From Ignavibacteriota bacterium (lineage in GTDB: Bacteria > Bacteroidota > Ignavibacteria > UBA10030), in contig OY969585.1 in the NCBI GenBank assembly GCA_963701295.1, forward strand, positions 3,008,001-3,072,000: a DNA stretch of 64,000 bases. Direction: 5' to 3'. The notes beneath the pieces were generated by a model, which was not told where the DNA came from, ran no database searches, and saw only the letters and a program-made list of their open reading frames with translations. Made by a program: the position numbers and the translations under genes. Positions within the stretch are counted from its first letter, which is position 1. Each line of letters begins with the position of its first letter. Below, piece after piece: positions 1 to 64,000 of this stretch.

Positions 1-1564
1 CCGCCAAATCCGCCTGTCAATGGATTGCTCGCAAGATCGGAGTTGTGAAGAACATAGAGCGGGAAGAACATCACTAATCCGGCAAGGATAACGCCGATAA
101 TATCTCCAACCTGCATCTTCGATGGTGTTCCGCCAAGAATGTGGCCGACTTTAAGGTCTTGAAGCATTTCTCCGGCAACTGCCGATGACACACACACCAC
201 CGCAGCAACACCAAGAACAGCGGCAACTCCTTGCATTCCTGTGACGCCAATGATTACCATTGTCAATGCAGCCACGACAGTGGTTGCAAGTGTTAATCCA
301 GAAATAGGATTATTGGATGAACCGATCATACCAACAAGATTTCCCGAAACTGCCGCGAAGAAGAATCCTGCAACCAGCATAACGACAGCGGCAAGGATTG
401 CACCAAGCAGCATGTTTGTGAAGTAGAAATAAAGCCCGATCATCAATGCAAAGACAACGACGATACCGAGGATGACTGCTTTGAACGAAATATCTTTCTC
501 GGTTCTTTCTGTCGCAGCTTTTGCAGCAGCAGATTTCTTCACATCAGCAATACCACGCTTGATGCCAAGAATTAAGTTCTTGCGCATTTTCCAAAGAGTG
601 TAGCATGCGCCAACGAGCATTCCTCCAACTGCAATCGGTCGGACAATGTAGCGATAGAGATGACCGGTGAGTGCAGCCCATGCAGCAGGTGAATCGCCAT
701 TGCTTGTAACAAGATATTTGTCGATTAATTGAGGCCCAGAAAAAACACTAGCAAGGGAACAAATAATCCCCAAGCAAGAACGCCGCCTGCAAAGTTTAAT
801 GCTCCGAGTTCCGGTCCGATGATATACCCGACACCAATGTATGCCGGTGTAGCAGCGGGTGCAGAAATTGTGGTGATGCCACCGCCGAGAATTCTTCCCG
901 AATCCGGTTTCATTCCAAGCTTCACAAATGATTCTTTCACACGTCCGACCATTACTTGAAAATCGTTTGATGAGTGAAAAATTCCCAATCCGTCGATTAA
1001 TTTAATGAATGCGCCGACTGCCATTGCTTTGAACAACGAGACAGCCGCATCTGCTCCGCGTTGACCCGCCTTATGAATTTCAGCTGCTGCGACCGATTCA
1101 GGAAATGGCAGGGTTTGATCTTCTACCATTACGCGCCGTAGAATCGTAACAAACATAATTCCAAGGATGCCGCCAAGAATCATCAGCGATGCAGCGATAA
1201 TATATTCTGTCAGCATGTTTTCCGGCGTGAACTTCCAAATGTGAAGAATCACAAATGCGGGGATCGTAAATATTGCACCGGCTGCTACAGACTCACCAAT
1301 AGAACCAACCGTTCGAGCAAAATTCTCTTCGAGGATGGATCCCTTCATGATTTTGAGTAATGCCATACCGATAACTGCAGCAGGATATGTTGCTGCTATC
1401 GTCATTCCGGCTTTCAAACCGAGGTAAGCATTTGCCGCACCGAGAACCACACACATCACCAAACCGATGATCAGTGCGCGGATTGTAAATTCTTTCATGT
1501 CGGTATTGACAGGAACATACGGGATAAATTTTTTCGGTCCGCCTGTGTTTGTTCCATCTGCCAT
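1..1564 (-). CDS. OPT family oligopeptide transporter, frameshifted at ~733 and running off the left edge of the window
   Basis: ORF 725-1570 has OPT motifs (EFTIRA, NAYLGLKAG, LPFPESVAAAE). After GGC CTC AAT TAA, another frame continues QLIDKY...VRPIAVGGMLVG...GSSNNPISG...MLQDLKVGHILGGTP to position 1. AAGGAG precedes the ATG at 1564. Confidence 0.9.
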
Positions 1565-1597
1565 AAACATCTCCTTACGTTTGAGTGAAGTATGAGA

Positions 1598-2497
1598 TCA
1601 ACGAATAAAAATCGCTTTTGTAACATACCACGCCATATGCGGATTCTCTTTTAAACGACGTGTTGAATAAGCATACCACTGTTCGCCAAACGGCACATAG
1701 ACTCTCAATTGATGTCCATCTTGAACAATCGCGTTTCGGCGTTTCTCGCGCACACCGAGAAGCATTTGAAATTCATAACGCTCTTTTTCCAACCCGTTCT
1801 TTTGTATCATCTCACATGCGCCATCGATTAAATAATCATCGTGTGTAGCAATACCAACATAAGAACCGGCTTCAAGAATAATTCGCAAGAGCTTGAGATA
1901 ATTTTCTCTGATTTCCTGTCGTTCTTTAAAAGCGATTGATGGTGACTCATTGTAAATGCCTTTGCACAGCCGGATATTTGTTCCTTCTTCCACAAGTGCA
2001 TAAACATCGTCTTCACTTCTGCGCATATATGCCTGGATAACTACACCGGTATTTTTAAAACCATCTGCTCGTAGTCGCCGGTACATAGTAAGTGTATCAT
2101 CCGTCGTCGTTGCATCTTCCATATCAATCCGGACAAAGTTATTAAGCCGGTCTGCTTCTTTAATAATTTTCTTAAGATTGCGATAGCCAAGTTCTTTGTC
2201 GATCTTCAGTCCGAGTTGTGTCGGTTTGATGGAGACATTAGAATTTAGTCTATTCTCCTTAATTGATTGGAGAATAGAAAGAACTCCTTTTTTTACTTGT
2301 TCGGTTTCGCCGGCATTTTTCACATCTTCGCCTAACAAATCCATCGTTGCCATTATTCCCTTTTCGTTGAGGTTCTTAGCAACACGAACACCATCGGACA
2401 AACGAACACCGGCAATATACCTTTTTGCCACCTGACCGACTATTGTTTTCGGAATGAACGGAAGTACTGTCGTGATAAGCTGATTCAGTATCGGCAT
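1598..2497 (-). CDS. Monofunctional proline dehydrogenase
   Basis: Motifs RYIAG, SIKPTQLG, VRIDMED, IRLCKGIY, FQMLLG, RVYVPFG and RRLKENP. Confidence 0.93.
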   Translation of the reverse strand: MPILNQLITTVLPFIPKTIVGQVAKRYIAGVRLSDGVRVAKNLNEKGIMATMDLLGEDVKNAGETEQVKKGVLSILQSIKENRLNSNVSIKPTQLGLKIDKELGYRNLKKIIKEADRLNNFVRIDMEDATTTDDTLTMYRRLRADGFKNTGVVIQAYMRRSEDDVYALVEEGTNIRLCKGIYNESPSIAFKERQEIRENYLKLLRIILEAGSYVGIATHDDYLIDGACEMIQKNGLEKERYEFQMLLGVREKRRNAIVQDGHQLRVYVPFGEQWYAYSTRRLKENPHMAWYVTKAIFIR

Positions 2498-2582
2498 AAC
2501 TTCCTATTATTGCGGGCTATTTTCCGTAGAATTAACAATTCAAATCCGTGTCAATATAGCCACACAGGCGCGAAAAAGCAAT

Positions 2583-2606
2583 AAAAAACCCTCCAAATTG
2601 GAGGGC
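2583..2606 (-). terminator. Intrinsic terminator downstream of the M13 peptidase
   Basis: Minus strand reads GCCCTCCAA-T-TTGGAGGG followed by TTTTTT. Confidence 0.75.
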
Positions 2607-2696
2607 TTAAAAAAGCTGAATATCAGCTAACATCATGATACTCTCAGAAGAATCCGTTAACTCGCTGAAGCCTTCAAGAATGGTAAAAGGAAACTA

Positions 2697-4736
2697 TCAC
2701 CAGATCACTACTCTCGCACTGTCCGCACGCCACATGGTATCACCTTGTTTAATTCCAAACGCTGCATAGAACTCCGGCATGTTCGATAATGGACCGATGA
2801 CACGGAATTTAGCAGGCGAATGCTCATTGCTGCGCACCTGGCTTGCAATGGTTTCGGGACGTTCGTTCACCATCCACGCGAATGCATAGCCGAGGAAAAA
2901 ACGCTTATTTGGATTTAAACTTGCAATGATCTCATCGTTCTTATACTGGTCAGTTTTCTTGAACGCCTCATATCCCATAATAACACCGCCGAGATCTGCG
3001 ATGTTTTCACCTTGCGTCAGTTCGCCGTTGATGTGCAGACTGTCGACAGCCGTATATTCGTTAAATTGTTTGACGATCATTTTCGTCTTAGTGTAAAACT
3101 TGACGCTGTCCTCGCTCGTCCACCAATTATTCAGGTTCCCCTGTTCATCGTACTTGCTCCCCTGATCATCAAACCCGTGTGTGATTTCATGCCCGAATGT
3201 GGAGCCGCCAATGACAGAATACAGCAAAGCATCGTCGGCAAGCTTGCCTTCATACCCCGGAATAATAATATTGCATCCCGGTACACAGATTTCATTATTC
3301 GATGGATTGTAATAGGCATTATAGGTTTGAGGTTCCATATCCCATTCAGTCCGATCGACCGGCTTGCCATATTTAGAAATCATGAAATGAAATCCCCACA
3401 AATTGGCCCTCATCACATTGCGAACATAGGAAGAACGATCGATCCGCATCGTGCTGAGATCTTTCCATTTGTCTGGAAAACCGACTTTCATGATGATCGT
3501 GCTGAGTTTCTTAAGTGCCTTCACTTTTGTGACTTCGCTCATCCAATCCAATTTCTTTATCCGTTCAGCATATACTTCTTTGATGGCATTTCCGATCTCC
3601 AGTAGCTTTTCTTTTGTCCCTTTGGGTAAATATTCAGACATGTACACCTGCCCGATCAATTCACCAAGCGATTCGTTGGTTCGCTCGACGACACGTTTCC
3701 ACCTCGGCTTTGGTTCCTGCACTCCTTGAAGTGTTGTTGAATAAAAGTTGAATATCTCAAGATATGTTTTGTCATCAAGGTACGCTGCAAGACCGCGCAC
3801 AAGGTGGTACTTGAGATAATTTTTCCATGTATCGATAGAAACTGTCTTGAGATACCCGTTCAATGCGGTGAGAAATTCGGGTTGGCCGACGATAACGGTA
3901 TCTACGGTGCGTAAACCAACGCCTTTCGTAAAAACATTCCAATCGAAGTTTGGAGTAGTTTTCGACAATTGTTTGAAGGATATTTTATTGTAATTTTTCA
4001 GGGGATCGCGTGTGTCTTCTCGGTTGCGTGACGTTTTTGCAAGTGCGGTCTCCAGCGTCATCAGATTTTCTGCCGCTTGTTTTGCTTTTACGTCATCATA
4101 ACCAAAAATTTTAAACATATTACCTGCATGCACAACAAATTTCTGACGGATCATCATAGCAGCGGAATCGACATCGAAATAGTAACGCTTGTCAGGCAAA
4201 CTCAACCCCCCTTGATAGATAAAGACGGCATTCTTACTGCTGATTCTATTATCTTGTCCCACATCAAAAGAAAACATTGGTGAACCGGCAACAGTATGAA
4301 TATACGCCACTGCATAGACCATCCCCCTTAAATCATTTATACCGTCGATCATATCAAAATCTTTTTTAAGATTAGTTATCCCTTCTTTATTGAGTGTAAG
4401 GCTGTCCATACCAGTAAAAAAGAAATCGCCAATCTTTTGTTTATTACTTCCCTTTTCGGCGTTGGTCAATGCAGCGGAGGATTCGCACATAATGCGGATT
4501 TGTGCATTAATCGTATCCTGAATTAACTGCATGATGCCATTGTTAGCTTCATTGGCGGGAATAGGATTTTCTTTAAACCATCTGCCGTTAGCATATTGGA
4601 AGATATTATCTCCGGCTTTTACAGTCGTATCGATGTGTGCAACAAGTGGGTCTTGAGTGATTTGAGATTGGCCAAATGAGAAAGAAACAATGATTGCCAG
4701 GATAGCACAGAGTAAAACACTATAGGAATTTTTCAT
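2697..4736 (-). CDS. M13 (neprilysin/PepO) family metallo-endopeptidase, secreted
   Basis: Signal peptide; motifs NAYYNP, GHEITHGFD (HExxH), GENIADLGG and HSP..FRV. Confidence 0.95.
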   Translation of the reverse strand: MKNSYSVLLCAILAIIVSFSFGQSQITQDPLVAHIDTTVKAGDNIFQYANGRWFKENPIPANEANNGIMQLIQDTINAQIRIMCESSAALTNAEKGSNKQKIGDFFFTGMDSLTLNKEGITNLKKDFDMIDGINDLRGMVYAVAYIHTVAGSPMFSFDVGQDNRISSKNAVFIYQGGLSLPDKRYYFDVDSAAMMIRQKFVVHAGNMFKIFGYDDVKAKQAAENLMTLETALAKTSRNREDTRDPLKNYNKISFKQLSKTTPNFDWNVFTKGVGLRTVDTVIVGQPEFLTALNGYLKTVSIDTWKNYLKYHLVRGLAAYLDDKTYLEIFNFYSTTLQGVQEPKPRWKRVVERTNESLGELIGQVYMSEYLPKGTKEKLLEIGNAIKEVYAERIKKLDWMSEVTKVKALKKLSTIIMKVGFPDKWKDLSTMRIDRSSYVRNVMRANLWGFHFMISKYGKPVDRTEWDMEPQTYNAYYNPSNNEICVPGCNIIIPGYEGKLADDALLYSVIGGSTFGHEITHGFDDQGSKYDEQGNLNNWWTSEDSVKFYTKTKMIVKQFNEYTAVDSLHINGELTQGENIADLGGVIMGYEAFKKTDQYKNDEIIASLNPNKRFFLGYAFAWMVNERPETIASQVRSNEHSPAKFRVIGPLSNMPEFYAAFGIKQGDTMWRADSARVVIW

Positions 4737-4782
4737 ACTATATCCTTTCGAAGGAAAAATTATAATACATGAAACATACTAG

Positions 4783-5115
4783 CTATAATTTGCGAAAATA
4801 GAAAAATGAAATAATAAGAAGAATACCAATCGGCAGCACTACAACTAATCCTCCGAGTTTATTGACCATGATTACTGAAACGACATCAGGAATTAAAACA
4901 GCGACAATGAGCACGACGAGAGAAAACAAACTTGAAATGAGCAAGCCGCACCCAAAGAATTTATTTGCCTTATACCATACGGTCTCATCCGACATTGTTT
5001 TACGCGTACGAACCCCATAAAAACAATTTGGACGTACTTTTTGAAGTACCAGAGGAATTGATAATATCATGAAAACAAAACAAAGTATCATCGGAATGAT
5101 AATATGATTGATCAT
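4783..5115 (-). CDS. SdpI/YfhL family membrane protein
   Basis: PN.FYGVRT.KTMSDE.VWYKANKFFG signature and three hydrophobic segments. Confidence 0.8.
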   Translation of the reverse strand: MINHIIIPMILCFVFMILSIPLVLQKVRPNCFYGVRTRKTMSDETVWYKANKFFGCGLLISSLFSLVVLIVAVLIPDVVSVIMVNKLGGLVVVLPIGILLIISFFYFRKL

Positions 5116-5265
5116 GGTATATGATTACTCAATCGCAATTCTTTCATATCTCAACACCAAAGCATTATCTACCGCTACCGCAGCGTGGATTGATGGTGTG
5201 TCAAATAACCAGCAAATTCCGAGATGTTTTGATGGTGAATGTCAATCTTATTTCTTTTTTTCACG

Positions 5266-6099
5266 TCAAAAATTGAAATTATTCGGATCTGCACCAACAC
5301 GTTCATTCTTGTCCAGGCGATCGATTGCCTGTGTATCCTTCGGCTTAATTTCAAAATCGAAAATCTGCGCATTGGAAATAATCCGCTCTCGACGGATGGA
5401 CTTAGGGATTGTAACAACACCTTTTTGCAGATTCCATCGCAACACTATTTGAGCAATATCCTTCTTATATTTCTCGACAAGAGGATGGAGCTCCTTAATG
5501 TTAAAAATATTTCCTTGCATAAGCGGACTCCATGCCTCATATTGGATCGTATGATTATGACAAAAGTCTATTAATTCCTGCTGAACAAGACGCGGATGAA
5601 ACTCCATTTGGTTCACCATGGGTACTACTTTGCAGTGTGCCAGGATGTCCTCAAGATGATAGCTGAGAAAATTACTTACACCTATGGCACGCACACGGCC
5701 TTCAGAGTATAATTGTTCAAGAGCTTCCCACGTCTCAATATATTTTCCTTTTACCGGCCAGTGAATCAGATATAAATCGAGGTATTCGAAATCTAACAAT
5801 TTCATACTCACATCAAAGGCACGCAGTGTGTTAGTATATCCCTGATCGGAATTCCAGACTTTGCTTGTAACAAAAATATTCTTGCGTGGTATGCCACTTT
5901 CTTTTATCGCCTGACCAATACCGCGTTCATTCCTATAAAGAGATGCCGTATCGATGTGCTTGTACCCGGCAGATAATGCGTATCGAACAGTTTGCTTTAC
6001 TTCTTCTCCATCACGAACTTGAAAGACTCCTAGTCCAAAATACGGCATGGGAACGCCATTCTTTAATTCAACAGTACCTTGTATATCAGAAATCTTCAT
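5266..6099 (-). CDS. Aldo/keto reductase (YvgN/DkgA-like)
   Basis: Motifs GYKHIDTASLY, TSKVWN, LDLYLIHWP, IGVSNF and IPKS. Confidence 0.95.
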   Translation of the reverse strand: MKISDIQGTVELKNGVPMPYFGLGVFQVRDGEEVKQTVRYALSAGYKHIDTASLYRNERGIGQAIKESGIPRKNIFVTSKVWNSDQGYTNTLRAFDVSMKLLDFEYLDLYLIHWPVKGKYIETWEALEQLYSEGRVRAIGVSNFLSYHLEDILAHCKVVPMVNQMEFHPRLVQQELIDFCHNHTIQYEAWSPLMQGNIFNIKELHPLVEKYKKDIAQIVLRWNLQKGVVTIPKSIRRERIISNAQIFDFEIKPKDTQAIDRLDKNERVGADPNNFNF

Positions 6100-6142
6100 A
6101 AAGTGACTCCAATGTCCATTGCGTGATTTGTACTATATCCGT

Positions 6143-6970
6143 CTATTTCAAGGTTTGAGCAAAAAGCCATCTATACAGCTCTGGATCTGCATATGCCTTG
6201 ATCCAAGATTGTGGATGATCTGCTTCAGGATAGAGCGTGTATCGAATATTGCCTCCACATGCTTTTAATGCATCCACAAGAATTTCAGTCTGCCACGCCT
6301 GCACGGATCCATCTTTTCCACCATGGAAAGCCCAAATTGGAAGCTCTTTGAGATCACAAAGGTTATCCGGAATTTCTTTACTTTTAAATTTATATGCTCC
6401 TGCAATTGGTACAATCGCGGTAAAATAGTGGGGATAACGCAAAGCAAAATTCCATGTCCCAGCTCCTCCCATACTAAATCCTGTTAGATATACACGCCGA
6501 GTATCCACGGAATATTTTGATTGAATTTGATCCAACAATTCTTTTAATGGATCGATGAAGTCATCCCAGAGTGACTTGTCGAGTGGCAATTGTGGAGACA
6601 CAACAATACATGGAAAATCTTTTTGCTGATCGAGAATCTTCGGCAACGGATGTTTTTTCAGAATCTCTAGATCATCCCCGCGTTCGCCCATACCGTGGAG
6701 AAAAAGAATTAACGGCCATTTCTTTTGCTGATCCTTTCCATATAATTCCGGTAAATAAAATAGATAGTTTATATGCATCGTTGCTTTCATTTGAATTGGC
6801 GACTCAGTTTTTAGAGTTATTGAATAGGCATGCTGACCTTTAACAGCGACCAGCGGAGGTGCCGGATATACAGTTGCAGTACTTGTGGCTCCACATCCTT
6901 CAATCATAAAAACAGTCACCGCCGAGAATATCAATCCAATAAAGAGAAAACACAATGAATATTGTGCCAT
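6143..6970 (-). CDS. Secreted alpha/beta-hydrolase (predicted peptidase/esterase)
   Basis: PLILFLHG.GERG, the nucleophile elbow YLTGFSMGG, WAFHG.KD and a C-terminal His; hydrophobic N-terminus. Confidence 0.85.
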   Translation of the reverse strand: MAQYSLCFLFIGLIFSAVTVFMIEGCGATSTATVYPAPPLVAVKGQHAYSITLKTESPIQMKATMHINYLFYLPELYGKDQQKKWPLILFLHGMGERGDDLEILKKHPLPKILDQQKDFPCIVVSPQLPLDKSLWDDFIDPLKELLDQIQSKYSVDTRRVYLTGFSMGGAGTWNFALRYPHYFTAIVPIAGAYKFKSKEIPDNLCDLKELPIWAFHGGKDGSVQAWQTEILVDALKACGGNIRYTLYPEADHPQSWIKAYADPELYRWLFAQTLK

Positions 6971-7052
6971 AGAGAGCCTTCACAGTGATACCGTTTTGAT
7001 CGTATGACTTGAATGCAGCTTTTTCTTATTTCATCTATAGCAGCCGATACAG

Positions 7053-7244
7053 CTATTTTTTATCTCGCTGCCTGAGAAGTGACCGAGAAATTCCTAATAT
7101 CAAAGCGAGACGAAAGCTCGATTCCCCATCAATCATACTCGTACGGTACACAATAAGATTATAAAGGAATGCAACAATCAAGCTAACCACAAAAATAACT
7201 GCAAATGCAATCACAAAATCTGTTGCTAATTTGTTCATTTTCAT
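7053..7244 (-). CDS. Small hypothetical membrane protein
   Basis: Hydrophobic segment(s) in ORF 7053-7295; the start codon is uncertain. Confidence 0.45.
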   Translation of the reverse strand: MKMNKLATDFVIAFAVIFVVSLIVAFLYNLIVYRTSMIDGESSFRLALILGISRSLLRQRDKK

Positions 7245-7306
7245 TGGAGGAATTCCTTTGATTTGTTGATTGATTTTTTTCATATGCACCCTCATTCTTT
7301 TTAGAT

Positions 7307-8857
7307 TTACTTCTTATCATAAATCATTATAATATTTCGTTCGCCCCAGAATGAATTGGAATACTGTTTTATTGATAAAACCGTACCAAGTTTCTGTAAA
7401 CTCCATGATTCATTATCCGCAACATTGTAAGTCAGTCCGCCTCTTTTTAATATGACCTTCGATTCAATGATCAACGTATCACAATTTTTAGACCATGTTG
7501 CTTTCATTGTTTTTGGAGAATCCCACATCTCTGACATAGATTCTTTGCCGTCAAGCGTCATGTTTTCGTCTGTAACCAAATCATCAGTATATTCCAAAAC
7601 GTAAGCCTTTTGAATGGCTAGAACATTCTCTTTTTGAGTAATCTTTAATCTGTAAGGAAGGGAGTTGACACCCATATTATCGAGTACACTGTTTTCTTCA
7701 TTAAAAATCCAGTTCCCTGAAAAATCAGCCTTTCCGCCATTGGACTTCGTCTCCTTCAATGGAAAAGGAGAAAGCCCGCACACTGCGCGGTATGGAGTAA
7801 TAAGTTTCCAGTACACAGAATCTTCTAAATTCAGTATACGATTGTTATTCACCAGTTCCCAATGTTGTTTCTTCATTGTGTTTCGAACCATTCCTGCCCA
7901 AATAACATAGAATGCCCACTTCGGCTGGTTTTTCAGAATTTCAAGCGTTGGTGGATTTCCAACTTCCGCAAGGACAAGTGGTTTTCCTTTTGATAAAACA
8001 ATCAGGCTGTCATAATACGATTGATTAAAATCTTTTTTATAAATATCTAATGAGATGATGTCGAGGAATTCATTCCCTGGGTAATAATCTGAGAACTGCA
8101 TTTCAGGCTTCACGGGCCTATCGACACTCCACATCCAAATCAGATTATGGAGTTTGTGATAATTCACGAGCCTGTCAAAAAGTTGACGATAGAGCGTTGC
8201 GGTACCGTATTTTCCAATTCGTCCTCCCCACCAGAACCACTTGCCATTCATTTCATGATAGGGACGCCAAAGCACTGGCACTTGTGCATCTTGAAGTTTT
8301 TTTAGATAAAAAGCAATTGAGTCGACTTGCGCCTGCCATCGCATATACAGCATGGTTCCCGGCGTCAGCACGTCTCTGAATTGTTGATCCAGGATTTGAC
8401 CCTGCACACTCGTCAGTGAGTCCGATGCGGTACCTTCAAATTGCGACCCGAAGGTAACAGGCTCTTCCGCGGTTGGCGGTACCGCATGCCAGCATATCGT
8501 AATGATCGAACCCATGAGATGCTGTCTTTTAATTTCTTCTACAATATCCGGTCGTGCAAGGTAAGAGTCTTTGTCGCCATCCTTTGCAAATCCCCAATCC
8601 GTACTGAATATGACAGGTGTTTTACCGATATATGCTGCTGCAAATTGTGAGTTCCTGCTTTTTGCGTTTGAATAATTATGTTGACCGGTTAACGTGTAAT
8701 TTCCTGAAATGCTGTAAATAAATTTCAATAACGCTTGAGCTTCTCGCGAAGCGTTGGGGGTTACCGGCTTGACGTTGCTATCAGAGCTAAAAAGCGAAAA
8801 AGACCTTAAACACAAAAGTACTAGAGATAGCCAAAATATTCTTCGTTTGAATATCAT
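7307..8857 (-). CDS. GH26 beta-mannanase with an extra C-terminal domain
   Basis: Signal peptide; WRPYHEMNG.WFWWG (acid/base), YYPG.E..DI.SLDIY and LAEVG (nucleophile); ~140-aa beta-rich tail. Confidence 0.9.
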   Translation of the reverse strand: MIFKRRIFWLSLVLLCLRSFSLFSSDSNVKPVTPNASREAQALLKFIYSISGNYTLTGQHNYSNAKSRNSQFAAAYIGKTPVIFSTDWGFAKDGDKDSYLARPDIVEEIKRQHLMGSIITICWHAVPPTAEEPVTFGSQFEGTASDSLTSVQGQILDQQFRDVLTPGTMLYMRWQAQVDSIAFYLKKLQDAQVPVLWRPYHEMNGKWFWWGGRIGKYGTATLYRQLFDRLVNYHKLHNLIWMWSVDRPVKPEMQFSDYYPGNEFLDIISLDIYKKDFNQSYYDSLIVLSKGKPLVLAEVGNPPTLEILKNQPKWAFYVIWAGMVRNTMKKQHWELVNNNRILNLEDSVYWKLITPYRAVCGLSPFPLKETKSNGGKADFSGNWIFNEENSVLDNMGVNSLPYRLKITQKENVLAIQKAYVLEYTDDLVTDENMTLDGKESMSEMWDSPKTMKATWSKNCDTLIIESKVILKRGGLTYNVADNESWSLQKLGTVLSIKQYSNSFWGERNIIMIYDKK

Positions 8858-8946
8858 ATTCTCACTTACTTTCTTGAGAGATAGAAATTTTCTTGTCGTT
8901 CATATGCAAAGGTTTTAGAAATGTAGCCAAAAGGTGCGTGAGAAAC

Positions 8947-8984
8947 AAAAGAAAAACCCCGACGCACTACCAGACGCCGGGGTT
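8947..8984 (-). terminator. Intrinsic terminator
   Basis: AACCCCGGCGT-CTGGTAGT-GCGTCGGGGTT followed by TTTCTTTT. Confidence 0.85.
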
Positions 8985-9020
8985 AGGGAGGCTATCTTAC
9001 GCCGCCGGGGAGACGGCGCA
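8947..9020 (-). ncRNA. Candidate ~72-nt small RNA or attenuated leader
   Basis: Lies between a perfect sigma70 promoter and a strong terminator: hairpin GCGCCGTC-TCCCC-GGCGGCGT, linker AAGATAGCCTCCCT, then the terminator hairpin. Confidence 0.6.
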
Positions 9021-9025
9021 GTGCA

Positions 9026-9054
9026 ATTATAGAAAAGTTTTTCGTTTTTGTCAA
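9026..9054 (-). promoter_or_regulatory. Consensus sigma70 promoter
   Basis: TTGACA (9054-9049), 17-bp spacer, TATAAT (9031-9026). Confidence 0.85.
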
Positions 9055-9251
9055 ATAGGGATTTCGGGTTGCGTTTCTATCCATTGATAGAATATCTTCA
9101 GCGGAATCGGGCACTCGAATGATCATAATATCATCTTAACAAATTGTCTTTCTTAAGTGCAATATATTTCTCTTTTATATTTATTCTTTCTATTTTTCAA
9201 CTGTTCTATCTTTTCTAACTATTCTTCAATATTCCATGGAGGAACATATAG

Positions 9252-10235
9252 TTACCAATAGTGATGGACGAATGGCCGAATATTCTGATTATATAATTCC
9301 TTAATTGTTTTCATTGTAGAATCGGGAAGAGAAGGCAAATCGGCCGCTTTGGTATTCTCTTCTGCTTGCCGAGGATTCTTCGCACCGGGAATCGCACATG
9401 TCACCGATGAATTCATTAAGATCCACTTCAAAGCAAATTGTATCATCGTTATATCAGCTGGTACAAGGTGGCGTAGTTTTTCCACAAAGTCCAAACTCAG
9501 ATCATAGTCAACTCCAGAAAAAGTTTCTCCACGGTCGAATGCCTCGCCATGCCGATTAAATAATCGATGATCACCCTTTTCAAAATTTGACTGTTTCGAC
9601 ATTTTGCCTGTCAGCATACCGGAAGAAAGCGGCAATCTGGCGAGGATTCCTACCTTACGCTTGGCTGCTTCGCCAAAGAACAATTCTGAAGGTCTCTGTC
9701 GAAAAATATTATAGATAATCTGGACAGACTGGATATTAGGAAACTCTATTGCCTTAAGCGCCTCTTCAACCTTTTCAACACTCACTCCATAAAATCGGAG
9801 TTTACCGATCTGAACAAGATCATCTAGAATTCCGAATACTTCCGGCATATAATATACTTCCGTAGGTGGACAATGAAGCTGAAGGATGTCAATTGCGTCG
9901 GTATTCAAATTCTTTAGACTGCTTTCAATGAATGCTGTGAGATTTTTTTTATTGTATCCGTCAGAAGTATGAGGATCCAAGCGCCTGCCAGCTTTTGTTG
10001 CAATATAGAATTGTTCAGCCCGCTCATGTCTTAATTGAGCAAGAAGTCGTTCGCTCCGTCCGTCTCCGTATACATCGGCTGTATCAAAAAAGTTGACACC
10101 TGCATCCAAGACTGTATGAAGGGCAGCTAGTGAATCCTTATCGTTCACAGATCCCCATGCACTTCCAATCGCCCATGCACCGAAGCTTATTGCCGATACG
10201 TTCCAGCTTGTTCTTCCAAGTTTTCGATATTCCAT
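9252..10235 (-). CDS. Aldo/keto reductase
   Basis: Motifs FFDTADVYGDGRSE, IATKAG, IDILQLH and IPGAKN. Confidence 0.93.
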   Translation of the reverse strand: MEYRKLGRTSWNVSAISFGAWAIGSAWGSVNDKDSLAALHTVLDAGVNFFDTADVYGDGRSERLLAQLRHERAEQFYIATKAGRRLDPHTSDGYNKKNLTAFIESSLKNLNTDAIDILQLHCPPTEVYYMPEVFGILDDLVQIGKLRFYGVSVEKVEEALKAIEFPNIQSVQIIYNIFRQRPSELFFGEAAKRKVGILARLPLSSGMLTGKMSKQSNFEKGDHRLFNRHGEAFDRGETFSGVDYDLSLDFVEKLRHLVPADITMIQFALKWILMNSSVTCAIPGAKNPRQAEENTKAADLPSLPDSTMKTIKELYNQNIRPFVHHYW

Positions 10236-10374
10236 CTTTTCTTCCTTTAAGGTCTACACTAAAAATATGAATATGCCATTCACGTTTTTAAGCCAAGAAC
10301 TGAGAGTCTAAAAAAGGGACTATCATTATATATATGTAACCATTGGAAGATTTCTGAATAAAGCTTTGAAAATC

Positions 10375-11682
10375 TTAGAAATCAAACACGAGACTCACTT
10401 TTGGTTCTACACGAATCTGTTTAATAAAAGAACCATCGGGGCGTAGTGAACCATCAGGATTTCTATTCGAATATGTTTGTTGATATAATATTGACACTAG
10501 TAAATATTTAGCCGGTTTATAACCGATCTCTGCGCTCAGGAGAGAATAATTATCCAGAATAAAGACACGGCCTATATTTGCTTTGTCGAATGCCCCTCGC
10601 ACAACGATATCGGAAACTTCTGGTAATCGAAGTTCTGCATGTAACAGGCCTTCGTCTTTTGTTTCAAACGGTGCCTGATAACCAGCGATGATATTGAATG
10701 TATTCAAAATACTCATAACGAGCTCGCCGTAGTAACCACGATTTGCCGTGACACTCTGAAGTGTATCAGATTTACTTCTGTTTCTGAGTGCATCATATCT
10801 ATCATGCTCATAGAACGCATTGAAATATGCCGGCAAATACTTGTCACCATTAAACCGCAATTCGTATTTTCCTCTAATACTGACCAGTCCAAATCCTGTA
10901 TAAAACATATTGATACCGACAGATGATCCTTGTCCATAATTTTGAATTTTTGCATAATCAAAATATAAAGTGGATTTTATCGTCGCATAAGAGATAATTG
11001 GTAAACCAAGATCGAACCCAATAATGGCAAGTCCTCTACCGCTAGAATCAGCGGATGTTATATCTGCTTGCTCATTCAAATCACGCGCGTAGGTAGCACC
11101 AATTTCAAAGTTATTTATCACAGGTACTTTTGCAAGACTTGTAAGCTTTAACGGTTTCACATAAGCACGAAAACCTATTAAGCCTTTGTTAACAAGGTCG
11201 CTACAAACTGATTCTAAGCCGAATTTCTCAAAATTCAAATCTAATTCAATGCCTGTCCTCCTCATGTCATAACTTGCACTATTGCGATAATCGTAAATTA
11301 TAGAACCGTGACCAAGAAGAGAATAATCAAGCTGTCCAACACGAGTATAGAACGGATCGCCTTTCTGCGCCCAACGGACATAACGGACGATTCGAAGGTA
11401 GTCCTCAAATTTATCGTAATCACCTGCTCTGAGCGTACCTTCCGTAGTGAAACGAAGATTCAGATCAAGACCTATACCAAGCTGTCCAAATGCAACTTCG
11501 GGTGCTATACTGATCAAATAAAAAGTTTCTCCGTCGATGAAGGTAGCGCCAAACCCAACGGGTATTGAACCTCCACTTGTTCCCATCATTGCTGCTGTGG
11601 CATTACTCCATTGACCATTTCCTATTACAATAAAAGCTACAACAGCGAAGAGGATAATCGACATAGTTCTCAGTGGTTTCAT
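10375..11682 (-). CDS. Exported protein, probable outer-membrane beta-barrel
   Basis: Signal peptide, alternating amphipathic beta strands and a terminal Phe (VSLVFDF). Confidence 0.65.
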   Translation of the reverse strand: MKPLRTMSIILFAVVAFIVIGNGQWSNATAAMMGTSGGSIPVGFGATFIDGETFYLISIAPEVAFGQLGIGLDLNLRFTTEGTLRAGDYDKFEDYLRIVRYVRWAQKGDPFYTRVGQLDYSLLGHGSIIYDYRNSASYDMRRTGIELDLNFEKFGLESVCSDLVNKGLIGFRAYVKPLKLTSLAKVPVINNFEIGATYARDLNEQADITSADSSGRGLAIIGFDLGLPIISYATIKSTLYFDYAKIQNYGQGSSVGINMFYTGFGLVSIRGKYELRFNGDKYLPAYFNAFYEHDRYDALRNRSKSDTLQSVTANRGYYGELVMSILNTFNIIAGYQAPFETKDEGLLHAELRLPEVSDIVVRGAFDKANIGRVFILDNYSLLSAEIGYKPAKYLLVSILYQQTYSNRNPDGSLRPDGSFIKQIRVEPKVSLVFDF

Positions 11683-11712
11683 AATTCCTCCTATTGTTGT
11701 TTTCTTAATGAA

Positions 11713-12261
11713 CTATACTCCAAAAAGAATCCGGCAAATAAAGACTGCCGCCAACATGCCTGCAAGATCAGCAAGCAGTCCGACTGGTACAGCATGTCGT
11801 GTATTTTTAATATTCACAGATCCGAAATAGACAGCAAGAATATAGAATGTTGTTTCTGAACTGCCGTACAGCGTCGAGGCAAGCACACCGATAAACGAAT
11901 CCGGTCCGTGCACCTTCATCAATTCTGTCATAATACCCAAAGAACCGCTGCCTGAAAGCGGACGCATGAGTGCCATCGGTAAAGCATCCGGTGGCATACC
12001 GATGAGATTCGTAAGCGGTGTAATGATCGATATTAATACATCCATTGCGCCGCTGGCACGGAAGATTCCGATGGCGAATAGCATTGCTACCAGATAGGGA
12101 ATAATGCGTATAGCGGTATGAAATCCATCCTTCGCTCCTTCAACGAATACTTCATAGACACGAACCTTTTTGAAAAAACCCCAGCCCAAGAAGATTGCAA
12201 TCATAAGCGGGATAGCAAGAATAGAAATAAAATTGATGACAGTGCGAAAGAGATCAGCCAT
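11713..12261 (-). CDS. spmB: Spore maturation protein B-like (nucleoside-recognition Gate domain)
   Basis: Motifs YEVFVEGAKDGF, LMRPLSGSGS and GSSETTFYILAVYFGSV. Confidence 0.9.
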   Translation of the reverse strand: MADLFRTVINFISILAIPLMIAIFLGWGFFKKVRVYEVFVEGAKDGFHTAIRIIPYLVAMLFAIGIFRASGAMDVLISIITPLTNLIGMPPDALPMALMRPLSGSGSLGIMTELMKVHGPDSFIGVLASTLYGSSETTFYILAVYFGSVNIKNTRHAVPVGLLADLAGMLAAVFICRILFGV

Positions 12262-13264
12262 TGTTCATCTCATTCAACTTTTCCGTATCGTCAATCAACA
12301 ACTCACGTTTATACCTCGGCAGCCGCTGGAAAAGTTTTGATGCAACAATTCCTGTGATTGTTGCACATCCTGCAGCAAAGATCGATGTGCCAATGATAAC
12401 GCCTATATTCGTCGAGCCAACTGCTGCTCGTATCGCCATCGCTGTCGCTGGAATCAAAATTAATCCGCCGGTATTAATAGCAAGAAACGTCACCATTGCG
12501 TTTGTCGCTGTGCCGATTTTCGGATTGAGCTTATTCAATTCTTCCATTGCCTTCAAGCCTATTGGTGTTGCTGCATTACTCAACCCGAGCATATTCGCTG
12601 CGGTATTCATAATAATGGCGCCTATTGCAGGATGATCGGGAGGCACATCAGGAAATATGCGTTTCGTAATCGGTGCAAGCAATCGCGTGAGAACTTTCAC
12701 TAATCCGGCTTCTTCCGCCACTTTGATGAGACCAAGCCAGAGCGACATTACACCGATAAGTCCGATAGCAATTTCTACCGCGATGTTTGCGAAATCAATT
12801 GCGGCTTGTGTAATTGCTTTCAATTTCACAAATCGTATGGATTCCATTACAATAATTGCTTTTGCCCAGTCATGATCATCTGAAAATTCGATTCTTTCGA
12901 CTTTCCCTGTCAGCTTATCACTCCCCGACGCTGATTTAGCCATATCCTTCCATAACGCTGGCGCTACCTCTGTGCAGGTGAAAATAAAGTTACCGGTTTT
13001 GTTTTGCAGTAATGAAAGTACTGCTGGTTGTTTCACTTCTTCAAGCTGTGATGACGTTCCATAAAAATCGTTAAACTGTTTTGCCGTGAGATAGAATTGT
13101 CCTTCGCATTTTGTTGCCGTTCCTGACGGTACGTGTGAAGAGATGAATATGACTTCCAACGGTGTGCCATTCCGGTAAGTATTTCGGACTTCGTCATTGA
13201 TATCTTTGCCAACACCAACAACAAGCGCAATGACGATGAGGAAAAACCAGATGTAATTCAGCAT
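12254..13264 (-). CDS. spmA: Spore maturation protein A-like protein with a large extracytoplasmic insertion
   Basis: MLNYIW N-terminus, LWLGL.KVAE, FPDVPPDHPA.GAI.MN..ANMLGL.NAATP.GLKAMEEL; overlaps spmB. Confidence 0.88.
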   Translation of the reverse strand: MLNYIWFFLIVIALVVGVGKDINDEVRNTYRNGTPLEVIFISSHVPSGTATKCEGQFYLTAKQFNDFYGTSSQLEEVKQPAVLSLLQNKTGNFIFTCTEVAPALWKDMAKSASGSDKLTGKVERIEFSDDHDWAKAIIVMESIRFVKLKAITQAAIDFANIAVEIAIGLIGVMSLWLGLIKVAEEAGLVKVLTRLLAPITKRIFPDVPPDHPAIGAIIMNTAANMLGLSNAATPIGLKAMEELNKLNPKIGTATNAMVTFLAINTGGLILIPATAMAIRAAVGSTNIGVIIGTSIFAAGCATITGIVASKLFQRLPRYKRELLIDDTEKLNEMNNG

Positions 13265-13410
13265 TACACGTCCTGATGTAATTAAAGTCTTCCAGCAGAT
13301 TGCAATGAACTCGCCGTCAAATTATTCTTTTATACTGAGAAAACCAAGTGGAATATTAGGAGGGAGACACGGATCACATAAAAAAACTGAACCATACATA
13401 TAAAATAACT

Positions 13411-14239
13411 GGTAATTAGGTAGAAACGTAACCGAAATAGATTAGAGTAAAGAGTTTCAACAAATTGTCATCGCGATGGTTAAAACGATATTCAACTTCT
13501 TTAAGATACATAGGAAAATGATATTTTGAAACACCGCGATAATTATATAAGACATGTTTAGCAAAAGACTAAAATCCTTCAATACCATTAATATGATTCT
13601 TTGTTTTCGGAAATTTCTTTCCATGACTAATGGTATGATGTTTTCCAAAGCGTTTCAAGGAGCGATAACTACGAAAGGTGTCCGTGAAGTAGACCGATCC
13701 TTTCTTGGTATGTTGTCGAATATGATCCATCAATTCATTGGCCGAGACAGAATCAACAACCTTAGTATAGACCCGTCCATTGCGCTCCAGAAGCCCAAAA
13801 ACGATACTTTTTCCGCCTGCACCGCGTCCTCGTTTGCCTTTGCGACGACCACCAAAATACGCTTCGTCCAATTCTATTTCTCCTTTGAGCTTGCCAGCTT
13901 CAAGTTCGCTCACATGATAAATCGCTTCTCGAATGCGCTGATAGACTCTGGTAACAGTTTTATAATTTATTCCAAGATCATTTGCCAATCGATACGCCGG
14001 TTGCTGTTGATAAAAACCAAGAATGATTTTCAACTCTCGCCGAAGAAGATGACTTCCTTTTTGTCTTTGACACTTGTTGCATTTTACGTAGCCGCGTTTC
14101 GTTCGACAGACGTTGAACGATCCACAATACACACACTTCTTTCCACTCAAAAAGTTGTCATGGTAACTGATTTTACTGGAACTTGCCATAAAATAATATA
14201 CTTACAATTATTCTATGGTTACATTCTTACCTAATTACC
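13411..14239. mobile_element. IS1595-family insertion sequence, 829 bp
   Basis: 23-bp imperfect terminal IRs (13411-13433 GGTAATTAGGTAGAAACGTAACC; 14217-14239 reverse complement GGTAATTAGGTAAGAATGTAACC) and an 8-bp target duplication AAATAACT at 13403-13410 and 14240-14247. Confidence 0.95.
13416..14189 (-). pseudogene. IS1595 DDE transposase with an in-frame TAG at 13569-13571
   Basis: Zinc ribbon CVYC...CNKC, ELDEAY, YFTD, NHINGIEGF*SFAK. The stop sits where the family has Trp, and the frame stays open for 50 more codons (YLKEVEYRFNHR). Confidence 0.92.
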
Positions 14240-14316
14240 AAATAACTACAAGTATGGTTCTTGGAAAAAAGGGTTGTTCTTTGTTTCTATTCTGTCTGTT
14301 CTGTCGAAAAAGAGTC

Positions 14317-17300
14317 TTATGTGTTTCTGCGTTTTTGTGTCGATGGCGTCTTACCAACGGGTGGTTGTTCCGTATTTGCTTCTTTGTGATCGGTTATCAT
14401 CGAGTCTGCAGTCTGAATATCATCATCACTTCGAATCTCTCGCTTGAACCGTTCCTCAAATATGGTATAGAGAATAGGAACAAAGAAAAGCGTCAACACG
14501 GTAGAAAATGTCAATCCGCCGATAACAGCAATGGCAAGTGGAGCCTGGGTAGATTCGCCACCCAGCCCGATTGCCATCGGGATCAACCCGAGCACAGTAG
14601 CGAGTGAAGTCATAAGGATCGGTTTCAAGCGTGTCCTGCCGCCGCGTACGACGGCTTCGTGCAATTCAAGGCCGCTTATGCGCAGATGATTCGTATAATC
14701 TACCAGAAGAATGCCATTACTCACTACGATACCGACCATTACGATCACTCCCTGAAACGACGTGACCGAAAGGGTTGTATGCGTAAGGAACAACATCCAC
14801 AAGACGCCGGCAATGCCGAGCGGAACAGTGAACATGATAATAAACGGATCGATGAACGATTGAAATTGTGATGCCATAACGACGTACACCAAAACAATAG
14901 CGAGTAAAAATGCTAAACTTAAATCGCTAAATGTTTTTTTCTGCTGCTCGACATTGCCCGTTTGTTTTATTTCAAATCCTTGCGGTATCTTCATTTGATC
15001 GAGTTTATCCTGAATATCTTTTGCGACGCTTCCCAGGTCACGTCCCGAAACATTTGCGGTCACTTCGACAAGGCGCTGCTGATATTTCCTATCGATCTGC
15101 ACCGGGCCGCTGCGTTTTTCAATCGTTGCAATATTTCCCAGTAGCACTTGTTGCCCGTTTGCCGTTGTGATCGTTAATTGTTTTACGTCTTCGATATGGT
15201 CTCGGAAATCCTGATTGAGACGCACAAGAATATTATATTGATTGCCGGAAATCGGATCGGTGTACAACGACGCGACAGTTCCAGCCATACATGTATAGAT
15301 CGTATTGGAAATTCCCGCAACATCGATTCCCAGTACGCCTGCTTTATTGCGGTCGATGTTAATATGAAGTTCAGGTAGATTATCATCACGTGAGATCTGT
15401 ACGTCCACAGCACCCTGGGTCGAGCGAACAATTTGAGAAATTTCCCTTGCCAGTGAACTTCCGGTCTCAAGATCGAACCCGCGTATTTCAACATCAATGG
15501 GAGCGTTAGAACCGAAGTTCAGCAGATAGCGCAATATGCCGCCAGGATTTAAAAACACCTGTACACCCGGCAGTCTCGCCAATTTGCGCCGAACATCAGC
15601 AGCAATTTCAAACACCGACCGACTTCGCTGTTCTAAAGGTACAAGGCCTACCTGAATATTTCCCGCATGACTTCCGGAATTACCTCCGCCTCCGATTCCT
15701 GAAGCTGTCTTGGTATTTGTGGTAATACCGACATCGGTAACGAGAACCTGTGTTTCAGGGACTGACGAAAGAATGATTTTTTCCATTTGCCGCGCTACCG
15801 AATCCGTTTTTTCATATCGTGAACCGACAGGCAGTTTAAAGGACGCCGTAAATCTGCTTTCATCCTGATCCGGGAAAAATTCTGTGCCGATGAACGCAAA
15901 AAGACCCATCGACAATGCCGAAAAGAGAACAATGCTGATGACAATCGTTTTCCGGTGCTGCATCGTCCACCGAAGGCACGTTTCATAGAATGATTCGATC
16001 TTTTCAATCATACCGTGAAAATATATTCTCGTACGATCTGAGAACTTTTTCGATGTCCTATCCAATTCCTTTTCCGGCGGAAGATAATTCATGCACATCA
16101 GCGGCGTGACCGTTCGTGAAACGAAGAACGATCCGAATAGCGCCACGGCAATCGTTATCGTGAGAGGAATAAAGAGAAGCTTTGCAATGCCACTCAGGAA
16201 TACGACAGGTAAAAAGACAATAACAGTTGTCAGCGTAGAAATAAAAATTGGCGCGGCAACTTCCTTTGCTGCACCTAAAGTCGCATCAAGGCGCGATTCG
16301 CCTTTCTTGCGCATGTTATAATGGCGCGAGATCGCTTCCAGCTCGACAATAGAATCATCTACAAGCCTCCCGACCGCAAGTGCGAGTCCACCAAATGTCA
16401 TAATATTGAGGGTAATGTTTCCGAAGCGGAATAAAATAAATGTGATAAGTATGGACAGCGGAATAGCAACAACGATAATTAGCGTACCACGAATATTACG
16501 AAGAAAGATAATGATGATAATCATTGCGAGAATGCCGCCGAGCATTGCTTCTCTCTGCAATCCGGAAATCGTCTGCCGTATATAAACAGATAGATCGAAC
16601 GTGACTGTCATTTTTACGGAAGAAGGAATACCTGTCAGCTTTGGAATCCCGCGCATCACATTATCGACAACTTCCACAGTATTTGCGCTCGAAAGCTTCA
16701 GAACACGCATCACGACACCAGCTTTGCCGTTGACACGCACAATTTCCGTCTGTTCCTGATAACTGTCGTCAACCGAACCGATGTCTTTTAGTCGTATAGG
16801 GACACCATTAACTGTTTTCACGACAATATTTTCCATCGGCTTAACGACATTAAAGAGGCTTTCAGTCTTCAAAGTGTAATCGAACGGGCCTGTTTTGAGG
16901 TCACCCGATGGAATGATGAGGTTGGAATTTGCCACAACGGTTAAAACGGTTTGCACAGGAATATTCATTGCCTGGATTCTATTGCGGTCGAGCGTCACAT
17001 GAATTTCTCGAATTCTTCCGCCTGAAACAGCAGCTGAAGCAACACCGTCGATATGTTCGATCTGCGGCTCAATAATATTGAACGCCAGATCATAGAGATC
17101 GCGCTGATCCATATCGCCTTCAACAGCAACGACGCAAACCGGAAGGCTCGTAATGTCGAACCGCAATACTGAAGGCTGCGAAATACCCGTCGGTAATTGA
17201 TTAATGATGCGATTGACACGCTGCACACAATCCACAAGCCCGACATCGGTGTTTGCATCCCAATTAAAATATCACGCGTACCTGTGAAATTCCCTCACGC

Positions 17301-17551
17301 GTTGAAGACTGAACGTAATCGACATCATTAATGGAACTGACGCTTCGCTCAATGAGGCGCGTTACGCTCTGCTCCATATCGAGAGGGCTGGCACCGGTAT
17401 AATACGTTACAGTGGTAACAACCGGAATGGTAATATTCGGTAGCATATCGATGGGAAGCTGTGAGAATGAAACAAATCCCAACAAAACAATTGTGAGCGC
17501 GAAGAGAAACGTTGAAATCGGATAACGAAGCGCAAGTCTAGTAAGCCACAT
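14317..17551 (-). CDS. RND efflux permease (AcrB/SwrC-like), split by a +1 frameshift at ~17266
   Basis: ORF 17264-17551 is the N-terminus (LPIDMLPNI..PVV). Dropping one T in ATA TTTT AAT restores FNWDANTDVGLVDCVQ into ORF 14317-17235, which has GRLVDDSIVELE and RLKPILMT. Confidence 0.92.
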
Positions 17552-17566
17552 AAATTATAAACCGTT

Positions 17567-18625
17567 TTACTTTTGAATAGTAAGAGTCGTGCCTTCTTTA
17601 ACAAATTGCTGACCTGTTGTGATAACGTCTTCATCGCCGTTCAAACCCGTGAGAATTTCGGTATGTGAATTATTTTCGTTGCCAATAGTTAATTCGAATT
17701 GATGTGCTTTCTTTCCATCCGAAATAAAAACAAAATATCCATTATCATCTTTTAATAAATCATCCGACGACAGTGTAAGGGCATCAGGCCGTTCACTGAC
17801 GATAAATGAGATGGTCGCAAACATACCGGGCTTGATGATACGGGAATGATTGGGAATGTCCACTTCAATCGGCATCGTGCGTGTTGTCAGATCGACGGCT
17901 TCACTGAAACGGCTGACATATCCGATAAATTCCTGATTCGGTAATGCATCGAGCGTCACTTTTGCTGTCCGCACGTGATACATTTGCGACAAATCTTTTT
18001 CTGGTACATACACTATAATCTTTACGCTATCGAGGTACATCATTGTAAAAAGTGTTGAAGTGCTTGCATCGACCAGCGCACCGGCATCTAAGAATCTTCT
18101 CGTAACAAAGCCGTTGAACGGGGCAACGATGTGTGCATAACTGAGATGCGTTGCTGCCGCATCATAATTTGCTTTTGCGACTTTCATCGCCGCTTCGGCA
18201 TTATCCACATCTTGTTTTGCCGAAAGATTTCTTTCAAAAAGCTGCTTCGCACGTTCGAACAACAAGGATGTATTTTGGAACGTCGCATTGGTCTGCTGAT
18301 ATTGCTGGAATAATTCTGTCGTATCGATCAGGGCGAGCAATTGATTGCTTCGAACGTACGTTCCCATTTCGACATAGTTGTGTTCCAAGTTTCCGCTCAC
18401 TTTCGAATAGATAGTCGCTTGTTGCAAGGGAAGAATATCACCAGTGTATGTAAAGATTGTTCTCATTGTTTCCTTAAACGGTTTCTGGACTTTCACAATC
18501 GCTATGCCCAGCCGCCGCGGGTCCATCGCCGATGATGTCAAGGTAATCCGTAACACCACAATGAGAAGAAGGATAACAATTATTCCACCGATAATAAAAT
18601 ATTTCTTTTTCGTTCCCATATTCAT
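17567..18625 (-). CDS. RND periplasmic adaptor (membrane fusion protein)
   Basis: N-terminal TM segment, lipoyl halves (IYSKVSG; IVAPFNG), coiled hairpin and IKPGMFA. Confidence 0.92.
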   Translation of the reverse strand: MNMGTKKKYFIIGGIIVILLLIVVLRITLTSSAMDPRRLGIAIVKVQKPFKETMRTIFTYTGDILPLQQATIYSKVSGNLEHNYVEMGTYVRSNQLLALIDTTELFQQYQQTNATFQNTSLLFERAKQLFERNLSAKQDVDNAEAAMKVAKANYDAAATHLSYAHIVAPFNGFVTRRFLDAGALVDASTSTLFTMMYLDSVKIIVYVPEKDLSQMYHVRTAKVTLDALPNQEFIGYVSRFSEAVDLTTRTMPIEVDIPNHSRIIKPGMFATISFIVSERPDALTLSSDDLLKDDNGYFVFISDGKKAHQFELTIGNENNSHTEILTGLNGDEDVITTGQQFVKEGTTLTIQK

Positions 18626-18756
18626 TGATTTATTTTTTATCCTTTATATTTCCTATATATTGAAAACTGCTATTGTTTCAAGCGGACGGAATTTATACTT
18701 CTTCTTACATTCCGCTTCGAGACTAATTTTCTTATGATTTAATTTCACAAGCCATC

Positions 18757-19122
18757 TTATTTCTTAGCTGTTTCTTGTTCCCGCCTTTTTGCTTCCCGTT
18801 CATTCATTTCCTGAATCACACCATCAAATAATTTATTTTGTTCGGCACCCAGGAACTTGCGTATTTCCATCTGGGTTGTATCGCGCATCGCAAACAATTG
18901 TTTTCGATATACATCCATCTGCTGCCGACGGATTTCGAGGAGAGAATCCACTTGTGCGATTTGGTGCTCATCGAGGTGCAATCGCTCAGCCAAAATTTTT
19001 TGAAAATCACCCGGCATGTGTTCTGGTTTCATAAAAACATGATCCTTTATAAACCATCCGCAGAATATTCCAAGAGTAAAGCTGAGAAGGATAAATAGAA
19101 TTGTTTTCGTTTTTGGTTGCAT
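18757..19122 (-). CDS. Membrane-anchored helical periplasmic protein (Spy/CpxP-like)
   Basis: TM segment, then LHLDEHQ and L..EQ..LF motifs; lies after the anti-sigma gene. Confidence 0.6.
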   Translation of the reverse strand: MQPKTKTILFILLSFTLGIFCGWFIKDHVFMKPEHMPGDFQKILAERLHLDEHQIAQVDSLLEIRRQQMDVYRKQLFAMRDTTQMEIRKFLGAEQNKLFDGVIQEMNEREAKRREQETAKK

Positions 19123-19140
19123 AGGTGCCTCATTCGAACA

Positions 19141-19596
19141 TTACTTCGTCATAACTGCATATAACAGATCACTCTTCGAAAGATGGTCTTGTTGTAACAA
19201 CACGCGTGTTGTTACAGAATCAGTAAAATATCCGTTTAATAATTGATCTTCAGTGAAACCAGAGGAAGTACCGATAGTACTGGTCAACATGAATGTCACA
19301 AGAACGACAATCGCAAGCGCAAAGAATGTATTGCGTGCTAACGGCTCAACGCCAAGCCATTCCTTCACCTGTTCATCGCGTCTTTCTATGGAGTGCAATA
19401 CATGTGCTGTAAAAGTGTATGGAAGATCTGCTTCACCAAGTGCTCGGATTTCTTCTTTTATTTTATTTGCATGCTCAATAAATTCTTGGCACTCGGTGCA
19501 AACATTAATATGCGATAGTACCGTTTCCTTGTCGGTCTCACTCACTTCGTCATCTAAATAGGATGACACAAGTAATTGCATTTTTTTGTGTTTCAT
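19141..19596 (-). CDS. Zinc-finger (ZAS) anti-sigma factor
   Basis: SSYLDDE...HINVCTEC (HxxxCxxC), one TM segment, overlaps the sigma gene. Confidence 0.88.
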   Translation of the reverse strand: MKHKKMQLLVSSYLDDEVSETDKETVLSHINVCTECQEFIEHANKIKEEIRALGEADLPYTFTAHVLHSIERRDEQVKEWLGVEPLARNTFFALAIVVLVTFMLTSTIGTSSGFTEDQLLNGYFTDSVTTRVLLQQDHLSKSDLLYAVMTK

Positions 19597-20171
19597 GTTC
19601 GCTCCTCGAAATAATCACTCAAGAAATTCTTGAGTTCCATCCGTGCACGGAAAATGCGCGATTTTACAGCTTCCAGACGCAAGCCTAATGTTTCAGCAAT
19701 TTCATTATAAGACAAATCTTGATATTCCCGCAGCACAAGAACTTCTCGATGTTCCGGTGTAAGCCGCTGCAATGCGGATTGAATCACTTGCCGCTTTTCC
19801 TCTGTCAATACCGAATCAGATGCCATTGTATGGTCCTTACTCTTACGACTCTTTTCCAAAGTGTCTTCAGTCAAATAATCCAATGACAACACCCGCCTGA
19901 TTTTCCGCTTCCTAATTTCATCAATGCATAAGTTCATGGTAATCCGATAAAGCCATGAAAAGAACGATGCATCGAACTTAAACTTCGGCAACGAACGATA
20001 TACTCGAATAAACACTTCTTGTGCAATATCATCCACGTCATCACGGTTGCCCATGGTCAGGTAAATCAAGTTTGCCACCTGACGCTGATAACGCTGCACA
20101 AGCGATTCAAATGCCTGATGATCACCAGCCTGTATTGATCGAATAAGTGTGAAATCGTCAGTCACCGTCAT
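19593..20171 (-). CDS. ECF sigma-70 factor
   Basis: Motifs DDIAQEVFIRVY, FFSWLYRITMN, LSYNEIAETLG and VKSRIFRAR. Confidence 0.95.
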   Translation of the reverse strand: MTVTDDFTLIRSIQAGDHQAFESLVQRYQRQVANLIYLTMGNRDDVDDIAQEVFIRVYRSLPKFKFDASFFSWLYRITMNLCIDEIRKRKIRRVLSLDYLTEDTLEKSRKSKDHTMASDSVLTEEKRQVIQSALQRLTPEHREVLVLREYQDLSYNEIAETLGLRLEAVKSRIFRARMELKNFLSDYFEERT

Positions 20172-20187
20172 ATCAGCTTCTGTGTAA

Positions 20188-20214
20188 TAAACGCTTGAGG
20201 CCTTAAATTGTTTC
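20188..20214 (-). promoter_or_regulatory. Putative ECF autoregulatory promoter
   Basis: GAAAC, 16-bp spacer, CGTTTA just upstream of the sigma start; fits the ECF AAC/CGT pattern. Confidence 0.6.
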
Positions 20215-20243
20215 TAAATATAAGTCGAATTCTATCCGAACTG

Positions 20244-20281
20244 AAAATAAAGCCTAATCTCCAAGCCCCTTAGATTGGGCT
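20244..20281 (-). terminator. Probable terminator after mnmA
   Basis: AGCCCAATCT...AGATTAGGCT followed by TTATTTT. Confidence 0.55.
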
Positions 20282-20304
20282 GATAGCAGTTTAGTTTTAT
20301 ACAC

Positions 20305-21414
20305 TCAATCCATAACTTGCTCAATGACACCCCCGCACAATAAATCATCGCCGTCATAAACAACTACGGATTGTCCAGGAGTAATTGCGCGCTTGGGCTG
20401 ATCAAATGTCACTCGAATTTTTCCCGATTCTTCAAGTGATACGAGCGCGTTTGTCCCTTCATCCTTATATCTGACTTTTGCCTGCACGTGCATACCGCCC
20501 TCAAATCCGGTTACGCAGCCCCAATTTACTTGATCGGCAATAAGCGTTCGGTGATGAAGTTCATCATCTGGTCCAATTCTAATGATATTGGTCTGGCTTT
20601 CGATAGCAGTAACATACATCTTCTGTCTATGTGCACCGATATTCCTGCGTTGACCGATAGTATAGAACGGATAGCCGTGGTGCTTTCCTACGACTTTTCC
20701 ATTCTGTACAATATCACCGCCAGAAACTCGTTCCTGCAAATTAGGAACGCGCTCGTTTAAAAAACGTTCATACCGGTCGTCCGGTACAAAACAGATTTCA
20801 AAACTTTCTCGTTTCCGTGCATTGATCAACCCATGCTGTTCAGCAAGAACTCTCACTTCTGGCTTCGATAACTCGCCGATCGGAAACATCGTCTTACTCA
20901 ACGAGACCTGTGGCACAGCCCAGAGTGCGTATGATTGATCTTTTTCACCATATTTGCCACGAGAAAGAATATAGCGACTGCTTTTTTCATTATATCGAAT
21001 TCGTGCATAGTGCCCTGTTGCGATATATCGTGCTCCAATCTCCTCTGCTTTTTTCAACAAGGCACCCCATTTAATTTCCCTATTACAGATAACGCATGGA
21101 TTGGGAGTCCGTCCTTTCATGTATTCATCAATGAAATTTTTAATAACAACCTCATTGAATTCTTCACGATAATTCACAACGTAATGCGGAAACCCCAATT
21201 TGTCAGCGACAGTGTGCGCATCGATAACTGCACTCTGATCGCAGCAATTTCCTTCATTTCTGATATTGCCGCCGACCTCTATATAGTCGTACGTCTTCAT
21301 CGTAATACCGATGACGTTATAGCCCTCTTTGACTAATAATGCTGCCGCCACTGAAGAATCCACTCCACCGCTCATACCTACTGCAACTGTTATATTTTTT
21401 TTGTCTTCATTCAT
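20305..21414 (-). CDS. mnmA: tRNA 2-thiouridylase MnmA
   Basis: Motifs SGGVDSS, TPNPCV.CN..IKW, ATGHYA, KDQSY, YTIGQR and ITPGQS. Confidence 0.97.
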   Translation of the reverse strand: MNEDKKNITVAVGMSGGVDSSVAAALLVKEGYNVIGITMKTYDYIEVGGNIRNEGNCCDQSAVIDAHTVADKLGFPHYVVNYREEFNEVVIKNFIDEYMKGRTPNPCVICNREIKWGALLKKAEEIGARYIATGHYARIRYNEKSSRYILSRGKYGEKDQSYALWAVPQVSLSKTMFPIGELSKPEVRVLAEQHGLINARKRESFEICFVPDDRYERFLNERVPNLQERVSGGDIVQNGKVVGKHHGYPFYTIGQRRNIGAHRQKMYVTAIESQTNIIRIGPDDELHHRTLIADQVNWGCVTGFEGGMHVQAKVRYKDEGTNALVSLEESGKIRVTFDQPKRAITPGQSVVVYDGDDLLCGGVIEQVMD

Positions 21415-21526
21415 TTCTTTTTTAAGATACTAAACTATTTCTCTGCGTTCAAAAGCGACAAACGGGCTGCAGAGTATCTCTTCAGTCCATTTGTTCAACA
21501 TCATTTTAGGTATAAAAGGTTTCAGA

Positions 21527-21720
21527 GAAGAAGTCCTCTAGGGTTGGAAGAGAATTGTCTTGCCCACCCATCTTCGTGGTGGGACTCCCTCCTAACTTGG
21601 ATTGGCTCCACAAGACTCTGATTTTCACACTCTACTGTAGTGTCCGACACTCCGTCAGATATTTAAGCTCAGCTCTTCCATTCATCCTACCCTTGTTGAA
21701 GTGCTGTCAGGAATTTCTTC
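21527..21720 (-). ncRNA. Candidate structured ncRNA, possibly 6S-like
   Basis: Nested long-range pairings GAAGAA/TTCTTC, TCCT/AGGA, AGGGT/ACCCT and TGGAAGAG/CTCTTCCA, plus internal hairpins; ~194 nt. Confidence 0.35.
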
Positions 21721-21831
21721 CTGATGTTTTCCCTTTTCTTGGTTTAATTAGCAACTGATGTAATTAGGAATAGCGTGATTTGCATCTCTATTGCAAAACT
21801 ATCTCAAGTCTCCCATTCAAGTTCGATACTG

Positions 21832-22737
21832 TCAATGAGCCACACCGAGACTATCGAGATCTTTCAAAACTTGTTCTTTGTTTCCCCAGTCGCTCCAGAG
21901 AACCCCCTCCACACGCAGAACAAACAAACTTTCGGGAATTACTTCAAGCACACATTTAGAAAAATTCATCGATGGAATGCTTTCAAAGGCATTCACAATA
22001 AATTGTTCTTCTTTATCTGTTCCGTATACCGATTTTGCTTTCTTAAAAGCATCGTAAATAACCTCTAAGTGCTGGCGGTACATTTTCACGAGCGTCTCGC
22101 ATTTCGCTGTAAGCACCAATGAATTCCACAGACCTCCCGTATTGAAAAACTGCTGTGCCTCTTCCAGTTTCGGTTTTTCACAAAAGCGAACTACTTTGTA
22201 GAAACGATTCCCTTCGTGCAACAAGAAATTCTTACTCGGTTCAATCCAGCCATATTGCAAATTAGCATCAGTGGGTTTTATTCCCAACAATACTACAAAG
22301 TCTGGATGTTTCCCTACAAACGATATTGCACGCTCCACATAGCTCAGAAATCGGTCTTCTTCCCCGATAAAATGATCGGAAGGAAAAATTGCAACAACGG
22401 CTTCAGGATCGCGAAAGTAAATATGCGACAGAGCAAGATATACACTTGCTGCCGACTCTCGATTTTCCGGAGCAACAAGGAGAGCTTTGCGCTCGCGCTC
22501 TTTAATCTCTTCCTGTACATAGTTCCGATGATTGCGATTAACAACGATCTGAAGTTGTTTTGCGGGAATGATTTTCTCTACACGATCCAGTGTGTGACGC
22601 AGCATGGATCGCTTACCAATAATGACAGAATATTGCTTGGGACGCTCTACACCGTACCGCTTGCGAATAAAATCCTGCAGGCGCCTCCCTTCCCCCCCGG
22701 CAAGAACGATTCCCCAAAGATGATCTATACTCGACAT
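21832..22737 (-). CDS. Sugar-phosphate nucleotidyltransferase (mannose-1-phosphate guanylyltransferase-like)
   Basis: Motifs LAGGEGRRL, PKQY, FPSDHFI, YGWIE, FCEKP and WSDWG. Confidence 0.9.
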   Translation of the reverse strand: MSSIDHLWGIVLAGGEGRRLQDFIRKRYGVERPKQYSVIIGKRSMLRHTLDRVEKIIPAKQLQIVVNRNHRNYVQEEIKERERKALLVAPENRESAASVYLALSHIYFRDPEAVVAIFPSDHFIGEEDRFLSYVERAISFVGKHPDFVVLLGIKPTDANLQYGWIEPSKNFLLHEGNRFYKVVRFCEKPKLEEAQQFFNTGGLWNSLVLTAKCETLVKMYRQHLEVIYDAFKKAKSVYGTDKEEQFIVNAFESIPSMNFSKCVLEVIPESLFVLRVEGVLWSDWGNKEQVLKDLDSLGVAH

Positions 22738-22820
22738 ATGGCGTATCTATTTTGTGGGCTCTATTCACACACTGCATTTTTGTATAAGCGCATTTTACAG
22801 TGTATTACCTTCACAAGAAA

Positions 22821-22838
22821 TGTAGGAAAGAACTTACA
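22821..22838. promoter_or_regulatory. GacA/UvrY-box-like palindrome
   Basis: TGTAGG-N6-CTTACA, one mismatch from TGTAAG-N6-CTTACA, 84 bp upstream of the nucleotidyltransferase start. Confidence 0.45.
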
Positions 22839-23019
22839 ATGACGCAAGAGTTGGCCGATGCAAAGATTTAGAATGATTTAAATTAAACACATAAGGGTTA
22901 CAACAGGAGGAATCGTCCTTCACTTGCAACAGTACATTCTTCGATTGAACTCACATGAAATACATCGGAGAAGCGGTGCAACGATGACGTTATCCTCTAC
23001 CTCTCCAAAAAGGAACCCG

Positions 23020-24015
23020 CTATTTCAATACTTCTTTCAACAGCCACGTATTCCAATTGACTGACCATTCATTTACATTTTTTTCTGTGATCGATGTTAG
23101 TGGACTATAGAGAAGGGGTTCATTTGGCGCTTTACTTTTGATTATTTTATCAAGTAATATTGCAACCGATTTATAACCCATCTGGAAACAGTTTATTCCA
23201 ACAAGGCCTTGTACGTAACCACTCTTCACATATTCCAATTCGACCGGCACTGCGTTCCCGGCGACTACTTTCACTTCGCCTGCTTTCCATTTTAAGCTAT
23301 TCTTCACCTGAAGCGCTGAACTGGTAATAAGTATCCACCCTGCAATATTGGGATTAGTTTTCTGTGCTCGATTTAAAGTTTCTGACGCTATTTCAGGAAT
23401 ATTTAAATTATGATAAATATTATCCTGAGGGAGAATGATATGGGGATGTTTTTTTAATTCTTCTTTAATTCCTTGAAGTCGACTCTGCAAATTCAAAGTA
23501 TTTTTAGGCCCAGCAAGAATGGCTATTATTCCCTTCTCATTGATTGCGTTTGCAAGTTCCTGCATTAGCATTCGGCCAAATTTAATGTCATCCGCTCCAT
23601 AGTAAGCAAATCGTTTACTCTTTGGCGCATCAGAATCGAAACATATGATTGGTACTCCTCTATCAATCGCCTTATCGATAACAGGTGTCAGAAAATTTGC
23701 ATCAGAGCAGGATATTGCAATGCCGTCAATTTTTAGACGGGAAAAACGCTCAATTGCATCTGTTTGTTCCTCTACATTTTCCACAGAAGGTGTCTGCCAA
23801 TCAATAACAATATCGACTTTATATTTTTGACCCAGCTCCCTTGCGGCTAATTTCGCCCCCGAATATGCCGCGATGAACACGGGATTTGTACCTATTTTCC
23901 CGATAAGACCAATTGTTATTTTCTTCTGGCTGGAATTATTCTTACCTGATTGCGCAAAAATTATTCCGAAGATCACAAACACCAAACAGAAGAGAAAAAT
24001 GAATCTGTGTTTCAT
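23020..24015 (-). CDS. Periplasmic sugar-binding protein (RbsB-like), no adjacent transporter
   Basis: Signal peptide, NPVF..AY.GA, DGIAIS, FDSDAP.SKR.AYYG.D; paralog of the next gene. Confidence 0.88.
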   Translation of the reverse strand: MKHRFIFLFCLVFVIFGIIFAQSGKNNSSQKKITIGLIGKIGTNPVFIAAYSGAKLAARELGQKYKVDIVIDWQTPSVENVEEQTDAIERFSRLKIDGIAISCSDANFLTPVIDKAIDRGVPIICFDSDAPKSKRFAYYGADDIKFGRMLMQELANAINEKGIIAILAGPKNTLNLQSRLQGIKEELKKHPHIILPQDNIYHNLNIPEIASETLNRAQKTNPNIAGWILITSSALQVKNSLKWKAGEVKVVAGNAVPVELEYVKSGYVQGLVGINCFQMGYKSVAILLDKIIKSKAPNEPLLYSPLTSITEKNVNEWSVNWNTWLLKEVLK

Positions 24016-24194
24016 ACTCTTCATATCCCTTCGTAGGTATCTCACATTTTGTATCTCTTAGAACAAACTCAACTACGCATTGTGAAAATGGTTACATCGT
24101 CAACGTTATATAGCATCCTGCTTGTTCTTTCGAAATGAAGATACTATCTAGTATCAAAAATGATATCTCCATCAATCATTAAAACTTTATAATT

Positions 24195-25193
24195 TTATTG
24201 ATTTACCGCTTCTTTGAGTAGCCACTTCTTCCAATTAAGCGACCATTCCTCCAGATTTTTTTCTGTGACACGAGTCGGTGGATCGACAATTAATTCTTCA
24301 GTCGGTGTCTGATTCTTCAGTATCTTATTTAGCAAAATTTCGACTGATTTATATCCCCACAAAAAACAGCCTTGCGCGATAAGAACTTGTACATGGCCAC
24401 TTTTTAAATACTCCAATTCACTAGGGAGTGCGTCGCAGGCAACGATCTTAACTTCTCCTGGTTCCCATTTTATTGCATTTTTTATCCAGAGCGGCCAGCC
24501 ACCGACAAATACCCAGCCTCCAATTTGAGGATTTGCTTTTTGTGCTCGAGCTACTACTTCAGATGCCCTCTCTGGAAGTTCATCATGATAAAAGACTCCA
24601 TTTGGCAAAAGTTTCATAGATGGATATTTGTTGAGTTCCTCAATGACCGCATGAATACGGCGTTGTAGATTCGGTGCATTCTTATTACCACCAATAATTG
24701 CCACGACTCCTTTTTCATTCATTACTTGAGCAAGCTCTTTCATGAGTATACGCCCAAATTCAGCATTGTCTGAACCATAATAGGCAAATCGTTTGCTCTT
24801 CGGTGCGTCGGCATCAAAACAAACAATCTGAGTGCCAAAATCCACAGCTTTATTAATGGATGGAGTAAGAATATTTGCATCACTGCAAGCGACAGCAATT
24901 CCGGCTACACCCGAACGGCTGAGTTGGTCAACTGACTGAGCTTGTTCCCGAGGATTCTCAGTTTTTGGAGTTTTCCATTCAATGATGACCTCAACACCGT
25001 ACTTGGCACCAATTTCTTTTGCAGCCACACGCGCCCCTGCATACGCGGCTATGAACACCGGGTTCGATTGACTTTTTCCAATGATACCTATAGTGATTTT
25101 TTTCGCATCTCCTTTTTTGTTAACATCTTGGGCAAAAATCTGTCCGTAATTTATAAGAAGTAAACAGATAAGAAAAACGAGTCTGTGTCTCAT
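24195..25193 (-). CDS. Periplasmic sugar-binding protein (RbsB-like), no adjacent transporter
   Basis: Same motifs as its neighbour; GAAAGGA RBS precedes MRHRLV. Confidence 0.88.
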   Translation of the reverse strand: MRHRLVFLICLLLINYGQIFAQDVNKKGDAKKITIGIIGKSQSNPVFIAAYAGARVAAKEIGAKYGVEVIIEWKTPKTENPREQAQSVDQLSRSGVAGIAVACSDANILTPSINKAVDFGTQIVCFDADAPKSKRFAYYGSDNAEFGRILMKELAQVMNEKGVVAIIGGNKNAPNLQRRIHAVIEELNKYPSMKLLPNGVFYHDELPERASEVVARAQKANPQIGGWVFVGGWPLWIKNAIKWEPGEVKIVACDALPSELEYLKSGHVQVLIAQGCFLWGYKSVEILLNKILKNQTPTEELIVDPPTRVTEKNLEEWSLNWKKWLLKEAVNQ

Positions 25194-25286
25194 AGTATTC
25201 CCATCCTTTCGCCTATTCAAAAATAATTTGTGCTTCATAGACTTTATTCTTTCACGTAACTCCTACTATAGGTCCTACAAGATAAT

Positions 25287-26894
25287 TTATCTAACTGTGT
25301 ACCCTACTTGCCTTTTAGTTTCTACAGAATTTTGAGAATTTTGTGAAAGTGCTCCATATCCACTTTGAGAGTTCAATTTGAACTGATTAACAAGTGTTTG
25401 AAGAGTTTCCGTTAATCGGTTCAAATCTTCTGCAGCGCGGGCAATCTGTTGAGTGCCCGAAGCTGTTTGCTGAGTGACACTAGCTATGGCTTCCATGTTC
25501 TTACTAATCTGTTCGCTGGTGCTCGATTGCTCTTCGTTCGCGACGGCAATCTGAGAGACCATGTGTGTCACTTTCTGTGATATCTCGACAATCTCTTTCA
25601 GCGACGCACCCGCATGATCTGCCAATACAATTCCTTCATCCACTTGCTTCGTCGCATTTGCCATTGTGCGAACTGCACCATGACTATCGGATTGAATTTG
25701 TTGAATCATCCCAGCAATTTGTTTTGTCGCCTTTGTGGTCTGTTCTGCCAGCTTCCTCACTTCATCAGCCACCACTGCAAAACCACGACCTTGCTCGCCC
25801 GCTCTTGCCGCTTCGATAGCAGCATTGAGAGCCAAAAGATTTGTTTGATCTGCAATATGTTCAATCACTCCAATGATCTCGCCGATCTGATCGCTCGATT
25901 TTCCAAGGTTTTGGATTGTTCCAGCCGATTCTCGCACAACATTAGCGATTTGTTTCATTCCGCTCACAGTATCTAAGACGACTTTTCCACCTTGCTCTGC
26001 AGCTCCTTTGGCTTTTTCTGCGGTATGCGCAGCCTCTCCTGCATTCTCAGAGTTCACAGCGATGCTTTTGGCCATTTGCTCAACAGCTCGTGCTATCTCT
26101 TCCGATTGAGTCGTTTGTTCTTGAGAACCTGCAGCCATTTCTTCGGTACTAGAGCTAATTTGTGCGCTTGCGCTCGCAACCGAAGTTGCCGTTTCGGATA
26201 CTTGAATCAATGTGTCACGTATGGAACCCACAAATCGATCAAAGGAATTTTGGAGTTGACCCATCTCATCTTCTCGGGTCGTATTAAATTGTGTGTTCAG
26301 ATCGGCATTATCGATACTCACTTGTATAGCCTGGAGGTCTTTTACCAAAACCTTTGCATATCTAATCACCCATACAATTCCTAATACAAGGATGATTAAA
26401 TTAATAATTGAAGCCAGCGCTACTTGTCTATAAACCGCAGCCATGACCGGCTCTATAGAAATGCCAACAATCGTAGTCCCCAATTTCCTTCCCTTATATT
26501 CAACCGGACGCAACTCCAAGACAATATCTTTTGCATCATCAAATTCTACCTGGCGCAGTAGAGTCGTTACGTCATATTTCAATTGTCGCGGATTATGCTC
26601 AACAATGGTTTGGTTGGATTCATCCATGATCAATATAAAAGCAACAGCAGGATCCTTCTTTGCCCAGTTGAAGGACGTTTGAATGAGATCAAAATTTCCG
26701 TCGTTCAATCCAGCTCCAACCGAAAAAGAAAGCGTTTCCGAAAGTAACCGGGCATTATTGTCAGACGCGTCACGTCCAGCCGACTTTTGATTGATCCAGT
26801 AGTAGATGATTCCGAAGAAAGTAATCACCAATAATGGAAGAAGAAAAATTGCAATCATTCTGGATGTTAATGATTTTTTAATTATGTCCATCAT
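25287..26894 (-). CDS. Methyl-accepting chemotaxis protein
   Basis: Two TM segments, a periplasmic domain, HAMP (DEMGQL) and the hairpin [38 protein letters not shown]. Confidence 0.97.
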
Positions 26895-27025
26895 GGCTGT
26901 GCTCCTTTAATATCATAATGATTGTGCCATAAACAGCAGAATCTTTTTCCGCCCAAATAGTTTTTTTCAATAAAAATTATGCCCCGTTACAATTTCGTAC
27001 TTTGCAAATATGCATTTTCGCCCCA

Positions 27026-27072
27026 ACAATAGCTATCAGCAATCCAATGATTTTTCGTCGGACTATTCCTAT
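27026..27072. promoter_or_regulatory. Repeated double-palindrome motif, copy A (upstream of the MCP)
   Basis: acaatagc-TATCAGC-aatccaa-TGAT-ttttcg-TCGG-actatt-CCTAT. Confidence 0.55.
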
Positions 27073-27162
27073 AGAAAGTCGCACAGAATAGTTCGATCGA
27101 ACAAGTGTCACCTTTATAGAATGAATAATATTTAAACCCTGTCTTATTTAGTAAAGACAGCA

Positions 27163-28464
27163 TTAGTTGTGTTTCATTTGTTTATAGCGTTTCAGCTTTC
27201 CTTTGACTGTATCGATGAGCATATCGCCTGAAAATGGCTTTGTCAGATAATCATCGGCACCGAGCCCTTTCCCATATCGTACCATACCCTCATCTGTCAT
27301 CCCACTCAGAAAAATGAATGGCACTAGACTTAGATGATGTAACTGTCTGACTTTCTCATAGAACGAGAAACCTCCTATTGTTGAGGTTTCAAGATTTATA
27401 TCAGAAATTATCAAGGAGGGCATGTCATTCTTAAGTCCGGTGAGCGCTTCATCGGATGTATTGTAAGCCTGTACGGTAAATCCCCCACCTTCAAGCACCC
27501 GTACGATCATTCCCAGAGTATTTTCATCGTCATCTATAACATAGAGCATAGGTTTATCCTGATGCTCTCCAAACTCCACAAGAACCTTTGATTCTATTCT
27601 CGAATGTGCTTCCGGCGAAATTTGGTACTTATTGCGAAGTTCATTAATAACTGCTGAGCGTTCCTTTGCATTCATGCCGGAAGTCCAGACCAGTGTAAAT
27701 GCATGTGAATAGGATTCTTCCTTAGCCTCTAACTCGAGCTTTGTATGCTCTTCCGTTGTAATGCGAAGGGTTGTTCGCAAATCTCGAAGTTGACTCTGTT
27801 CTTCCGGAGAGACTGCACCATCTGCCCACGCCAGCAACAACACTCGTTTATACATATCATGAGCTTGATCGATTGTTTTTTGTGTCTGCAAAACATCAGG
27901 AGCAATTTCCACTACCCTTCGCAGTACTTGTGCCGTTGCATTTTGCTGCATTGGCGTCTGTGTAGGTTTTTGTGTATGCACAGTCTCGATCATCTGCTGC
28001 GTTTCCATATGGACAGAATACGCTTTGTCAGAACTCTTTGGAGAAGTAACAGGTTCTTGCATTTGACGCGCCGCAGCATCACTCAGCAATTCATTATGTC
28101 GTTTTTCGGCTTCAAGTTTTTTTTGTTGCCATTCCTCACGTTGCGTCTGCTGATCAGTTTCTTTCTTTAACCGTTCCAATTCTGCACGCCGGCGATCCTC
28201 CTCAATTCTTGCTCGTGCAGTATTCTCCATAGCTCCGCGATTCGATACTGCAACATCCTTCTTCGCTGCTTCTTCTTTCAAGAAAGCGATCCGCTCTTGG
28301 AATGCATAGATGTATGCATTTGTTGGATCTATAATTCGTGCTTTGTCGAGATGTCCCTTCGCTTCTTCTAGAAGTCCGGCTTTAATACACTGATCAACCA
28401 CTTTTAGAATGAAGTTTGCTTCCGTTCGGACTTCTTCGTGATTATGTTGACTTGAGGGTGTCAC
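27163..28464 (-). CDS. Response regulator with TPR-like N-terminus, coiled coil, two TerB-like repeats and C-terminal REC domain
   Basis: AKGHLDKARIIDPTN; E/R/K-rich coil; LAWADGAVSPEE; REC motifs VIDDD, ISDINL, FLSG and YLTKPF. Confidence 0.8.
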   Translation of the reverse strand: MTPSSQHNHEEVRTEANFILKVVDQCIKAGLLEEAKGHLDKARIIDPTNAYIYAFQERIAFLKEEAAKKDVAVSNRGAMENTARARIEEDRRRAELERLKKETDQQTQREEWQQKKLEAEKRHNELLSDAAARQMQEPVTSPKSSDKAYSVHMETQQMIETVHTQKPTQTPMQQNATAQVLRRVVEIAPDVLQTQKTIDQAHDMYKRVLLLAWADGAVSPEEQSQLRDLRTTLRITTEEHTKLELEAKEESYSHAFTLVWTSGMNAKERSAVINELRNKYQISPEAHSRIESKVLVEFGEHQDKPMLYVIDDDENTLGMIVRVLEGGGFTVQAYNTSDEALTGLKNDMPSLIISDINLETSTIGGFSFYEKVRQLHHLSLVPFIFLSGMTDEGMVRYGKGLGADDYLTKPFSGDMLIDTVKGKLKRYKQMKHN

Positions 28465-28557
28465 TTGTTTTTTCGTTTCAAAATATATATTTCTGCTCTA
28501 CCATAACATCAAATTAATTTTTACTGTATCATTTCTTGGCATGTTCCATCTATAATG

Positions 28558-30153
28558 TTAGCACCGTTCTTGATACCACCATCGTCTGACAATATCGCTC
28601 ACGCTCGTTGATGTATTACTTATTTTCCATTTATCAAAAAACTTTATATCCGCACTTGCAGGTTCCGGATTGGGAGGATCCATCTGTACTCGCAACGGCA
28701 TGGGAACTGCATCACCGACTATCAATGCCTCTCCTTGACGAAGCGAAGGAAGAAGGTTCTCTAGACCGGGAAAGGTGTCTGCAACAAGCCGACGCACATA
28801 ATTCTGATCAACCGGATTTGTAAGACGCATTACTACAAAATTGTTGCATTGAGACAGAATTGTCTCAGAAATATCAGATGGCCTCTGACTAACGATCATA
28901 CAGCTTACGCCATATTTTCTTCCTTCTTTCGCAATACGTTCGACAGTGCGTCTTGCAGATTGCGTGCCCCCGGCATTTGAAGATAGATAATTATGCGCTT
29001 CTTCAAAAACCAGGAGAATCGGACATTCGCGCCGATTAATATTCCAAAAATTAAAATCAAATGCGAGTCTTGCCATAAGGGAAACAACGGTGTTGACGAT
29101 ATCGAAAGGAACACCACTCATATCCATGATCGTTACTTTTGATTCACCATTCGACCCAAACATTTTTGTTAGTAATTCTGAGAACGATTCAGAGTGGATG
29201 TATAGTCTTGGCCGGAACATGAAGTCATATCGCGGATCGTTCAGTTTTGTATCAAGCTGTACAAGGAACCGGGCAAACTTGCCATGAAAGGGCCCGCCCT
29301 TCTCTGTCTCAAGAGCTTCTAACTTCGAACGCACCTTCGCAAAATCATAGTACACAGGCGTATCAATGGTGAGAACATTTTTTAATTCCGGATTTTGAAG
29401 GCGTTTTGCCTGGAATACCAGCTCTTTCAAAATAGTGATATGGGTCGCCGCGTTTTCATCTGCAAGATCAACAAACACCTCAGTCATTTCCTGAAACGTC
29501 ATCAACCAAAATGGCAACTCGAGTTCAGTCAAATTCAGATACTGACTGTTTTTCGGGAATGCACTTCTATATTCGTTATGTATATCCAAAATAACAACTT
29601 TCGTCGCAGGATTGCCGATAACCTTCTGCAGGATGGAAGCGACACTACACGACTTCCCAGAACCGCTTGCTCCAATGATTGCGATGTGTTTCCCAAAGAA
29701 ACGATTTGGATCAAGATAAGCACGTTCGTTTTCAAAGTGTGTCAGTGTACCGGTTGAAAATCCAAACTTTTGGAACACCGAAAAAGCAATAGCAAGGTCC
29801 TTTTCTTCCAGCAGATACACAGGTGCTTCTGCCGTCGGAAAAGCAGAAACTCCTCGCTCGAAGATACCGTTTTTCACCGAACCGACGAGGGAGATGATCA
29901 TCTCATAGTGAGCAGTGGTTTTCCCATTTTCACCATATTCCATTTTCCTGAATTCTGATACCATTCCCAATAGCACCTGTCTGCCAACAGGCACAAGTAC
30001 ATACGAACCAATCTGTCCAATAGGATATGTTTTTCCATTTAGTTGCAATGAGAGGCTTGATAGATGGGGATCAAGAGCAACGGTTGCATTTGAGGTCGTA
30101 ACCTTGCGAATAACACCGATCCGTTTTTGATCCCATATTGTTTTTACAGCCAT
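28558..30153 (-). CDS. HerA/DUF87-family ATPase
   Basis: HAS-barrel-like N-terminus (IGQIGSYV), Walker A GASGSGKS, ILDIHNEY, Walker B VFEEAH, IAKEGRKYG and VSQRPS. Confidence 0.9.
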   Translation of the reverse strand: MAVKTIWDQKRIGVIRKVTTSNATVALDPHLSSLSLQLNGKTYPIGQIGSYVLVPVGRQVLLGMVSEFRKMEYGENGKTTAHYEMIISLVGSVKNGIFERGVSAFPTAEAPVYLLEEKDLAIAFSVFQKFGFSTGTLTHFENERAYLDPNRFFGKHIAIIGASGSGKSCSVASILQKVIGNPATKVVILDIHNEYRSAFPKNSQYLNLTELELPFWLMTFQEMTEVFVDLADENAATHITILKELVFQAKRLQNPELKNVLTIDTPVYYDFAKVRSKLEALETEKGGPFHGKFARFLVQLDTKLNDPRYDFMFRPRLYIHSESFSELLTKMFGSNGESKVTIMDMSGVPFDIVNTVVSLMARLAFDFNFWNINRRECPILLVFEEAHNYLSSNAGGTQSARRTVERIAKEGRKYGVSCMIVSQRPSDISETILSQCNNFVVMRLTNPVDQNYVRRLVADTFPGLENLLPSLRQGEALIVGDAVPMPLRVQMDPPNPEPASADIKFFDKWKISNTSTSVSDIVRRWWYQERC

Positions 30154-30201
30154 AGTAACACCTTATTTAACCGAAAATCTGACAGTATTCAACTAATTTT
30201 T

Positions 30202-32499
30202 TTAATCGTATACTGCTGCAATTTTGGATGCACCATAAATTTCATTGTTCACCAACATCACCATATCCTCCGAATCAAACGGCTTCTGAAGAAATGGTAA
30301 TTCTTGTACGAGAGTACTCATATCACTCGGCAGATTTTCTATTAAGCTCCCGCTCATGCCTATGATTTTAATGTTTGGATTTATTCTCCTGAGGGCAGGA
30401 ATTGTTGTAAGTCCATTCATATTAGGCATCAACATATCAAGCAGCACAACATCGATCTTATTTCTATTTTTTTCATAGATCGAAATCGCTTCATGTCCGT
30501 CAAACGCAGTCATTACTTTGAATTTTCTGCTTTCGAGCGTAGCCCGTACAAGATCCTGCAAGCTTTTTTCATCATCGACAACAAGAACAGTTTCTCCATG
30601 TCCCATCGATAGGTTGCTGCCTCTCGCAACATGTTCCTTTACTTTTTCTTCTTTGGCGGGGAGGAATACCTTAAACTCTGTTCCTTTGCCGAGTTCGCTA
30701 TGGACATCTATGAAACCACCGTGGCTCTTTACAATGCTTAATACTGAAGAAAGGCCTAAACCAGTTCCTTTGCCCGGTTCCTTTGTAGTAAAAAATGGAT
30801 CGAATATTTGATTTATAATCTCTGGAGCGATTCCAGTACCTGCATCTTTTACACTAAGGACAACATAGGGTCCCGGTACCGCTCTAAAATGCAAACCTGC
30901 TTCCTGTTCATTGAGGACAACATTTTGCAAATCGATGGCAAGCGTTCCACCATTTGGCATAGCATCTCGGGCATTGATCGAAAGATTCATTAATACCTGA
31001 TATAACTGCGTTGCATCTCCCTCAACATTCCAGATTCCTTTCGGACAATGCCTTCTTACTTTTACCATAGGCGGGAATGTTTCTGAAACGAAATTGAGCA
31101 ATTCCCATAAGAGATGCTTAAGTTGAAGAGTCACATGTTCACCTTGCACTCCTCGCACAAACGACATCAGTTGTCTTACAACCCCTTCTCCACGCTTTGC
31201 CGAACTTTCCAATGTTCGTAAAATATCTTGGCTCGTTTCATCTGTGAGCTTCTCCTTCATAAAGGGAACAGCCAGAATAATGGGTGTAAGAATATTGTTA
31301 AGGTCATGCAAAAGTCCGCTTGCCAAAGTGCCCACACTTTCCAACCGTTGAGCACGAAGGAACTGCTGTTCTATAATTTTCTTATCGGTGATGTCTGTAT
31401 TAATAGTTAGGATTGATTTCGGCCGCCCATATTCATCCCGCACAAGACTCCATCGGCTTTCCATAACAATGGTTTTGTGCGTCTTTGTGACTTGCTTCAA
31501 TTCACCAAACCAAGAGCCCTTATCTTTCACATCGAGCAATGCATGTTTTATACTGTCCGCTTCCGTATGGAGTAGTTGGGATGCATTTTTTGCTAGAGCT
31601 TCATCCCGCTTCCACCCATAAATTCTCTCTGCACTATTGTTCCAATAGATTATATTATCATCCAGGTCTCGAACAACAATCGCATCCTGTGCAATATCCA
31701 GCAAATTTGCTTGTTCTCTAATTTTTTCTTCCGCTCGTTTACGCTCAGTAGCATCTTGCATATAAATCGCAAGGCCATCTTCCGCAGGATATGCCCTAAC
31801 TTGCAGCCATGAATTTAACGCTGAATAGTATTCTTCAAATTCCGCAAACTTGTGGTCTGTCATTGCACTATGTAATGCTTTATATGCTACGGAGTCCTTT
31901 GGTGCTGGGAATTCACTCCACCAATTTTTCCCCCAGAGGTCTTCGCGCCGCTTGTTTACTTTTGCCAAGAAGACATCCGATCTCGGATTCAAGTACTTAA
32001 CTTCCCATGAGTTGCTCACCGAAAAAAAAGCATCTGTAATACTGTCAAAGATGGTGATTATTTGTTTCTGAGATCGTTCGAGCTCTTCTTCCAATCGCTC
32101 GTTTTCCCACTCTGCTCTCCGCTTTTCAAGAGCATTCTGGATGGCACCAGGTAACCGGCGAAGACTCGATTTCAGAATGTAATCATCGGCGCCTTCTTTG
32201 AGACATTCCACTGCTATTTCTTCATTCTTCATTCCAGTAACGAGAATAAATGGAATTTTTGTCCCTCTTTCACGAACGATCTTCAGCGCCTCTAGACCAC
32301 TGAACTGAGGTAATGAATAATCTGCAAGCACTACGTCCGGAGAGAATGTTTCAAGCTCCTTTAAGAATTTACTCTTGGAAGCAACTCGGCGTGTGTTATG
32401 TTCAATGTTTGCGTTCCGAAGTTCTCGATCGATCATTTCAGCATCGATAGGAATATCTTCTAGAATCAGAATGTTTAAAATTTCGGCTTGTTGTATCAT
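30202..32499 (-). CDS. Hybrid histidine kinase REC-PAS-PAS-HisKA-HATPase-REC
   Basis: LILED...ADYSLP...DYILK, two PAS/PAC segments, HDLNNIL, NARDAM, FDPFFTTK..GKGTGLGL and a C-terminal REC. Start moved to MIQQAE to avoid overlap. Confidence 0.93.
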   Translation of the reverse strand: MIQQAEILNILILEDIPIDAEMIDRELRNANIEHNTRRVASKSKFLKELETFSPDVVLADYSLPQFSGLEALKIVRERGTKIPFILVTGMKNEEIAVECLKEGADDYILKSSLRRLPGAIQNALEKRRAEWENERLEEELERSQKQIITIFDSITDAFFSVSNSWEVKYLNPRSDVFLAKVNKRREDLWGKNWWSEFPAPKDSVAYKALHSAMTDHKFAEFEEYYSALNSWLQVRAYPAEDGLAIYMQDATERKRAEEKIREQANLLDIAQDAIVVRDLDDNIIYWNNSAERIYGWKRDEALAKNASQLLHTEADSIKHALLDVKDKGSWFGELKQVTKTHKTIVMESRWSLVRDEYGRPKSILTINTDITDKKIIEQQFLRAQRLESVGTLASGLLHDLNNILTPIILAVPFMKEKLTDETSQDILRTLESSAKRGEGVVRQLMSFVRGVQGEHVTLQLKHLLWELLNFVSETFPPMVKVRRHCPKGIWNVEGDATQLYQVLMNLSINARDAMPNGGTLAIDLQNVVLNEQEAGLHFRAVPGPYVVLSVKDAGTGIAPEIINQIFDPFFTTKEPGKGTGLGLSSVLSIVKSHGGFIDVHSELGKGTEFKVFLPAKEEKVKEHVARGSNLSMGHGETVLVVDDEKSLQDLVRATLESRKFKVMTAFDGHEAISIYEKNRNKIDVVLLDMLMPNMNGLTTIPALRRINPNIKIIGMSGSLIENLPSDMSTLVQELPFLQKPFDSEDMVMLVNNEIYGASKIAAVYD

Positions 32500-32536
32500 A
32501 ACGTTTGACCTATTTTTTCCCCCGCTTAGTGTTTTC

Positions 32537-33313
32537 CTATGTCTTTGGAAGTGTGAAATAAAACTGGGCCCCATTATCCACTTTTCCCTCAGCCCACACA
32601 CGTCCGCCATGTCTTTGGATAATCCGCTTGACAATAGCCAGACCAACTCCTGTTCCATCAAATTCTTCTATCTCGTGCAATCTGTGAAATACGCCAAAGA
32701 GACGATCGACATATTGCATATCAAACCCAACTCCATTATCATGTATGCGATACACTATTTCCCCATCATATGAATATGAATTGATTTCCACTTCTCTTTT
32801 CTCTCGATAACGAGTATACTTGAATGCATTTGAAAGAAGATTGTACCATACTTGACGAATGAACGTTACATCTCCATATGCCGGAAGTAATGGGTGAAGT
32901 ATTATTGCGTACGAGGATGGTACGGTTTCACACACCAGTAATTCGTCAATAACCTTTTGTGCTATCACTGTCATATCAATAAAAGAATGTTGGGGATCAG
33001 ACTTAACCAATTTCGAAAATGCGAGCAACCCGTCAAGCAGTTTCTCCATTTGTTTGGAACTTTCTGTAATCTGCTGTAACAAGGTAGACTCTTTCGTATC
33101 GAAATTCGCTGCATGTCGTTTACTGAGCCACTCACAATTGTTTTGGATTGCACGCAACGGTGCACGCAAATCATGCGATATAGAATACGATAATGCTTCT
33201 AATTCATTGGAGACAGCCTCAACAGTCATGTCCAGAGTGTGTTGATAAGATACAAGTTGGCTTCGCATACTCTGGACATCTTCTTTCCGACTTTCAGCAA
33301 TTGTATATTCCAT
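32537..33313 (-). CDS. Soluble histidine kinase of the phytochrome-kinase type with no sensor domain
   Basis: SYSISHDLRAPLR, NLLSNAFKY, DNGVGFD, LFGVFHRLH and GTGVGLAIV; start overlaps the cheB stop (TAATG). Confidence 0.9.
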   Translation of the reverse strand: MEYTIAESRKEDVQSMRSQLVSYQHTLDMTVEAVSNELEALSYSISHDLRAPLRAIQNNCEWLSKRHAANFDTKESTLLQQITESSKQMEKLLDGLLAFSKLVKSDPQHSFIDMTVIAQKVIDELLVCETVPSSYAIILHPLLPAYGDVTFIRQVWYNLLSNAFKYTRYREKREVEINSYSYDGEIVYRIHDNGVGFDMQYVDRLFGVFHRLHEIEEFDGTGVGLAIVKRIIQRHGGRVWAEGKVDNGAQFYFTLPKT

Positions 33314-34470
33314 TATAGAACTTCTCCTCTTCCAATAGGAATGCGTGCTTTTGCCCATGCTTGCGCCAATCGTTCGAGTGCTACTGCTATATTATCAAGC
33401 GATAGCATAGAATCCACAAGACCTTCTTCATGTGCTGCCCGGGGCATACCATACACTACACAGCTCTCTTCATCTTGACCGATTACATATCCGCCTTTCG
33501 ATCTGATATGCTTCAGTCCTTCGACCCCATCTTTTCCCATGCCGGTCATAATAATACCAAGCAACGGACCTTGAAATGCCGCAGCAGCAGATGTCATCAT
33601 GATATTTGCTGAAGGACGATATAAGATGTCTGCTGGACCGTCTGAGATTTCTATTATTACACGAGAACCGTTGTTACTAAACGCCATTTGTTTTCCACCA
33701 GGAGCAATCAGAACTTTTCCGGGTTCAAATACTTCCCCATGCTCAGCTTCTTTGACATGAACCCTACTGATACTATTTAACCTTTCTGCCAATGTTCTGG
33801 TAAACTGAGGTGGCATATGCTGAACAATACCGACACCTAAGGGAAAACGTTCGGGAAGTTGTGGAATAATATTGAGCAGCGCTTGCGGTCCACCGGTCGA
33901 TATTCCAAGTACTACAGCGTGAAATTTCAATACCACACTTTCGAAACTAATATTCTTCGGTTTTTGCTTGTGATGAACTGTTTTACCATGAGAAGACTGT
34001 ACCAGTCTCCTCATACGAAATCGTGTCTGCACTAAACGGCTCCGTGCAATTTGTTTTACTTTCTCAATGAGTTCGTCTTTGATATTTTTGATATTGATCG
34101 AGATATATGACAAATCTTTAGAAATAAAATCAACGGCTCCTAAGTCAAGTGCCTGCATGGTAGCTTGTGCACTTTCTGTCGTCAAAGAACTCACCATAAG
34201 CACAGGCACCGGCATTTGATCCATAATAGTTTTGAGTGCAGTAAGTCCATCCATCCCGGGCATTTCAATATCCAATGTAACGATGTCTGGTTTCAAGGTG
34301 CTGATCTTTTCTATTCCTTCGTTTCCATCACTGGCAGTCCCAATGACACGAATTTCGGGATCTGATTCGAGCATGAGCTTCAACGATTTCCGCATGAATG
34401 CGGAATCATCAATCACAATAACTTTCACTATATTTTCTTCTGACGGCATCATAAAATCTTCCCTACTCAT
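33313..34470 (-). CDS. cheB: Chemotaxis methylesterase CheB (REC plus methylesterase)
   Basis: Motifs DDSAFMR, LDIEMP, GISTGGP, VQHMP, MTGMGKDG and VVYGMP. Confidence 0.97.
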   Translation of the reverse strand: MSREDFMMPSEENIVKVIVIDDSAFMRKSLKLMLESDPEIRVIGTASDGNEGIEKISTLKPDIVTLDIEMPGMDGLTALKTIMDQMPVPVLMVSSLTTESAQATMQALDLGAVDFISKDLSYISINIKNIKDELIEKVKQIARSRLVQTRFRMRRLVQSSHGKTVHHKQKPKNISFESVVLKFHAVVLGISTGGPQALLNIIPQLPERFPLGVGIVQHMPPQFTRTLAERLNSISRVHVKEAEHGEVFEPGKVLIAPGGKQMAFSNNGSRVIIEISDGPADILYRPSANIMMTSAAAAFQGPLLGIIMTGMGKDGVEGLKHIRSKGGYVIGQDEESCVVYGMPRAAHEEGLVDSMLSLDNIAVALERLAQAWAKARIPIGRGEVL

Positions 34471-36176
34471 GCTACCTTCCCAAAATGATGGGCAACTAAT
34501 TCGATAAATCGACCTACATCGATAACTAAAATAACACTCCCGTCTCCAAGAATAGTAGAACCCGCAATACCAGGAACATCACCGAGGTAATTGCCCAATG
34601 TCTTGATAACTACCTCTTTCTGTCCTTGGAGAGAATCGACGAGAAGTCCAATTCTTTTTTCTGCCCATCCGACTATCACAACATATGAAACAACCGAGTG
34701 TTGAATAGTTTGGTTTTTTCCAATGATGTCGGACATTCTTGCGAGCGGCAGAATAGTATCACGCACTCGTATAACTTCACGTCCTTGAATGCTGTAGATT
34801 TCTTCAGGAGTAATCCGAACGATTTCGAGTACTGCACTCAACGGAACAGCAAATATCTCATCAACTACTTTCAAGAGGAGACCCTGAATAATCGCAAGTG
34901 TCAAAGGTACCTTCAAAGTAATGATTGTTCCTGTCCCTACATTTGAATCGATCTCGACGATACCTTTTAATTTTGCTATGTTGGTTTTGACAACATCCAT
35001 TCCAACCCCTCTTCCCGACACATTTGTAATTTCTTGTTTCATGCTAAAACCCGGAATAAAAATTAAATTGAGAGCATCGGATTTTGACATTTCTGTCGCT
35101 TCAATTTCTGAAATCAACCCCTTTTCGATCGCTTTCTTTTTTGTTTTATCAATATCAATGCCGCGGCCATCATCTTCCATGGTGATCAGAATGTAATTTC
35201 CATCACGCTCTGCGTTGACTACAACTATTCCTTGCGCCGGCTTCCCTTTGCTCTTTCTCTCTTCGGGAGATTCGATGCCATGATCGACGGCATTACGAAT
35301 CATATGAATGAGTGGATCTTTTAATTCTTCTATAATGGATTTATCTAATTCAGTTTCTTTTCCATAGATCTGGAGATCGACTTCTTTCCCTGTCATGCGC
35401 ATAACCTCTCGGGCAACAAGCGGAAGTCCGCTGAACACTTTTTCTATTGGAACCATTCGTGTTTTCATGACCGCCATTTGAAGTTCCGTTGTCACAAAAT
35501 CAATCTGACTGCTGACATCGGCAATCTGCTTCGACATGTCTAAACGTTCATATTTTTCCGTCAAGGATTGTGTAGCTTGTGAAAGACGGTTGCGAGCAAG
35601 GACAAGTTCTCCGATAAGATTCATCAAATCGTCAAGTCTGTCAACATCAACTCGGATGGTTGTATCAACTGCATGTTGAGGCTGAATCTCAGTCAGTTCA
35701 GCACCATGGACAATTGGTTCTAGTATTGATGATGCTTCAGCTTGAACTGAAACCGGCGTAGTTTGCTGTTGCATCCCTCTCCGCAATTTTTCTAGAATAC
35801 TATCCATTTCTATAGGTTGCAGATTCCGACTTTCAATCCGCTGTAAGAGCACACCCGCGGTCTTATGAACGTCGATAAGCACATCAATTATTTCACTAGT
35901 GGCAGTGCAGTCGCCCTTCCGAAGTTTATTCAACAGGTCTTCACTCGTATGTGCCAATTCAGCAATTTGGTTGAATCCAAGAAATGACGATGTTCCTTTT
36001 AGTGTGTGCATTTCTCTGAAAATATTGTTCAGCACATTCACATCTAATGGAGCTTTTTCCAGTGCAAGCAGATCCTGACTCAAGTGATCGAGAATTTCCC
36101 TTGCTTCAACAAGATAGCTTTCGAATATTTCCCGCATCTCTTCATCAAAACCAGGTGCTGTCTGTTCATTGTCCAT
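34467..36176 (-). CDS. cheA: Chemotaxis kinase CheA (short, apparently lacking P2)
   Basis: Hpt FREMHTLKG, TIRVDVDRLD, HMIRNAVDHGIE, SGRGVGMDVV and a C-terminal CheW domain; 569 aa. Confidence 0.96.
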   Translation of the reverse strand: MDNEQTAPGFDEEMREIFESYLVEAREILDHLSQDLLALEKAPLDVNVLNNIFREMHTLKGTSSFLGFNQIAELAHTSEDLLNKLRKGDCTATSEIIDVLIDVHKTAGVLLQRIESRNLQPIEMDSILEKLRRGMQQQTTPVSVQAEASSILEPIVHGAELTEIQPQHAVDTTIRVDVDRLDDLMNLIGELVLARNRLSQATQSLTEKYERLDMSKQIADVSSQIDFVTTELQMAVMKTRMVPIEKVFSGLPLVAREVMRMTGKEVDLQIYGKETELDKSIIEELKDPLIHMIRNAVDHGIESPEERKSKGKPAQGIVVVNAERDGNYILITMEDDGRGIDIDKTKKKAIEKGLISEIEATEMSKSDALNLIFIPGFSMKQEITNVSGRGVGMDVVKTNIAKLKGIVEIDSNVGTGTIITLKVPLTLAIIQGLLLKVVDEIFAVPLSAVLEIVRITPEEIYSIQGREVIRVRDTILPLARMSDIIGKNQTIQHSVVSYVVIVGWAEKRIGLLVDSLQGQKEVVIKTLGNYLGDVPGIAGSTILGDGSVILVIDVGRFIELVAHHFGKVA

Positions 36177-36219
36177 AGATCATCATTCTATAATATGATA
36201 TATTGCCGATATACTTTCT

Positions 36220-36831
36220 TCAACTGCTTTTTTCATTTTCTTTCCACGCCGTCACAACTTCATCGATCTTTGATTGATGTTCTGGTGTTTTCATGTACGA
36301 AGCATTAACATCGAACGATTTGGGACCGGCTTTATCCTCTTCAACATAACGTCTCGCTTCGTCGGTTTTCTTCTTCGCAGTTTCAAAATAATTCAGCTCA
36401 TTCAGCAATTCCTTGCGAACTGACTCTATCAGATGGTTTGCTGCGCCAATTTTCTGTGCCGTTATATCCTGTACCTGTAAAGCTACCGTGATATTGCTTG
36501 TATTCTCCTTCAATTCTAATAGGGTTTGTCTGATTCCTGTAAGCATTAATAGTTGACGTTCAGAAATTCCTTTCTCATCGAATTCTTTTAAACCATTCTC
36601 TACCATATGAATCTTCGTTCCCATCTGGTCGAGTACGTCGAGAATTTCAACTGTAGCAAGTTCCGTCGCTTGTGTTACCGTGTTCAATTGAACCGATGCA
36701 TTAGGAATCTTACTCGAACTGTCTTCAATTGCATTCTTGATGCGATCGAGCAATGTAATAACCTTCTGGAGTGCAGTAATTACGCTTTCTGTTGTCCCTG
36801 CATCCTCATTCACTTTTTTTTCATCTGGCAT
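36220..36831 (-). CDS. cheZ: CheZ-like phosphatase
   Basis: L..VTQATE.AT..IL and LQVQDITAQ (DxxxQ); acidic C-terminal peptide IDEVV. Confidence 0.75.
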   Translation of the reverse strand: MPDEKKVNEDAGTTESVITALQKVITLLDRIKNAIEDSSSKIPNASVQLNTVTQATELATVEILDVLDQMGTKIHMVENGLKEFDEKGISERQLLMLTGIRQTLLELKENTSNITVALQVQDITAQKIGAANHLIESVRKELLNELNYFETAKKKTDEARRYVEEDKAGPKSFDVNASYMKTPEHQSKIDEVVTAWKENEKSS

Positions 36832-36900
36832 ACTTTCACCTTTTGTTTTATACAGTGCAATAATAGTTTATTTTTTTGTTCAGATTTTCACATTTCACGT

Positions 36901-37638
36901 TTATAATTGTCCGGCACGTGCCTTACTTAACAAGGACTCAACCATCTTCTTCCGCTCTATATCACCTACGATTTCCGGATCATTCGGAAGTGGAAGATTG
37001 ATGGAGAGCGGCTGAACTGTTGGAATGCTAAAGAATCCAGTTGTGAGCTTTCTCAGCTCTTCAGCAACCGCCTGGATCGTACCCATGACTGTACCAATGT
37101 GTTGCTGAGTGATATCCTGCACTTGAAGTGCCATCATAATTTCTGTGCAATCATCTTGAAGGTCCTTCAACAATCGTTCTAGATTGCTTGTCGGACCGCT
37201 CATTTTCATACTGCGAAGGTGCGCTGCCCACGCTTCAGCAAGCGCTACAATGTCCGCATCCCAACCCGATTTCTCGACCAATGTCTTCACGATTCCTGCC
37301 ATTTTATTCGTTGCAACACCAAGATCAGATGCTATCATACCTGAGGACACAGAAGTGATTACTTGGTCAAGTGTTGCCACCATTTTATCCAACGTATTTA
37401 ATATTTGGGTAGACGCTTGTTCCGTCGCTTCTGTCACACGTCCGAGTTGACCGGCAGCCTTGGGGATATTCACCATCGCCACTTCCAGCACTGCTTTGAG
37501 ATCTTCAATAGCTGGACTAATATCATTCAGAAAACCAGCAATTTCATCGAGAACCGGTATAGTTCGCTGACCGTATTCACAGAATACTTTCACTTCAGCG
37601 GCTTTTTGTAAAACTTTTTCAACTTCCTGTTGATTCAT
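36901..37638 (-). CDS. cheZ: CheZ-like phosphatase (second paralog)
   Basis: LGRVTEATEQASTQIL and MALQVQDITQQ. Confidence 0.72.
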   Translation of the reverse strand: MNQQEVEKVLQKAAEVKVFCEYGQRTIPVLDEIAGFLNDISPAIEDLKAVLEVAMVNIPKAAGQLGRVTEATEQASTQILNTLDKMVATLDQVITSVSSGMIASDLGVATNKMAGIVKTLVEKSGWDADIVALAEAWAAHLRSMKMSGPTSNLERLLKDLQDDCTEIMMALQVQDITQQHIGTVMGTIQAVAEELRKLTTGFFSIPTVQPLSINLPLPNDPEIVGDIERKKMVESLLSKARAGQL

Positions 37639-37690
37639 AACTCTATCCTCTCAGGATCATATTATTGTAAGAACGATTTTTCATCCCGCT

Positions 37691-38083
37691 CTATTCCGTA
37701 CTCACTTGAACGGTCTTGAGAATACCCTCGATCTTCTCTTTCAATTCCTGCGGCGTGAATGGTTTCATAATGTAACTATTAACTTTTGCCTGAAGTGCCT
37801 CTACGACATCATGCTCGGTTCCGCGGGTGGTGATCATGAGAATCGGCATGGATGAATACAATGGATTCGATCGAACAATTTTGATAAAATCCAATCCGTT
37901 CATTTCGGGCATATTCCAGTCGGTAATAATAAAATCCACTTTGCCGCTTGGAAGTTTTTCAAGTGCCTCTTTTCCATTTGAGGCTTCAATTGTATCTGTG
38001 AAACCCACAGTCTTTAACGCATTAGTGATAATGCGTCGTATGGTGATCGAATCATCCACAATGAGAATCTTTATTGATGCCAT
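37691..38083 (-). CDS. cheY: CheY
   Basis: Motifs LIVDDS.TIRRI, ITDWNMPEMNG, PILMIT and YIMKPF. Confidence 0.9.
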   Translation of the reverse strand: MASIKILIVDDSITIRRIITNALKTVGFTDTIEASNGKEALEKLPSGKVDFIITDWNMPEMNGLDFIKIVRSNPLYSSMPILMITTRGTEHDVVEALQAKVNSYIMKPFTPQELKEKIEGILKTVQVSTE

Positions 38084-38175
38084 GGTACTATCCTTTTATA
38101 GTTTTATTAATAATATTTTTTCTTATTCTTTCTATTATTCATCTTTTTTCTATATCAAAGTGCAACTTTGTGTGC

Positions 38176-38223
38176 ACAATAAGTATCGGCAAAGGAACGA
38201 TTTGCTAATAGGATATTTCCTAT
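38176..38223. promoter_or_regulatory. Repeated double-palindrome motif, copy B (upstream of cheY-cheZ-cheZ-cheA)
   Basis: acaataag-TATCGGC-aaaggaa-CGAT-ttgctaa-TAGG-atattt-CCTAT. Confidence 0.55.
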
Positions 38224-38225
38224 GC

Positions 38226-38612
38226 TCACCCTGTATGTGGAATTGTTTTATGGACAAATCGAAAAACTTCTCGTTGAATGGCTTCAGTGCTGAGAGGTTT
38301 TTCTAAAAATGCAAGCGCTCCACTTTCTAATGCAAGGTCTTTGTCCTTCAAATCGGTCATCGAAGAGAGGACGATAATCGGGATATCCTGATACTCGGGC
38401 GTCTCTCGAAGTGTACGGATGAATTCATATCCATCCATATCTGGCATATTAAGATCGGTGATGATGAGATCGAACTTTTCTGACGGCATTCGCTCCAGCG
38501 CTTCTATTCCATCTCCCGCCGTAACCACTCGAAATCCTTTCATATTCAATGCTGCAGCAACGAACTTCCTCACAGTCGCTGAATCGTCTACAACTAGGAC
38601 TACTTTTTCCAT
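38226..38612 (-). CDS. Single-domain CheY-like response regulator
   Basis: Motifs VVDDS, ITDLNMP and FLEKP. Confidence 0.9.
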   Translation of the reverse strand: MEKVVLVVDDSATVRKFVAAALNMKGFRVVTAGDGIEALERMPSEKFDLIITDLNMPDMDGYEFIRTLRETPEYQDIPIIVLSSMTDLKDKDLALESGALAFLEKPLSTEAIQREVFRFVHKTIPHTG

Positions 38613-38618
38613 ACTCTA

Positions 38619-39500
38619 CTACTCCTTCTTATAAGCGGTCGTCTTAGGAATGCTCACCAGTTTAAATGCGGTTGAAATCCTGTGCAACATTTCCGAGAAA
38701 CCTATAAAGAGATATCCGCCCCGATTGAGGCTGTTGAACAGATCTCCAACAACCTGGATTTTTGCCTTCTCATCAAAGTAAATGAGAACATTTGCGCAAA
38801 AAATGAAATCGAAGTGCATCATGTTCCGCATCTTTTCCCGATCTATCAAATTAATGTATTCGAAACGAACCAGTTCTTTTACTTCTTTTCGCAATCGATA
38901 GACACCGTTGGATTGGTCAAAATATTTATTCAAATATAGTTTCGGCGTATTGCGGATTGCATATTGATTGTATTCTGCTTTGTGTGCCATGTCGAGTACT
39001 GCTCTATTAATATCTGTGCCGATGATTTCGATACGCAACTCCGGATATCGAGGTTTAAGGTGTTCGAGATACAACATAGCTAATGAATAAGGCTCTTCCC
39101 CGGAAGAACATGCAGCACTCCATATTCTCAGTGTTCGATTATTATATGCCTTCTTTGCTTCGATGACTTCTTCAGCAAATTTCTTTTGAAATGCATCGAT
39201 CTGCGCATCGTTCCGAAAGAAAAATGTTTCGTTAATTGTGATCATATTGCATAAAAATTCAAATTCACAATCTTTTTGCTGACCGTACCTCAACAAATGA
39301 AGATACTCTTCGAAATGGTCGACCTTGAGTACTTGCAGGCGTTTGACAAGTCTTCCCTCGATTAAGTACTTCTTCTTCTCAGGGAAAAAGATACCAGTTT
39401 TCGAATAGATGAAGTCCCTTAGCATAACGAAGGTTTCTGCCGTAAGCTTCGGAGAAGAGTCAACTCGGATTCTATCTTGGGCCTGTTCAAACACGATCAA
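38619..39500 (-). CDS. cheR: Chemotaxis methyltransferase CheR
   Basis: Motifs TINETFFFR, IWSAACSSGEEPYS, GTDIN, FCANVLIYFD and GGYLFIG. Confidence 0.96.
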   Translation of the reverse strand: MIVFEQAQDRIRVDSSPKLTAETFVMLRDFIYSKTGIFFPEKKKYLIEGRLVKRLQVLKVDHFEEYLHLLRYGQQKDCEFEFLCNMITINETFFFRNDAQIDAFQKKFAEEVIEAKKAYNNRTLRIWSAACSSGEEPYSLAMLYLEHLKPRYPELRIEIIGTDINRAVLDMAHKAEYNQYAIRNTPKLYLNKYFDQSNGVYRLRKEVKELVRFEYINLIDREKMRNMMHFDFIFCANVLIYFDEKAKIQVVGDLFNSLNRGGYLFIGFSEMLHRISTAFKLVSIPKTTAYKKE

Positions 39501-40951
39501 GTTGCTCCACGATCAAGTGACTCATTTCTGTAATTTGATGTAATCGCTTCCAATGGAATTCCAGCAGCTTGGAACGCCATAAGAGCGGCTTCTCGCACCA
39601 TCTCGTTTTCGTCTTCGACAAATCGAGCGATACATTCTAAAGCACGGCGTGTTGGCATAGTTACAAGCTGTTCGATCATATGCACACGAGACCAAGGATC
39701 CATGTCAACCATAACTCTTTGAAGAAATACAGCAGCACGATCACAGTCGATTCGAAAGAGTGTATCTGCAATAATTTCCCAATCTTCTTGATTCGCCTCG
39801 TACCAAGCTTCTGAGGCTATATCAAATGCCCGTTCCAATTCACTGTCATCAATCCTGTATCCACGAAAACCCTTATAGGAACGCACAAATTCACCGGCAA
39901 GTTTACCAAGCAGCATCATGATCTGTATTTTTCCACGTGTTATTCCTGCTTCGAGGCACTCGACAGCTATTTGAAAGACACGTGGTCGGACTGACATCTG
40001 CGCTACTATGACACAATCCATCTCTTCAGAAATCCCAAGAGAAAGAAGCAGTTCTTTTGTTACAACAGGATCCTTAAATTGAATAAGTCCTTTTGCGGCA
40101 CTCAGTTGAATTTGATGATTATCATTATGCAAAGCGTGCAGTAAATCATTTCGCATTTTGTCATCTAATTGATATTCTAGATTACATCGTTCGATGATTA
40201 ACATAACTTCGTGCAGCAGTATATCCCGAAGTGGATCTTTGATAGCTTCATAATTTGCTAGAAGCACTTCAAGTGTATCAGCATCTCCTACAATTCCTAA
40301 AGCGTCGAGCAACGCGAAGAGATATATTTGCTCCGCGTTGCCGACGTTGATTGCATCCCGATATTTACCCTCGAGGTATTCACGGACAGAATCGCCGCCA
40401 ATTTTTCCGAGCGCTTCAATTGCAATGATACGGGTGAATGGATAATGCTCAAACGTATTGAAAATTGGTTTAACCGCTTCTCGGCTACCGATATTGCCGA
40501 TAGCCTCAATGGCTGCAACAAGGACATTCTGATCTTGATCTCTCAAGAGCGGTAAAAGGTAATAAATAGGCTCCTTGCTCTTGATTTCGCCAAGAATATC
40601 CACTGCTAATTTGCGAATGTCCTTGTCAAGATCACTCAAATATGGAACAAGTGCGTGAACGGAAGCTCCTCGTAATTGTACGAGCAATTTTGCAGCGAGG
40701 TTTCGAGAAGTGATATTTTCATCCCCGATATGATGGACGATCGCACGAGCAGTAGCCACTCCACCGATGCTAAGAAGTGTACGTGAGACAGCATCCTCGA
40801 CTCCTCTGTTTTCATCCCCCAAGGCCGTGGAAAGAACTGCAAGGGCATTCCGGTCATCACATCCAGATAGATCTTCTGCAGCTCTGCGTCGGACATCAGG
40901 ATCCGGATCTGTCAGCAGAAGACAGATAAGGTTGTTCGTATGTTTATTCAT
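39497..40951 (-). CDS. HEAT/PBS-lyase repeat protein
   Basis: Repeated L.D.D..VR..A...LG units; its stop overlaps the cheR start. Confidence 0.9.
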   Translation of the reverse strand: MNKHTNNLICLLLTDPDPDVRRRAAEDLSGCDDRNALAVLSTALGDENRGVEDAVSRTLLSIGGVATARAIVHHIGDENITSRNLAAKLLVQLRGASVHALVPYLSDLDKDIRKLAVDILGEIKSKEPIYYLLPLLRDQDQNVLVAAIEAIGNIGSREAVKPIFNTFEHYPFTRIIAIEALGKIGGDSVREYLEGKYRDAINVGNAEQIYLFALLDALGIVGDADTLEVLLANYEAIKDPLRDILLHEVMLIIERCNLEYQLDDKMRNDLLHALHNDNHQIQLSAAKGLIQFKDPVVTKELLLSLGISEEMDCVIVAQMSVRPRVFQIAVECLEAGITRGKIQIMMLLGKLAGEFVRSYKGFRGYRIDDSELERAFDIASEAWYEANQEDWEIIADTLFRIDCDRAAVFLQRVMVDMDPWSRVHMIEQLVTMPTRRALECIARFVEDENEMVREAALMAFQAAGIPLEAITSNYRNESLDRGAT

Positions 40952-41111
40952 AGGGCTTACTTTTAAAAATTCTGGCTCAATTTATTTATCATGAGTTGCC
41001 CATAGGTACTCTTTCAGAATCTCGACTCATTTTGTCAATTCAAGCAGAAGACTCTTTTACAGCTTACTTCGCAGCACTTATTCATATTCACCTTCATCAT
41101 TACATGCCTCT

Positions 41112-42086
41112 TTAATCTGACATGCTTGGCAGTGCAATAACTTTCTGGATATCCGGATCATCAAGATTATCACGAGTTATCACGCACACATCGATGTCAA
41201 TCTTGGAGGGAACTTTCTTTCCACGAATATAATCGACAATTGTCTTAACACAAAAGTATCCCATCCGTGCTGGATCTTGGGTGACAAGTGCACTGATTTC
41301 ACCATTCTTTAATGCTTCAACTGCAGGAGCCGGTGAATCGAAACCAACAAATTTGACTTTACTGGTCAGGTTAAGCTTTCGTAAAGCAAGAAGCATACCC
41401 ATTGTTGATTGTTCATAAGAGCAGAAGATACCATCAGCTTCCTTTAGTTTATCAGCTATCTTCATACATTCATTCAAAGTTTCTTCTGTTGTACCGCTCA
41501 CATATCGATTCTTCTCGATCAAATGAATGCCTTTGTATTTTGATATAGCTTCAAGAAAACCTTCTTCACGATTCGTAATATTGGATTGGCCAACTTTGAC
41601 TCGCAGCATAACAACCTTACCTTTTCCTCCAAGGAATTTGACTAATTGCTCACCTGCAATACCCCCTGCTTTTTTGTTGTCTATACCGACGATACTGATG
41701 AAATCTTTTCCTGGTGTTCCTTTAAGCACACTATCAAAAATTAGGACAGGTATTTTTTTCTTTGCAGCTTTAGCAACTGGTCCAGCTAAAGCTTCCTTGT
41801 CCAATGGTGCGAGAGCTATCCCAGACATACTATCATTGATGCACTGCTCAACAATTGAAATCTGTTGTGCCACATCATCATCCTTTAACGGAGCTTTCCA
41901 GACAACCTCAACACCTCCTAAGGCAACCGCTCCTAATTTTACACCTGAGTGTACTGATTTCCAGAAAATGGCAGAGTTGCTTTTAGGAATAATAGCAATC
42001 CTAATTTTTTCTTGTGGAAGTACAATTGTCCATATTCCAGACATAAGGATCAAAATAAACAGGAAATCAATAATTTTCTTTTTCAT
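41112..42086 (-). CDS. Periplasmic sugar-binding protein (RbsB-like) inside the che cluster
   Basis: Signal peptide, IAIIPK....FWKSV..G, GIALAP, REEGF, VGFD and QDPARMGY. Confidence 0.9.
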   Translation of the reverse strand: MKKKIIDFLFILILMSGIWTIVLPQEKIRIAIIPKSNSAIFWKSVHSGVKLGAVALGGVEVVWKAPLKDDDVAQQISIVEQCINDSMSGIALAPLDKEALAGPVAKAAKKKIPVLIFDSVLKGTPGKDFISIVGIDNKKAGGIAGEQLVKFLGGKGKVVMLRVKVGQSNITNREEGFLEAISKYKGIHLIEKNRYVSGTTEETLNECMKIADKLKEADGIFCSYEQSTMGMLLALRKLNLTSKVKFVGFDSPAPAVEALKNGEISALVTQDPARMGYFCVKTIVDYIRGKKVPSKIDIDVCVITRDNLDDPDIQKVIALPSMSD

Positions 42087-42177
42087 AATTCTATCTCTTT
42101 CGTTTAAATACATTTTGCATTGAAAATAAATAATGCGGAATAAGTTTCCTGCTCGTTATAATTTTTATCTAATCGAT

Positions 42178-42681
42178 TTAGCTTGTTGACTCAAGTTGTT
42201 GTTTCTCTTTATCTCGAAGAAGTCGTTCGAGATCTAAAAGAATGAGTAAACGATTCTCGAGCTTTGCGACAGATATGATATACTCTGATCCGATACCGGC
42301 AATAATGGCAGGTGGTGGTTCTGTTATATTTTTGGGAATCCGTATCACCTCACGTACTGTATCCACAATAAAACCAACAACCATGCTGCCTAATTCGACG
42401 ACAATAATACGTGTATTTTTATCGCTTTCTTTTGGAGGGAATCCAAAGCGTTTTCTTAAATCAATGATAGGAATAACTTTTCCACGGAGATTAATGACAC
42501 CTTTGACAAACTCCGGTGAATTCGGCACTCTTGTAATCTCTACCATTCTATTAATTTCCTGAATGCTTTGGATATCTAATCCGAACTCTTCTTGCCCAAT
42601 CGTAAAACTCACAAGTTGAAGAAGCTCTTCCGTCTGAGCTTTCACTCCCCTCTGTGTCTTTAGATCCATTGTAGTTGTCAT
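42178..42681 (-). CDS. cheW: CheW
   Basis: Motifs QLVSF, IQEIN, ITRVPN, GVINLRGKVIPIIDLR and GFIVD. Confidence 0.96.
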   Translation of the reverse strand: MTTTMDLKTQRGVKAQTEELLQLVSFTIGQEEFGLDIQSIQEINRMVEITRVPNSPEFVKGVINLRGKVIPIIDLRKRFGFPPKESDKNTRIIVVELGSMVVGFIVDTVREVIRIPKNITEPPPAIIAGIGSEYIISVAKLENRLLILLDLERLLRDKEKQQLESTS

Positions 42682-42746
42682 CGGTGTACTCCTTCTATGA
42701 TCATATGAAACTTCAAACCTCTTCGTGACTCTCGTGTGCTACCAAT

Positions 42747-42872
42747 CTATACTTTGGTCTGCAAAGTAACCTCTGCTTCTCGCTGACAAGAGAATAGATT
42801 GTACTGCTGATCGATGAAATTCTTGATGATTTTATTCATTTTTTCTTCTTTTAACGACATTTTCTTTTCCAA
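42747..42872 (-). CDS. Possible 41-aa small ORF upstream of cheW
   Basis: AGGAG RBS before a TTG start; MEKKMSLKEEKMNKIIKNFIDQQYNLFSCQREAEVTLQTKV. Confidence 0.3.
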   Translation of the reverse strand: MEKKMSLKEEKMNKIIKNFIDQQYNLFSCQREAEVTLQTKV

Positions 42873-42944
42873 CGTAATAATCTCCTAAGAACTATTCTTA
42901 TCGTCAGATGCGTGTTTAATTTGCGCAATAGTAGCAAGCGATAC

Positions 42945-43000
42945 CATCAGTAAAAATCTGATTCTTCTATAAGGTTTAGCCTACCTCAGATGAATCCTAC
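42945..43000. promoter_or_regulatory. Repeated double-palindrome motif, copy C (upstream of cheW), with a third box
   Basis: CATCAGT-aaaaatc-TGAT-tcttcta-TAAG-gtttag-CCTAC, then TCAG-atgaat-CCTAC. Confidence 0.5.
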
Positions 43001-43316
43001 GAATAAAATCAGGTGTGATGAAAACCGCGCCTCCGATTACGATAAGTGTTAACTATTAGATATTAACATTCGTTTTGGGACTAAATTGACCATCCCAAGA
43101 TGAAGAACCGCATAATTGTACAAATTTCCAATTACGGATAAAAACGAAGAGTAAAAAAACATCGATGAGGAAAGAAAGAAGACGGTAACGCCCTGACAAA
43201 AAATCGTCAGAATTTCCGATAAGAGAGGACGAACAATCTCAACTATGCAAGCTATGCCTTAATGAATTAACGAAAGTATCATAAGAATGTCGAAATATTA
43301 TGATCTTAAGAAAGGG

Positions 43317-43949
43317 CTATGTCGTTAAACCATTTTGGAGAGCATACGTCACGATTTGTGCATTGTTCTCCATACCCATTTTCTGCAAAATATGGGTTCG
43401 ATGTGTGCTCACTGTTTTGACACTCACCGAGAGTTCTACTCCGATTGCTTTTAAGGATTTACCTTTTGCGATCATCAACATGATTTGATATTCACGATCG
43501 GAAAGATGTTCATGCGGAAGCTTCGGCGATCCTCGACTTACGCTTTGCGCGATTGATTCTGCAAGCAATTGTGAAATATATACCTTTCCCGATGCTACTC
43601 GTCGGATTGCCTGAATAAGCTGTTCAAGCGCTATGTCTTTCGAAAGATATCCGGAAGCACCAAGGTTCAATGCACGAATCCCGAACACTTCTTCCGGATT
43701 CATGCTTAATACAAGAATAGCCATGTCCGGTTTTTCAGACTTTATTCTTCTTATTGTCTCAAGCCCATCAAGCTTCGGCATTGAGAGATCAAGTACCAGA
43801 ACATCAAAGTCTGCGTTTCGAATCTTCTCCATAACCTCGAGACCATCAGACGCTTCATCTTCAACTTTAATATCTGGTACGTCTTTCAGAATTGTTTTGA
43901 GGCCTTTTCGAACTATCGGATGGTCATCCGCAATAAGAACACTAATCAT
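43317..43949 (-). CDS. NarL/FixJ-family (UvrY-like) response regulator
   Basis: ADDHPIVR, LDLSMP, GYLSK, HEHLSDREYQI and SVKTVSTHR (LuxR HTH). Confidence 0.95.
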   Translation of the reverse strand: MISVLIADDHPIVRKGLKTILKDVPDIKVEDEASDGLEVMEKIRNADFDVLVLDLSMPKLDGLETIRRIKSEKPDMAILVLSMNPEEVFGIRALNLGASGYLSKDIALEQLIQAIRRVASGKVYISQLLAESIAQSVSRGSPKLPHEHLSDREYQIMLMIAKGKSLKAIGVELSVSVKTVSTHRTHILQKMGMENNAQIVTYALQNGLTT

Positions 43950-46753
43950 GGTTTTCTCTCTCCATTATTCTCTTTGCTGAGTGGTACTTCCACCAACAGC
44001 ATTGTTCCCTTCCCAGGTTTACCATCAACAGTAAGCGTTCCGCCAACCATCCGAATCCGCTCACGTATTCCGACAAGGCCTAATGATGTATCTCCTGCCA
44101 ATTCCTTCTTCGTAATACCACGTCCATCATCCCGAATAGAGAAGACTACAGAATCCAACTTTTTCGATAATCTTACAAACACATTTTGTGCTTGTGCGTG
44201 ACGCACAACATTGGTCAATGCTTCTCGAAAAATCCGATAGAGAACTGCGCCGATCTGTCCCTTTATTTCGAATTCAGCAGGCTCGATCGTTACAATACCT
44301 TTAATACCTATTTTCTTTTCCATCTGATCGATATCCCATTGTAATGCTCCACCAAGACCAAGCGCATCGAGCTGCGGCGGCCGAATCTCTTTTGAGATTC
44401 GTTTCACTGAAGCCAATGCTTCATTTAACGATTCCATCATTTCATTGGTTTTCGCTATAACTTCAGGATCGCCTTTAGTTCCCTCTAATCTAAGCCAACT
44501 TAAGTCAAATTTCAAGATGGTCAGTAATTGACCAAGGTCATCATGAAGTTCGCGCGAAATCCGCTTACGCTCTTCCTCAAGGACATGTTCAAGATGCTCT
44601 GTAAAGTGCTGCAACTGCTTTCGTGAAGCCTCCAATTCTTGCTCCGCTTTTCGGCGTTCCGTAATATCACGGCTCACCATAACCATCCGCCGTTCACCGG
44701 ACGAAGTATCATAGACTCGTCCTGAAGATTCAAACCAGTGCCAGCCACCCATTCTATCGCGGTAACGATACATCGCACTTCCGCCCTGTTTATTGAGAAT
44801 TTCTGCAATGAGTGCTTTATCTTTACTATACACTTTTGAAAGCACATTCGTTCCAACCATATCTACTGGTCTAAAATCAAGGATAGACTTAACATTTGGA
44901 CTGACGTACAGAAATGTGCCTTCAGAACTTATTTCTGTAACAAGATCCGTTGAATTTTCGACGAGTAGACGATACCGTTCTTCGCTTTCGCGCAGTGATT
45001 CTTCAGCATGTTTACGTTCAGTAATGTCAAAAACAAATCCTTCGTAATAAAATATTTGCCCAGTTTTATCTCTAACATCATGAACCGTCATCAAAACCCA
45101 TATGGTGGAACTATCTTTCTTCTTCCATCGAGTCTCGTAACTCATTGCCACATTATGACCGGCCATATCATGTTGAAAGATAATTTGTTCCAGATCTTTT
45201 GTATCATAGTAAATCGTTTCTCCCATGTTACATCCAACAAATTCGTTCTCAGAATCATATCCCAACATTTGTGCAATACTGCTGTTGGCACTGAGCAGCT
45301 TCCCCGATCGTGTCGATTGATAAATACCAATAGGAGCCCATGTAACAATATCTCTATATTTCTTCTCACTGACTTGGAGCGCCCTCTCTGCCCGTCGCCG
45401 TTTTGTTATATCGGTGGCAACTCCAACCAAGGAAATAGTCTTTCCTTCTTTCACAACAGGAGCTTCTTGGATCTCCAACCAAACATGACTTCCTTTTCTA
45501 CTTAATAACTCAAGTTCGTAGGCTGGTTGCCGCTCTCCTGTCTGGATTGCTTTGTTTGCGTGTTCATAGCCAAGCTTATTGACTGGATTGTCAGTCATAA
45601 AATCCGCGAACCGAACTAATGGTTCATCTGGTTCGCATTCGAAAATGTCATTGGCTTGAGAACTGAGGTATGTAAACACCAGATCTGTATTACACGAATA
45701 GAACAAGTTCGTACTGTTTTCTACAATATTCCTTAATTTTTCATCGCTTTTACGTAAAGTTTCTTCAGCTTGCAGACGCTCTGTGATATCACTGACGAGA
45801 GCCTGGAGATATATTTTATTGCCGAACTCAAGACGATTTAAAGAAACTTCGGCATCGAAGAGAGTTCCATCCTTGCGGGAGAATTTCCAATAAAACCGCT
45901 GAGATATCCCCCCCAGTGCAGCGTCAATAATTTCAAGTGCCTTTTCTTTTGAGTTTCGGTTATCAGGCTGATGAGTAGGGCTAAATTCGCGTACAAAATG
46001 ATCGATAATGTCCGTCAACCTTTCACATTTGAACATTTTAAGTGCCATAGAGTTGCATTCGATGAATTTATCATCGCTGAGAATAAAGATAGCATCATTG
46101 GCACCTTCAAACAGGGCGCGATAGCGTTTTTCAGACACTCTCAATTGATCGGATTGGTTATGAATTTCTCGTTCGTCATGTTGCAGCCGAATCATGTTTC
46201 TCCTCAGATTATCAGAAAGAAACCAAGTCGTAATTGCCGTGAGACCTACCATCACTTCAAGATCGACTACGTCGCTCCAGTTTGTATATACGCTGTACAC
46301 ATTCTGAATTGTGCCAGTAATTTCCAAATATCCTATTAAGCCAATAGACAATAAAGCAGCACACGTGACAATCAAATAGTACCTGCGATTTAAAACGAGT
46401 CCTGCAGCCACAAGAATTCCAGGGATACTAAAAAGCACAATGTCATGAAGACCATTATACATCCATGCGAGATAGTCAATAATTCCAAGCATACACCACA
46501 ATAACACGGTACCCGACCAGCTCAGTTGTTTTCGATAGAGCAAAACTATTGATACGAAAACAATGCAGCACATAAAGAAGATCGGTACCACGTCGCGAAG
46601 ATAGCCGGTAAAAAGCCGGTAGATGATAAGTCCACTTAAACCCATCATAGTAGCAATTGCTATGATATTAAGTATTAATGCAATACGGTCCTGCTCCTCA
46701 TCTTGAAACCGAGGAGGTGCAGCAAGATTTTTTATGCTTTCATACAATGTCAT
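43946..46753 (-). CDS. Membrane multi-PAS sensor histidine kinase (HisKA_3)
   Basis: About six TM segments, four PAS/PAC units, EEERKRISRELHDDLGQ, EALTNVVRHA and DDGRG. Confidence 0.94.
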   Translation of the reverse strand: MTLYESIKNLAAPPRFQDEEQDRIALILNIIAIATMMGLSGLIIYRLFTGYLRDVVPIFFMCCIVFVSIVLLYRKQLSWSGTVLLWCMLGIIDYLAWMYNGLHDIVLFSIPGILVAAGLVLNRRYYLIVTCAALLSIGLIGYLEITGTIQNVYSVYTNWSDVVDLEVMVGLTAITTWFLSDNLRRNMIRLQHDEREIHNQSDQLRVSEKRYRALFEGANDAIFILSDDKFIECNSMALKMFKCERLTDIIDHFVREFSPTHQPDNRNSKEKALEIIDAALGGISQRFYWKFSRKDGTLFDAEVSLNRLEFGNKIYLQALVSDITERLQAEETLRKSDEKLRNIVENSTNLFYSCNTDLVFTYLSSQANDIFECEPDEPLVRFADFMTDNPVNKLGYEHANKAIQTGERQPAYELELLSRKGSHVWLEIQEAPVVKEGKTISLVGVATDITKRRRAERALQVSEKKYRDIVTWAPIGIYQSTRSGKLLSANSSIAQMLGYDSENEFVGCNMGETIYYDTKDLEQIIFQHDMAGHNVAMSYETRWKKKDSSTIWVLMTVHDVRDKTGQIFYYEGFVFDITERKHAEESLRESEERYRLLVENSTDLVTEISSEGTFLYVSPNVKSILDFRPVDMVGTNVLSKVYSKDKALIAEILNKQGGSAMYRYRDRMGGWHWFESSGRVYDTSSGERRMVMVSRDITERRKAEQELEASRKQLQHFTEHLEHVLEEERKRISRELHDDLGQLLTILKFDLSWLRLEGTKGDPEVIAKTNEMMESLNEALASVKRISKEIRPPQLDALGLGGALQWDIDQMEKKIGIKGIVTIEPAEFEIKGQIGAVLYRIFREALTNVVRHAQAQNVFVRLSKKLDSVVFSIRDDGRGITKKELAGDTSLGLVGIRERIRMVGGTLTVDGKPGKGTMLLVEVPLSKENNGERKP

Positions 46754-47117
46754 CTTAATCCTCGATAAAATACGTACTATCCATGATCAGAGAGAGAACG
46801 TTCATCTTGCATGGAATTTTTCTCGTTGTTCAAAGATAGTTGAAAATGGTGCTACAAAGAAGAGAGGAAATAAGGTTTTTTTGAAAATTATACTTGAACC
46901 ACATTTGCGGCTTGTCTGCAACATGATAGACATTGGGCTCAATACATTGCTTTGATATCTAAGAATACGTTTTATTTGTTGCTTATTTTGGTATATTTTA
47001 TCGATAAAGGCAAGGATTAATAACAATAATAGACTCATCAAATTCAAAGGGAAAAAACATTGAATTGTAGTATTTTAATGAGAAACATTAAATTTGATAA
47101 AGTGTATAGAGAAGGAA

Positions 47118-48404
47118 ATGACATTGACCGATACGCAAATCAATATTCTTATAGTAGAAGATAGTCCGACACAAACAAAATTACTTCGTTTTATCCTCGA
47201 AGAGAACGGATACATCGTTAATTCGGCAAACAACGGGGTCAAAGCATTGGAATGCATCCGCCAGAGGAAACCGAACTTGATCATAACCGACATTATTATG
47301 CCAGAGATGGATGGCTTTGCATTATGTAAAGCAATCAAAAGTGACCCCTATTTGAAATCCATTCCGATCATGTTGCTTACCTCTCTTTCCGATCCACAAG
47401 ACGTGATTAAAGGACTTCAGGCTGGAGCCGACAATTTCCTCACAAAACCCTACGAAGATACTTTTCTCATTTCCCGTATTCAATACATCTTTGAAAATTA
47501 TGAGTTGAGGAAAAGAAAATCTTCAAACGCAGATATAGAAATAGTATTTGAAGGCCAGAAATACTTCATTAATTCTGACCGAATACAGATTGTCGATCTT
47601 CTTCTTTCGACATACGATAACGCGGTCCAGAAAAACAATGAACTCCATAAAGCTCATGCAGATCTTTTAGAGATTCATCGTCAGCTCGAACAGAAAAATA
47701 TTCAACTCGAAATATTGAATCAGGAAAAGAACCACTTCTTAAGTATCGCCGCCCATGATCTGCGTAATCCTCTTACGACTATTTACACTGCAGCCGACCT
47801 CATTACAGAGGAACTAAAAGATAAAACCAGCTCAGAAACAAAAGAATTTCTTGAGATGATCAAGCAATCCAGCAAATTTATGCGCAGTCTCATTGAAGAA
47901 TTATTGGATGTCAGCGTGATTGACTCTGGAAAACTCTCGATTCATCTTGAACCAGTGAATTTGATGGACCTTATCCGTAATAATGCGGCCTTGAATCGTG
48001 TCATAGCCGGACGAAAGCAAATTACCGTTGAATATCATTGTGCAAACGATTTACCGATTCTCCAATTGGATCGTAAAAAAATCGAACAAGTGCTCAACAA
48101 TCTTATTTCGAATGCTATTAAATACTCATTTCCACAATCGAAAGTTGAAATTCATTCTAAGTGTGAAAGCAATAATCTTATCATCTCCGTAAGCGACGAA
48201 GGTCAAGGAATTCCTCCAGCTGAAATGGATAGACTTTTTAAACCCTTTTCAAGAACCAGCGTGAAAGCCACTTCCGGCGAATCCAGTACAGGTCTTGGGC
48301 TTGTTATTGTGCGCAAGATTATTGAAGCACATAATGGCCGTGTCTGGGCTGAAAGCCAAGTAAAGAAGGGTTCGACTTTCTATATTTCCCTCCCTATTCA
48401 GTAG
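47118..48404 (+). CDS. Hybrid REC-histidine kinase
   Basis: VEDSPTQ, TDIIMP, FLTKP, AHDLRNPL, NLISNAIKY and STGLGL; GAAGGA RBS before MTLT. Confidence 0.93.
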   Translation: MTLTDTQINILIVEDSPTQTKLLRFILEENGYIVNSANNGVKALECIRQRKPNLIITDIIMPEMDGFALCKAIKSDPYLKSIPIMLLTSLSDPQDVIKGLQAGADNFLTKPYEDTFLISRIQYIFENYELRKRKSSNADIEIVFEGQKYFINSDRIQIVDLLLSTYDNAVQKNNELHKAHADLLEIHRQLEQKNIQLEILNQEKNHFLSIAAHDLRNPLTTIYTAADLITEELKDKTSSETKEFLEMIKQSSKFMRSLIEELLDVSVIDSGKLSIHLEPVNLMDLIRNNAALNRVIAGRKQITVEYHCANDLPILQLDRKKIEQVLNNLISNAIKYSFPQSKVEIHSKCESNNLIISVSDEGQGIPPAEMDRLFKPFSRTSVKATSGESSTGLGLVIVRKIIEAHNGRVWAESQVKKGSTFYISLPIQ

Positions 48405-48651
48405 TCATCAAGCACAAAGACTTTCGAATCAAATAGATGACGAGATGTCGGAAGTCTGCTCCAGAATGCTGGATGGAGAAAAATTCACGATTCCTTATGT
48501 GTTTGATGATGACGATTTTTTGAAAAGATAGAAACATTATCGGCGAGTTCTTCACAGTAGCTTAAATTGGATACAATTAATTTCGCAAAATGAATTCTCG
48601 ACTATTTCAATGGGATTTTACTTTTCCACTTTCTGAAATATACCGTTGAAA

Positions 48652-49239
48652 TCAAAGAAATGACCTCACATCGGTTGCAACCATACCTGCTTTTTTTGCT
48701 GCCTCTAATCCTAGATCACCATCTTCGAATACCTGGCAATATGGAGGCGAAACACCGATTTGCTTCGCCGCTTCGAGAAAGATGTCAGGTGCTGGTTTCG
48801 GTTTTATATCATCATCGGCTGTAACAATGGCTTTGAAGAGTGTGCGAATACCGAGAGCCTCTAACTGAATGTCAACATTTTCCCTGGAACTTCCCGAAGC
48901 AACAGCCATTGGTAGTTTCTCCTTATAGTGCAAGACAATATCCACTATAGGTCGAATCGGCAAAAAATCTTTTCTGTGATTTCGAAAATACTCTTGCTTG
49001 GCGCATGCTATTTTCAAAGGATGGAGTTTGAGATCGAATTGCTGATTATACAGTTCAACAATATTTTCTCCCGGCATCCCTTTCTTGGAGAAAATGAAAT
49101 TATAATCCCCCATGGCTCCTGTTTCTGTAATGGCATGTTCCCATGCTTTCATGTGCAGCGGCATAGAATCGACTAGTGTACCGTCACAATCGAAAATGAG
49201 CCCTTTGATATAGCTTGGAACTTTGAGAGACTTCATCAA
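48652..49239 (-). CDS. HAD-family sugar phosphatase (YqaB/beta-PGM-like)
   Basis: Motifs FDCDGTLVDSMP, ASG, KPAPDIF and VFED. Confidence 0.9.
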   Translation of the reverse strand: MMKSLKVPSYIKGLIFDCDGTLVDSMPLHMKAWEHAITETGAMGDYNFIFSKKGMPGENIVELYNQQFDLKLHPLKIACAKQEYFRNHRKDFLPIRPIVDIVLHYKEKLPMAVASGSSRENVDIQLEALGIRTLFKAIVTADDDIKPKPAPDIFLEAAKQIGVSPPYCQVFEDGDLGLEAAKKAGMVATDVRSFL

Positions 49240-49248
49240 AGTCCTGAG

Positions 49249-50733
49249 TTAAAAAGGATTTTCCGTCGGATAGAAGGCTCCTACAGGATGATTGAAGAAT
49301 ACTTCTTCGAGACCCAGCATTTTGCATGCAGCAAATAGTGTTTTGCCGGCATGTTTAAACGCAATAGCTGTATGATGCGGGAAGTGTTTTTCGATGAGCA
49401 CATGCCGATAGAAGCGCCCCATTTCCTTGATAGCAAAAACTCCAATAGATCCAAACGACTTTGGATTGATCTTTAATACCTCGCCATTTGCCACATACGC
49501 ACGAATCTCTGCATCGGTCGTTGATTGGATGCGGAAGATAGAAATCGGGCCGGCTTTAATTTGACCTTCCAATGTACCTCGTGTGATATCTGGTTTACTT
49601 TCCGGCTCCATAAGCCTGTGCATGATCAATTGGTATTGCATAATCGGCTGCACCAAACATCCGGAGGATGTATTGCCGCAATGAAATCCCATCCAAAGAT
49701 CGCTCAGTGTGTAATTGCCGATTGCCTTCTTATTTTCTTTGTACATATCCTTCGGAACAGAATTGTTAATATCCAAGATCGCTGGCGGAACTTCTGTTGC
49801 ACAGATGGACATGTATTCACTCAGAGCTCCATAAACATCAGCTTCACAAGCGACAGGAACGCCCTTTGCTGCCAACCGAGAATTCAAGTAGCAAGGGACA
49901 TGTCCAAAATGTTTTTCGAATGCAGGCCAACATTTATTGGCAAACGCTGCATATTTCGAAGCGCCGAGGTTTGCGTTCATGAATTTTTCAAGCGCATATT
50001 CATATTGCGCAAGCTTTTCAAGAAGTTCGGGATAGGTGTTGCCTTTCCCAAGTTCTTTATTCATCTCCTTTGCAATAAGTTTGATTCTCGGATTTCCTTT
50101 TTCAGTTTGAACGATATCCAACAAATCAAGTTCACTGTTTTCCATGATTTCAACGCCCAAATCATAAAGCGGCTGAATCGGCGCATGACATGTCAGGAAA
50201 TCGAATGGGCGTGGTCCGAAGGAGAAAATTTTTAAATTACGAACACCAGCAACAGTACGGGCGATGGGAATAAACTCTGCCAGCATCGATGCAACATCTT
50301 CCGGATCACCAATCGGATATTCAGGAATGTATGGTTTCAATCGTCGAAGACCGATATTGTATGATACACTCAGCAGTCCGCAATATGCGTCACCTCGCCC
50401 GTCGATGAGATCCTTTCCAGTATCTTCGGCGGCGGCAACAAGCATGACTGGACCATTGAACTTTTCAGCAAGCAATGTTGTAGGGCCCTCTGGACCAAAA
50501 TTCCCTAAATACAGTACCAGTGCATTGACATCCTTCTTCTTTAATTCGTCCAACGCTTTCAGTACATCCCGCTCATTCTCAATAATTGTTTCTATTTCAA
50601 TGACAGGTACTTTGGCCTTTTTACATGCGGTTACGACATTCTTACGGCGCTTATGTGACAATTCAACAGGAAAACAATCTCGGCTTACCGCAACCACACC
50701 AAGTTTTATGACCGGAATATTTTGCATGAACAA
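49249..50733 (-). CDS. L-fucose/L-arabinose isomerase family (FucI-like) protein
   Basis: Motifs VSRDCFP, GNFGPEGP, GRGDAYCG, KCWP, CEADVYG and FHCGN; no canonical AraA motifs recognised. Confidence 0.8.
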   Translation of the reverse strand: MFMQNIPVIKLGVVAVSRDCFPVELSHKRRKNVVTACKKAKVPVIEIETIIENERDVLKALDELKKKDVNALVLYLGNFGPEGPTTLLAEKFNGPVMLVAAAEDTGKDLIDGRGDAYCGLLSVSYNIGLRRLKPYIPEYPIGDPEDVASMLAEFIPIARTVAGVRNLKIFSFGPRPFDFLTCHAPIQPLYDLGVEIMENSELDLLDIVQTEKGNPRIKLIAKEMNKELGKGNTYPELLEKLAQYEYALEKFMNANLGASKYAAFANKCWPAFEKHFGHVPCYLNSRLAAKGVPVACEADVYGALSEYMSICATEVPPAILDINNSVPKDMYKENKKAIGNYTLSDLWMGFHCGNTSSGCLVQPIMQYQLIMHRLMEPESKPDITRGTLEGQIKAGPISIFRIQSTTDAEIRAYVANGEVLKINPKSFGSIGVFAIKEMGRFYRHVLIEKHFPHHTAIAFKHAGKTLFAACKMLGLEEVFFNHPVGAFYPTENPF

Positions 50734-50743
50734 TTCTCCTTAA

Positions 50744-51436
50744 TTATTTCTTTTGACCGTAATAAGCATCCGGTCCGTGTTTTCGGTTGAAATGTTTTTC
50801 GAGGATGTACATGGGCAATTCGGATACCTTCGGATTCAGCTGTAACGTTCCGAGTGCCATCTGTGCAATGTTCTCAAGCGCAATAGCATTCTTCACTGAC
50901 TCAGCAGCATCTCTTCCCCAGGTAAAGGGTGCATGTCCTGCGACCAAAATACCGGGATTACTTGCAGCGTCCAACGATGCGAATCGTTCGGCAATAATTT
51001 TTCCTGTGTTGCCTTCGTAATCGCCGTTGACTTCATCTTCCGTAAGGAAACGGGTAACTGGAACTGGTCCATTGAAAAGATCTGCGTGTGTTGTTCCAAA
51101 ACATGGAATTTCCCGACATGCCTGTGCGAACATTGTTGCGGAAATGCTGTGTGTGTGAGCAATTCCTCCTATAGCTGGAAACTTGCTATACAATAGAACA
51201 TGCGTCGGCGTGTCAGACGATGGACAGTAATTCCCTTCAACTACCTTGCCATTTAAATCTACTACAATCATATCTGCAGCGGTCAGCTTGTTATACTCAA
51301 CACCGCTCGGCTTGATGACGATCTTGCCATCAACTCGGTTTATACCGCTGACATTTCCCCACGTCAATGTTACCAACCCAGATTTCACCAGCGCAACGTT
51401 TGCTTTGTAAACCTCTTCTTTTAATTGTTTTAACAT
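50744..51436 (-). CDS. araD: L-ribulose-5-phosphate 4-epimerase
   Basis: Motifs TWGNVS, IKPSG, PSSDTPTH, HTHS, GTTHAD and KHG..AYYGQ. Confidence 0.95.
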   Translation of the reverse strand: MLKQLKEEVYKANVALVKSGLVTLTWGNVSGINRVDGKIVIKPSGVEYNKLTAADMIVVDLNGKVVEGNYCPSSDTPTHVLLYSKFPAIGGIAHTHSISATMFAQACREIPCFGTTHADLFNGPVPVTRFLTEDEVNGDYEGNTGKIIAERFASLDAASNPGILVAGHAPFTWGRDAAESVKNAIALENIAQMALGTLQLNPKVSELPMYILEKHFNRKHGPDAYYGQKK

Positions 51437-51437
51437 T

Positions 51438-53405
51438 TTATTTTCTCGGCAGCCATACTTTCATCGTCCCTGCACCACGATTCGCCCAGGCATAATACGG
51501 AATAGCAGTAAATTTCCGCACGCTCTGACCGTCTCTCGTTGGAACATCTCCTGATATGATATTCACACCACCGAGTAAGTCATTTCGTTTTTCCGTTTCT
51601 AACGCGGCAGCATCAGGGAACATAAGGTTTTCTATTTGATTATCGTTATCAATTCCTTCAACACAATATACAATAGGGCCATATTCAAGTGCTGTCAGAT
51701 TCTCATCATCTTTAACTCTTTTGTCAGCAACTATGCGGCGGACACTCATAGGGAGACTAATGTTTATACTATCTCCAGACTCCCAAATTCTGGTAATTGC
51801 CGCATAACCATGATGTGTGTTATAGTTTATTTCTTTGCCGTTTAATGTAATCATAACTTTGCTGTTTTTAATATCGGTATAGGCATATAATTCGCTTGGA
51901 AGAACTCTGTTTTGTGTCCACCCAGGCATTCGAAATTTCAGAGTAAGTTGCTCAGGTTTTTCTAGGCTGATTCTGACACTAATCTCTCCTTGCCAAGGAT
52001 ACTCAGTCTGCTGTTCAATCTGTACCAAATCATTTCCTAAGCTCACTTTTGCCCTGCTGGATATATAAAGATTAACATATAAAGTATCTTTTTGTACAGC
52101 GTAAATCAAACCTGGTAGAGAAGGAATAAAACGAATTAGATTCGTGGGGCAGCATGAGCAATCGAACCAGGGCTGACGGGTTCCTGAACCGTTATTAAAC
52201 TGGAATTTACCATCAGCTTCAAGGGGGTTCACGTAAAAAAAGTTTTTACCGTCGAGTGATATCCCGGAAATCAAACCATTGTACAATGTACGTTCAATGA
52301 TATCGAAATACTTCGCATCCCCTGTAAGCATGAACAAACGATTATTCCAATAGACATCGCCTATCGATGCACATGTTTCGTTGTACGCAGTCAGATTTGG
52401 AAGGTCAAAATCTTTTCCCATCGATTCGCCACCATGTGTTACTCCAATGCCTCCAGTGAGAGCTATCTTTTTCTGTACCATATTGTTCCAGATGCTTATG
52501 ACCGCTTTCAAGTAGGCAGAATCTCCATATATCGCGGCTATATCGGTCATACCGGCATACATGTACACTGCACGCACGGCGTGGCCTACTATTGCCTCCT
52601 GTTGAACGACAGGTTTATGATCCTGGCTGTATTCACCGTACAGGAGATGCGTAGTCGAGTCGCCCCTCAAGTCGAGAAAGTATTTGGCGAGTTCTAAATA
52701 TTTTTCATTGTGGGTAACCCGAAAAAGTTTTATCAATCCAGTTTCAACAATCTGATGACCGGGCGGCAAAGTAATTTTCCCCGGACCAAAAGTTTTTACC
52801 AACAAATCGGCATTCTTGATGGCTATGTCAAGAAATGTTCGCTTGCCTGTAGCATTATAATGCGCTACAGCAGCTTCAAACATATGACCACTGTTGTAGA
52901 GTTCATGGTTTGATGATTCGCCAGTCCAGCGTTTCCCAGTTTTCTGCGTCCATTGACCAGGAGGGTTTGTTGGATCGATGGTACACCAGGTAGTAAGATA
53001 GCCATCAGGTTCTTGACCGGTTCTTATAATAGCAATAACCGAATCGATGTAAGTATCCAATTCCTTGCTCGGGGTGCTGATCAATGAGTATGATGCTCCC
53101 TCGATGATTTTATATACATCCGTATCGTCAAAGGGCATTTGCCCCCTGACTTTACCCTTCTTTTTCCCTCCGGCAATAAGGAAGTTCTCCAGGCGGCCTT
53201 CTTTTCGGCATTTATCAAAACCAAATGCTATGGTGGTATTTTGCACCGTCCTAATTTTCGGCAACCAAAAGTTGTCGGAAATCTCTACTTTCTTGATGTC
53301 GATCATCGAAATTGGGTAATCTGCATACTTATTTTGCTGTCCATAACATTGCGCGAAAAAAGAAAATAAAAATATAACGTGATAAAAAGTTAAGAACTTC
53401 TTCAT
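51438..53405 (-). CDS. GH127 beta-L-arabinofuranosidase
   Basis: Signal peptide, HELYN.GH.FEA, GHAVRA.Y, YNETCAS, FFYVNPL and WFDCSCCP.N. Confidence 0.92.
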   Translation of the reverse strand: MKKFLTFYHVIFLFSFFAQCYGQQNKYADYPISMIDIKKVEISDNFWLPKIRTVQNTTIAFGFDKCRKEGRLENFLIAGGKKKGKVRGQMPFDDTDVYKIIEGASYSLISTPSKELDTYIDSVIAIIRTGQEPDGYLTTWCTIDPTNPPGQWTQKTGKRWTGESSNHELYNSGHMFEAAVAHYNATGKRTFLDIAIKNADLLVKTFGPGKITLPPGHQIVETGLIKLFRVTHNEKYLELAKYFLDLRGDSTTHLLYGEYSQDHKPVVQQEAIVGHAVRAVYMYAGMTDIAAIYGDSAYLKAVISIWNNMVQKKIALTGGIGVTHGGESMGKDFDLPNLTAYNETCASIGDVYWNNRLFMLTGDAKYFDIIERTLYNGLISGISLDGKNFFYVNPLEADGKFQFNNGSGTRQPWFDCSCCPTNLIRFIPSLPGLIYAVQKDTLYVNLYISSRAKVSLGNDLVQIEQQTEYPWQGEISVRISLEKPEQLTLKFRMPGWTQNRVLPSELYAYTDIKNSKVMITLNGKEINYNTHHGYAAITRIWESGDSINISLPMSVRRIVADKRVKDDENLTALEYGPIVYCVEGIDNDNQIENLMFPDAAALETEKRNDLLGGVNIISGDVPTRDGQSVRKFTAIPYYAWANRGAGTMKVWLPRK

Positions 53406-53462
53406 GTTATAGGATCGAAAGTAAATACATTATTAGCATGAACTCAGTCATTCGTTGGTAAC

Positions 53463-55163
53463 TTACTTTGTTTTCCTCACTTGATCGCGCAATTTCAGTA
53501 AGTCTTTCATCACATTGAACATATTCCCATTCCATTGCTTCGTACCAAATCCATCGTGCAACTGATGATAAAGTGCATAAAGCTTCTTGTAGACTTCTTG
53601 ATTTTCTTTGATCGGCGTATAGAGCTTGCCGTTTCCTGTCATTGCTTGCCGTGCTTCATCGATAGAATCGTACCCGCCGGCACTCTTTCCAGCTGCTACG
53701 GATGCAAAGATACCAGCACCAAGCGCAGGTGTTTGCTCGCTGCAGGAAATTTTCATCGGTCGACCTGTGATATCTGCATAAATCTGCATCATCAATTTAT
53801 TCTTCATTGCCAATCCACCACAATTGATCACTTCCTTCACTTTTACGCCATATTTTTCGATGCGTTCGATGATAGCGAGAGCGCCGAAGCCGGTTGCCTC
53901 AATTAACGCTCGATAAATTTCTTCCGGTGTTGTATGCAGCGATTGACCTACCAGCATGCCGCTCAACCGAACATCGACGAGAATCGTTCGGTTGCCGTTA
54001 TTCCAGTCGAGGGCAAGAAGCCCGCTTTCGCCAGGCAATAATTTCGATGCCGCTTTTTCAAGATTTCTAAATTTCTCGTCTTGTGTCTTTCCGTATGACT
54101 CATCGACGAGATTGTTTACAAACCAGAGGAATATATCCCCTACTCCAGATTGACCCGCTTCGATACCATAGTAGCCATTCATCACCGAACCATCGACAAT
54201 TCCACAAACACCCGGAATATCATTCAGTTGTTCTTTATGTGGATGAATCATAATGTCGCACGTGCTCGTTCCGATAATCTTTACGAGCGTACCGGTAGAA
54301 ATTCCTGCTCCAACGGCTCCCATATGAGCATCGAACGCACCGACTGCAATGACAACATTCAAGGAAAGGCCCAGCTTCTTTGCCCAATCGAATGAAAGAG
54401 ATCCCACCCGCTGTTCCGCAGTAAAAGCCTCATCATAGAGCCGACTTCGCAATGCTCCTAAACCAGGCGAGAGTGTTTCGAGGAACTCAATATCAGGTAA
54501 CCCTCCCCAATTCCGATTGAACATCGCTTTGTGGCCGGCAGAACAAATCCCTCTCTTGATTTTCTTTGGCGAGAGTTCACCCGACAATACCGCCGGAATC
54601 CAATCGCAAATTTCTACCCAACTATCTGCAGATTCGAACACCTCTGGCGCAATATTTTTGCAATGAAGAATTTTACTCCACCACCATTCGGAGGAATACG
54701 TGCCGCCAATTTTTGAAAGATATTGCGGCCGGATCCTCGCTGCAAGTTCGGTGATCTGTGCTGCTTCTGCATAGCTCGTATGGTCTTTCCAGATCCATAC
54801 CATCGCGGCGGGATTATTTTTAAACTTGCTATTAAAACACAATGCTTGACCCTGCGCGTCGACAGGCATCGGACTGCTACCTGTTGTGTCAACACCAATT
54901 CCGATTACATCTTGCGGGGAAAATTTTGACCGATTTGCTTTTGCTCTTTTAAGAGCTTTTTTGATTGTTACTTCAATTCCTAAAATGTAATCAGCGGGAT
55001 TCTGCCGTGCCAAATGCAGGTTGGCAGAATCTACAATCACTCCGTCTTTTCCTGATGGATATCGAAAAACCTGGCTTGCTAGCTCCTTTCCATTGGCAAC
55101 ATCGATGATTAAGGAACGGCAAGAGTTGGTTCCAAAATCTAATCCGATAACATACTTTGACAT
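53463..55163 (-). CDS. araB: Ribulokinase
   Basis: Motifs GLDFGT, GVDTTGS, WKDH, YSSEWWW, FDAHMGAVG, EAGQS and LDWNNGNR. Confidence 0.94.
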   Translation of the reverse strand: MSKYVIGLDFGTNSCRSLIIDVANGKELASQVFRYPSGKDGVIVDSANLHLARQNPADYILGIEVTIKKALKRAKANRSKFSPQDVIGIGVDTTGSSPMPVDAQGQALCFNSKFKNNPAAMVWIWKDHTSYAEAAQITELAARIRPQYLSKIGGTYSSEWWWSKILHCKNIAPEVFESADSWVEICDWIPAVLSGELSPKKIKRGICSAGHKAMFNRNWGGLPDIEFLETLSPGLGALRSRLYDEAFTAEQRVGSLSFDWAKKLGLSLNVVIAVGAFDAHMGAVGAGISTGTLVKIIGTSTCDIMIHPHKEQLNDIPGVCGIVDGSVMNGYYGIEAGQSGVGDIFLWFVNNLVDESYGKTQDEKFRNLEKAASKLLPGESGLLALDWNNGNRTILVDVRLSGMLVGQSLHTTPEEIYRALIEATGFGALAIIERIEKYGVKVKEVINCGGLAMKNKLMMQIYADITGRPMKISCSEQTPALGAGIFASVAAGKSAGGYDSIDEARQAMTGNGKLYTPIKENQEVYKKLYALYHQLHDGFGTKQWNGNMFNVMKDLLKLRDQVRKTK

Positions 55164-55178
55164 GTCCTATTCCTTTTC

Positions 55179-55277
55179 TTATCCGACAAAGCAGAGATAG
55201 CCAGCAAAGATAACACCCAGCAGAATACTGAAATAGATATCAATCGCGATCCAATCCAGAGTTTACAGAGTGCCCAC
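55179..55277 (-). pseudogene. Deletion scar of a sodium:solute symporter gene
   Basis: AAGGAG RBS then GTG; reads MGTL*TLDWIAIDIYFSILLGV-IFAGYLCFVG*, an SSS-like N-terminus joined to an SSS-like C-terminus. Confidence 0.6.
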
Positions 55278-55295
55278 GTCTTCAGTCTCCTTTCC

Positions 55296-56435
55296 CTATT
55301 TCGTTGAAAATTGATAGATAGTTGTTTGCTCGTACGTTTCACCCGGTTTGAGAGTGGCAGATGGAAATTCCGGTTTATTTGGTGAGTCAGGATAACACTG
55401 TGCCTCTAAACATAATCCGGTTCGATACTGAAAAGCGATTCCTTTGCCCTTTGCAGTCCCATCAAGAAAGTTACCGGAATAGAATTGAAGTCCTGGCTGA
55501 TCCGTATACACGATCATTAGACGTCCGCTCTTTTGCTCGTAAAGTTCCGCTGCTTTACGGATCTTGCCTTGAATATAATTTTTAATGACCCAGTTATGAT
55601 CATATCCCCGACCGAAAGCCAATTGTTCAAACTTATCGTCCACATGCGCACCAATCGTAGTCGAAGTACGGAAATCCATCGGAGTTTTTGCCACATCGAG
55701 AAATTTTCCAGTTGTAATAAGATCTTTATCGATCGGTGTGAATACGTCAGCTTCGATTGTTAAAAAATGGTCCAGAATTGTATTCGTGAAAGATCCTGAC
55801 AAATTGAAATAAGAATGGTGTGTTGGATTGAGAATAGTGACTTTATCCGTTGTTCCCGCGTACACAATTCGCAATTCATTTTTATCGGTCAAGGTATAGG
55901 TGACTGTCAAGGTAACTTTGCCCGGATATCCTTCTTCACCATCAACGCTGATATATGTTAATTCGAGAGAAGGACCTGCGCTGTCATGCACCGTACGTGC
56001 ATTCCATAAGACTTTATTAAATCCGATTTTCCCGCCATGGAGATGGTTCTCACCACTATTGATTGTCAACTGGAATTCTTTTCCATCCAATTTGAACTTG
56101 CCTTTGCCGATACGATTGCCATAGCGTCCAACAATAGCACCGAAAAAGCACTTGTCGCTCATGTAACCTTGCAGTGAATCATAACCGAGAACGATATCTT
56201 CATATTTTCCGTTACGATCCGGAACAGTCAGTGATGTGATAACCGCTCCGAAGTTGATGATTTTCATTGTTGCGCCGGATTTATTCATTAGCGTATATTG
56301 ATATACCTCGTGTCCATCCGGAAGTTTTCCATAAAGAGTTTTTTCGATCACGCTATTTTCCTTTTTGTTTGGTGTAAATGAAAGTAAAACACTAGAATAA
56401 ATAAGAAATGCATAGAATAATATTTGCCTTATCAT
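55296..56435 (-). CDS. galM: Aldose 1-epimerase (mutarotase) with signal peptide
   Basis: Motifs GRYGNRI, HLHGG, GEEGYPG, HHSYFNL, GYDHNW, QFYSGNFLDG and LEAQ. Confidence 0.94.
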   Translation of the reverse strand: MIRQILFYAFLIYSSVLLSFTPNKKENSVIEKTLYGKLPDGHEVYQYTLMNKSGATMKIINFGAVITSLTVPDRNGKYEDIVLGYDSLQGYMSDKCFFGAIVGRYGNRIGKGKFKLDGKEFQLTINSGENHLHGGKIGFNKVLWNARTVHDSAGPSLELTYISVDGEEGYPGKVTLTVTYTLTDKNELRIVYAGTTDKVTILNPTHHSYFNLSGSFTNTILDHFLTIEADVFTPIDKDLITTGKFLDVAKTPMDFRTSTTIGAHVDDKFEQLAFGRGYDHNWVIKNYIQGKIRKAAELYEQKSGRLMIVYTDQPGLQFYSGNFLDGTAKGKGIAFQYRTGLCLEAQCYPDSPNKPEFPSATLKPGETYEQTTIYQFSTK

Positions 56436-56530
56436 AATCTGCCCCTTCATTGAATAAAGATTAGTTTCAGAGATCGATAGAAAATAATATTCACAGACTT
56501 TATATGCACGCATATTTGAAATATGCGTTT

Positions 56531-56559
56531 ACGTTAATGAATATGCAAGCAATTGTCAA
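56531..56559 (-). promoter_or_regulatory. Putative sigma70 promoter of the arabinose operon
   Basis: TTGACA, 17-bp spacer, TAACGT. Confidence 0.45.
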
Positions 56560-57049
56560 TATTTTTACCTGTACAAGACATCTCTTTCACTCATATTCTT
56601 TATTCATTAATAAATGAAGAGCGCAAATGTTTCCTGTCTGATACGATATACTTTTTTATCGGCAAGCCTAGAAATAAAGTCACTAAAGCGTTCGCTTTAA
56701 TGTCGAAGACCATTCTCTGTATCTTGCTCTATTTTCATTAGGTGTTCAATTCATTTATTAATAATCTTTGAACATTCCATAGTGAGAGCTGAACTGGAGA
56801 GCTTCAAACGTTGTACTTTGTGCCGCAATGGGACCGCCCTCTGAGTTCTTCACTTCTCATTGATAAATCCCTATTAACCCGCGCAATAAATTGCACTGGC
56901 TATCGGTTTTTCCAGCTGAACTTCCTTTTGAATCTGTTGTTGATTTATGCTACACCATTCTTAGAACAATCATTCGTTATAAATTCATCGCTGTCATTTT
57001 CTCATAAATAAACATTGATACAAACCTATAAAATATTTCTAATTATTGC

Positions 57050-57078
57050 TTGACATAATTATAAATATTTCATATCAT
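57050..57078 (+). promoter_or_regulatory. Sigma70 promoter for the XRE gene
   Basis: TTGACA (57050-57055), 17-bp spacer, TATCAT (57073-57078). Confidence 0.7.
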
Positions 57079-57087
57079 GTTATTGAA

Positions 57088-57579
57088 ATGACCATTATGA
57101 CATTAACAGAAATCCGGAAAGAAAAACGTTTCAAAACAGTAGATCTCGCCACGAGACTCGGAATATCCCAGGGATATTACTCTCATCTCGAGCGTGGTAA
57201 GAGACCTTTCAATGATGTGCTCCTTAAAAAAACCGCGAAGGTTCTTGGAGTCCGAGTCGTTACGTTGCGAGAAGCCCTAAAATCACATCCGACTGATTCG
57301 TATAAATTAAAGAGCTGGATGTCGAACATCAGGATTTATGGCTTGCCGCTTATCAAGGCATTTCATTATTACTTGGAAACAAACGGTATAGATGCCCAAG
57401 CTTTTGACGATGCAAAGCTAAAAATAAAAATGAAGGAATTTGTCGAAGCTAATATCGGTTTTTCTGTTTTAGCAGAACTGTCAGAAAACAAAACTCTTTT
57501 AAGTCACATCCGTGAAGTAATCGGTGTCTATGCAATACTCATGAAGAGTGGTCTGTCAAACAATAAATCAAAAACTTAA
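57088..57579 (+). CDS. XRE-family HTH protein with an unrecognised C-terminal domain
   Basis: LTEIRKEK....DLATRLGISQGYYSHLERGKR; start is 57088 or 57097 given the promoter position. Confidence 0.85.
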   Translation: MTIMTLTEIRKEKRFKTVDLATRLGISQGYYSHLERGKRPFNDVLLKKTAKVLGVRVVTLREALKSHPTDSYKLKSWMSNIRIYGLPLIKAFHYYLETNGIDAQAFDDAKLKIKMKEFVEANIGFSVLAELSENKTLLSHIREVIGVYAILMKSGLSNNKSKT

Positions 57580-57589
57580 CATCAACAAT

Positions 57590-58582
57590 ATGAACACAAT
57601 TGAAAAAATGCGACACGTCGCCGATTTTCTGGTCAGCCAAAAAAAGTTTACTGAAGCATATACGATCTTTGATGAATTGTTTCGTCAAATTTGGGGCATC
57701 TTTGGCACGATACAATGTAGTTTTTCAGGATATTCGAATAGTCCAGTAGGAACAAAACTTTCTTTCGATCATATGCTTCGGAAACAATATCCTGAACCTG
57801 CTGTTAATGCGCTCTGTTCAAGAATGTATAACATCAATCTTTCATTGACACTCAATGAGTTTGTCCGGATCATGTACGGCCATTTACAATGTATCAACTC
57901 ATCTTGGCAAGTACGCAAAGAAATTTCTCCAGATATTGTATTAAGCGAATACGCTGTTCTCTACACACTAGCCCTTCAACCCTTACAGCAGCGAAAACTC
58001 ACTCCAATCTTCTCAATTGTTACAGCCATAGTCGACAGAAGCAACAAAGTGAAACGAATTATATCTAATTACCCCCGAAGTACTGTTGAAAAACTTCTTT
58101 TAGAAAATGCCCAGAAATGTAAGAATAATGAGTGGAAATCCATCAATCATCTTTTGCTTGATTACCTTCTTAACAGTGGCGAACGTAAATCAGAGCTCTT
58201 CAGAAAAGTTTCTAGTATTGTTGGCCCTTACTCTTATCGATTTCAATACAACTATTATTCTTCTGATCGATACAAGAAATATGAACGATATGAGCACAAC
58301 GAACGCCACGAAAGATACAAGCAGCAAACAGCTTCCTCCTCACGAACATTCTATTCTACAACTGCAACTGACGAAGAAAAGAATGTATATTACGGACATT
58401 TAATTGGTTTGATGGGAAAAGTAACAAAAGAGCAAATCCATTCAAAATACATTGGTTTGATTTCTCTCTATCATCCGGATCGGGTACAACACCTAGGTCC
58501 CGAGTTGAAGGAACTAGCTGAAATGAAATCAAAAGAAATTAATGCAGCATACGATTGGTTTAAATCAAAATATCATATCTAA
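57590..58582 (+). CDS. Protein with a C-terminal DnaJ (J) domain
   Basis: YYGHLIGL...TKEQI..KY..LI.LYHPDRV...LAE.K.KEINAAYD; unrecognised helical N-terminus. Confidence 0.85.
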   Translation: MNTIEKMRHVADFLVSQKKFTEAYTIFDELFRQIWGIFGTIQCSFSGYSNSPVGTKLSFDHMLRKQYPEPAVNALCSRMYNINLSLTLNEFVRIMYGHLQCINSSWQVRKEISPDIVLSEYAVLYTLALQPLQQRKLTPIFSIVTAIVDRSNKVKRIISNYPRSTVEKLLLENAQKCKNNEWKSINHLLLDYLLNSGERKSELFRKVSSIVGPYSYRFQYNYYSSDRYKKYERYEHNERHERYKQQTASSSRTFYSTTATDEEKNVYYGHLIGLMGKVTKEQIHSKYIGLISLYHPDRVQHLGPELKELAEMKSKEINAAYDWFKSKYHI

Positions 58583-58749
58583 TAATATCATTTCGCAAAT
58601 CAATTTGTATATCTGTTTAACTGTATCCTTGGTTAAATCATGGACAAGCCACTCTTGACAGTATGCTCAAGAAAATCGGTATTCTTTGTTGGATGAAGGT
58701 AGGACATATTGTAGGCGAGGAACAGAAGGGCACTTTTTAGGATAAAATA

Positions 58750-59130
58750 TATGCCCCGGTAAAAATGGAGGCTTGGTTCTATGAACCGCTCAAAGTGTTT
58801 ATGTTTTCATATTGTTGCCTTATTCTTGTCCACCGTCGATACATAGAATCCTCGATCATTAAAAAGTAGGCGTTTAAAGTTTTACCTCTTCCCTTATAGT
58901 TCACTGCAAAATGGAATACACCTTTCCCCTTTCCAAACCCTGCCGCTATGTTCATGACATGCTTGGGAGGAATGGATACCAGCGTATACTCATAATCCTC
59001 CAGAAATTGTCTTTCTCATATTCGACTCTTCTTCTCTCACACCAGATTGTCAGACATCTCTCCAAGATACCGTCGCAATTTCTTGGACCGTGTCTCCTGG
59101 CTTAATTTTTACATGAATACTTCATGTGCT
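58750..59130 (-). mobile_element. Heavily decayed IS200/IS605 tnpA remnant
   Basis: Minus-strand translation LRRYLGE...*EKKSRI*E...DYEYTLVSIPPKH...GFGKGKG..H, then after a shift RGFYVSTV. Downstream TTTGAGCGGTTCA...AAGCCTCC...CCGGGGC resembles an IS200-type end. Confidence 0.7.
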
Positions 59131-59447
59131 ATAAATTGTTCCGCGTATTTGTCTTGAATCTCCGGCATGCTTCAAGTAATTCACGTATACAGGAAATTCA
59201 ATGTTTTTAAGTATAAATCAAACTCTATGAATCTTTTAATATAGCGGGAAGTTTACTAATTTTAAATATTTTTGCATATATTATAACGTTTCAATTACAT
59301 TGAAATCACATGATTTTATCATGCAACTTAAAGCACAATAAACGTGAAAAATTTTCTGTTTGCTTCTATGTCGTAATTTATTTCAATTCATGACATTTTT
59401 CAGTCATATTGCAATTTTTAGAAAACTCATCAGCGGAAAGTGATTAA

Positions 59448-60350
59448 TTGAAATTAAATCGTTCTTCATATCGGATCTTTATAGCTAGTGTGTCACTTTT
59501 TCCCCTTATTTATTTTCAGGCTAAATCCCAACATGGTCTGGTACAAGATGATCCTGTACTAGCCCCAAATGTTGTTGTTTCACCTGTCATTGATGGAAAT
59601 GGACATGATTCATGCTGGCAGAATGTCCCCTGGCAGAGTATTGCTCAAGTGTGGATTCCTTATGGAGTAAAAGTAGACTCTAATATTTATTCAGGACGAT
59701 ATAAAGTAGTGTGGTCTTCGAGAACCAATCTTCTATACTTTCTCGTGGAAGTCACAGACAATGTATTTGTCGATGGTTTTATTCCCGGCATTACATCTGA
59801 TATTTATAATTATGATATCATTGAAGTCTTCATAGATGAAGACAAGTCCGGTGGGCTCCATGTGTTTGATGGCACAGGCAGTGTCGGACGTGAGTGGGGC
59901 ACCAATGCACAGAACGCCTTTGCATATCACATTTATGCTGATTTCCCAAAAGAAGGAGAAGTCACAACTCAGTGCTATGCGTACGATCTAGGTGGAACAA
60001 GTTGGTCGGATGTAAAAAGTATGGACTATACTTCTCATATTCCATCGTTTGCATTGTGCAGAACCGGACACAAGGCTGTGTGGGAGTTTTCTTTAATCGT
60101 GTACAACGACACCTACAAAGACACTATGACCCGCAAAGAAAATGCTAGACCGCAGTTGCAAGCCGGCAAAGTAATGGGACTCTCTGTAGCTTATTGCGAC
60201 AATAACCATCCCGAGAAAAATCCGAAGGTACGAGACTATATGTTCGGCTCTGTCTGGGAACCAAGTCCCGGAAATTTCCATTGGATGAATGCAGATTATT
60301 TTGGAGTTGTCAAACTGGTTGGCTCTATCCAATCAAAACAATTAAAGTAG
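59448..60350 (+). CDS. Secreted CBM9/DOMON-like sugar-binding protein
   Basis: Signal peptide, PVIDG.G.D..W, LYFLVEVTDN, DIIEVFIDED and MGLSVAYCDN. Confidence 0.7.
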   Translation: MKLNRSSYRIFIASVSLFPLIYFQAKSQHGLVQDDPVLAPNVVVSPVIDGNGHDSCWQNVPWQSIAQVWIPYGVKVDSNIYSGRYKVVWSSRTNLLYFLVEVTDNVFVDGFIPGITSDIYNYDIIEVFIDEDKSGGLHVFDGTGSVGREWGTNAQNAFAYHIYADFPKEGEVTTQCYAYDLGGTSWSDVKSMDYTSHIPSFALCRTGHKAVWEFSLIVYNDTYKDTMTRKENARPQLQAGKVMGLSVAYCDNNHPEKNPKVRDYMFGSVWEPSPGNFHWMNADYFGVVKLVGSIQSKQLK

Positions 60351-60369
60351 AACATTGCTTGGGATTAGA

Positions 60370-62305
60370 ATGCGTCTCTCAATTCTTTTTTTTGAAGTAA
60401 TATTTTGTCTGACTTTCACATATTCTGCAGAGACTGACTTTCTTATCAAGAGTCCGGATAACAATATTATTGTCCACTTTGGATTATCAGACGACAAACG
60501 AGCTTTTTACAGAATTGACTTTTCTGGCACGCCAGTTCTCTTGGAATCAAGATTAGGAATACTACGAGAGGACGCTGATTTTACAAAAGCCTTGTCTTTC
60601 AAATCAGCCTCTGTCGTAGAACCTATAAATTTTGAATATTCTCTTGTTAACCGAAAATGTTTCTACCATGCAACTCGACGTGTTTTTCATTTGAAAAGCT
60701 TTTCCGGTCAGCACATGGATATTATTTTCCATGTATCGAATGATGGGATTGCATTCCGGTACTTCTTCCCCGATACATCAAAGGATATAAAAAAAATATC
60801 GGCCGAAATCAGTACATTTCAATTCTTTCCGGGTACAAAAACATGGATTCAACCGATTGCAGAATCCAAATCTGGTTGGTGCCAGGTCAATCCATGTTAC
60901 GAAGAACACTATCAGCAAAATGTTGAAGTCGAGAACCTCATAACCAATAAAGCTGGTTGGATATTCCCTGCGCTATTTCACTCTAACAACTATTGGATGC
61001 TTCTTACAGAAACTGCTCCAGATCGCAATTATTGTGGTAGTCGTTTACAACACGATTCTACCAGCACCGATTTTCATATCGGTTTTCCGCAAAAGACCGA
61101 AAACTTTTCCGGTGGATCGGTAAATCCGGAATCAACTTTGCCTTGGTATTCGCCATGGAGAATTATTTGCATCGGAAAAAATCTCAATATTATTGTTGAA
61201 TCTCATCTCGGAACCTATCTTGCTGAACCCAACAAATTGAAAGACATCTCTTTTGTGAAACCCGGTAGGGCTTCCTGGAGTTGGCCTTTGCTGAAAGACG
61301 ATTCAACTGTGTATAGTGTACAAAAACGTTTCATTGATTATGCGGCAGAAATGAAATGGGAATATTGCCTGATCGATGCAAATTGGGACACGATGATAGG
61401 CTATGAAAAAGCTAAAGAGCTTTCAGCTTATGGCAAGCAAAAAAATGTCGGTATTCTGCTTTGGTATAATTCTTCCGGCGATTGGAACTCTACGACCTAT
61501 CATCCCAAAAGCATGTTGCTGACGCACGAAAGTCGAGTCCGTGAATTCACTCGCTTAAAAGAAATGGGTATCAAAGGTATCAAAGTTGATTTTTTCGGCG
61601 GCGATGGACAATCGATGATGGTGTATTACCAGGATATTTTGGAAGATGCGGCTTCGTTTGAGTTGATGGTGAACTGCCATGGTTCTTCTTTCCCGCGGGG
61701 CTGGCAGAGAACATATCCAAATTTGATCTCGATGGAAGGCGTGCGCGGATTTGAGTATATAACCTTCGATCAATTCAATGCCGACCTTGAAGCAAATCAT
61801 TGCTGCGTCCTTCCATTCACACGCAATGTATTTGATCCGATGGATTTCACTCCAATGTGTTTTTCAGAAATCCCAAATATAAAAAGAAAAACGACCAATG
61901 GGTTCGAACTTGCCCTCTCGGTGATTTTCTGGTCTGGGATACAGCACTACGCTGAAATTCCTGAAGGCATGGCAAAAGTCCCTGATTATGTGCAGAATTT
62001 TCTGCAAGAGCTTCCACCACAATGGGAAGAATCACGTTTCGTTGAGGGATTTCCAGGTAAGTTTGTTGTTCTTGCCCGAAGATCTGGAAACACTTGGTAT
62101 GTTGCAGGAATTAATGGCGAACAAATCGAGAAAAACATACAAATTGAACTACCATTCTTAAATAAATCAGTAACTGGAACACTGATTTCTGATGGTGACA
62201 ATATTAGGTCGTTCACAATAAAATCATTGAAAATAAATGTGAGAGAGCCAGTCAATAGTCACACTCAAAGAAAACGGCGGTTTTGTTTTAAAGGTTTCAG
62301 AATAA
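60370..62305 (+). CDS. GH97 glycoside hydrolase, frameshift near the C-terminus (~62255)
   Basis: Motifs KSPD, DGIAFRY, VKPGRASWSW, IKVDFF, VNCHG, EGVRGFE and PMDFTP. A GH97-type end IVTLKENGGFVLKVSE* lies in the shifted frame. Confidence 0.9.
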
Positions 62306-62350
62306 TTATTGTAGATTTATTTAAATCATATTTTGCAAGAAAGATACACT

Positions 62351-64000
62351 ATGAACAACTTTCTATCTTCCACTTTCACATTGCTTCTCTTGTTGCTTTC
62401 AATCAATATTTATACTCTTGCACATGAAAAACAAACAGATGGAGTTCTCTTTGAACTCCAAAAACAAAAAGAAACAGATCCTCAATGGCTTAAAGTACAG
62501 GTCTGCACTGAAAATATCATTCGCGTGATCGCATCGCCAGAGAAATCCTTTTCAACTCGGCAAAGTTTGATAGTGGACAAGAAATCCTGGGAGCCGATAC
62601 AGTGGAATGTCACGGAAAAAGGAGAATGGGTCGAGATATCTACCTCTGCAGTTACAGTTCGTGTCCATTCAAAAACCGGTGAAATTGTTTTTGTAGACTC
62701 AAAAGGCCGTGTGCTGTTGCAAGAGATCAATGGAGGCGGAAAAATTATAACTTCCACAGAAGTTGCGGGAGAAAAGACATTCCATATACAGCAGCTTTTC
62801 AATTCACTCGATGATGAAGCATATTATGGACTCGGCGGTCACCAGAATTCGATCATGAATTACAAAGGGCATGACGTCGATCTCTGGCAGCATAATATGG
62901 TGGAAGTTGTTCCTTTTCTTGTTTCGAATAATAATTATGGAATTCTATGGGATAATAATTCTCATTCAAAATTCGGGGATATCCGGGAGTTTGAATCTCT
63001 CTCGACACTAAAGCTTCTAAGCAACGATAGTTCTAACACCGGGTTGACTGCTGAATATTTCAAAGACACAGCTTTTACCACTCTCGTAACGTCTCGCATT
63101 GAACCAAGAATTGAACATGAATTCGTAGATGTTAGTAACGAATTTCCTTTAGGTTTTCAGCAAAATGTAACTGCTGTTCGTTGGAGCGGTACCATCGAGA
63201 GCAAAGAGTCTGGTATTCACAAATTCAGACTCTATTGCAGTGGTTATACAAAATTATGGCTGGATGGCAAGCTTGTGGTTGATTCGTGGCGGCAGAATTG
63301 GAATCCATGGATACATCTTCCCTGTCTTGAAATGAAAGCTGGGAAAAAATATCAAATTAGGATCGAGTGGATTCATTCCGGCGGTTACATTGGTTTGAAA
63401 TGTCTAACTCCGGAAAAGGGAGATACAAAAAACCGAATGTCATTGTATTCAGAAGTAGCCGATCAGATCGATTATTATTTTATCCATGGTGACAATCTTG
63501 ATCAAGTGATCAGTGGTTACCGCACAATTACCGGTAAAGCACCGATGATGCCGAAATGGGCAATGGGATTTTGGCAGTCACGTGAGCATTACAATTCCCA
63601 GGATGACATTCTTTCGACAGTAAAAGAATTCCGAAAACGCCAGATACCTCTCGACAATATTGTTCAAGATTGGTTTTACTGGAAAGAGGATCAATGGGGC
63701 AGCCAAGAGTTCGATATGGATCGTTATCCAGATCCTGCAGGAATGATTAAGACTCTTCATAACGATCTGCACACTCAGATTATGATTTCTGTCTGGCCAA
63801 AATTTTATGTCGGAATTAAAAATTACGATCTCCTAAATGAGAAGGGTTGGCTCTACAAGCGTAATGTTGAGAAGGAACAGAAAGATTGGGTTGGTCCTGG
63901 ATATGTTTCGACATTCTACGATGCATACAACTCGGATGCACGTAAGCTTTTCTGGAAACTTATAAATGAGAAACTCTTCAGTGCAGGAATAGATGCTTGG
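62351..64000 (+). CDS. GH31 glycoside hydrolase with PA14 insertion (alpha-xylosidase-like), truncated by the window edge
   Basis: Open frame from ATG 62351; signal peptide, EAYYGLG, YGILWDN, PA14-like GLTAEYF...RWSG, MPKWAMGFWQS, IPLDNIVQDW, MISVWP and GIDAW. Confidence 0.9.
   Translation, partial: MNNFLSSTFTLLLLLLSINIYTLAHEKQTDGVLFELQKQKETDPQWLKVQVCTENIIRVIASPEKSFSTRQSLIVDKKSWEPIQWNVTEKGEWVEISTSAVTVRVHSKTGEIVFVDSKGRVLLQEINGGGKIITSTEVAGEKTFHIQQLFNSLDDEAYYGLGGHQNSIMNYKGHDVDLWQHNMVEVVPFLVSNNNYGILWDNNSHSKFGDIREFESLSTLKLLSNDSSNTGLTAEYFKDTAFTTLVTSRIEPRIEHEFVDVSNEFPLGFQQNVTAVRWSGTIESKESGIHKFRLYCSGYTKLWLDGKLVVDSWRQNWNPWIHLPCLEMKAGKKYQIRIEWIHSGGYIGLKCLTPEKGDTKNRMSLYSEVADQIDYYFIHGDNLDQVISGYRTITGKAPMMPKWAMGFWQSREHYNSQDDILSTVKEFRKRQIPLDNIVQDWFYWKEDQWGSQEFDMDRYPDPAGMIKTLHNDLHTQIMISVWPKFYVGIKNYDLLNEKGWLYKRNVEKEQKDWVGPGYVSTFYDAYNSDARKLFWKLINEKLFSAGIDAW

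Follow-up and report, generated by a model that had tools for sequence, protein, structure and literature searches.

We found that a run of chemosensory genes in the genome of an Ignavibacteriota bacterium continues, downstream of its che core, into an invariant arm made up of a hybrid histidine kinase, a HerA-type ATPase (HerA1) and an ENT-REC response regulator. By its CheA phylogeny, the cluster is a separate, flagellum-independent paralog of the flagellar cluster of the order, and it matches chemosensory class F15 as judged from its gene order, the presence of CheZ and a receptor of 40 heptads. We put at roughly one half the probability that HerA1 in this F15 paralog is a partner-gated ATPase switch set by a phosphorelay, and not a nuclease motor. 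The window is the whole 64-kb stretch of DNA that was analyzed, to which all coordinates refer (Table 1), and its source is a complete genome (G000; 99% complete).

An earlier note on this DNA described one co-oriented run of 17 genes, and the order, coordinates and minus-strand orientation of all 17 were borne out. Pfam supported CheW, three Peripla_BP_4 proteins, HEAT, CheR, two single REC proteins, two CheZ and REC-CheB, as well as CheA (Hpt, dimer, HATPase and CheW domains), HisKA-HATPase, REC-PAS-HisKA-HATPase-REC, DUF87/HerA, REC and HAMP-MCP; the catalytic motifs of the run were all intact. Three junctions overlap, as had been noticed: HEAT/cheR (TTGA), cheA/cheB (ATGA) and cheB/HK (TAATG; HK, the sensor-less kinase, starts at 33313). 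Gaps of 6 nt separate cheR and cheY1, 37 nt HK and the hybrid kinase (start 32499), 48 nt the hybrid kinase and HerA1, 93 nt HerA1 and the regulator, and 268 nt the regulator and the MCP gene. A hairpin at 27139-27160, right after the regulator gene, gives only a hint of a separate MCP-SBP-SBP unit (SBP, sugar-binding protein). A promoter and terminator scan of 21500-41400 was uninformative (39 and 13 sites vs. 43.5 and 15.5 in shuffles), and Rfam had no match in the window. The extent of the island had been drawn too narrowly: its 17 genes stand, but the conserved part reaches upstream to a PAS kinase and a NarL regulator (43317-46753). That the island is a recent foreign insert in this genome was rejected (GC 41.3% vs. 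42.4%).

Table 1. Features of the chemosensory island and its upstream region, in window coordinates.
Feature	Position	Strand	Basis and remarks
Membrane PAS-domain HisKA_3 histidine kinase	43946..46753	-	Pfam; before NarL in HerA-linked clusters read upstream
NarL/LuxR-type REC-HTH regulator (D54)	43317..43949	-	Pfam; candidate transcriptional arm
Palindrome ATCAG-N7-CTGAT	42946..42962	.	265 nt upstream of cheW; candidate operator
cheW	42178..42681	-	Pfam; only copy in G000
Secreted RbsB-type sugar-binding protein 1 (SBP1)	41112..42113	-	Pfam; variable among relatives
HEAT-repeat protein	39497..40951	-	Pfam; also in the order's flagellar che cluster
cheR, no TPR	38619..39500	-	Pfam
cheY1 (D53)	38226..38612	-	Pfam, motif
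cheY2 (D55)	37691..38083	-	Pfam, motif
cheZ1 (DxxxQ, D175-Q179)	36901..37638	-	Pfam, motif
cheZ2 (DxxxQ, D122-Q126)	36220..36831	-	Pfam, motif
cheA: one Hpt (H57), no REC	34467..36176	-	Pfam; HerA-linked clade
REC-cheB (D67; S191, H218, D314)	33313..34470	-	Pfam, motifs
Sensor-less HisKA kinase (HK), LvrA-like core	32537..33313	-	Pfam
Soluble hybrid kinase REC-PAS-HisKA-HATPase-REC, both Asp and His present	30202..32499	-	Pfam, motifs
HerA1: HAS barrel, Walker A 161-168, EEAH, KEGRKYG, SQRP	28558..30153	-	Profiles, motifs; no effector neighbour
Response regulator	27163..28464	-	Hairpin and coiled coil (4-133), two ENT-like repeats (~196-299), C-terminal REC (D355)
Transmembrane MCP: two TM helices, HAMP, ~20 heptads/arm	25287..26894	-	Pfam and count
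RbsB-type sugar-binding protein 2 (SBP2)	24195..25238	-	Pfam
RbsB-type sugar-binding protein 3 (SBP3)	23020..24045	-	53% identical to SBP2

In related genomes, HerA1 and the regulator were linked to che genes in every informative locus, which upholds the neighbourhood first noticed in this one sequence. Counted over loci with flank, in genome and metagenome sets that overlap and hold kin that are not independent, the hybrid kinase lay directly upstream of HerA1 in 24/24 genome and 25/25 metagenome loci, the receiver directly downstream in 24/24 and 31/31, and cheA/B within 7 kb in 21/21 and 19/19; che genes were upstream of the trio in all 21 genome loci. The linkage persists at CheA identities of 52-57% and receiver identities of 46-50%, and across locus GC contents of 41-63%. 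HK, MCP, cheW and the SBPs shift position or drop out among relatives while the trio stays: HK is GAF-fused in G475, the SBP1 site holds two copies in G002 and none in G019 or G557, and of 21 long loci 4 gave no HK call and 14 have an SBP2/3-type gene downstream. Block inheritance or transfer of an island can preserve gene order where function does not require it, and che neighbours that are fixed yet unrelated in function (cheY-prmA, cheZ-trhP) are documented in the part of PMC9321776 drawn on here.

In a CheA tree of 23 rows with no outgroup, the HerA-linked CheAs formed their own clade (support 100/99). Two flagellated genomes, G455 and G475, carry both che copies, and their two CheA copies are not sisters (p-AU 2e-12); the placement of the CheA of G481 gave a p-AU of 0.38. 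The same tree rejected a recent orphan of the flagellar cluster. The HerA1 of G455 and G475 falls within the paralogs of family f1, and a grouping with f7 HerA is rejected (p-AU 2e-82); the trio therefore moved together with the che genes. All 18 HerA1 carriers among 201 genomes of the order have this CheA type, 17 of them on the same contig and within 9 kb. FliG adjoins the same che core in 34 of the order's 64 CheA copies; FliG, FliN and flagellin had no match in G000 (controls positive in 4/14 genomes). Class F15 is defined by the order WRYZAB...M, CheZ and a 40H receptor (S1 Table of PMC9321776). The order here, W-(SBP)-HEAT-R-Y-Y-Z-Z-A-B...M, matches it with insertions and duplications, and the auxiliary phosphatase CheZ is present in two copies (33.8 and 32.9 bits vs. 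a cut-off of 30.7 for PF04344; DxxxQ in both), with mostly one cheZ among the flagellar cluster copies read and two in G083. The 40H trait is matched by residue count, not by a heptad HMM, from an MCP arm of ~141 residues around a hairpin tip at residue 367 with ends placed by eye. Traits of class ACF (CheA:REC fusion, CheR:TPR) are absent from the CheA of 569 aa and the CheR of 293 aa.

Of all island proteins, HerA1 is best conserved between distant relatives (76-78%), and its dN/dS of 0.022-0.041 reflects strong purifying selection. Its best profiles are the PADLOC HerA PDLC04105 (E 6e-147) and the anti-phage HerA NF042944 (E 1e-121), and the HerA-NurA-type profile NF040937 matched much more weakly (E 4e-37). 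Its closest solved relatives are the DUF4297/Sir2 anti-phage HerAs 9c1m, 8ziq, 8xau and 8wiv, and the alignment runs over the full length, through the HAS barrel, the ATPase motifs and the C-terminal hook region. The insertion subdomain (8XAU ~286-319, which holds K287) is missing, and K285 aligns to the DNA-contacting R284 of 8XAU; the SIR2-type-linked HerAs L111 and L116 likewise lack basic residues at the R284/K287 positions. The HerA of 8XAU is nearly inactive alone and becomes active once a partner occupies HAS, as described in the part of PMC11291478 consulted. G000 carries two further HerA copies. HerA2 follows a SpoIIE/PP2C phosphatase in 17/18 and 10/11 loci and precedes the phosphatase in 10/10 loci of genus g40; the PP2C is present in 104 of 151 class genomes, as against 21 that have this HerA. 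HerA3, a sister paralog, follows sucD in 19/19 metagenome loci, usually then ndk, and in families f7 and f9 no kinase or phosphatase gene neighbours HerA; the HerA lineage therefore does not need signalling neighbours.

The downstream regulator had been labelled a TPR and TerB-repeat protein, and both labels had to be replaced. TerB scored 20.9 bits vs. a Pfam cut-off of 24.4, while ENT passed (30.6 vs. 28.5), and TPR had no Pfam match in the protein, where a helical hairpin is predicted instead. The ENT-like repeats are a pair of three-helix repeats, and in 40 homolog domains ENT matched 39 and TerB (PF05099) matched 29 weakly (E<=0.05). The predicted model of the domain (pLDDT 89) resembled TIC110 (Z 8.8; rmsd 3.7, 90 aligned), ENT (Z 7.7; 5.8, 71) and the TerB-like 2OU3 (Z 5.4; 4.6, 75), a range common for helical bundles. 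Foldseek returned nothing for it at E<=0.001, ESM Atlas matches of 0.78-0.83 (ENT, TerB, DjlA-like) are leads only, and whole-protein searches returned receivers only. The ENT-like domain has 8 matches in G000, 7 of them away from any HerA. When HerA1 and the ENT-REC protein were modelled as a complex, from paired 24-row alignments and with controls not folded, the median was 0.27 vs. a mark of 0.32 (runs of 0.45, 0.27 and 0.06), a result that speaks neither for nor against their binding.

In the pathway that we propose, orphan sugar-binding proteins would present ligand to the MCP, and the REC at the N terminus of the hybrid kinase would be phosphorylated either by the sensor-less kinase or by CheA, acting together with CheB/CheR adaptation and two CheY/CheZ pairs. 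Precedent for CheA phosphorylating a hybrid kinase REC is given by Rhodospirillum centenum Che3, in the section of PMC3868531 used here. The hybrid kinase would set the state of the ENT-REC protein; this protein, or the kinase itself, may dock on the HAS barrel of HerA1, and docking would take the ring from low to high ATPase activity or back, in the way that DUF4297 acts on its HerA. A role of the ring in protein-complex or nucleoid remodelling would be a guess. The reading of the earlier note, a non-motility chemosensory pathway with a HerA output, thus survives in part: its non-flagellar setting, its lack of a NurA or SIR2_2 partner and its linkage are supported.

A different reading places the outputs in CheY-HEAT, the kinases and NarL, acting in gene regulation or development, with HerA1 a co-transcribed duplicate of a housekeeping DNA motor that is at most expression-regulated; we regard it as possible but rather doubtful. 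NarL and CheY-HEAT could serve as outputs with no need of HerA: a NarL ortholog 73-90% identical lies upstream of the che core in 9/9 HerA-linked clusters tested, and HEAT-CheY coupling is described for Myxococcus xanthus Cpc7-CheY7 in the part of PMC11514114 seen. The candidate operator palindrome is exact in G000, G019 and G557 and has one mismatch in G002; 5 distant clusters lack an exact copy, and the whole genome contains 7 exact copies where 4.2 are expected. The housekeeping surroundings of the paralogs (HerA3 by sucD/ndk, HerA2 often near mutS), the K285 of HerA1 in place of R284, and the genome G481, which has che genes and the ENT-REC receiver gene with no HerA1, fit this reading as well. 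Against it, HerA1 was never seen apart from kinase and receiver, while their neighbours move, G000 already has two other HerA copies, and HerA1 is without the subdomain holding 8XAU K287. In four peat metatranscriptomes from three studies, relatives' sequence occurred in 29-30 of 30 bins, as unstranded contigs with no silent-stretch control, and each RNA run contained at most 0.11 of the words. RNA contigs among the matches listed span HerA/hybrid kinase, HK/cheB, cheA/cheZ2, cheZ2/cheZ1 and cheZ1 to cheR; the HerA/receiver junction was bridged by no RNA piece among the matches listed.

It is unlikely that the pathway, through the trio as an adaptor, steers a pilus- or secretion-type machine encoded elsewhere that serves surface motility or uptake. 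The claim that flagellar and pilus genes are missing holds within the window, but elsewhere in G000 a six-gene pilus-type operon (C1:3517842-3526615) pairs a PilT-like ATPase (TIGR01420, 316.4 bits vs. a cut-off of 319.1) with a second, T2SSE-type ATPase. However, this operon is ~470 kb away from the island, 37 of 41 relatives carry the PilT-like gene whether or not they have the island, N-methyl pilin had no match in G000 (control positive in 8/14), and the CheA carries a single Hpt without REC, where that of class Tfp has 5-6 Hpt and REC.

TerB-like domains have been connected with responses to stress and to phage. This link and the top defence profiles of HerA1 would suit an ATPase that is still anti-phage, with the ENT-REC protein or an unlinked effector as its partner and che tuning immunity, which we consider very improbable. 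NF042944 scored 407 bits, far under its curated cut-off of 850, and the ENT-REC protein has no recognisable catalytic domain. SIR2_2 and NurA (PF09376; control positive in 7/14 genomes) had no match in G000, and neither did the Cap4/DUF4297 profile, but its control was positive in 0/14 genomes. Unlike the sporadic SIR2-type-linked HerAs L111, L112 and L116, the HerA1 lineage is fixed in family f1 (24/24) and follows family taxonomy, and viral contigs scanned with one g40 HerA query gave no match. A decaying relic of flagellar chemotaxis after flagellum loss would agree with the core order shared with the flagellum-linked cluster, the lack of the cluster in G007 and the split HerA1 of the G002 assembly, but is scarcely credible given the intact motifs, related sequence across the region in the four RNA libraries (contigs only), dN/dS of at most 0.35 for every island gene (at most 0.2 for most) and a separate CheA clade coexisting with the flagellar copy; the dN/dS values and the CheA tree already contradict it.

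To our knowledge, few non-motility chemosensory systems have a known output. G000 has a single che system and gave no flagellar match, and the three soluble proteins of its invariant output arm can be purified. If HerA1 is gated by a phosphorelay, it would be a new kind of chemosensory output, with a defence-lineage ATPase in routine signalling, and the ENT-REC regulators, a family expanded in this lineage, would gain a function. More tentatively, and with less than even odds, an anti-phage-type HerA may have been domesticated, losing its nuclease/NADase partner and being triplicated into a signalling hub, with a GAF-PP2C-gated copy and a chemosensory copy in which phospho-ENT-REC capping HAS switches the ring on; if true, this would make an ATP-driven ring motor the effector of a chemosensory pathway. 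The literature covered, as titles and abstract openings mostly outside subscription journals, held no description of che genes with a kinase-HerA-receiver arrangement.

Among known systems, sugar ABC importers of the RbsB/C type differ in having a cognate PF02653 permease, which was matched nowhere in G000 (control positive in 12/14 genomes); the sugar-binding proteins are thus transporter-less, as had been claimed, and all three are clean candidates for purely sensory use. HerA1 shares the HerA/DUF87 ATPase with HerA-NurA DNA end resection, from which it differs in its much weaker similarity and in the unmatched NurA. It is closer to DUF4297-HerA and Sir2-HerA (8XAU, 9C1M, 8ZIQ, 8WIV) in full-length homology, HAS barrel and intact ATPase motifs, and these are activated by partner binding via HAS, according to the portions of PMC11291478 and bioRxiv 10.1101/2024.10.24.620088 used; unlike them, it has a hybrid kinase and a receiver in place of an adjacent nuclease or SIR2 in all informative loci, a fixed, vertically inherited lineage and no insertion subdomain. 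The R. centenum Che3 cluster (CheA3-CheS3-CheY3) is likewise non-chemotactic and has a hybrid kinase with an N-terminal receiver, whereas its CheA is itself hybrid and its description, in the section of PMC3868531 used, includes no HerA or ENT-REC protein. M. xanthus Che7 also combines a HEAT protein with a single-domain CheY in a non-flagellar setting (PMC11514114, in part), but HEAT here is found in the flagellar cluster copy too and is thus not specific to the new output. The cluster is like F15 in the order cheW-cheR-cheY-cheZ-cheA-cheB...MCP, in CheZ and in a 40H receptor by count, and unlike it in having two CheZ and in that FliG was not found in 16 of 18 carriers. Compared with the flagellar copy, the kinase-HerA-ENT/REC trio occupies the place of the flagellar genes after cheB.

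All 17 genes of the island, from cheW to the third sugar-binding protein (SBP3), lie on one strand as a single co-oriented run, as the earlier note had read it, and Pfam profiles back every label but two. The overlapping stop/start junctions that it described are three in number, and no intergenic gap between cheB and the regulator exceeds 93 nt. Two readings of the 433-aa regulator had to be replaced: its middle domain, formerly called TerB, scores over the ENT cut-off and under the TerB cut-off of Pfam, and its N-terminus, formerly called TPR, is predicted to form a helical hairpin continuing into a long helix. In a structure model, the middle domain appears to fold as two three-helix repeats, of which TIC110 and ENT are the best structural neighbours, with scores in the range usual for helical bundles. 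Motifs that we take to be catalytic or phospho-acceptor were recognised in CheA, CheB, CheR, both CheY, both CheZ, both kinases, HerA1 and the regulator.

Coordinates of features in the window, in the contig (C1) of the whole source genome (G000) and in relatives
Feature	Sequence	Coordinates	Remarks
Chemosensory island	window	23020-42681	minus strand
PAS kinase and NarL	window	43317-46753	
Hybrid kinase	window	30202-32499	
HerA1	window	28558-30153	
ENT-REC regulator	window	27163-28464	
Small kinase	window	32537-33313	sensor-less
Sugar-phosphate nucleotidyltransferase-like gene	window	21832-22737	directly after SBP3
REC-HisKA kinase	window	47094-48404	divergent, opposite the island's PAS kinase
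IS1595-family transposase fragment and AcrB-type gene	window	13569-17551	adjoining
HTH gene and protein with weak DnaJ match	window	57046-58582	lower GC, 36-37%
Pentose-utilisation-type cluster	window	48652-56513	HAD hydrolase, fucose/arabinose isomerase-type, class II aldolase, GH127, FGGY kinase, aldose epimerase
Second MCP (L093)	C1	221892-223541	weak Tll0287-like domain
Pilus/secretion-type operon	C1	3517842-3526615	about 470 kb from island
HerA2 and phosphatase (L086)	C1	3489524-3492393	
HerA3 (L087)	C1	1-5692	
Seven further ENT-like-domain proteins	C1	131776-134380, 302403-303515, 462899-463576, 1230708-1232069, 1397268-1399834	six with REC
117-aa gene	L045	5594-5947	no Pfam match
che cluster of G481	L288	6661-19214	

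The association of HerA and the regulator with che genes, proposed earlier for comparison across gene neighbourhoods, was present in every HerA1 locus with enough flank. HerA1 loci (at least about 74% identity, plus two fragmentary) numbered 25 in genomes and 34 in metagenomes, two sets that share contigs and contain non-independent kin. With a flank of at least 600 nt needed for the hybrid-kinase counts, and shorter-flanked loci dropped from each count, the hybrid kinase was upstream of HerA1 in 24/24 genome and 25/25 metagenome loci, the regulator downstream in 24/24 and 31/31, and cheA/cheB within 7 kb in 21/21 and 19/19. Among 21 long loci, the MCP followed the regulator in 17 and lay upstream in the remaining four, the sugar-binding proteins were variable (SBP2/3 downstream in 14), and the small kinase was uncalled in four. 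The 117-aa gene lies between cheA and cheB in two clusters (G488 and L220) where the small kinase was uncalled. Because a PAS kinase-NarL pair precedes the che core in all nine clusters tested, the island is larger than the 17-gene finding and includes a DNA-binding member. Identity in the most distant clusters was 76-78% for HerA, 73-76% for NarL, 52-57% for CheA, 49-56% for the hybrid kinase and 46-50% for the regulator; HerA dN/dS, estimated from four pairs, was 0.022-0.041, at or close to the minimum for the island. The gene run is real and conserved, and the island is an F15-type system that is intact, under selection and not flagellar, and whose kinase-HerA-regulator arm is fixed.

The likeness to class F15 (S1 Table, PMC9321776) consists in the order W-R-Y-Z-A-B...M, the CheZ and the 40-heptad receptor, and the match was made by these features. 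G000 (3.64 Mb, a single contig, 99% complete) holds one each of cheA, cheB, cheR and cheW and two MCPs; no match to FliG, FliN or flagellin was found in it, nor to FliG in any of 15 genus relatives. In flagellated relatives, the same che core (with its HEAT gene) is directly continued by flagellar genes, among which FliG was confirmed by profile and the others are presumably basal-body genes. Island-type CheA was found as 64 copies in 62 of 201 order genomes surveyed. FliG lies less than 8 kb away from 34 copies, 8-20 kb away from 4 and on a different contig for 5; 17 copies adjoin HerA1, one has HerA1 on a separate short contig, and 3 have neither gene (the split HerA1 of G002 is counted). 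Eleven sampled HerA-linked CheAs formed one side of a branch supported at 100/99, with 12 others opposite, and in two genomes, G455 and G475, a HerA-linked CheA coexists with a flagellar one, the two copies being non-sister (p-AU 2e-12). On these data the island che cluster is a dedicated paralog rather than a leftover. Two FliG-less genomes (G032, locus L122; G426, locus L290) have a flagellar-clade che core, followed by genes that, judging from sequence, we take to be sigma-factor-like and HDOD-like. A distant second CheA type, with frames of about 770-790 aa, is patchy in the family (L130 of G007; G006, G010, G017, G020).

G000 has three HerA copies, and their lineage (at least 44% identity) is present in 24/24 family genomes and confined to this order plus family f17 among the 151 class and 301 phylum genomes searched. 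The HerA tree (33 of 45 rows kept) tracks family labels, with a duplication inside f1 into HerA2 and a HerA3/HerA1 pair; the entire lineage groups into one clade with no more than 87/87 support. HerA1 of G475, a member of f7, nests in f1, a placement indicative of transfer of the island. The solved structures nearest to HerA1 are 9c1m, 8ziq, 8xau and 8wiv. In the DUF4297-HerA structure 8XAU, as described in PMC11291478, HerA without its partner forms a split spiral with very little activity, a partner docks at the HAS barrel, the complex turns over ATP, and an insertion subdomain grips DNA through its R284 and K287; HAS-mediated partner binding is likewise described in bioRxiv 10.1101/2024.10.24.620088. 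Compared with 8XAU HerA, HerA1 keeps the HAS, has a lysine in place of R284 and lacks the insertion, and the loops of HerA2 and HerA3 are longer than its own by 8-12 residues.

The mechanism that we infer begins with the sugar-binding proteins, which were correctly described as transporter-less: no RbsC-type permease was found anywhere in G000, so SBP1-3 have no cognate importer of this kind to serve, and we infer them to be sensory at the MCP. A ligand-loaded protein would act through the MCP on CheA, for whose single copy the L093 MCP is likely a second input. CheA would then phosphorylate the hybrid kinase at its N-terminal REC, for which the phosphorylation of CheS3 by CheA3 is a precedent (PMC3868531); the hybrid kinase would phosphorylate the ENT-REC protein, and the HerA ring would be gated at the HAS. 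We give about an even chance (0.5) to HerA belonging to the che pathway as a gated component; the specific version in which the ENT-REC protein caps the ring is more tentative.

The main rival, which we consider rather doubtful, holds that HerA is a putatively co-transcribed passenger and that the outputs are CheY-HEAT, for which Cpc7-CheY7 is a precedent (PMC11514114), and NarL. In its favour, fixed yet unrelated neighbours of che genes are documented (PMC9321776), and the contexts of the other HerAs, the ENT-like paralogs and G481 point the same way. HerA3 adjoins kinases in genus g1 only, where in three genomes a CHASE3-HAMP-GAF hybrid kinase and a REC kinase precede it; otherwise it stands in a housekeeping context, after sucD in 19/19 metagenome loci, between genes that are presumably sucD- and ndk-like from their sequence. 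HerA2 shares 60% identity with HerA1 and lies after a 410-aa SpoIIE/PP2C phosphatase whose N-terminus is predicted to be GAF-like (an Atlas lead); the pair is kept in f1, f2 and f5 and reversed in f17, and PP2C occurs in 104/151 genomes versus 21 with this HerA. No kinase or phosphatase adjoins the f7 and f9 HerAs. The seven ENT-like paralogs of G000 are unlinked to HerA, and G481, which lacks FliG and HerA1, has cheW-HEAT-cheR-Y-Y-Z-A-B and, after this run, genes for a 1085-aa TPR protein and an ENT-REC protein, either an independent recruitment or an earlier state. The ENT-like domain was found in 26/151 class genomes, and 17 of these belong to the 21 that carry this HerA lineage, kin not being independent.

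The remaining alternatives fit worse. Control of a pilus is improbable: the pilus/secretion-type operon is near-universal in the order (37/41), and no N-methyl pilin matched in G000. Its pilC, M, O and Q labels are our assumption, PilT-like alone having been tested; its PilB-like gene is two ORFs, 102 and 496 aa, in the G000 assembly. A defence role for HerA1 is less probable still: its profile matches are to defence-type HerA, under the curated cut-off, no defence effector lies beside it, and NurA and SIR2_2 have no match in G000. A Cap4 profile matched neither G000 nor any of 14 control genomes and so has no bearing here. That the intact, selected cluster is a relic is very improbable.

Elsewhere in the window, homologs of the nucleotidyltransferase-like gene (36-37% identity) stand upstream of the flagellar che clusters in G455 and G475, and G019 and G557 have a divergent REC-containing gene at the position of the REC-HisKA kinase. 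The AcrB-type gene looks split, because its Pfam match begins at model position 107 and a 95-aa ORF precedes it.

The union of che genes with HerA, an arrangement that the earlier note did not recognise, was likewise not found in the literature (subscription journals mostly uncovered). Che systems with non-motility outputs are already known, as are HerA rings gated by a partner; what is apparently undescribed is the union of the two in one conserved gene run.

Follow-up and report, generated by a model that had tools for sequence, protein, structure and literature searches.

What does a HerA-family ATPase do when its neighbours are signalling genes? The question is raised by a herA gene in the window analysed here, a stretch of 64,000 nucleotides from an Ignavibacteriota genome assembled as one contig of 3.64 Mb and 99.3% complete. 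The genome encodes three HerA paralogues, A, B and C; the one in the window is paralogue A (hereafter HerA-A), and its surroundings are as follows (window positions).

23020 to 26894, minus strand: MCP gene and two periplasmic binding protein genes, whose placement differs among relatives
25287 to 26894, minus strand: MCP chemoreceptor, downstream of the adaptor
27163 to 28464, minus strand: adaptor-type response regulator, 433 aa, GTG start (Pfam, model and homologue profiles)
28558 to 30153, minus strand: herA, clade A paralogue, 531 aa, with HAS barrel, RecA-like core, shortened helical bundle and C-terminal hook (Pfam DUF87 and AF2)
30202 to 32499, minus strand: hybrid histidine kinase REC-PAS-PAS-HisKA-HATPase-REC, 765 aa from the likely start (Pfam and relatives)
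32537 to 33358, minus strand: short HisKA-HATPase kinase, 273 aa (Pfam)
33313 to 34470, minus strand: cheB, receiver plus methylesterase (Pfam)
34467 to 36176, minus strand: cheA (Pfam)
36220 to 36831 and 36901 to 37638, minus strand: two cheZ-like genes (Pfam)
37691 to 38083 and 38226 to 38612, minus strand: two stand-alone receiver (cheY-like) genes
38619 to 39500, minus strand: cheR
39497 to 40951, minus strand: HEAT-repeat gene
41112 to 42113, minus strand: periplasmic binding protein
42178 to 42681, minus strand: cheW

The hybrid kinase has 764–765 aa in relatives, and the longest form given by the ORF finder here begins at 32661. The short kinase has a counterpart of 489–502 aa in several relatives and none in others; the copy at 32537–33358 lacks the N-terminal sensor region of the 489–502-aa form in other species of the genus. 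Further along the window, on the opposite strand at 57046–58582 and with 36–37% GC, an HTH_3 regulator is followed by a 344-aa protein that has a J-domain-like C-terminus with an HPD motif and gives no Pfam match at 1e-5. A promoter and terminator scan of the locus remained at background (44 against 45.7 and 13 against 13.0 in shuffles), and the hairpin at 27139–27160 was therefore disregarded.

HerA-A is a member of the HerA/DUF87 ATPases by the motifs of its central domain as well as by its HAS barrel and fold. The ORF at 28558–30153 matches Pfam DUF87 (E 2e-35), and the motifs that the sequence-only reading had listed as intact could all be read from the sequence: Walker A (GASGSGKS, residues 161–168), Walker B (LVFEEAHN, 381–388), EGRKYG (410–415) and SQRP (422–425). 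Walker B and EGRKYG are invariant in all 23 clade-A copies. The AF2 model (pLDDT 88.5) resembles 9c1m/8xav and places the strands of the HAS beta-barrel across residues 11–114; its best Foldseek matches are all HerA, led by DUF4297- and SIR2-HerAs. A fusion scan of 30 of the 150 representative matches, namely the top or long ones, showed only ATPase-family Pfam domains.

The helical bundle is where HerA-A departs from its best-known counterparts. In the DUF4297-HerA structure 8xau, an insertion subdomain grips DNA through R284 and K287, according to the accessible part of the report (PMC11291478). Structural alignment pairs residues 277/285 of HerA-A with 276/321 of 8xau, showing that this subdomain is gone; only 7 residues stand in place of the 44 in 8xau that hold R284/K287, provided that the numbering of the paper is that of the 8xau chain. 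Residues 264 to 289 span 26 positions in 23 of 23 clade-A rows and 31–37 in 104 other rows of the lineage, and this bundle-tip deletion of 8–10 residues is fixed in and specific to clade A. Because the DNA-gripping insertion is missing, a translocase role for HerA-A is doubtful. The absence weakens a role on DNA but leaves DNA work possible, because Sulfolobus HerA also lacks the insertion (same source, same part), a 28-residue version of the bundle stretch occurs in many distant HerAs, and the basic residues nearby (R275, K277, R295) are conserved.

We then asked whether a partner nuclease is encoded anywhere. Neither NurA (control positive in 7 of 14) nor SIR2_2 (control positive in 1 of 14) was found in the whole genome; Cap4/DUF4297 gave no match genome-wide, and neither did its control. 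The direct neighbours of herA are a kinase and a receiver protein, with no DUF4297/Cap4 or SIR2 gene among them. Thus the earlier statement that no NurA, Sir2 or nuclease gene is nearby holds at the locus, and for NurA and SIR2_2 it extends to the genome. Nor is the gene an orphan displaced from such a partner, a possibility raised by the same reading: its closest homologues do not sit beside nurA or sir2, and its gene order is conserved. In the tree, an Ignavibacteria-type HerA clade (support 99) is distinct both from the Sir2-linked and from the long-insertion HerAs, and forcing clade A together with the latter was rejected (p-AU 1.7e-6), with a caveat for long branches that meet among the outgroups. 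The proposed distinct HerA subfamily with signalling neighbours is therefore borne out as a nuclease-free clade. Ordinary SIR2-HerA defence pairs also occur sporadically in the class (L086, L192–L194), and one of these genomes has a core HerA as well.

These results also bear on an anti-phage or stress-suicide module whose effector is encoded elsewhere, which we consider improbable. The best profile and PDB matches of HerA-A are indeed anti-phage HerAs (PADLOC PDLC04105, 489 bits; NF042944, 407 bits; 9c1m/8ziq/8xau), but 407 bits is far from the NF042944 cut-off of 850, and long-insertion HerAs score 603–832 bits on the same profile. No effector gene is close by, the GC of herA is comparable to its surroundings, and in the first sample all 36 family genomes carry at least one HerA copy of the lineage (47 of 61 overall). 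A core gene that is kept vertically, is strongly conserved and does not group with long-insertion anti-phage HerAs does not fit the defence module suggested earlier.

The setting that the sequence-only reading did not recognise, and that this analysis adds, is chemosensory. The hybrid kinase, herA and the adaptor lie on one strand behind cheB, at the end of a complete chemosensory cluster: the core cheA, cheW, cheB, cheR and MCP genes are all present at the locus, with linked non-motor regulators. Nevertheless, the genome has no FliG and no flagellin (controls positive in 4 of 14 each), so it lacks both the motor switch and the filament protein of a flagellum. We therefore compared 71 family genomes with a completeness of 85% or more, of which 31 have this CheA and 9 have FliG. 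Clade A was detected in 20 at E <=1e-245, and G002 adds a split copy. It lies behind cheB in 21 of the 22 genomes with CheA and without FliG, and was found in none of the 9 FliG-positive genomes, all of which have CheA, and in none of the 40 genomes without this CheA. The threshold of 1e-245 overlooks fragments; in five negatives rechecked loosely, the best identities of 54–62% belonged to other clades. Since the 21 clade-A genomes are relatives from four genera with one origin, the co-occurrence amounts to one event plus linkage.

In all six flagellated loci that we read, the che genes continue into flagellar basal-body genes; flgB, flgC, fliE, fliF, fliG, fliH, fliI and fliJ were confirmed by Pfam in L240, and FliF in L236 and L237. 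In two further flagellated genomes FliG lies ~6 kb from cheA by coordinates, and the unrooted CheA tree separates the flagellar group with support 100. The flagellar linkage of the che genes is likely ancestral, because in Ignavibacterium album they lie within a 71-gene flagellar cluster (PMC3362086; the part of that paper available to us has no occurrence of HerA). At this position, the flagellar genes have been replaced by the kinase-herA-adaptor module. Because herA sits behind the che cluster where flagellated relatives carry flagellar genes, it likely belongs to a rewired, non-swimming output of the chemosensory pathway. Pili were dropped as a marker of the cassette: this genome has a pilus-type ATPase cluster, as do 68 of the 71 family genomes, and the cluster does not track the cassette.

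The module is tightly kept. The reported spacing, 48 bp behind the hybrid kinase (upstream ORF end 30202) and 93 bp ahead of the receiver gene, was reproduced, and in 23 of 23 full-length clade-A copies the adaptor follows herA immediately and the hybrid kinase precedes it (two of these kinases being contig-end fragments). This order is retained down to 76% HerA identity, while HK2, MCP, CheW and binding protein genes move or disappear. Clade-A herA is under strong purifying selection: its dN/dS of 0.024–0.046 is below that of the adaptor, kinase, cheA and cheB genes in each of the seven usable pairs (nine computed, two saturated). Such selection, like the family-wide presence, speaks against the anti-phage reading, and it largely refutes the view of herA as a decaying or neutral passenger in a relic chemotaxis cluster. 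That view is very improbable in our judgement, even though relic che genes persist in Chloroherpeton after flagellar loss (in the part of PMC3362086 available to us) and herA copies are split in G002 and L128 and missing from G355; the neighbouring genes are split in the first two assemblies too, which points to sequencing error. Contigs from RNA libraries of relatives cover the region, which argues weakly in the same direction: they span kinase-herA (X3) and herA-adaptor (X1), but lack a silent-stretch control and show no single transcript, and the shares in the RNA runs were small (0.01–0.11).

One genome has lost the gene. In G355 (98% complete), 46 bp separate the hybrid kinase that follows cheB from the adaptor, and nothing of herA is left. 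The CheA of this genome groups as sister to that of the genome studied here (support 100), so the absence is a secondary loss, and kinase and adaptor can persist without HerA.

The adaptor had been labelled TPR/TerB/REC, a label that stands for its receiver and is looser for the rest. The receiver is firm (E 4e-16, with Asp355 and Lys409 retained). In profile searches of 28 homologues, TPR_2 was found in 5 and ENT in 17; Pfam TerB was found in none of the 28, structure 2ou3 matched at E 0.085, and atlas leads for TerB/ENT stayed <0.9. With TPR and TerB so weakly supported, 'TerB/ENT-like helical repeats' is the fairer label. The order of domains is a TPR-like hairpin, a long coiled coil, a disordered linker, two TerB/ENT-like helical repeats and the receiver, and the model likewise has a hairpin of helices, then an 85-residue helix and, beyond a disordered linker, a helical domain followed by the receiver. 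Pfam found no output, enzymatic or DNA-binding domain in it, and Foldseek returned almost exclusively receiver domains.

The adaptor belongs to what is apparently an expanded TPR-like/TerB-ENT-like/receiver family without an established name. This genome has at least seven members, one of which adjoins herA; relatives lie in G000:C1 near 131776–134380, 302403, 462899, 1230708 and 1397268–1399834. The family includes tandem pairs and one member without a receiver here, and 3–4 copies also occur in other families. In the adaptor tree, those of clade A group together (support 96). An adaptor-family gene follows HerA, at a distance of at most three genes, in three HerA lineages: clade A; family f9, where a BrkB/YihY gene intervenes in 3 of 3 genomes; and clade C of genus g45, where the member has a degenerate receiver and follows pilC/pilB-type genes. 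In two of the clade-C loci (L169, L170), herA lies between pilin-like ORFs without a Pfam match and T2SSF/T2SSE genes, after which come an adaptor whose receiver misses the usual acidic residues and then clade-C kinases. Neither the HerAs of the three lineages nor their adaptors form one clade, and a single ancient HerA-adaptor clade was ruled out (AU p 2e-54, plus the adaptor tree). The recurrence is only suggestive, because signalling genes cluster.

The other HerAs of the lineage give a mixed picture. Here, paralogue B (59% identity; G000:C1:3489524-3492393) lies behind a GAF-PP2C gene, in which GAF was assigned by reading and SpoIIE separately, with mutS three genes further up; paralogue C (54%; G000:C1:1-5692) lies behind a HAMP-GAF-kinase-REC-REC gene and then a REC-kinase gene. 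All three paralogues thus directly follow a gene for a signalling enzyme, at 29–48 bp. Among 301 genomes of the class sample the lineage occurs in 64, concentrated in four families, and neighbourhoods were read for 140 non-redundant HerA ORFs of at least 420 aa, with split or partial copies excluded from the trees. PP2C-linked herA is spread across families f1, f2, f5 and f17, and this state is likely ancestral. Clade A (support 1.0; SH-aLRT 100 in a tree of 34 chosen rows) is sister to clades C and D (96). In f7 (L085, L177–L179, L198, L199) herA is followed by a HAMP-adenylate/guanylate cyclase gene and PP2C is absent from the loci; in f1 that cyclase gene is placed upstream of PP2C-herA.

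The regular position of an enzyme upstream suggests that the ring might act as a scaffold that binds or controls it (the hybrid kinase in A, GAF-PP2C in B, the REC-kinase in C), and so would stand upstream of the adaptor in the signal flow. Sir2 is likewise upstream of HerA in the defence loci examined, and HAS is the most divergent domain between A and B (47% identity, against 75% in the RecA C-part), as expected for changed partners. However, the three upstream enzymes have no domain in common, sucD occupies this position in clade D, PP2C lies downstream in f17, and G355 retains its kinase without herA; we regard this arrangement as unlikely.

The same neighbourhoods feed a stronger rival, in which HerA-A is a housekeeping DNA motor (repair, recombination or pilus-linked DNA traffic), an extra copy of which was captured for expression control and contacts neither neighbour. 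Its fold and best matches are DNA-engaging HerAs. In f17 (L183–L191), where 23 of 24 sampled genomes have a HerA copy, the order is mutS-herA-PP2C with a mutS-herA gap of 0–3 bp in 9 of 9 loci and a HerA of 506–508 aa, and mutS lies within a few genes of many clade-B copies. Clade D herA lies between sucD and ndk in 12 rows (two copies lack such neighbours), in a housekeeping operon seen in L050, L059, L069, L071 and others; sucD and ndk were identified by Pfam, and the full order is what we take to be purS-purQ-gatA-sucD-herA-ndk-NUDIX. The g45 copy precedes pilC/pilB-type genes, the conserved basic residues and the insertion-free Sulfolobus HerA fit as well, and herA could be lost in G355. 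Orphan FtsK-HerA paralogues of Thermus act in repair and DNA donation, as told in the accessible part of PMC5365140. Against this stand the lack of a NurA or SIR2_2 partner in the genome, the fixed clade-specific deletion at the bundle tip, the repeated location beside signalling genes, and the fact that a third copy held at dN/dS 0.03 while two other paralogues are kept needs a job of its own. We take the DNA motor to be a possible but somewhat doubtful account.

The reading that we tentatively prefer is a phosphorylation-gated ATPase ring in chemosensory output, activated via the adaptor. The MCP-CheA array and the PAS hybrid kinase would together control how far the receiver of the adaptor is phosphorylated. 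The adaptor, whose domains all serve protein binding, would then dock on the HAS ring, at the face where DUF4297 binds and activates its HerA, and the ring may use ATP to drive a conformational change or remodelling of a protein target, instead of feeding DNA to a nuclease. HerA-A would thereby amplify or assist the kinase and adaptor without being essential to the pair. In favour are the fixed order of the triad, the co-occurrence, the flagellar swap, the low dN/dS and the adaptor proximity in three lineages. The signalling enzyme upstream of all three paralogues is also consistent with such a ring, as is, by analogy, the DUF4297-type HerA, which has almost no activity by itself until a partner binds HAS and activates it (in the accessible part of PMC11291478). 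The loss in G355 and an adaptor family of at least seven members with one beside herA argue against an obligate partnership, and the sister clade D in its sucD/ndk operon and the f17 copies behind mutS argue against a signalling role.

A bolder form of the phosphorylation-gated ring, more doubtful than the ring itself, is that the chemotaxis pathway was re-plugged into a HerA ring after loss of the flagellum, with dedicated TPR-helical repeat-receiver adaptors switching a HerA that acts on proteins. If true, this would be the first chemosensory system with a HerA-type ATPase effector, with each of the three paralogues a version of one undescribed HerA signalling machine tuned to its own signal. 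HerA-A itself is a real, conserved, new HerA variant in a new setting, with an inferred mechanism. The studied HerAs that we encountered all work on DNA, mostly with a nuclease or NADase, while a core, triplicated, nuclease-free clade that recurs in phosphorylation operons hints that the ring serves regulation. In addition, the locus offers a clean natural example in which the flagellar genes behind a chemotaxis cluster gave way to another module: a single family contains flagellated as well as non-flagellated versions and one natural deletion of herA.

Our full-text literature search, whose coverage leaves most subscription papers outside and includes part of bioRxiv 10.1101/2025.07.10.664194, returned no HerA with kinases, receiver adaptors or chemosensory clusters. 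Among the known systems, DUF4297-HerA (Hailibu; 9c1m, 8xau/8xav, 8ziq; NF042944; the accessible part of PMC11291478) shares the HAS-RecA-helical bundle-hook architecture and the ATPase motifs with HerA-A, at 32–34% structural identity and TM up to 0.83. HerA-A differs in having no nuclease gene, 7 instead of 44 insertion residues and less than half of the NF042944 cut-off, and its lineage is core and multi-copy whereas DUF4297-HerA is sporadic. SIR2-HerA (8wiv/8wld; Nezha 8j4u) has the same fold, with the partner gene directly upstream, but SIR2_2 is missing here and Sir2-linked HerAs lie on a separate branch. The NurA-HerA end-resection machine (4d2i; NF040937, NF040819) combines HAS and a RecA motor without a large insertion, like HerA-A, but is only about 23% identical and far under the cut-offs, in a genome without nurA. 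The GAF-PP2C and HerA pair of Ignavibacteria-type bacteria, represented here by paralogue B, belongs to the same HerA clade; clade A arose later by duplication and differs in its neighbours, in the fixed bundle-tip deletion and in its chemosensory setting. For a che cluster joined to a classical kinase, the nearest logic may be that of Myxococcus Che3-CrdS-CrdA (as described in the accessible part of PMC3147164): both systems pair the two with a non-motor response regulator, whereas the regulator here lacks a DNA-binding or AAA+ output, the CheY- and CheZ-like genes have been retained, and a separate HerA ATPase is co-encoded.
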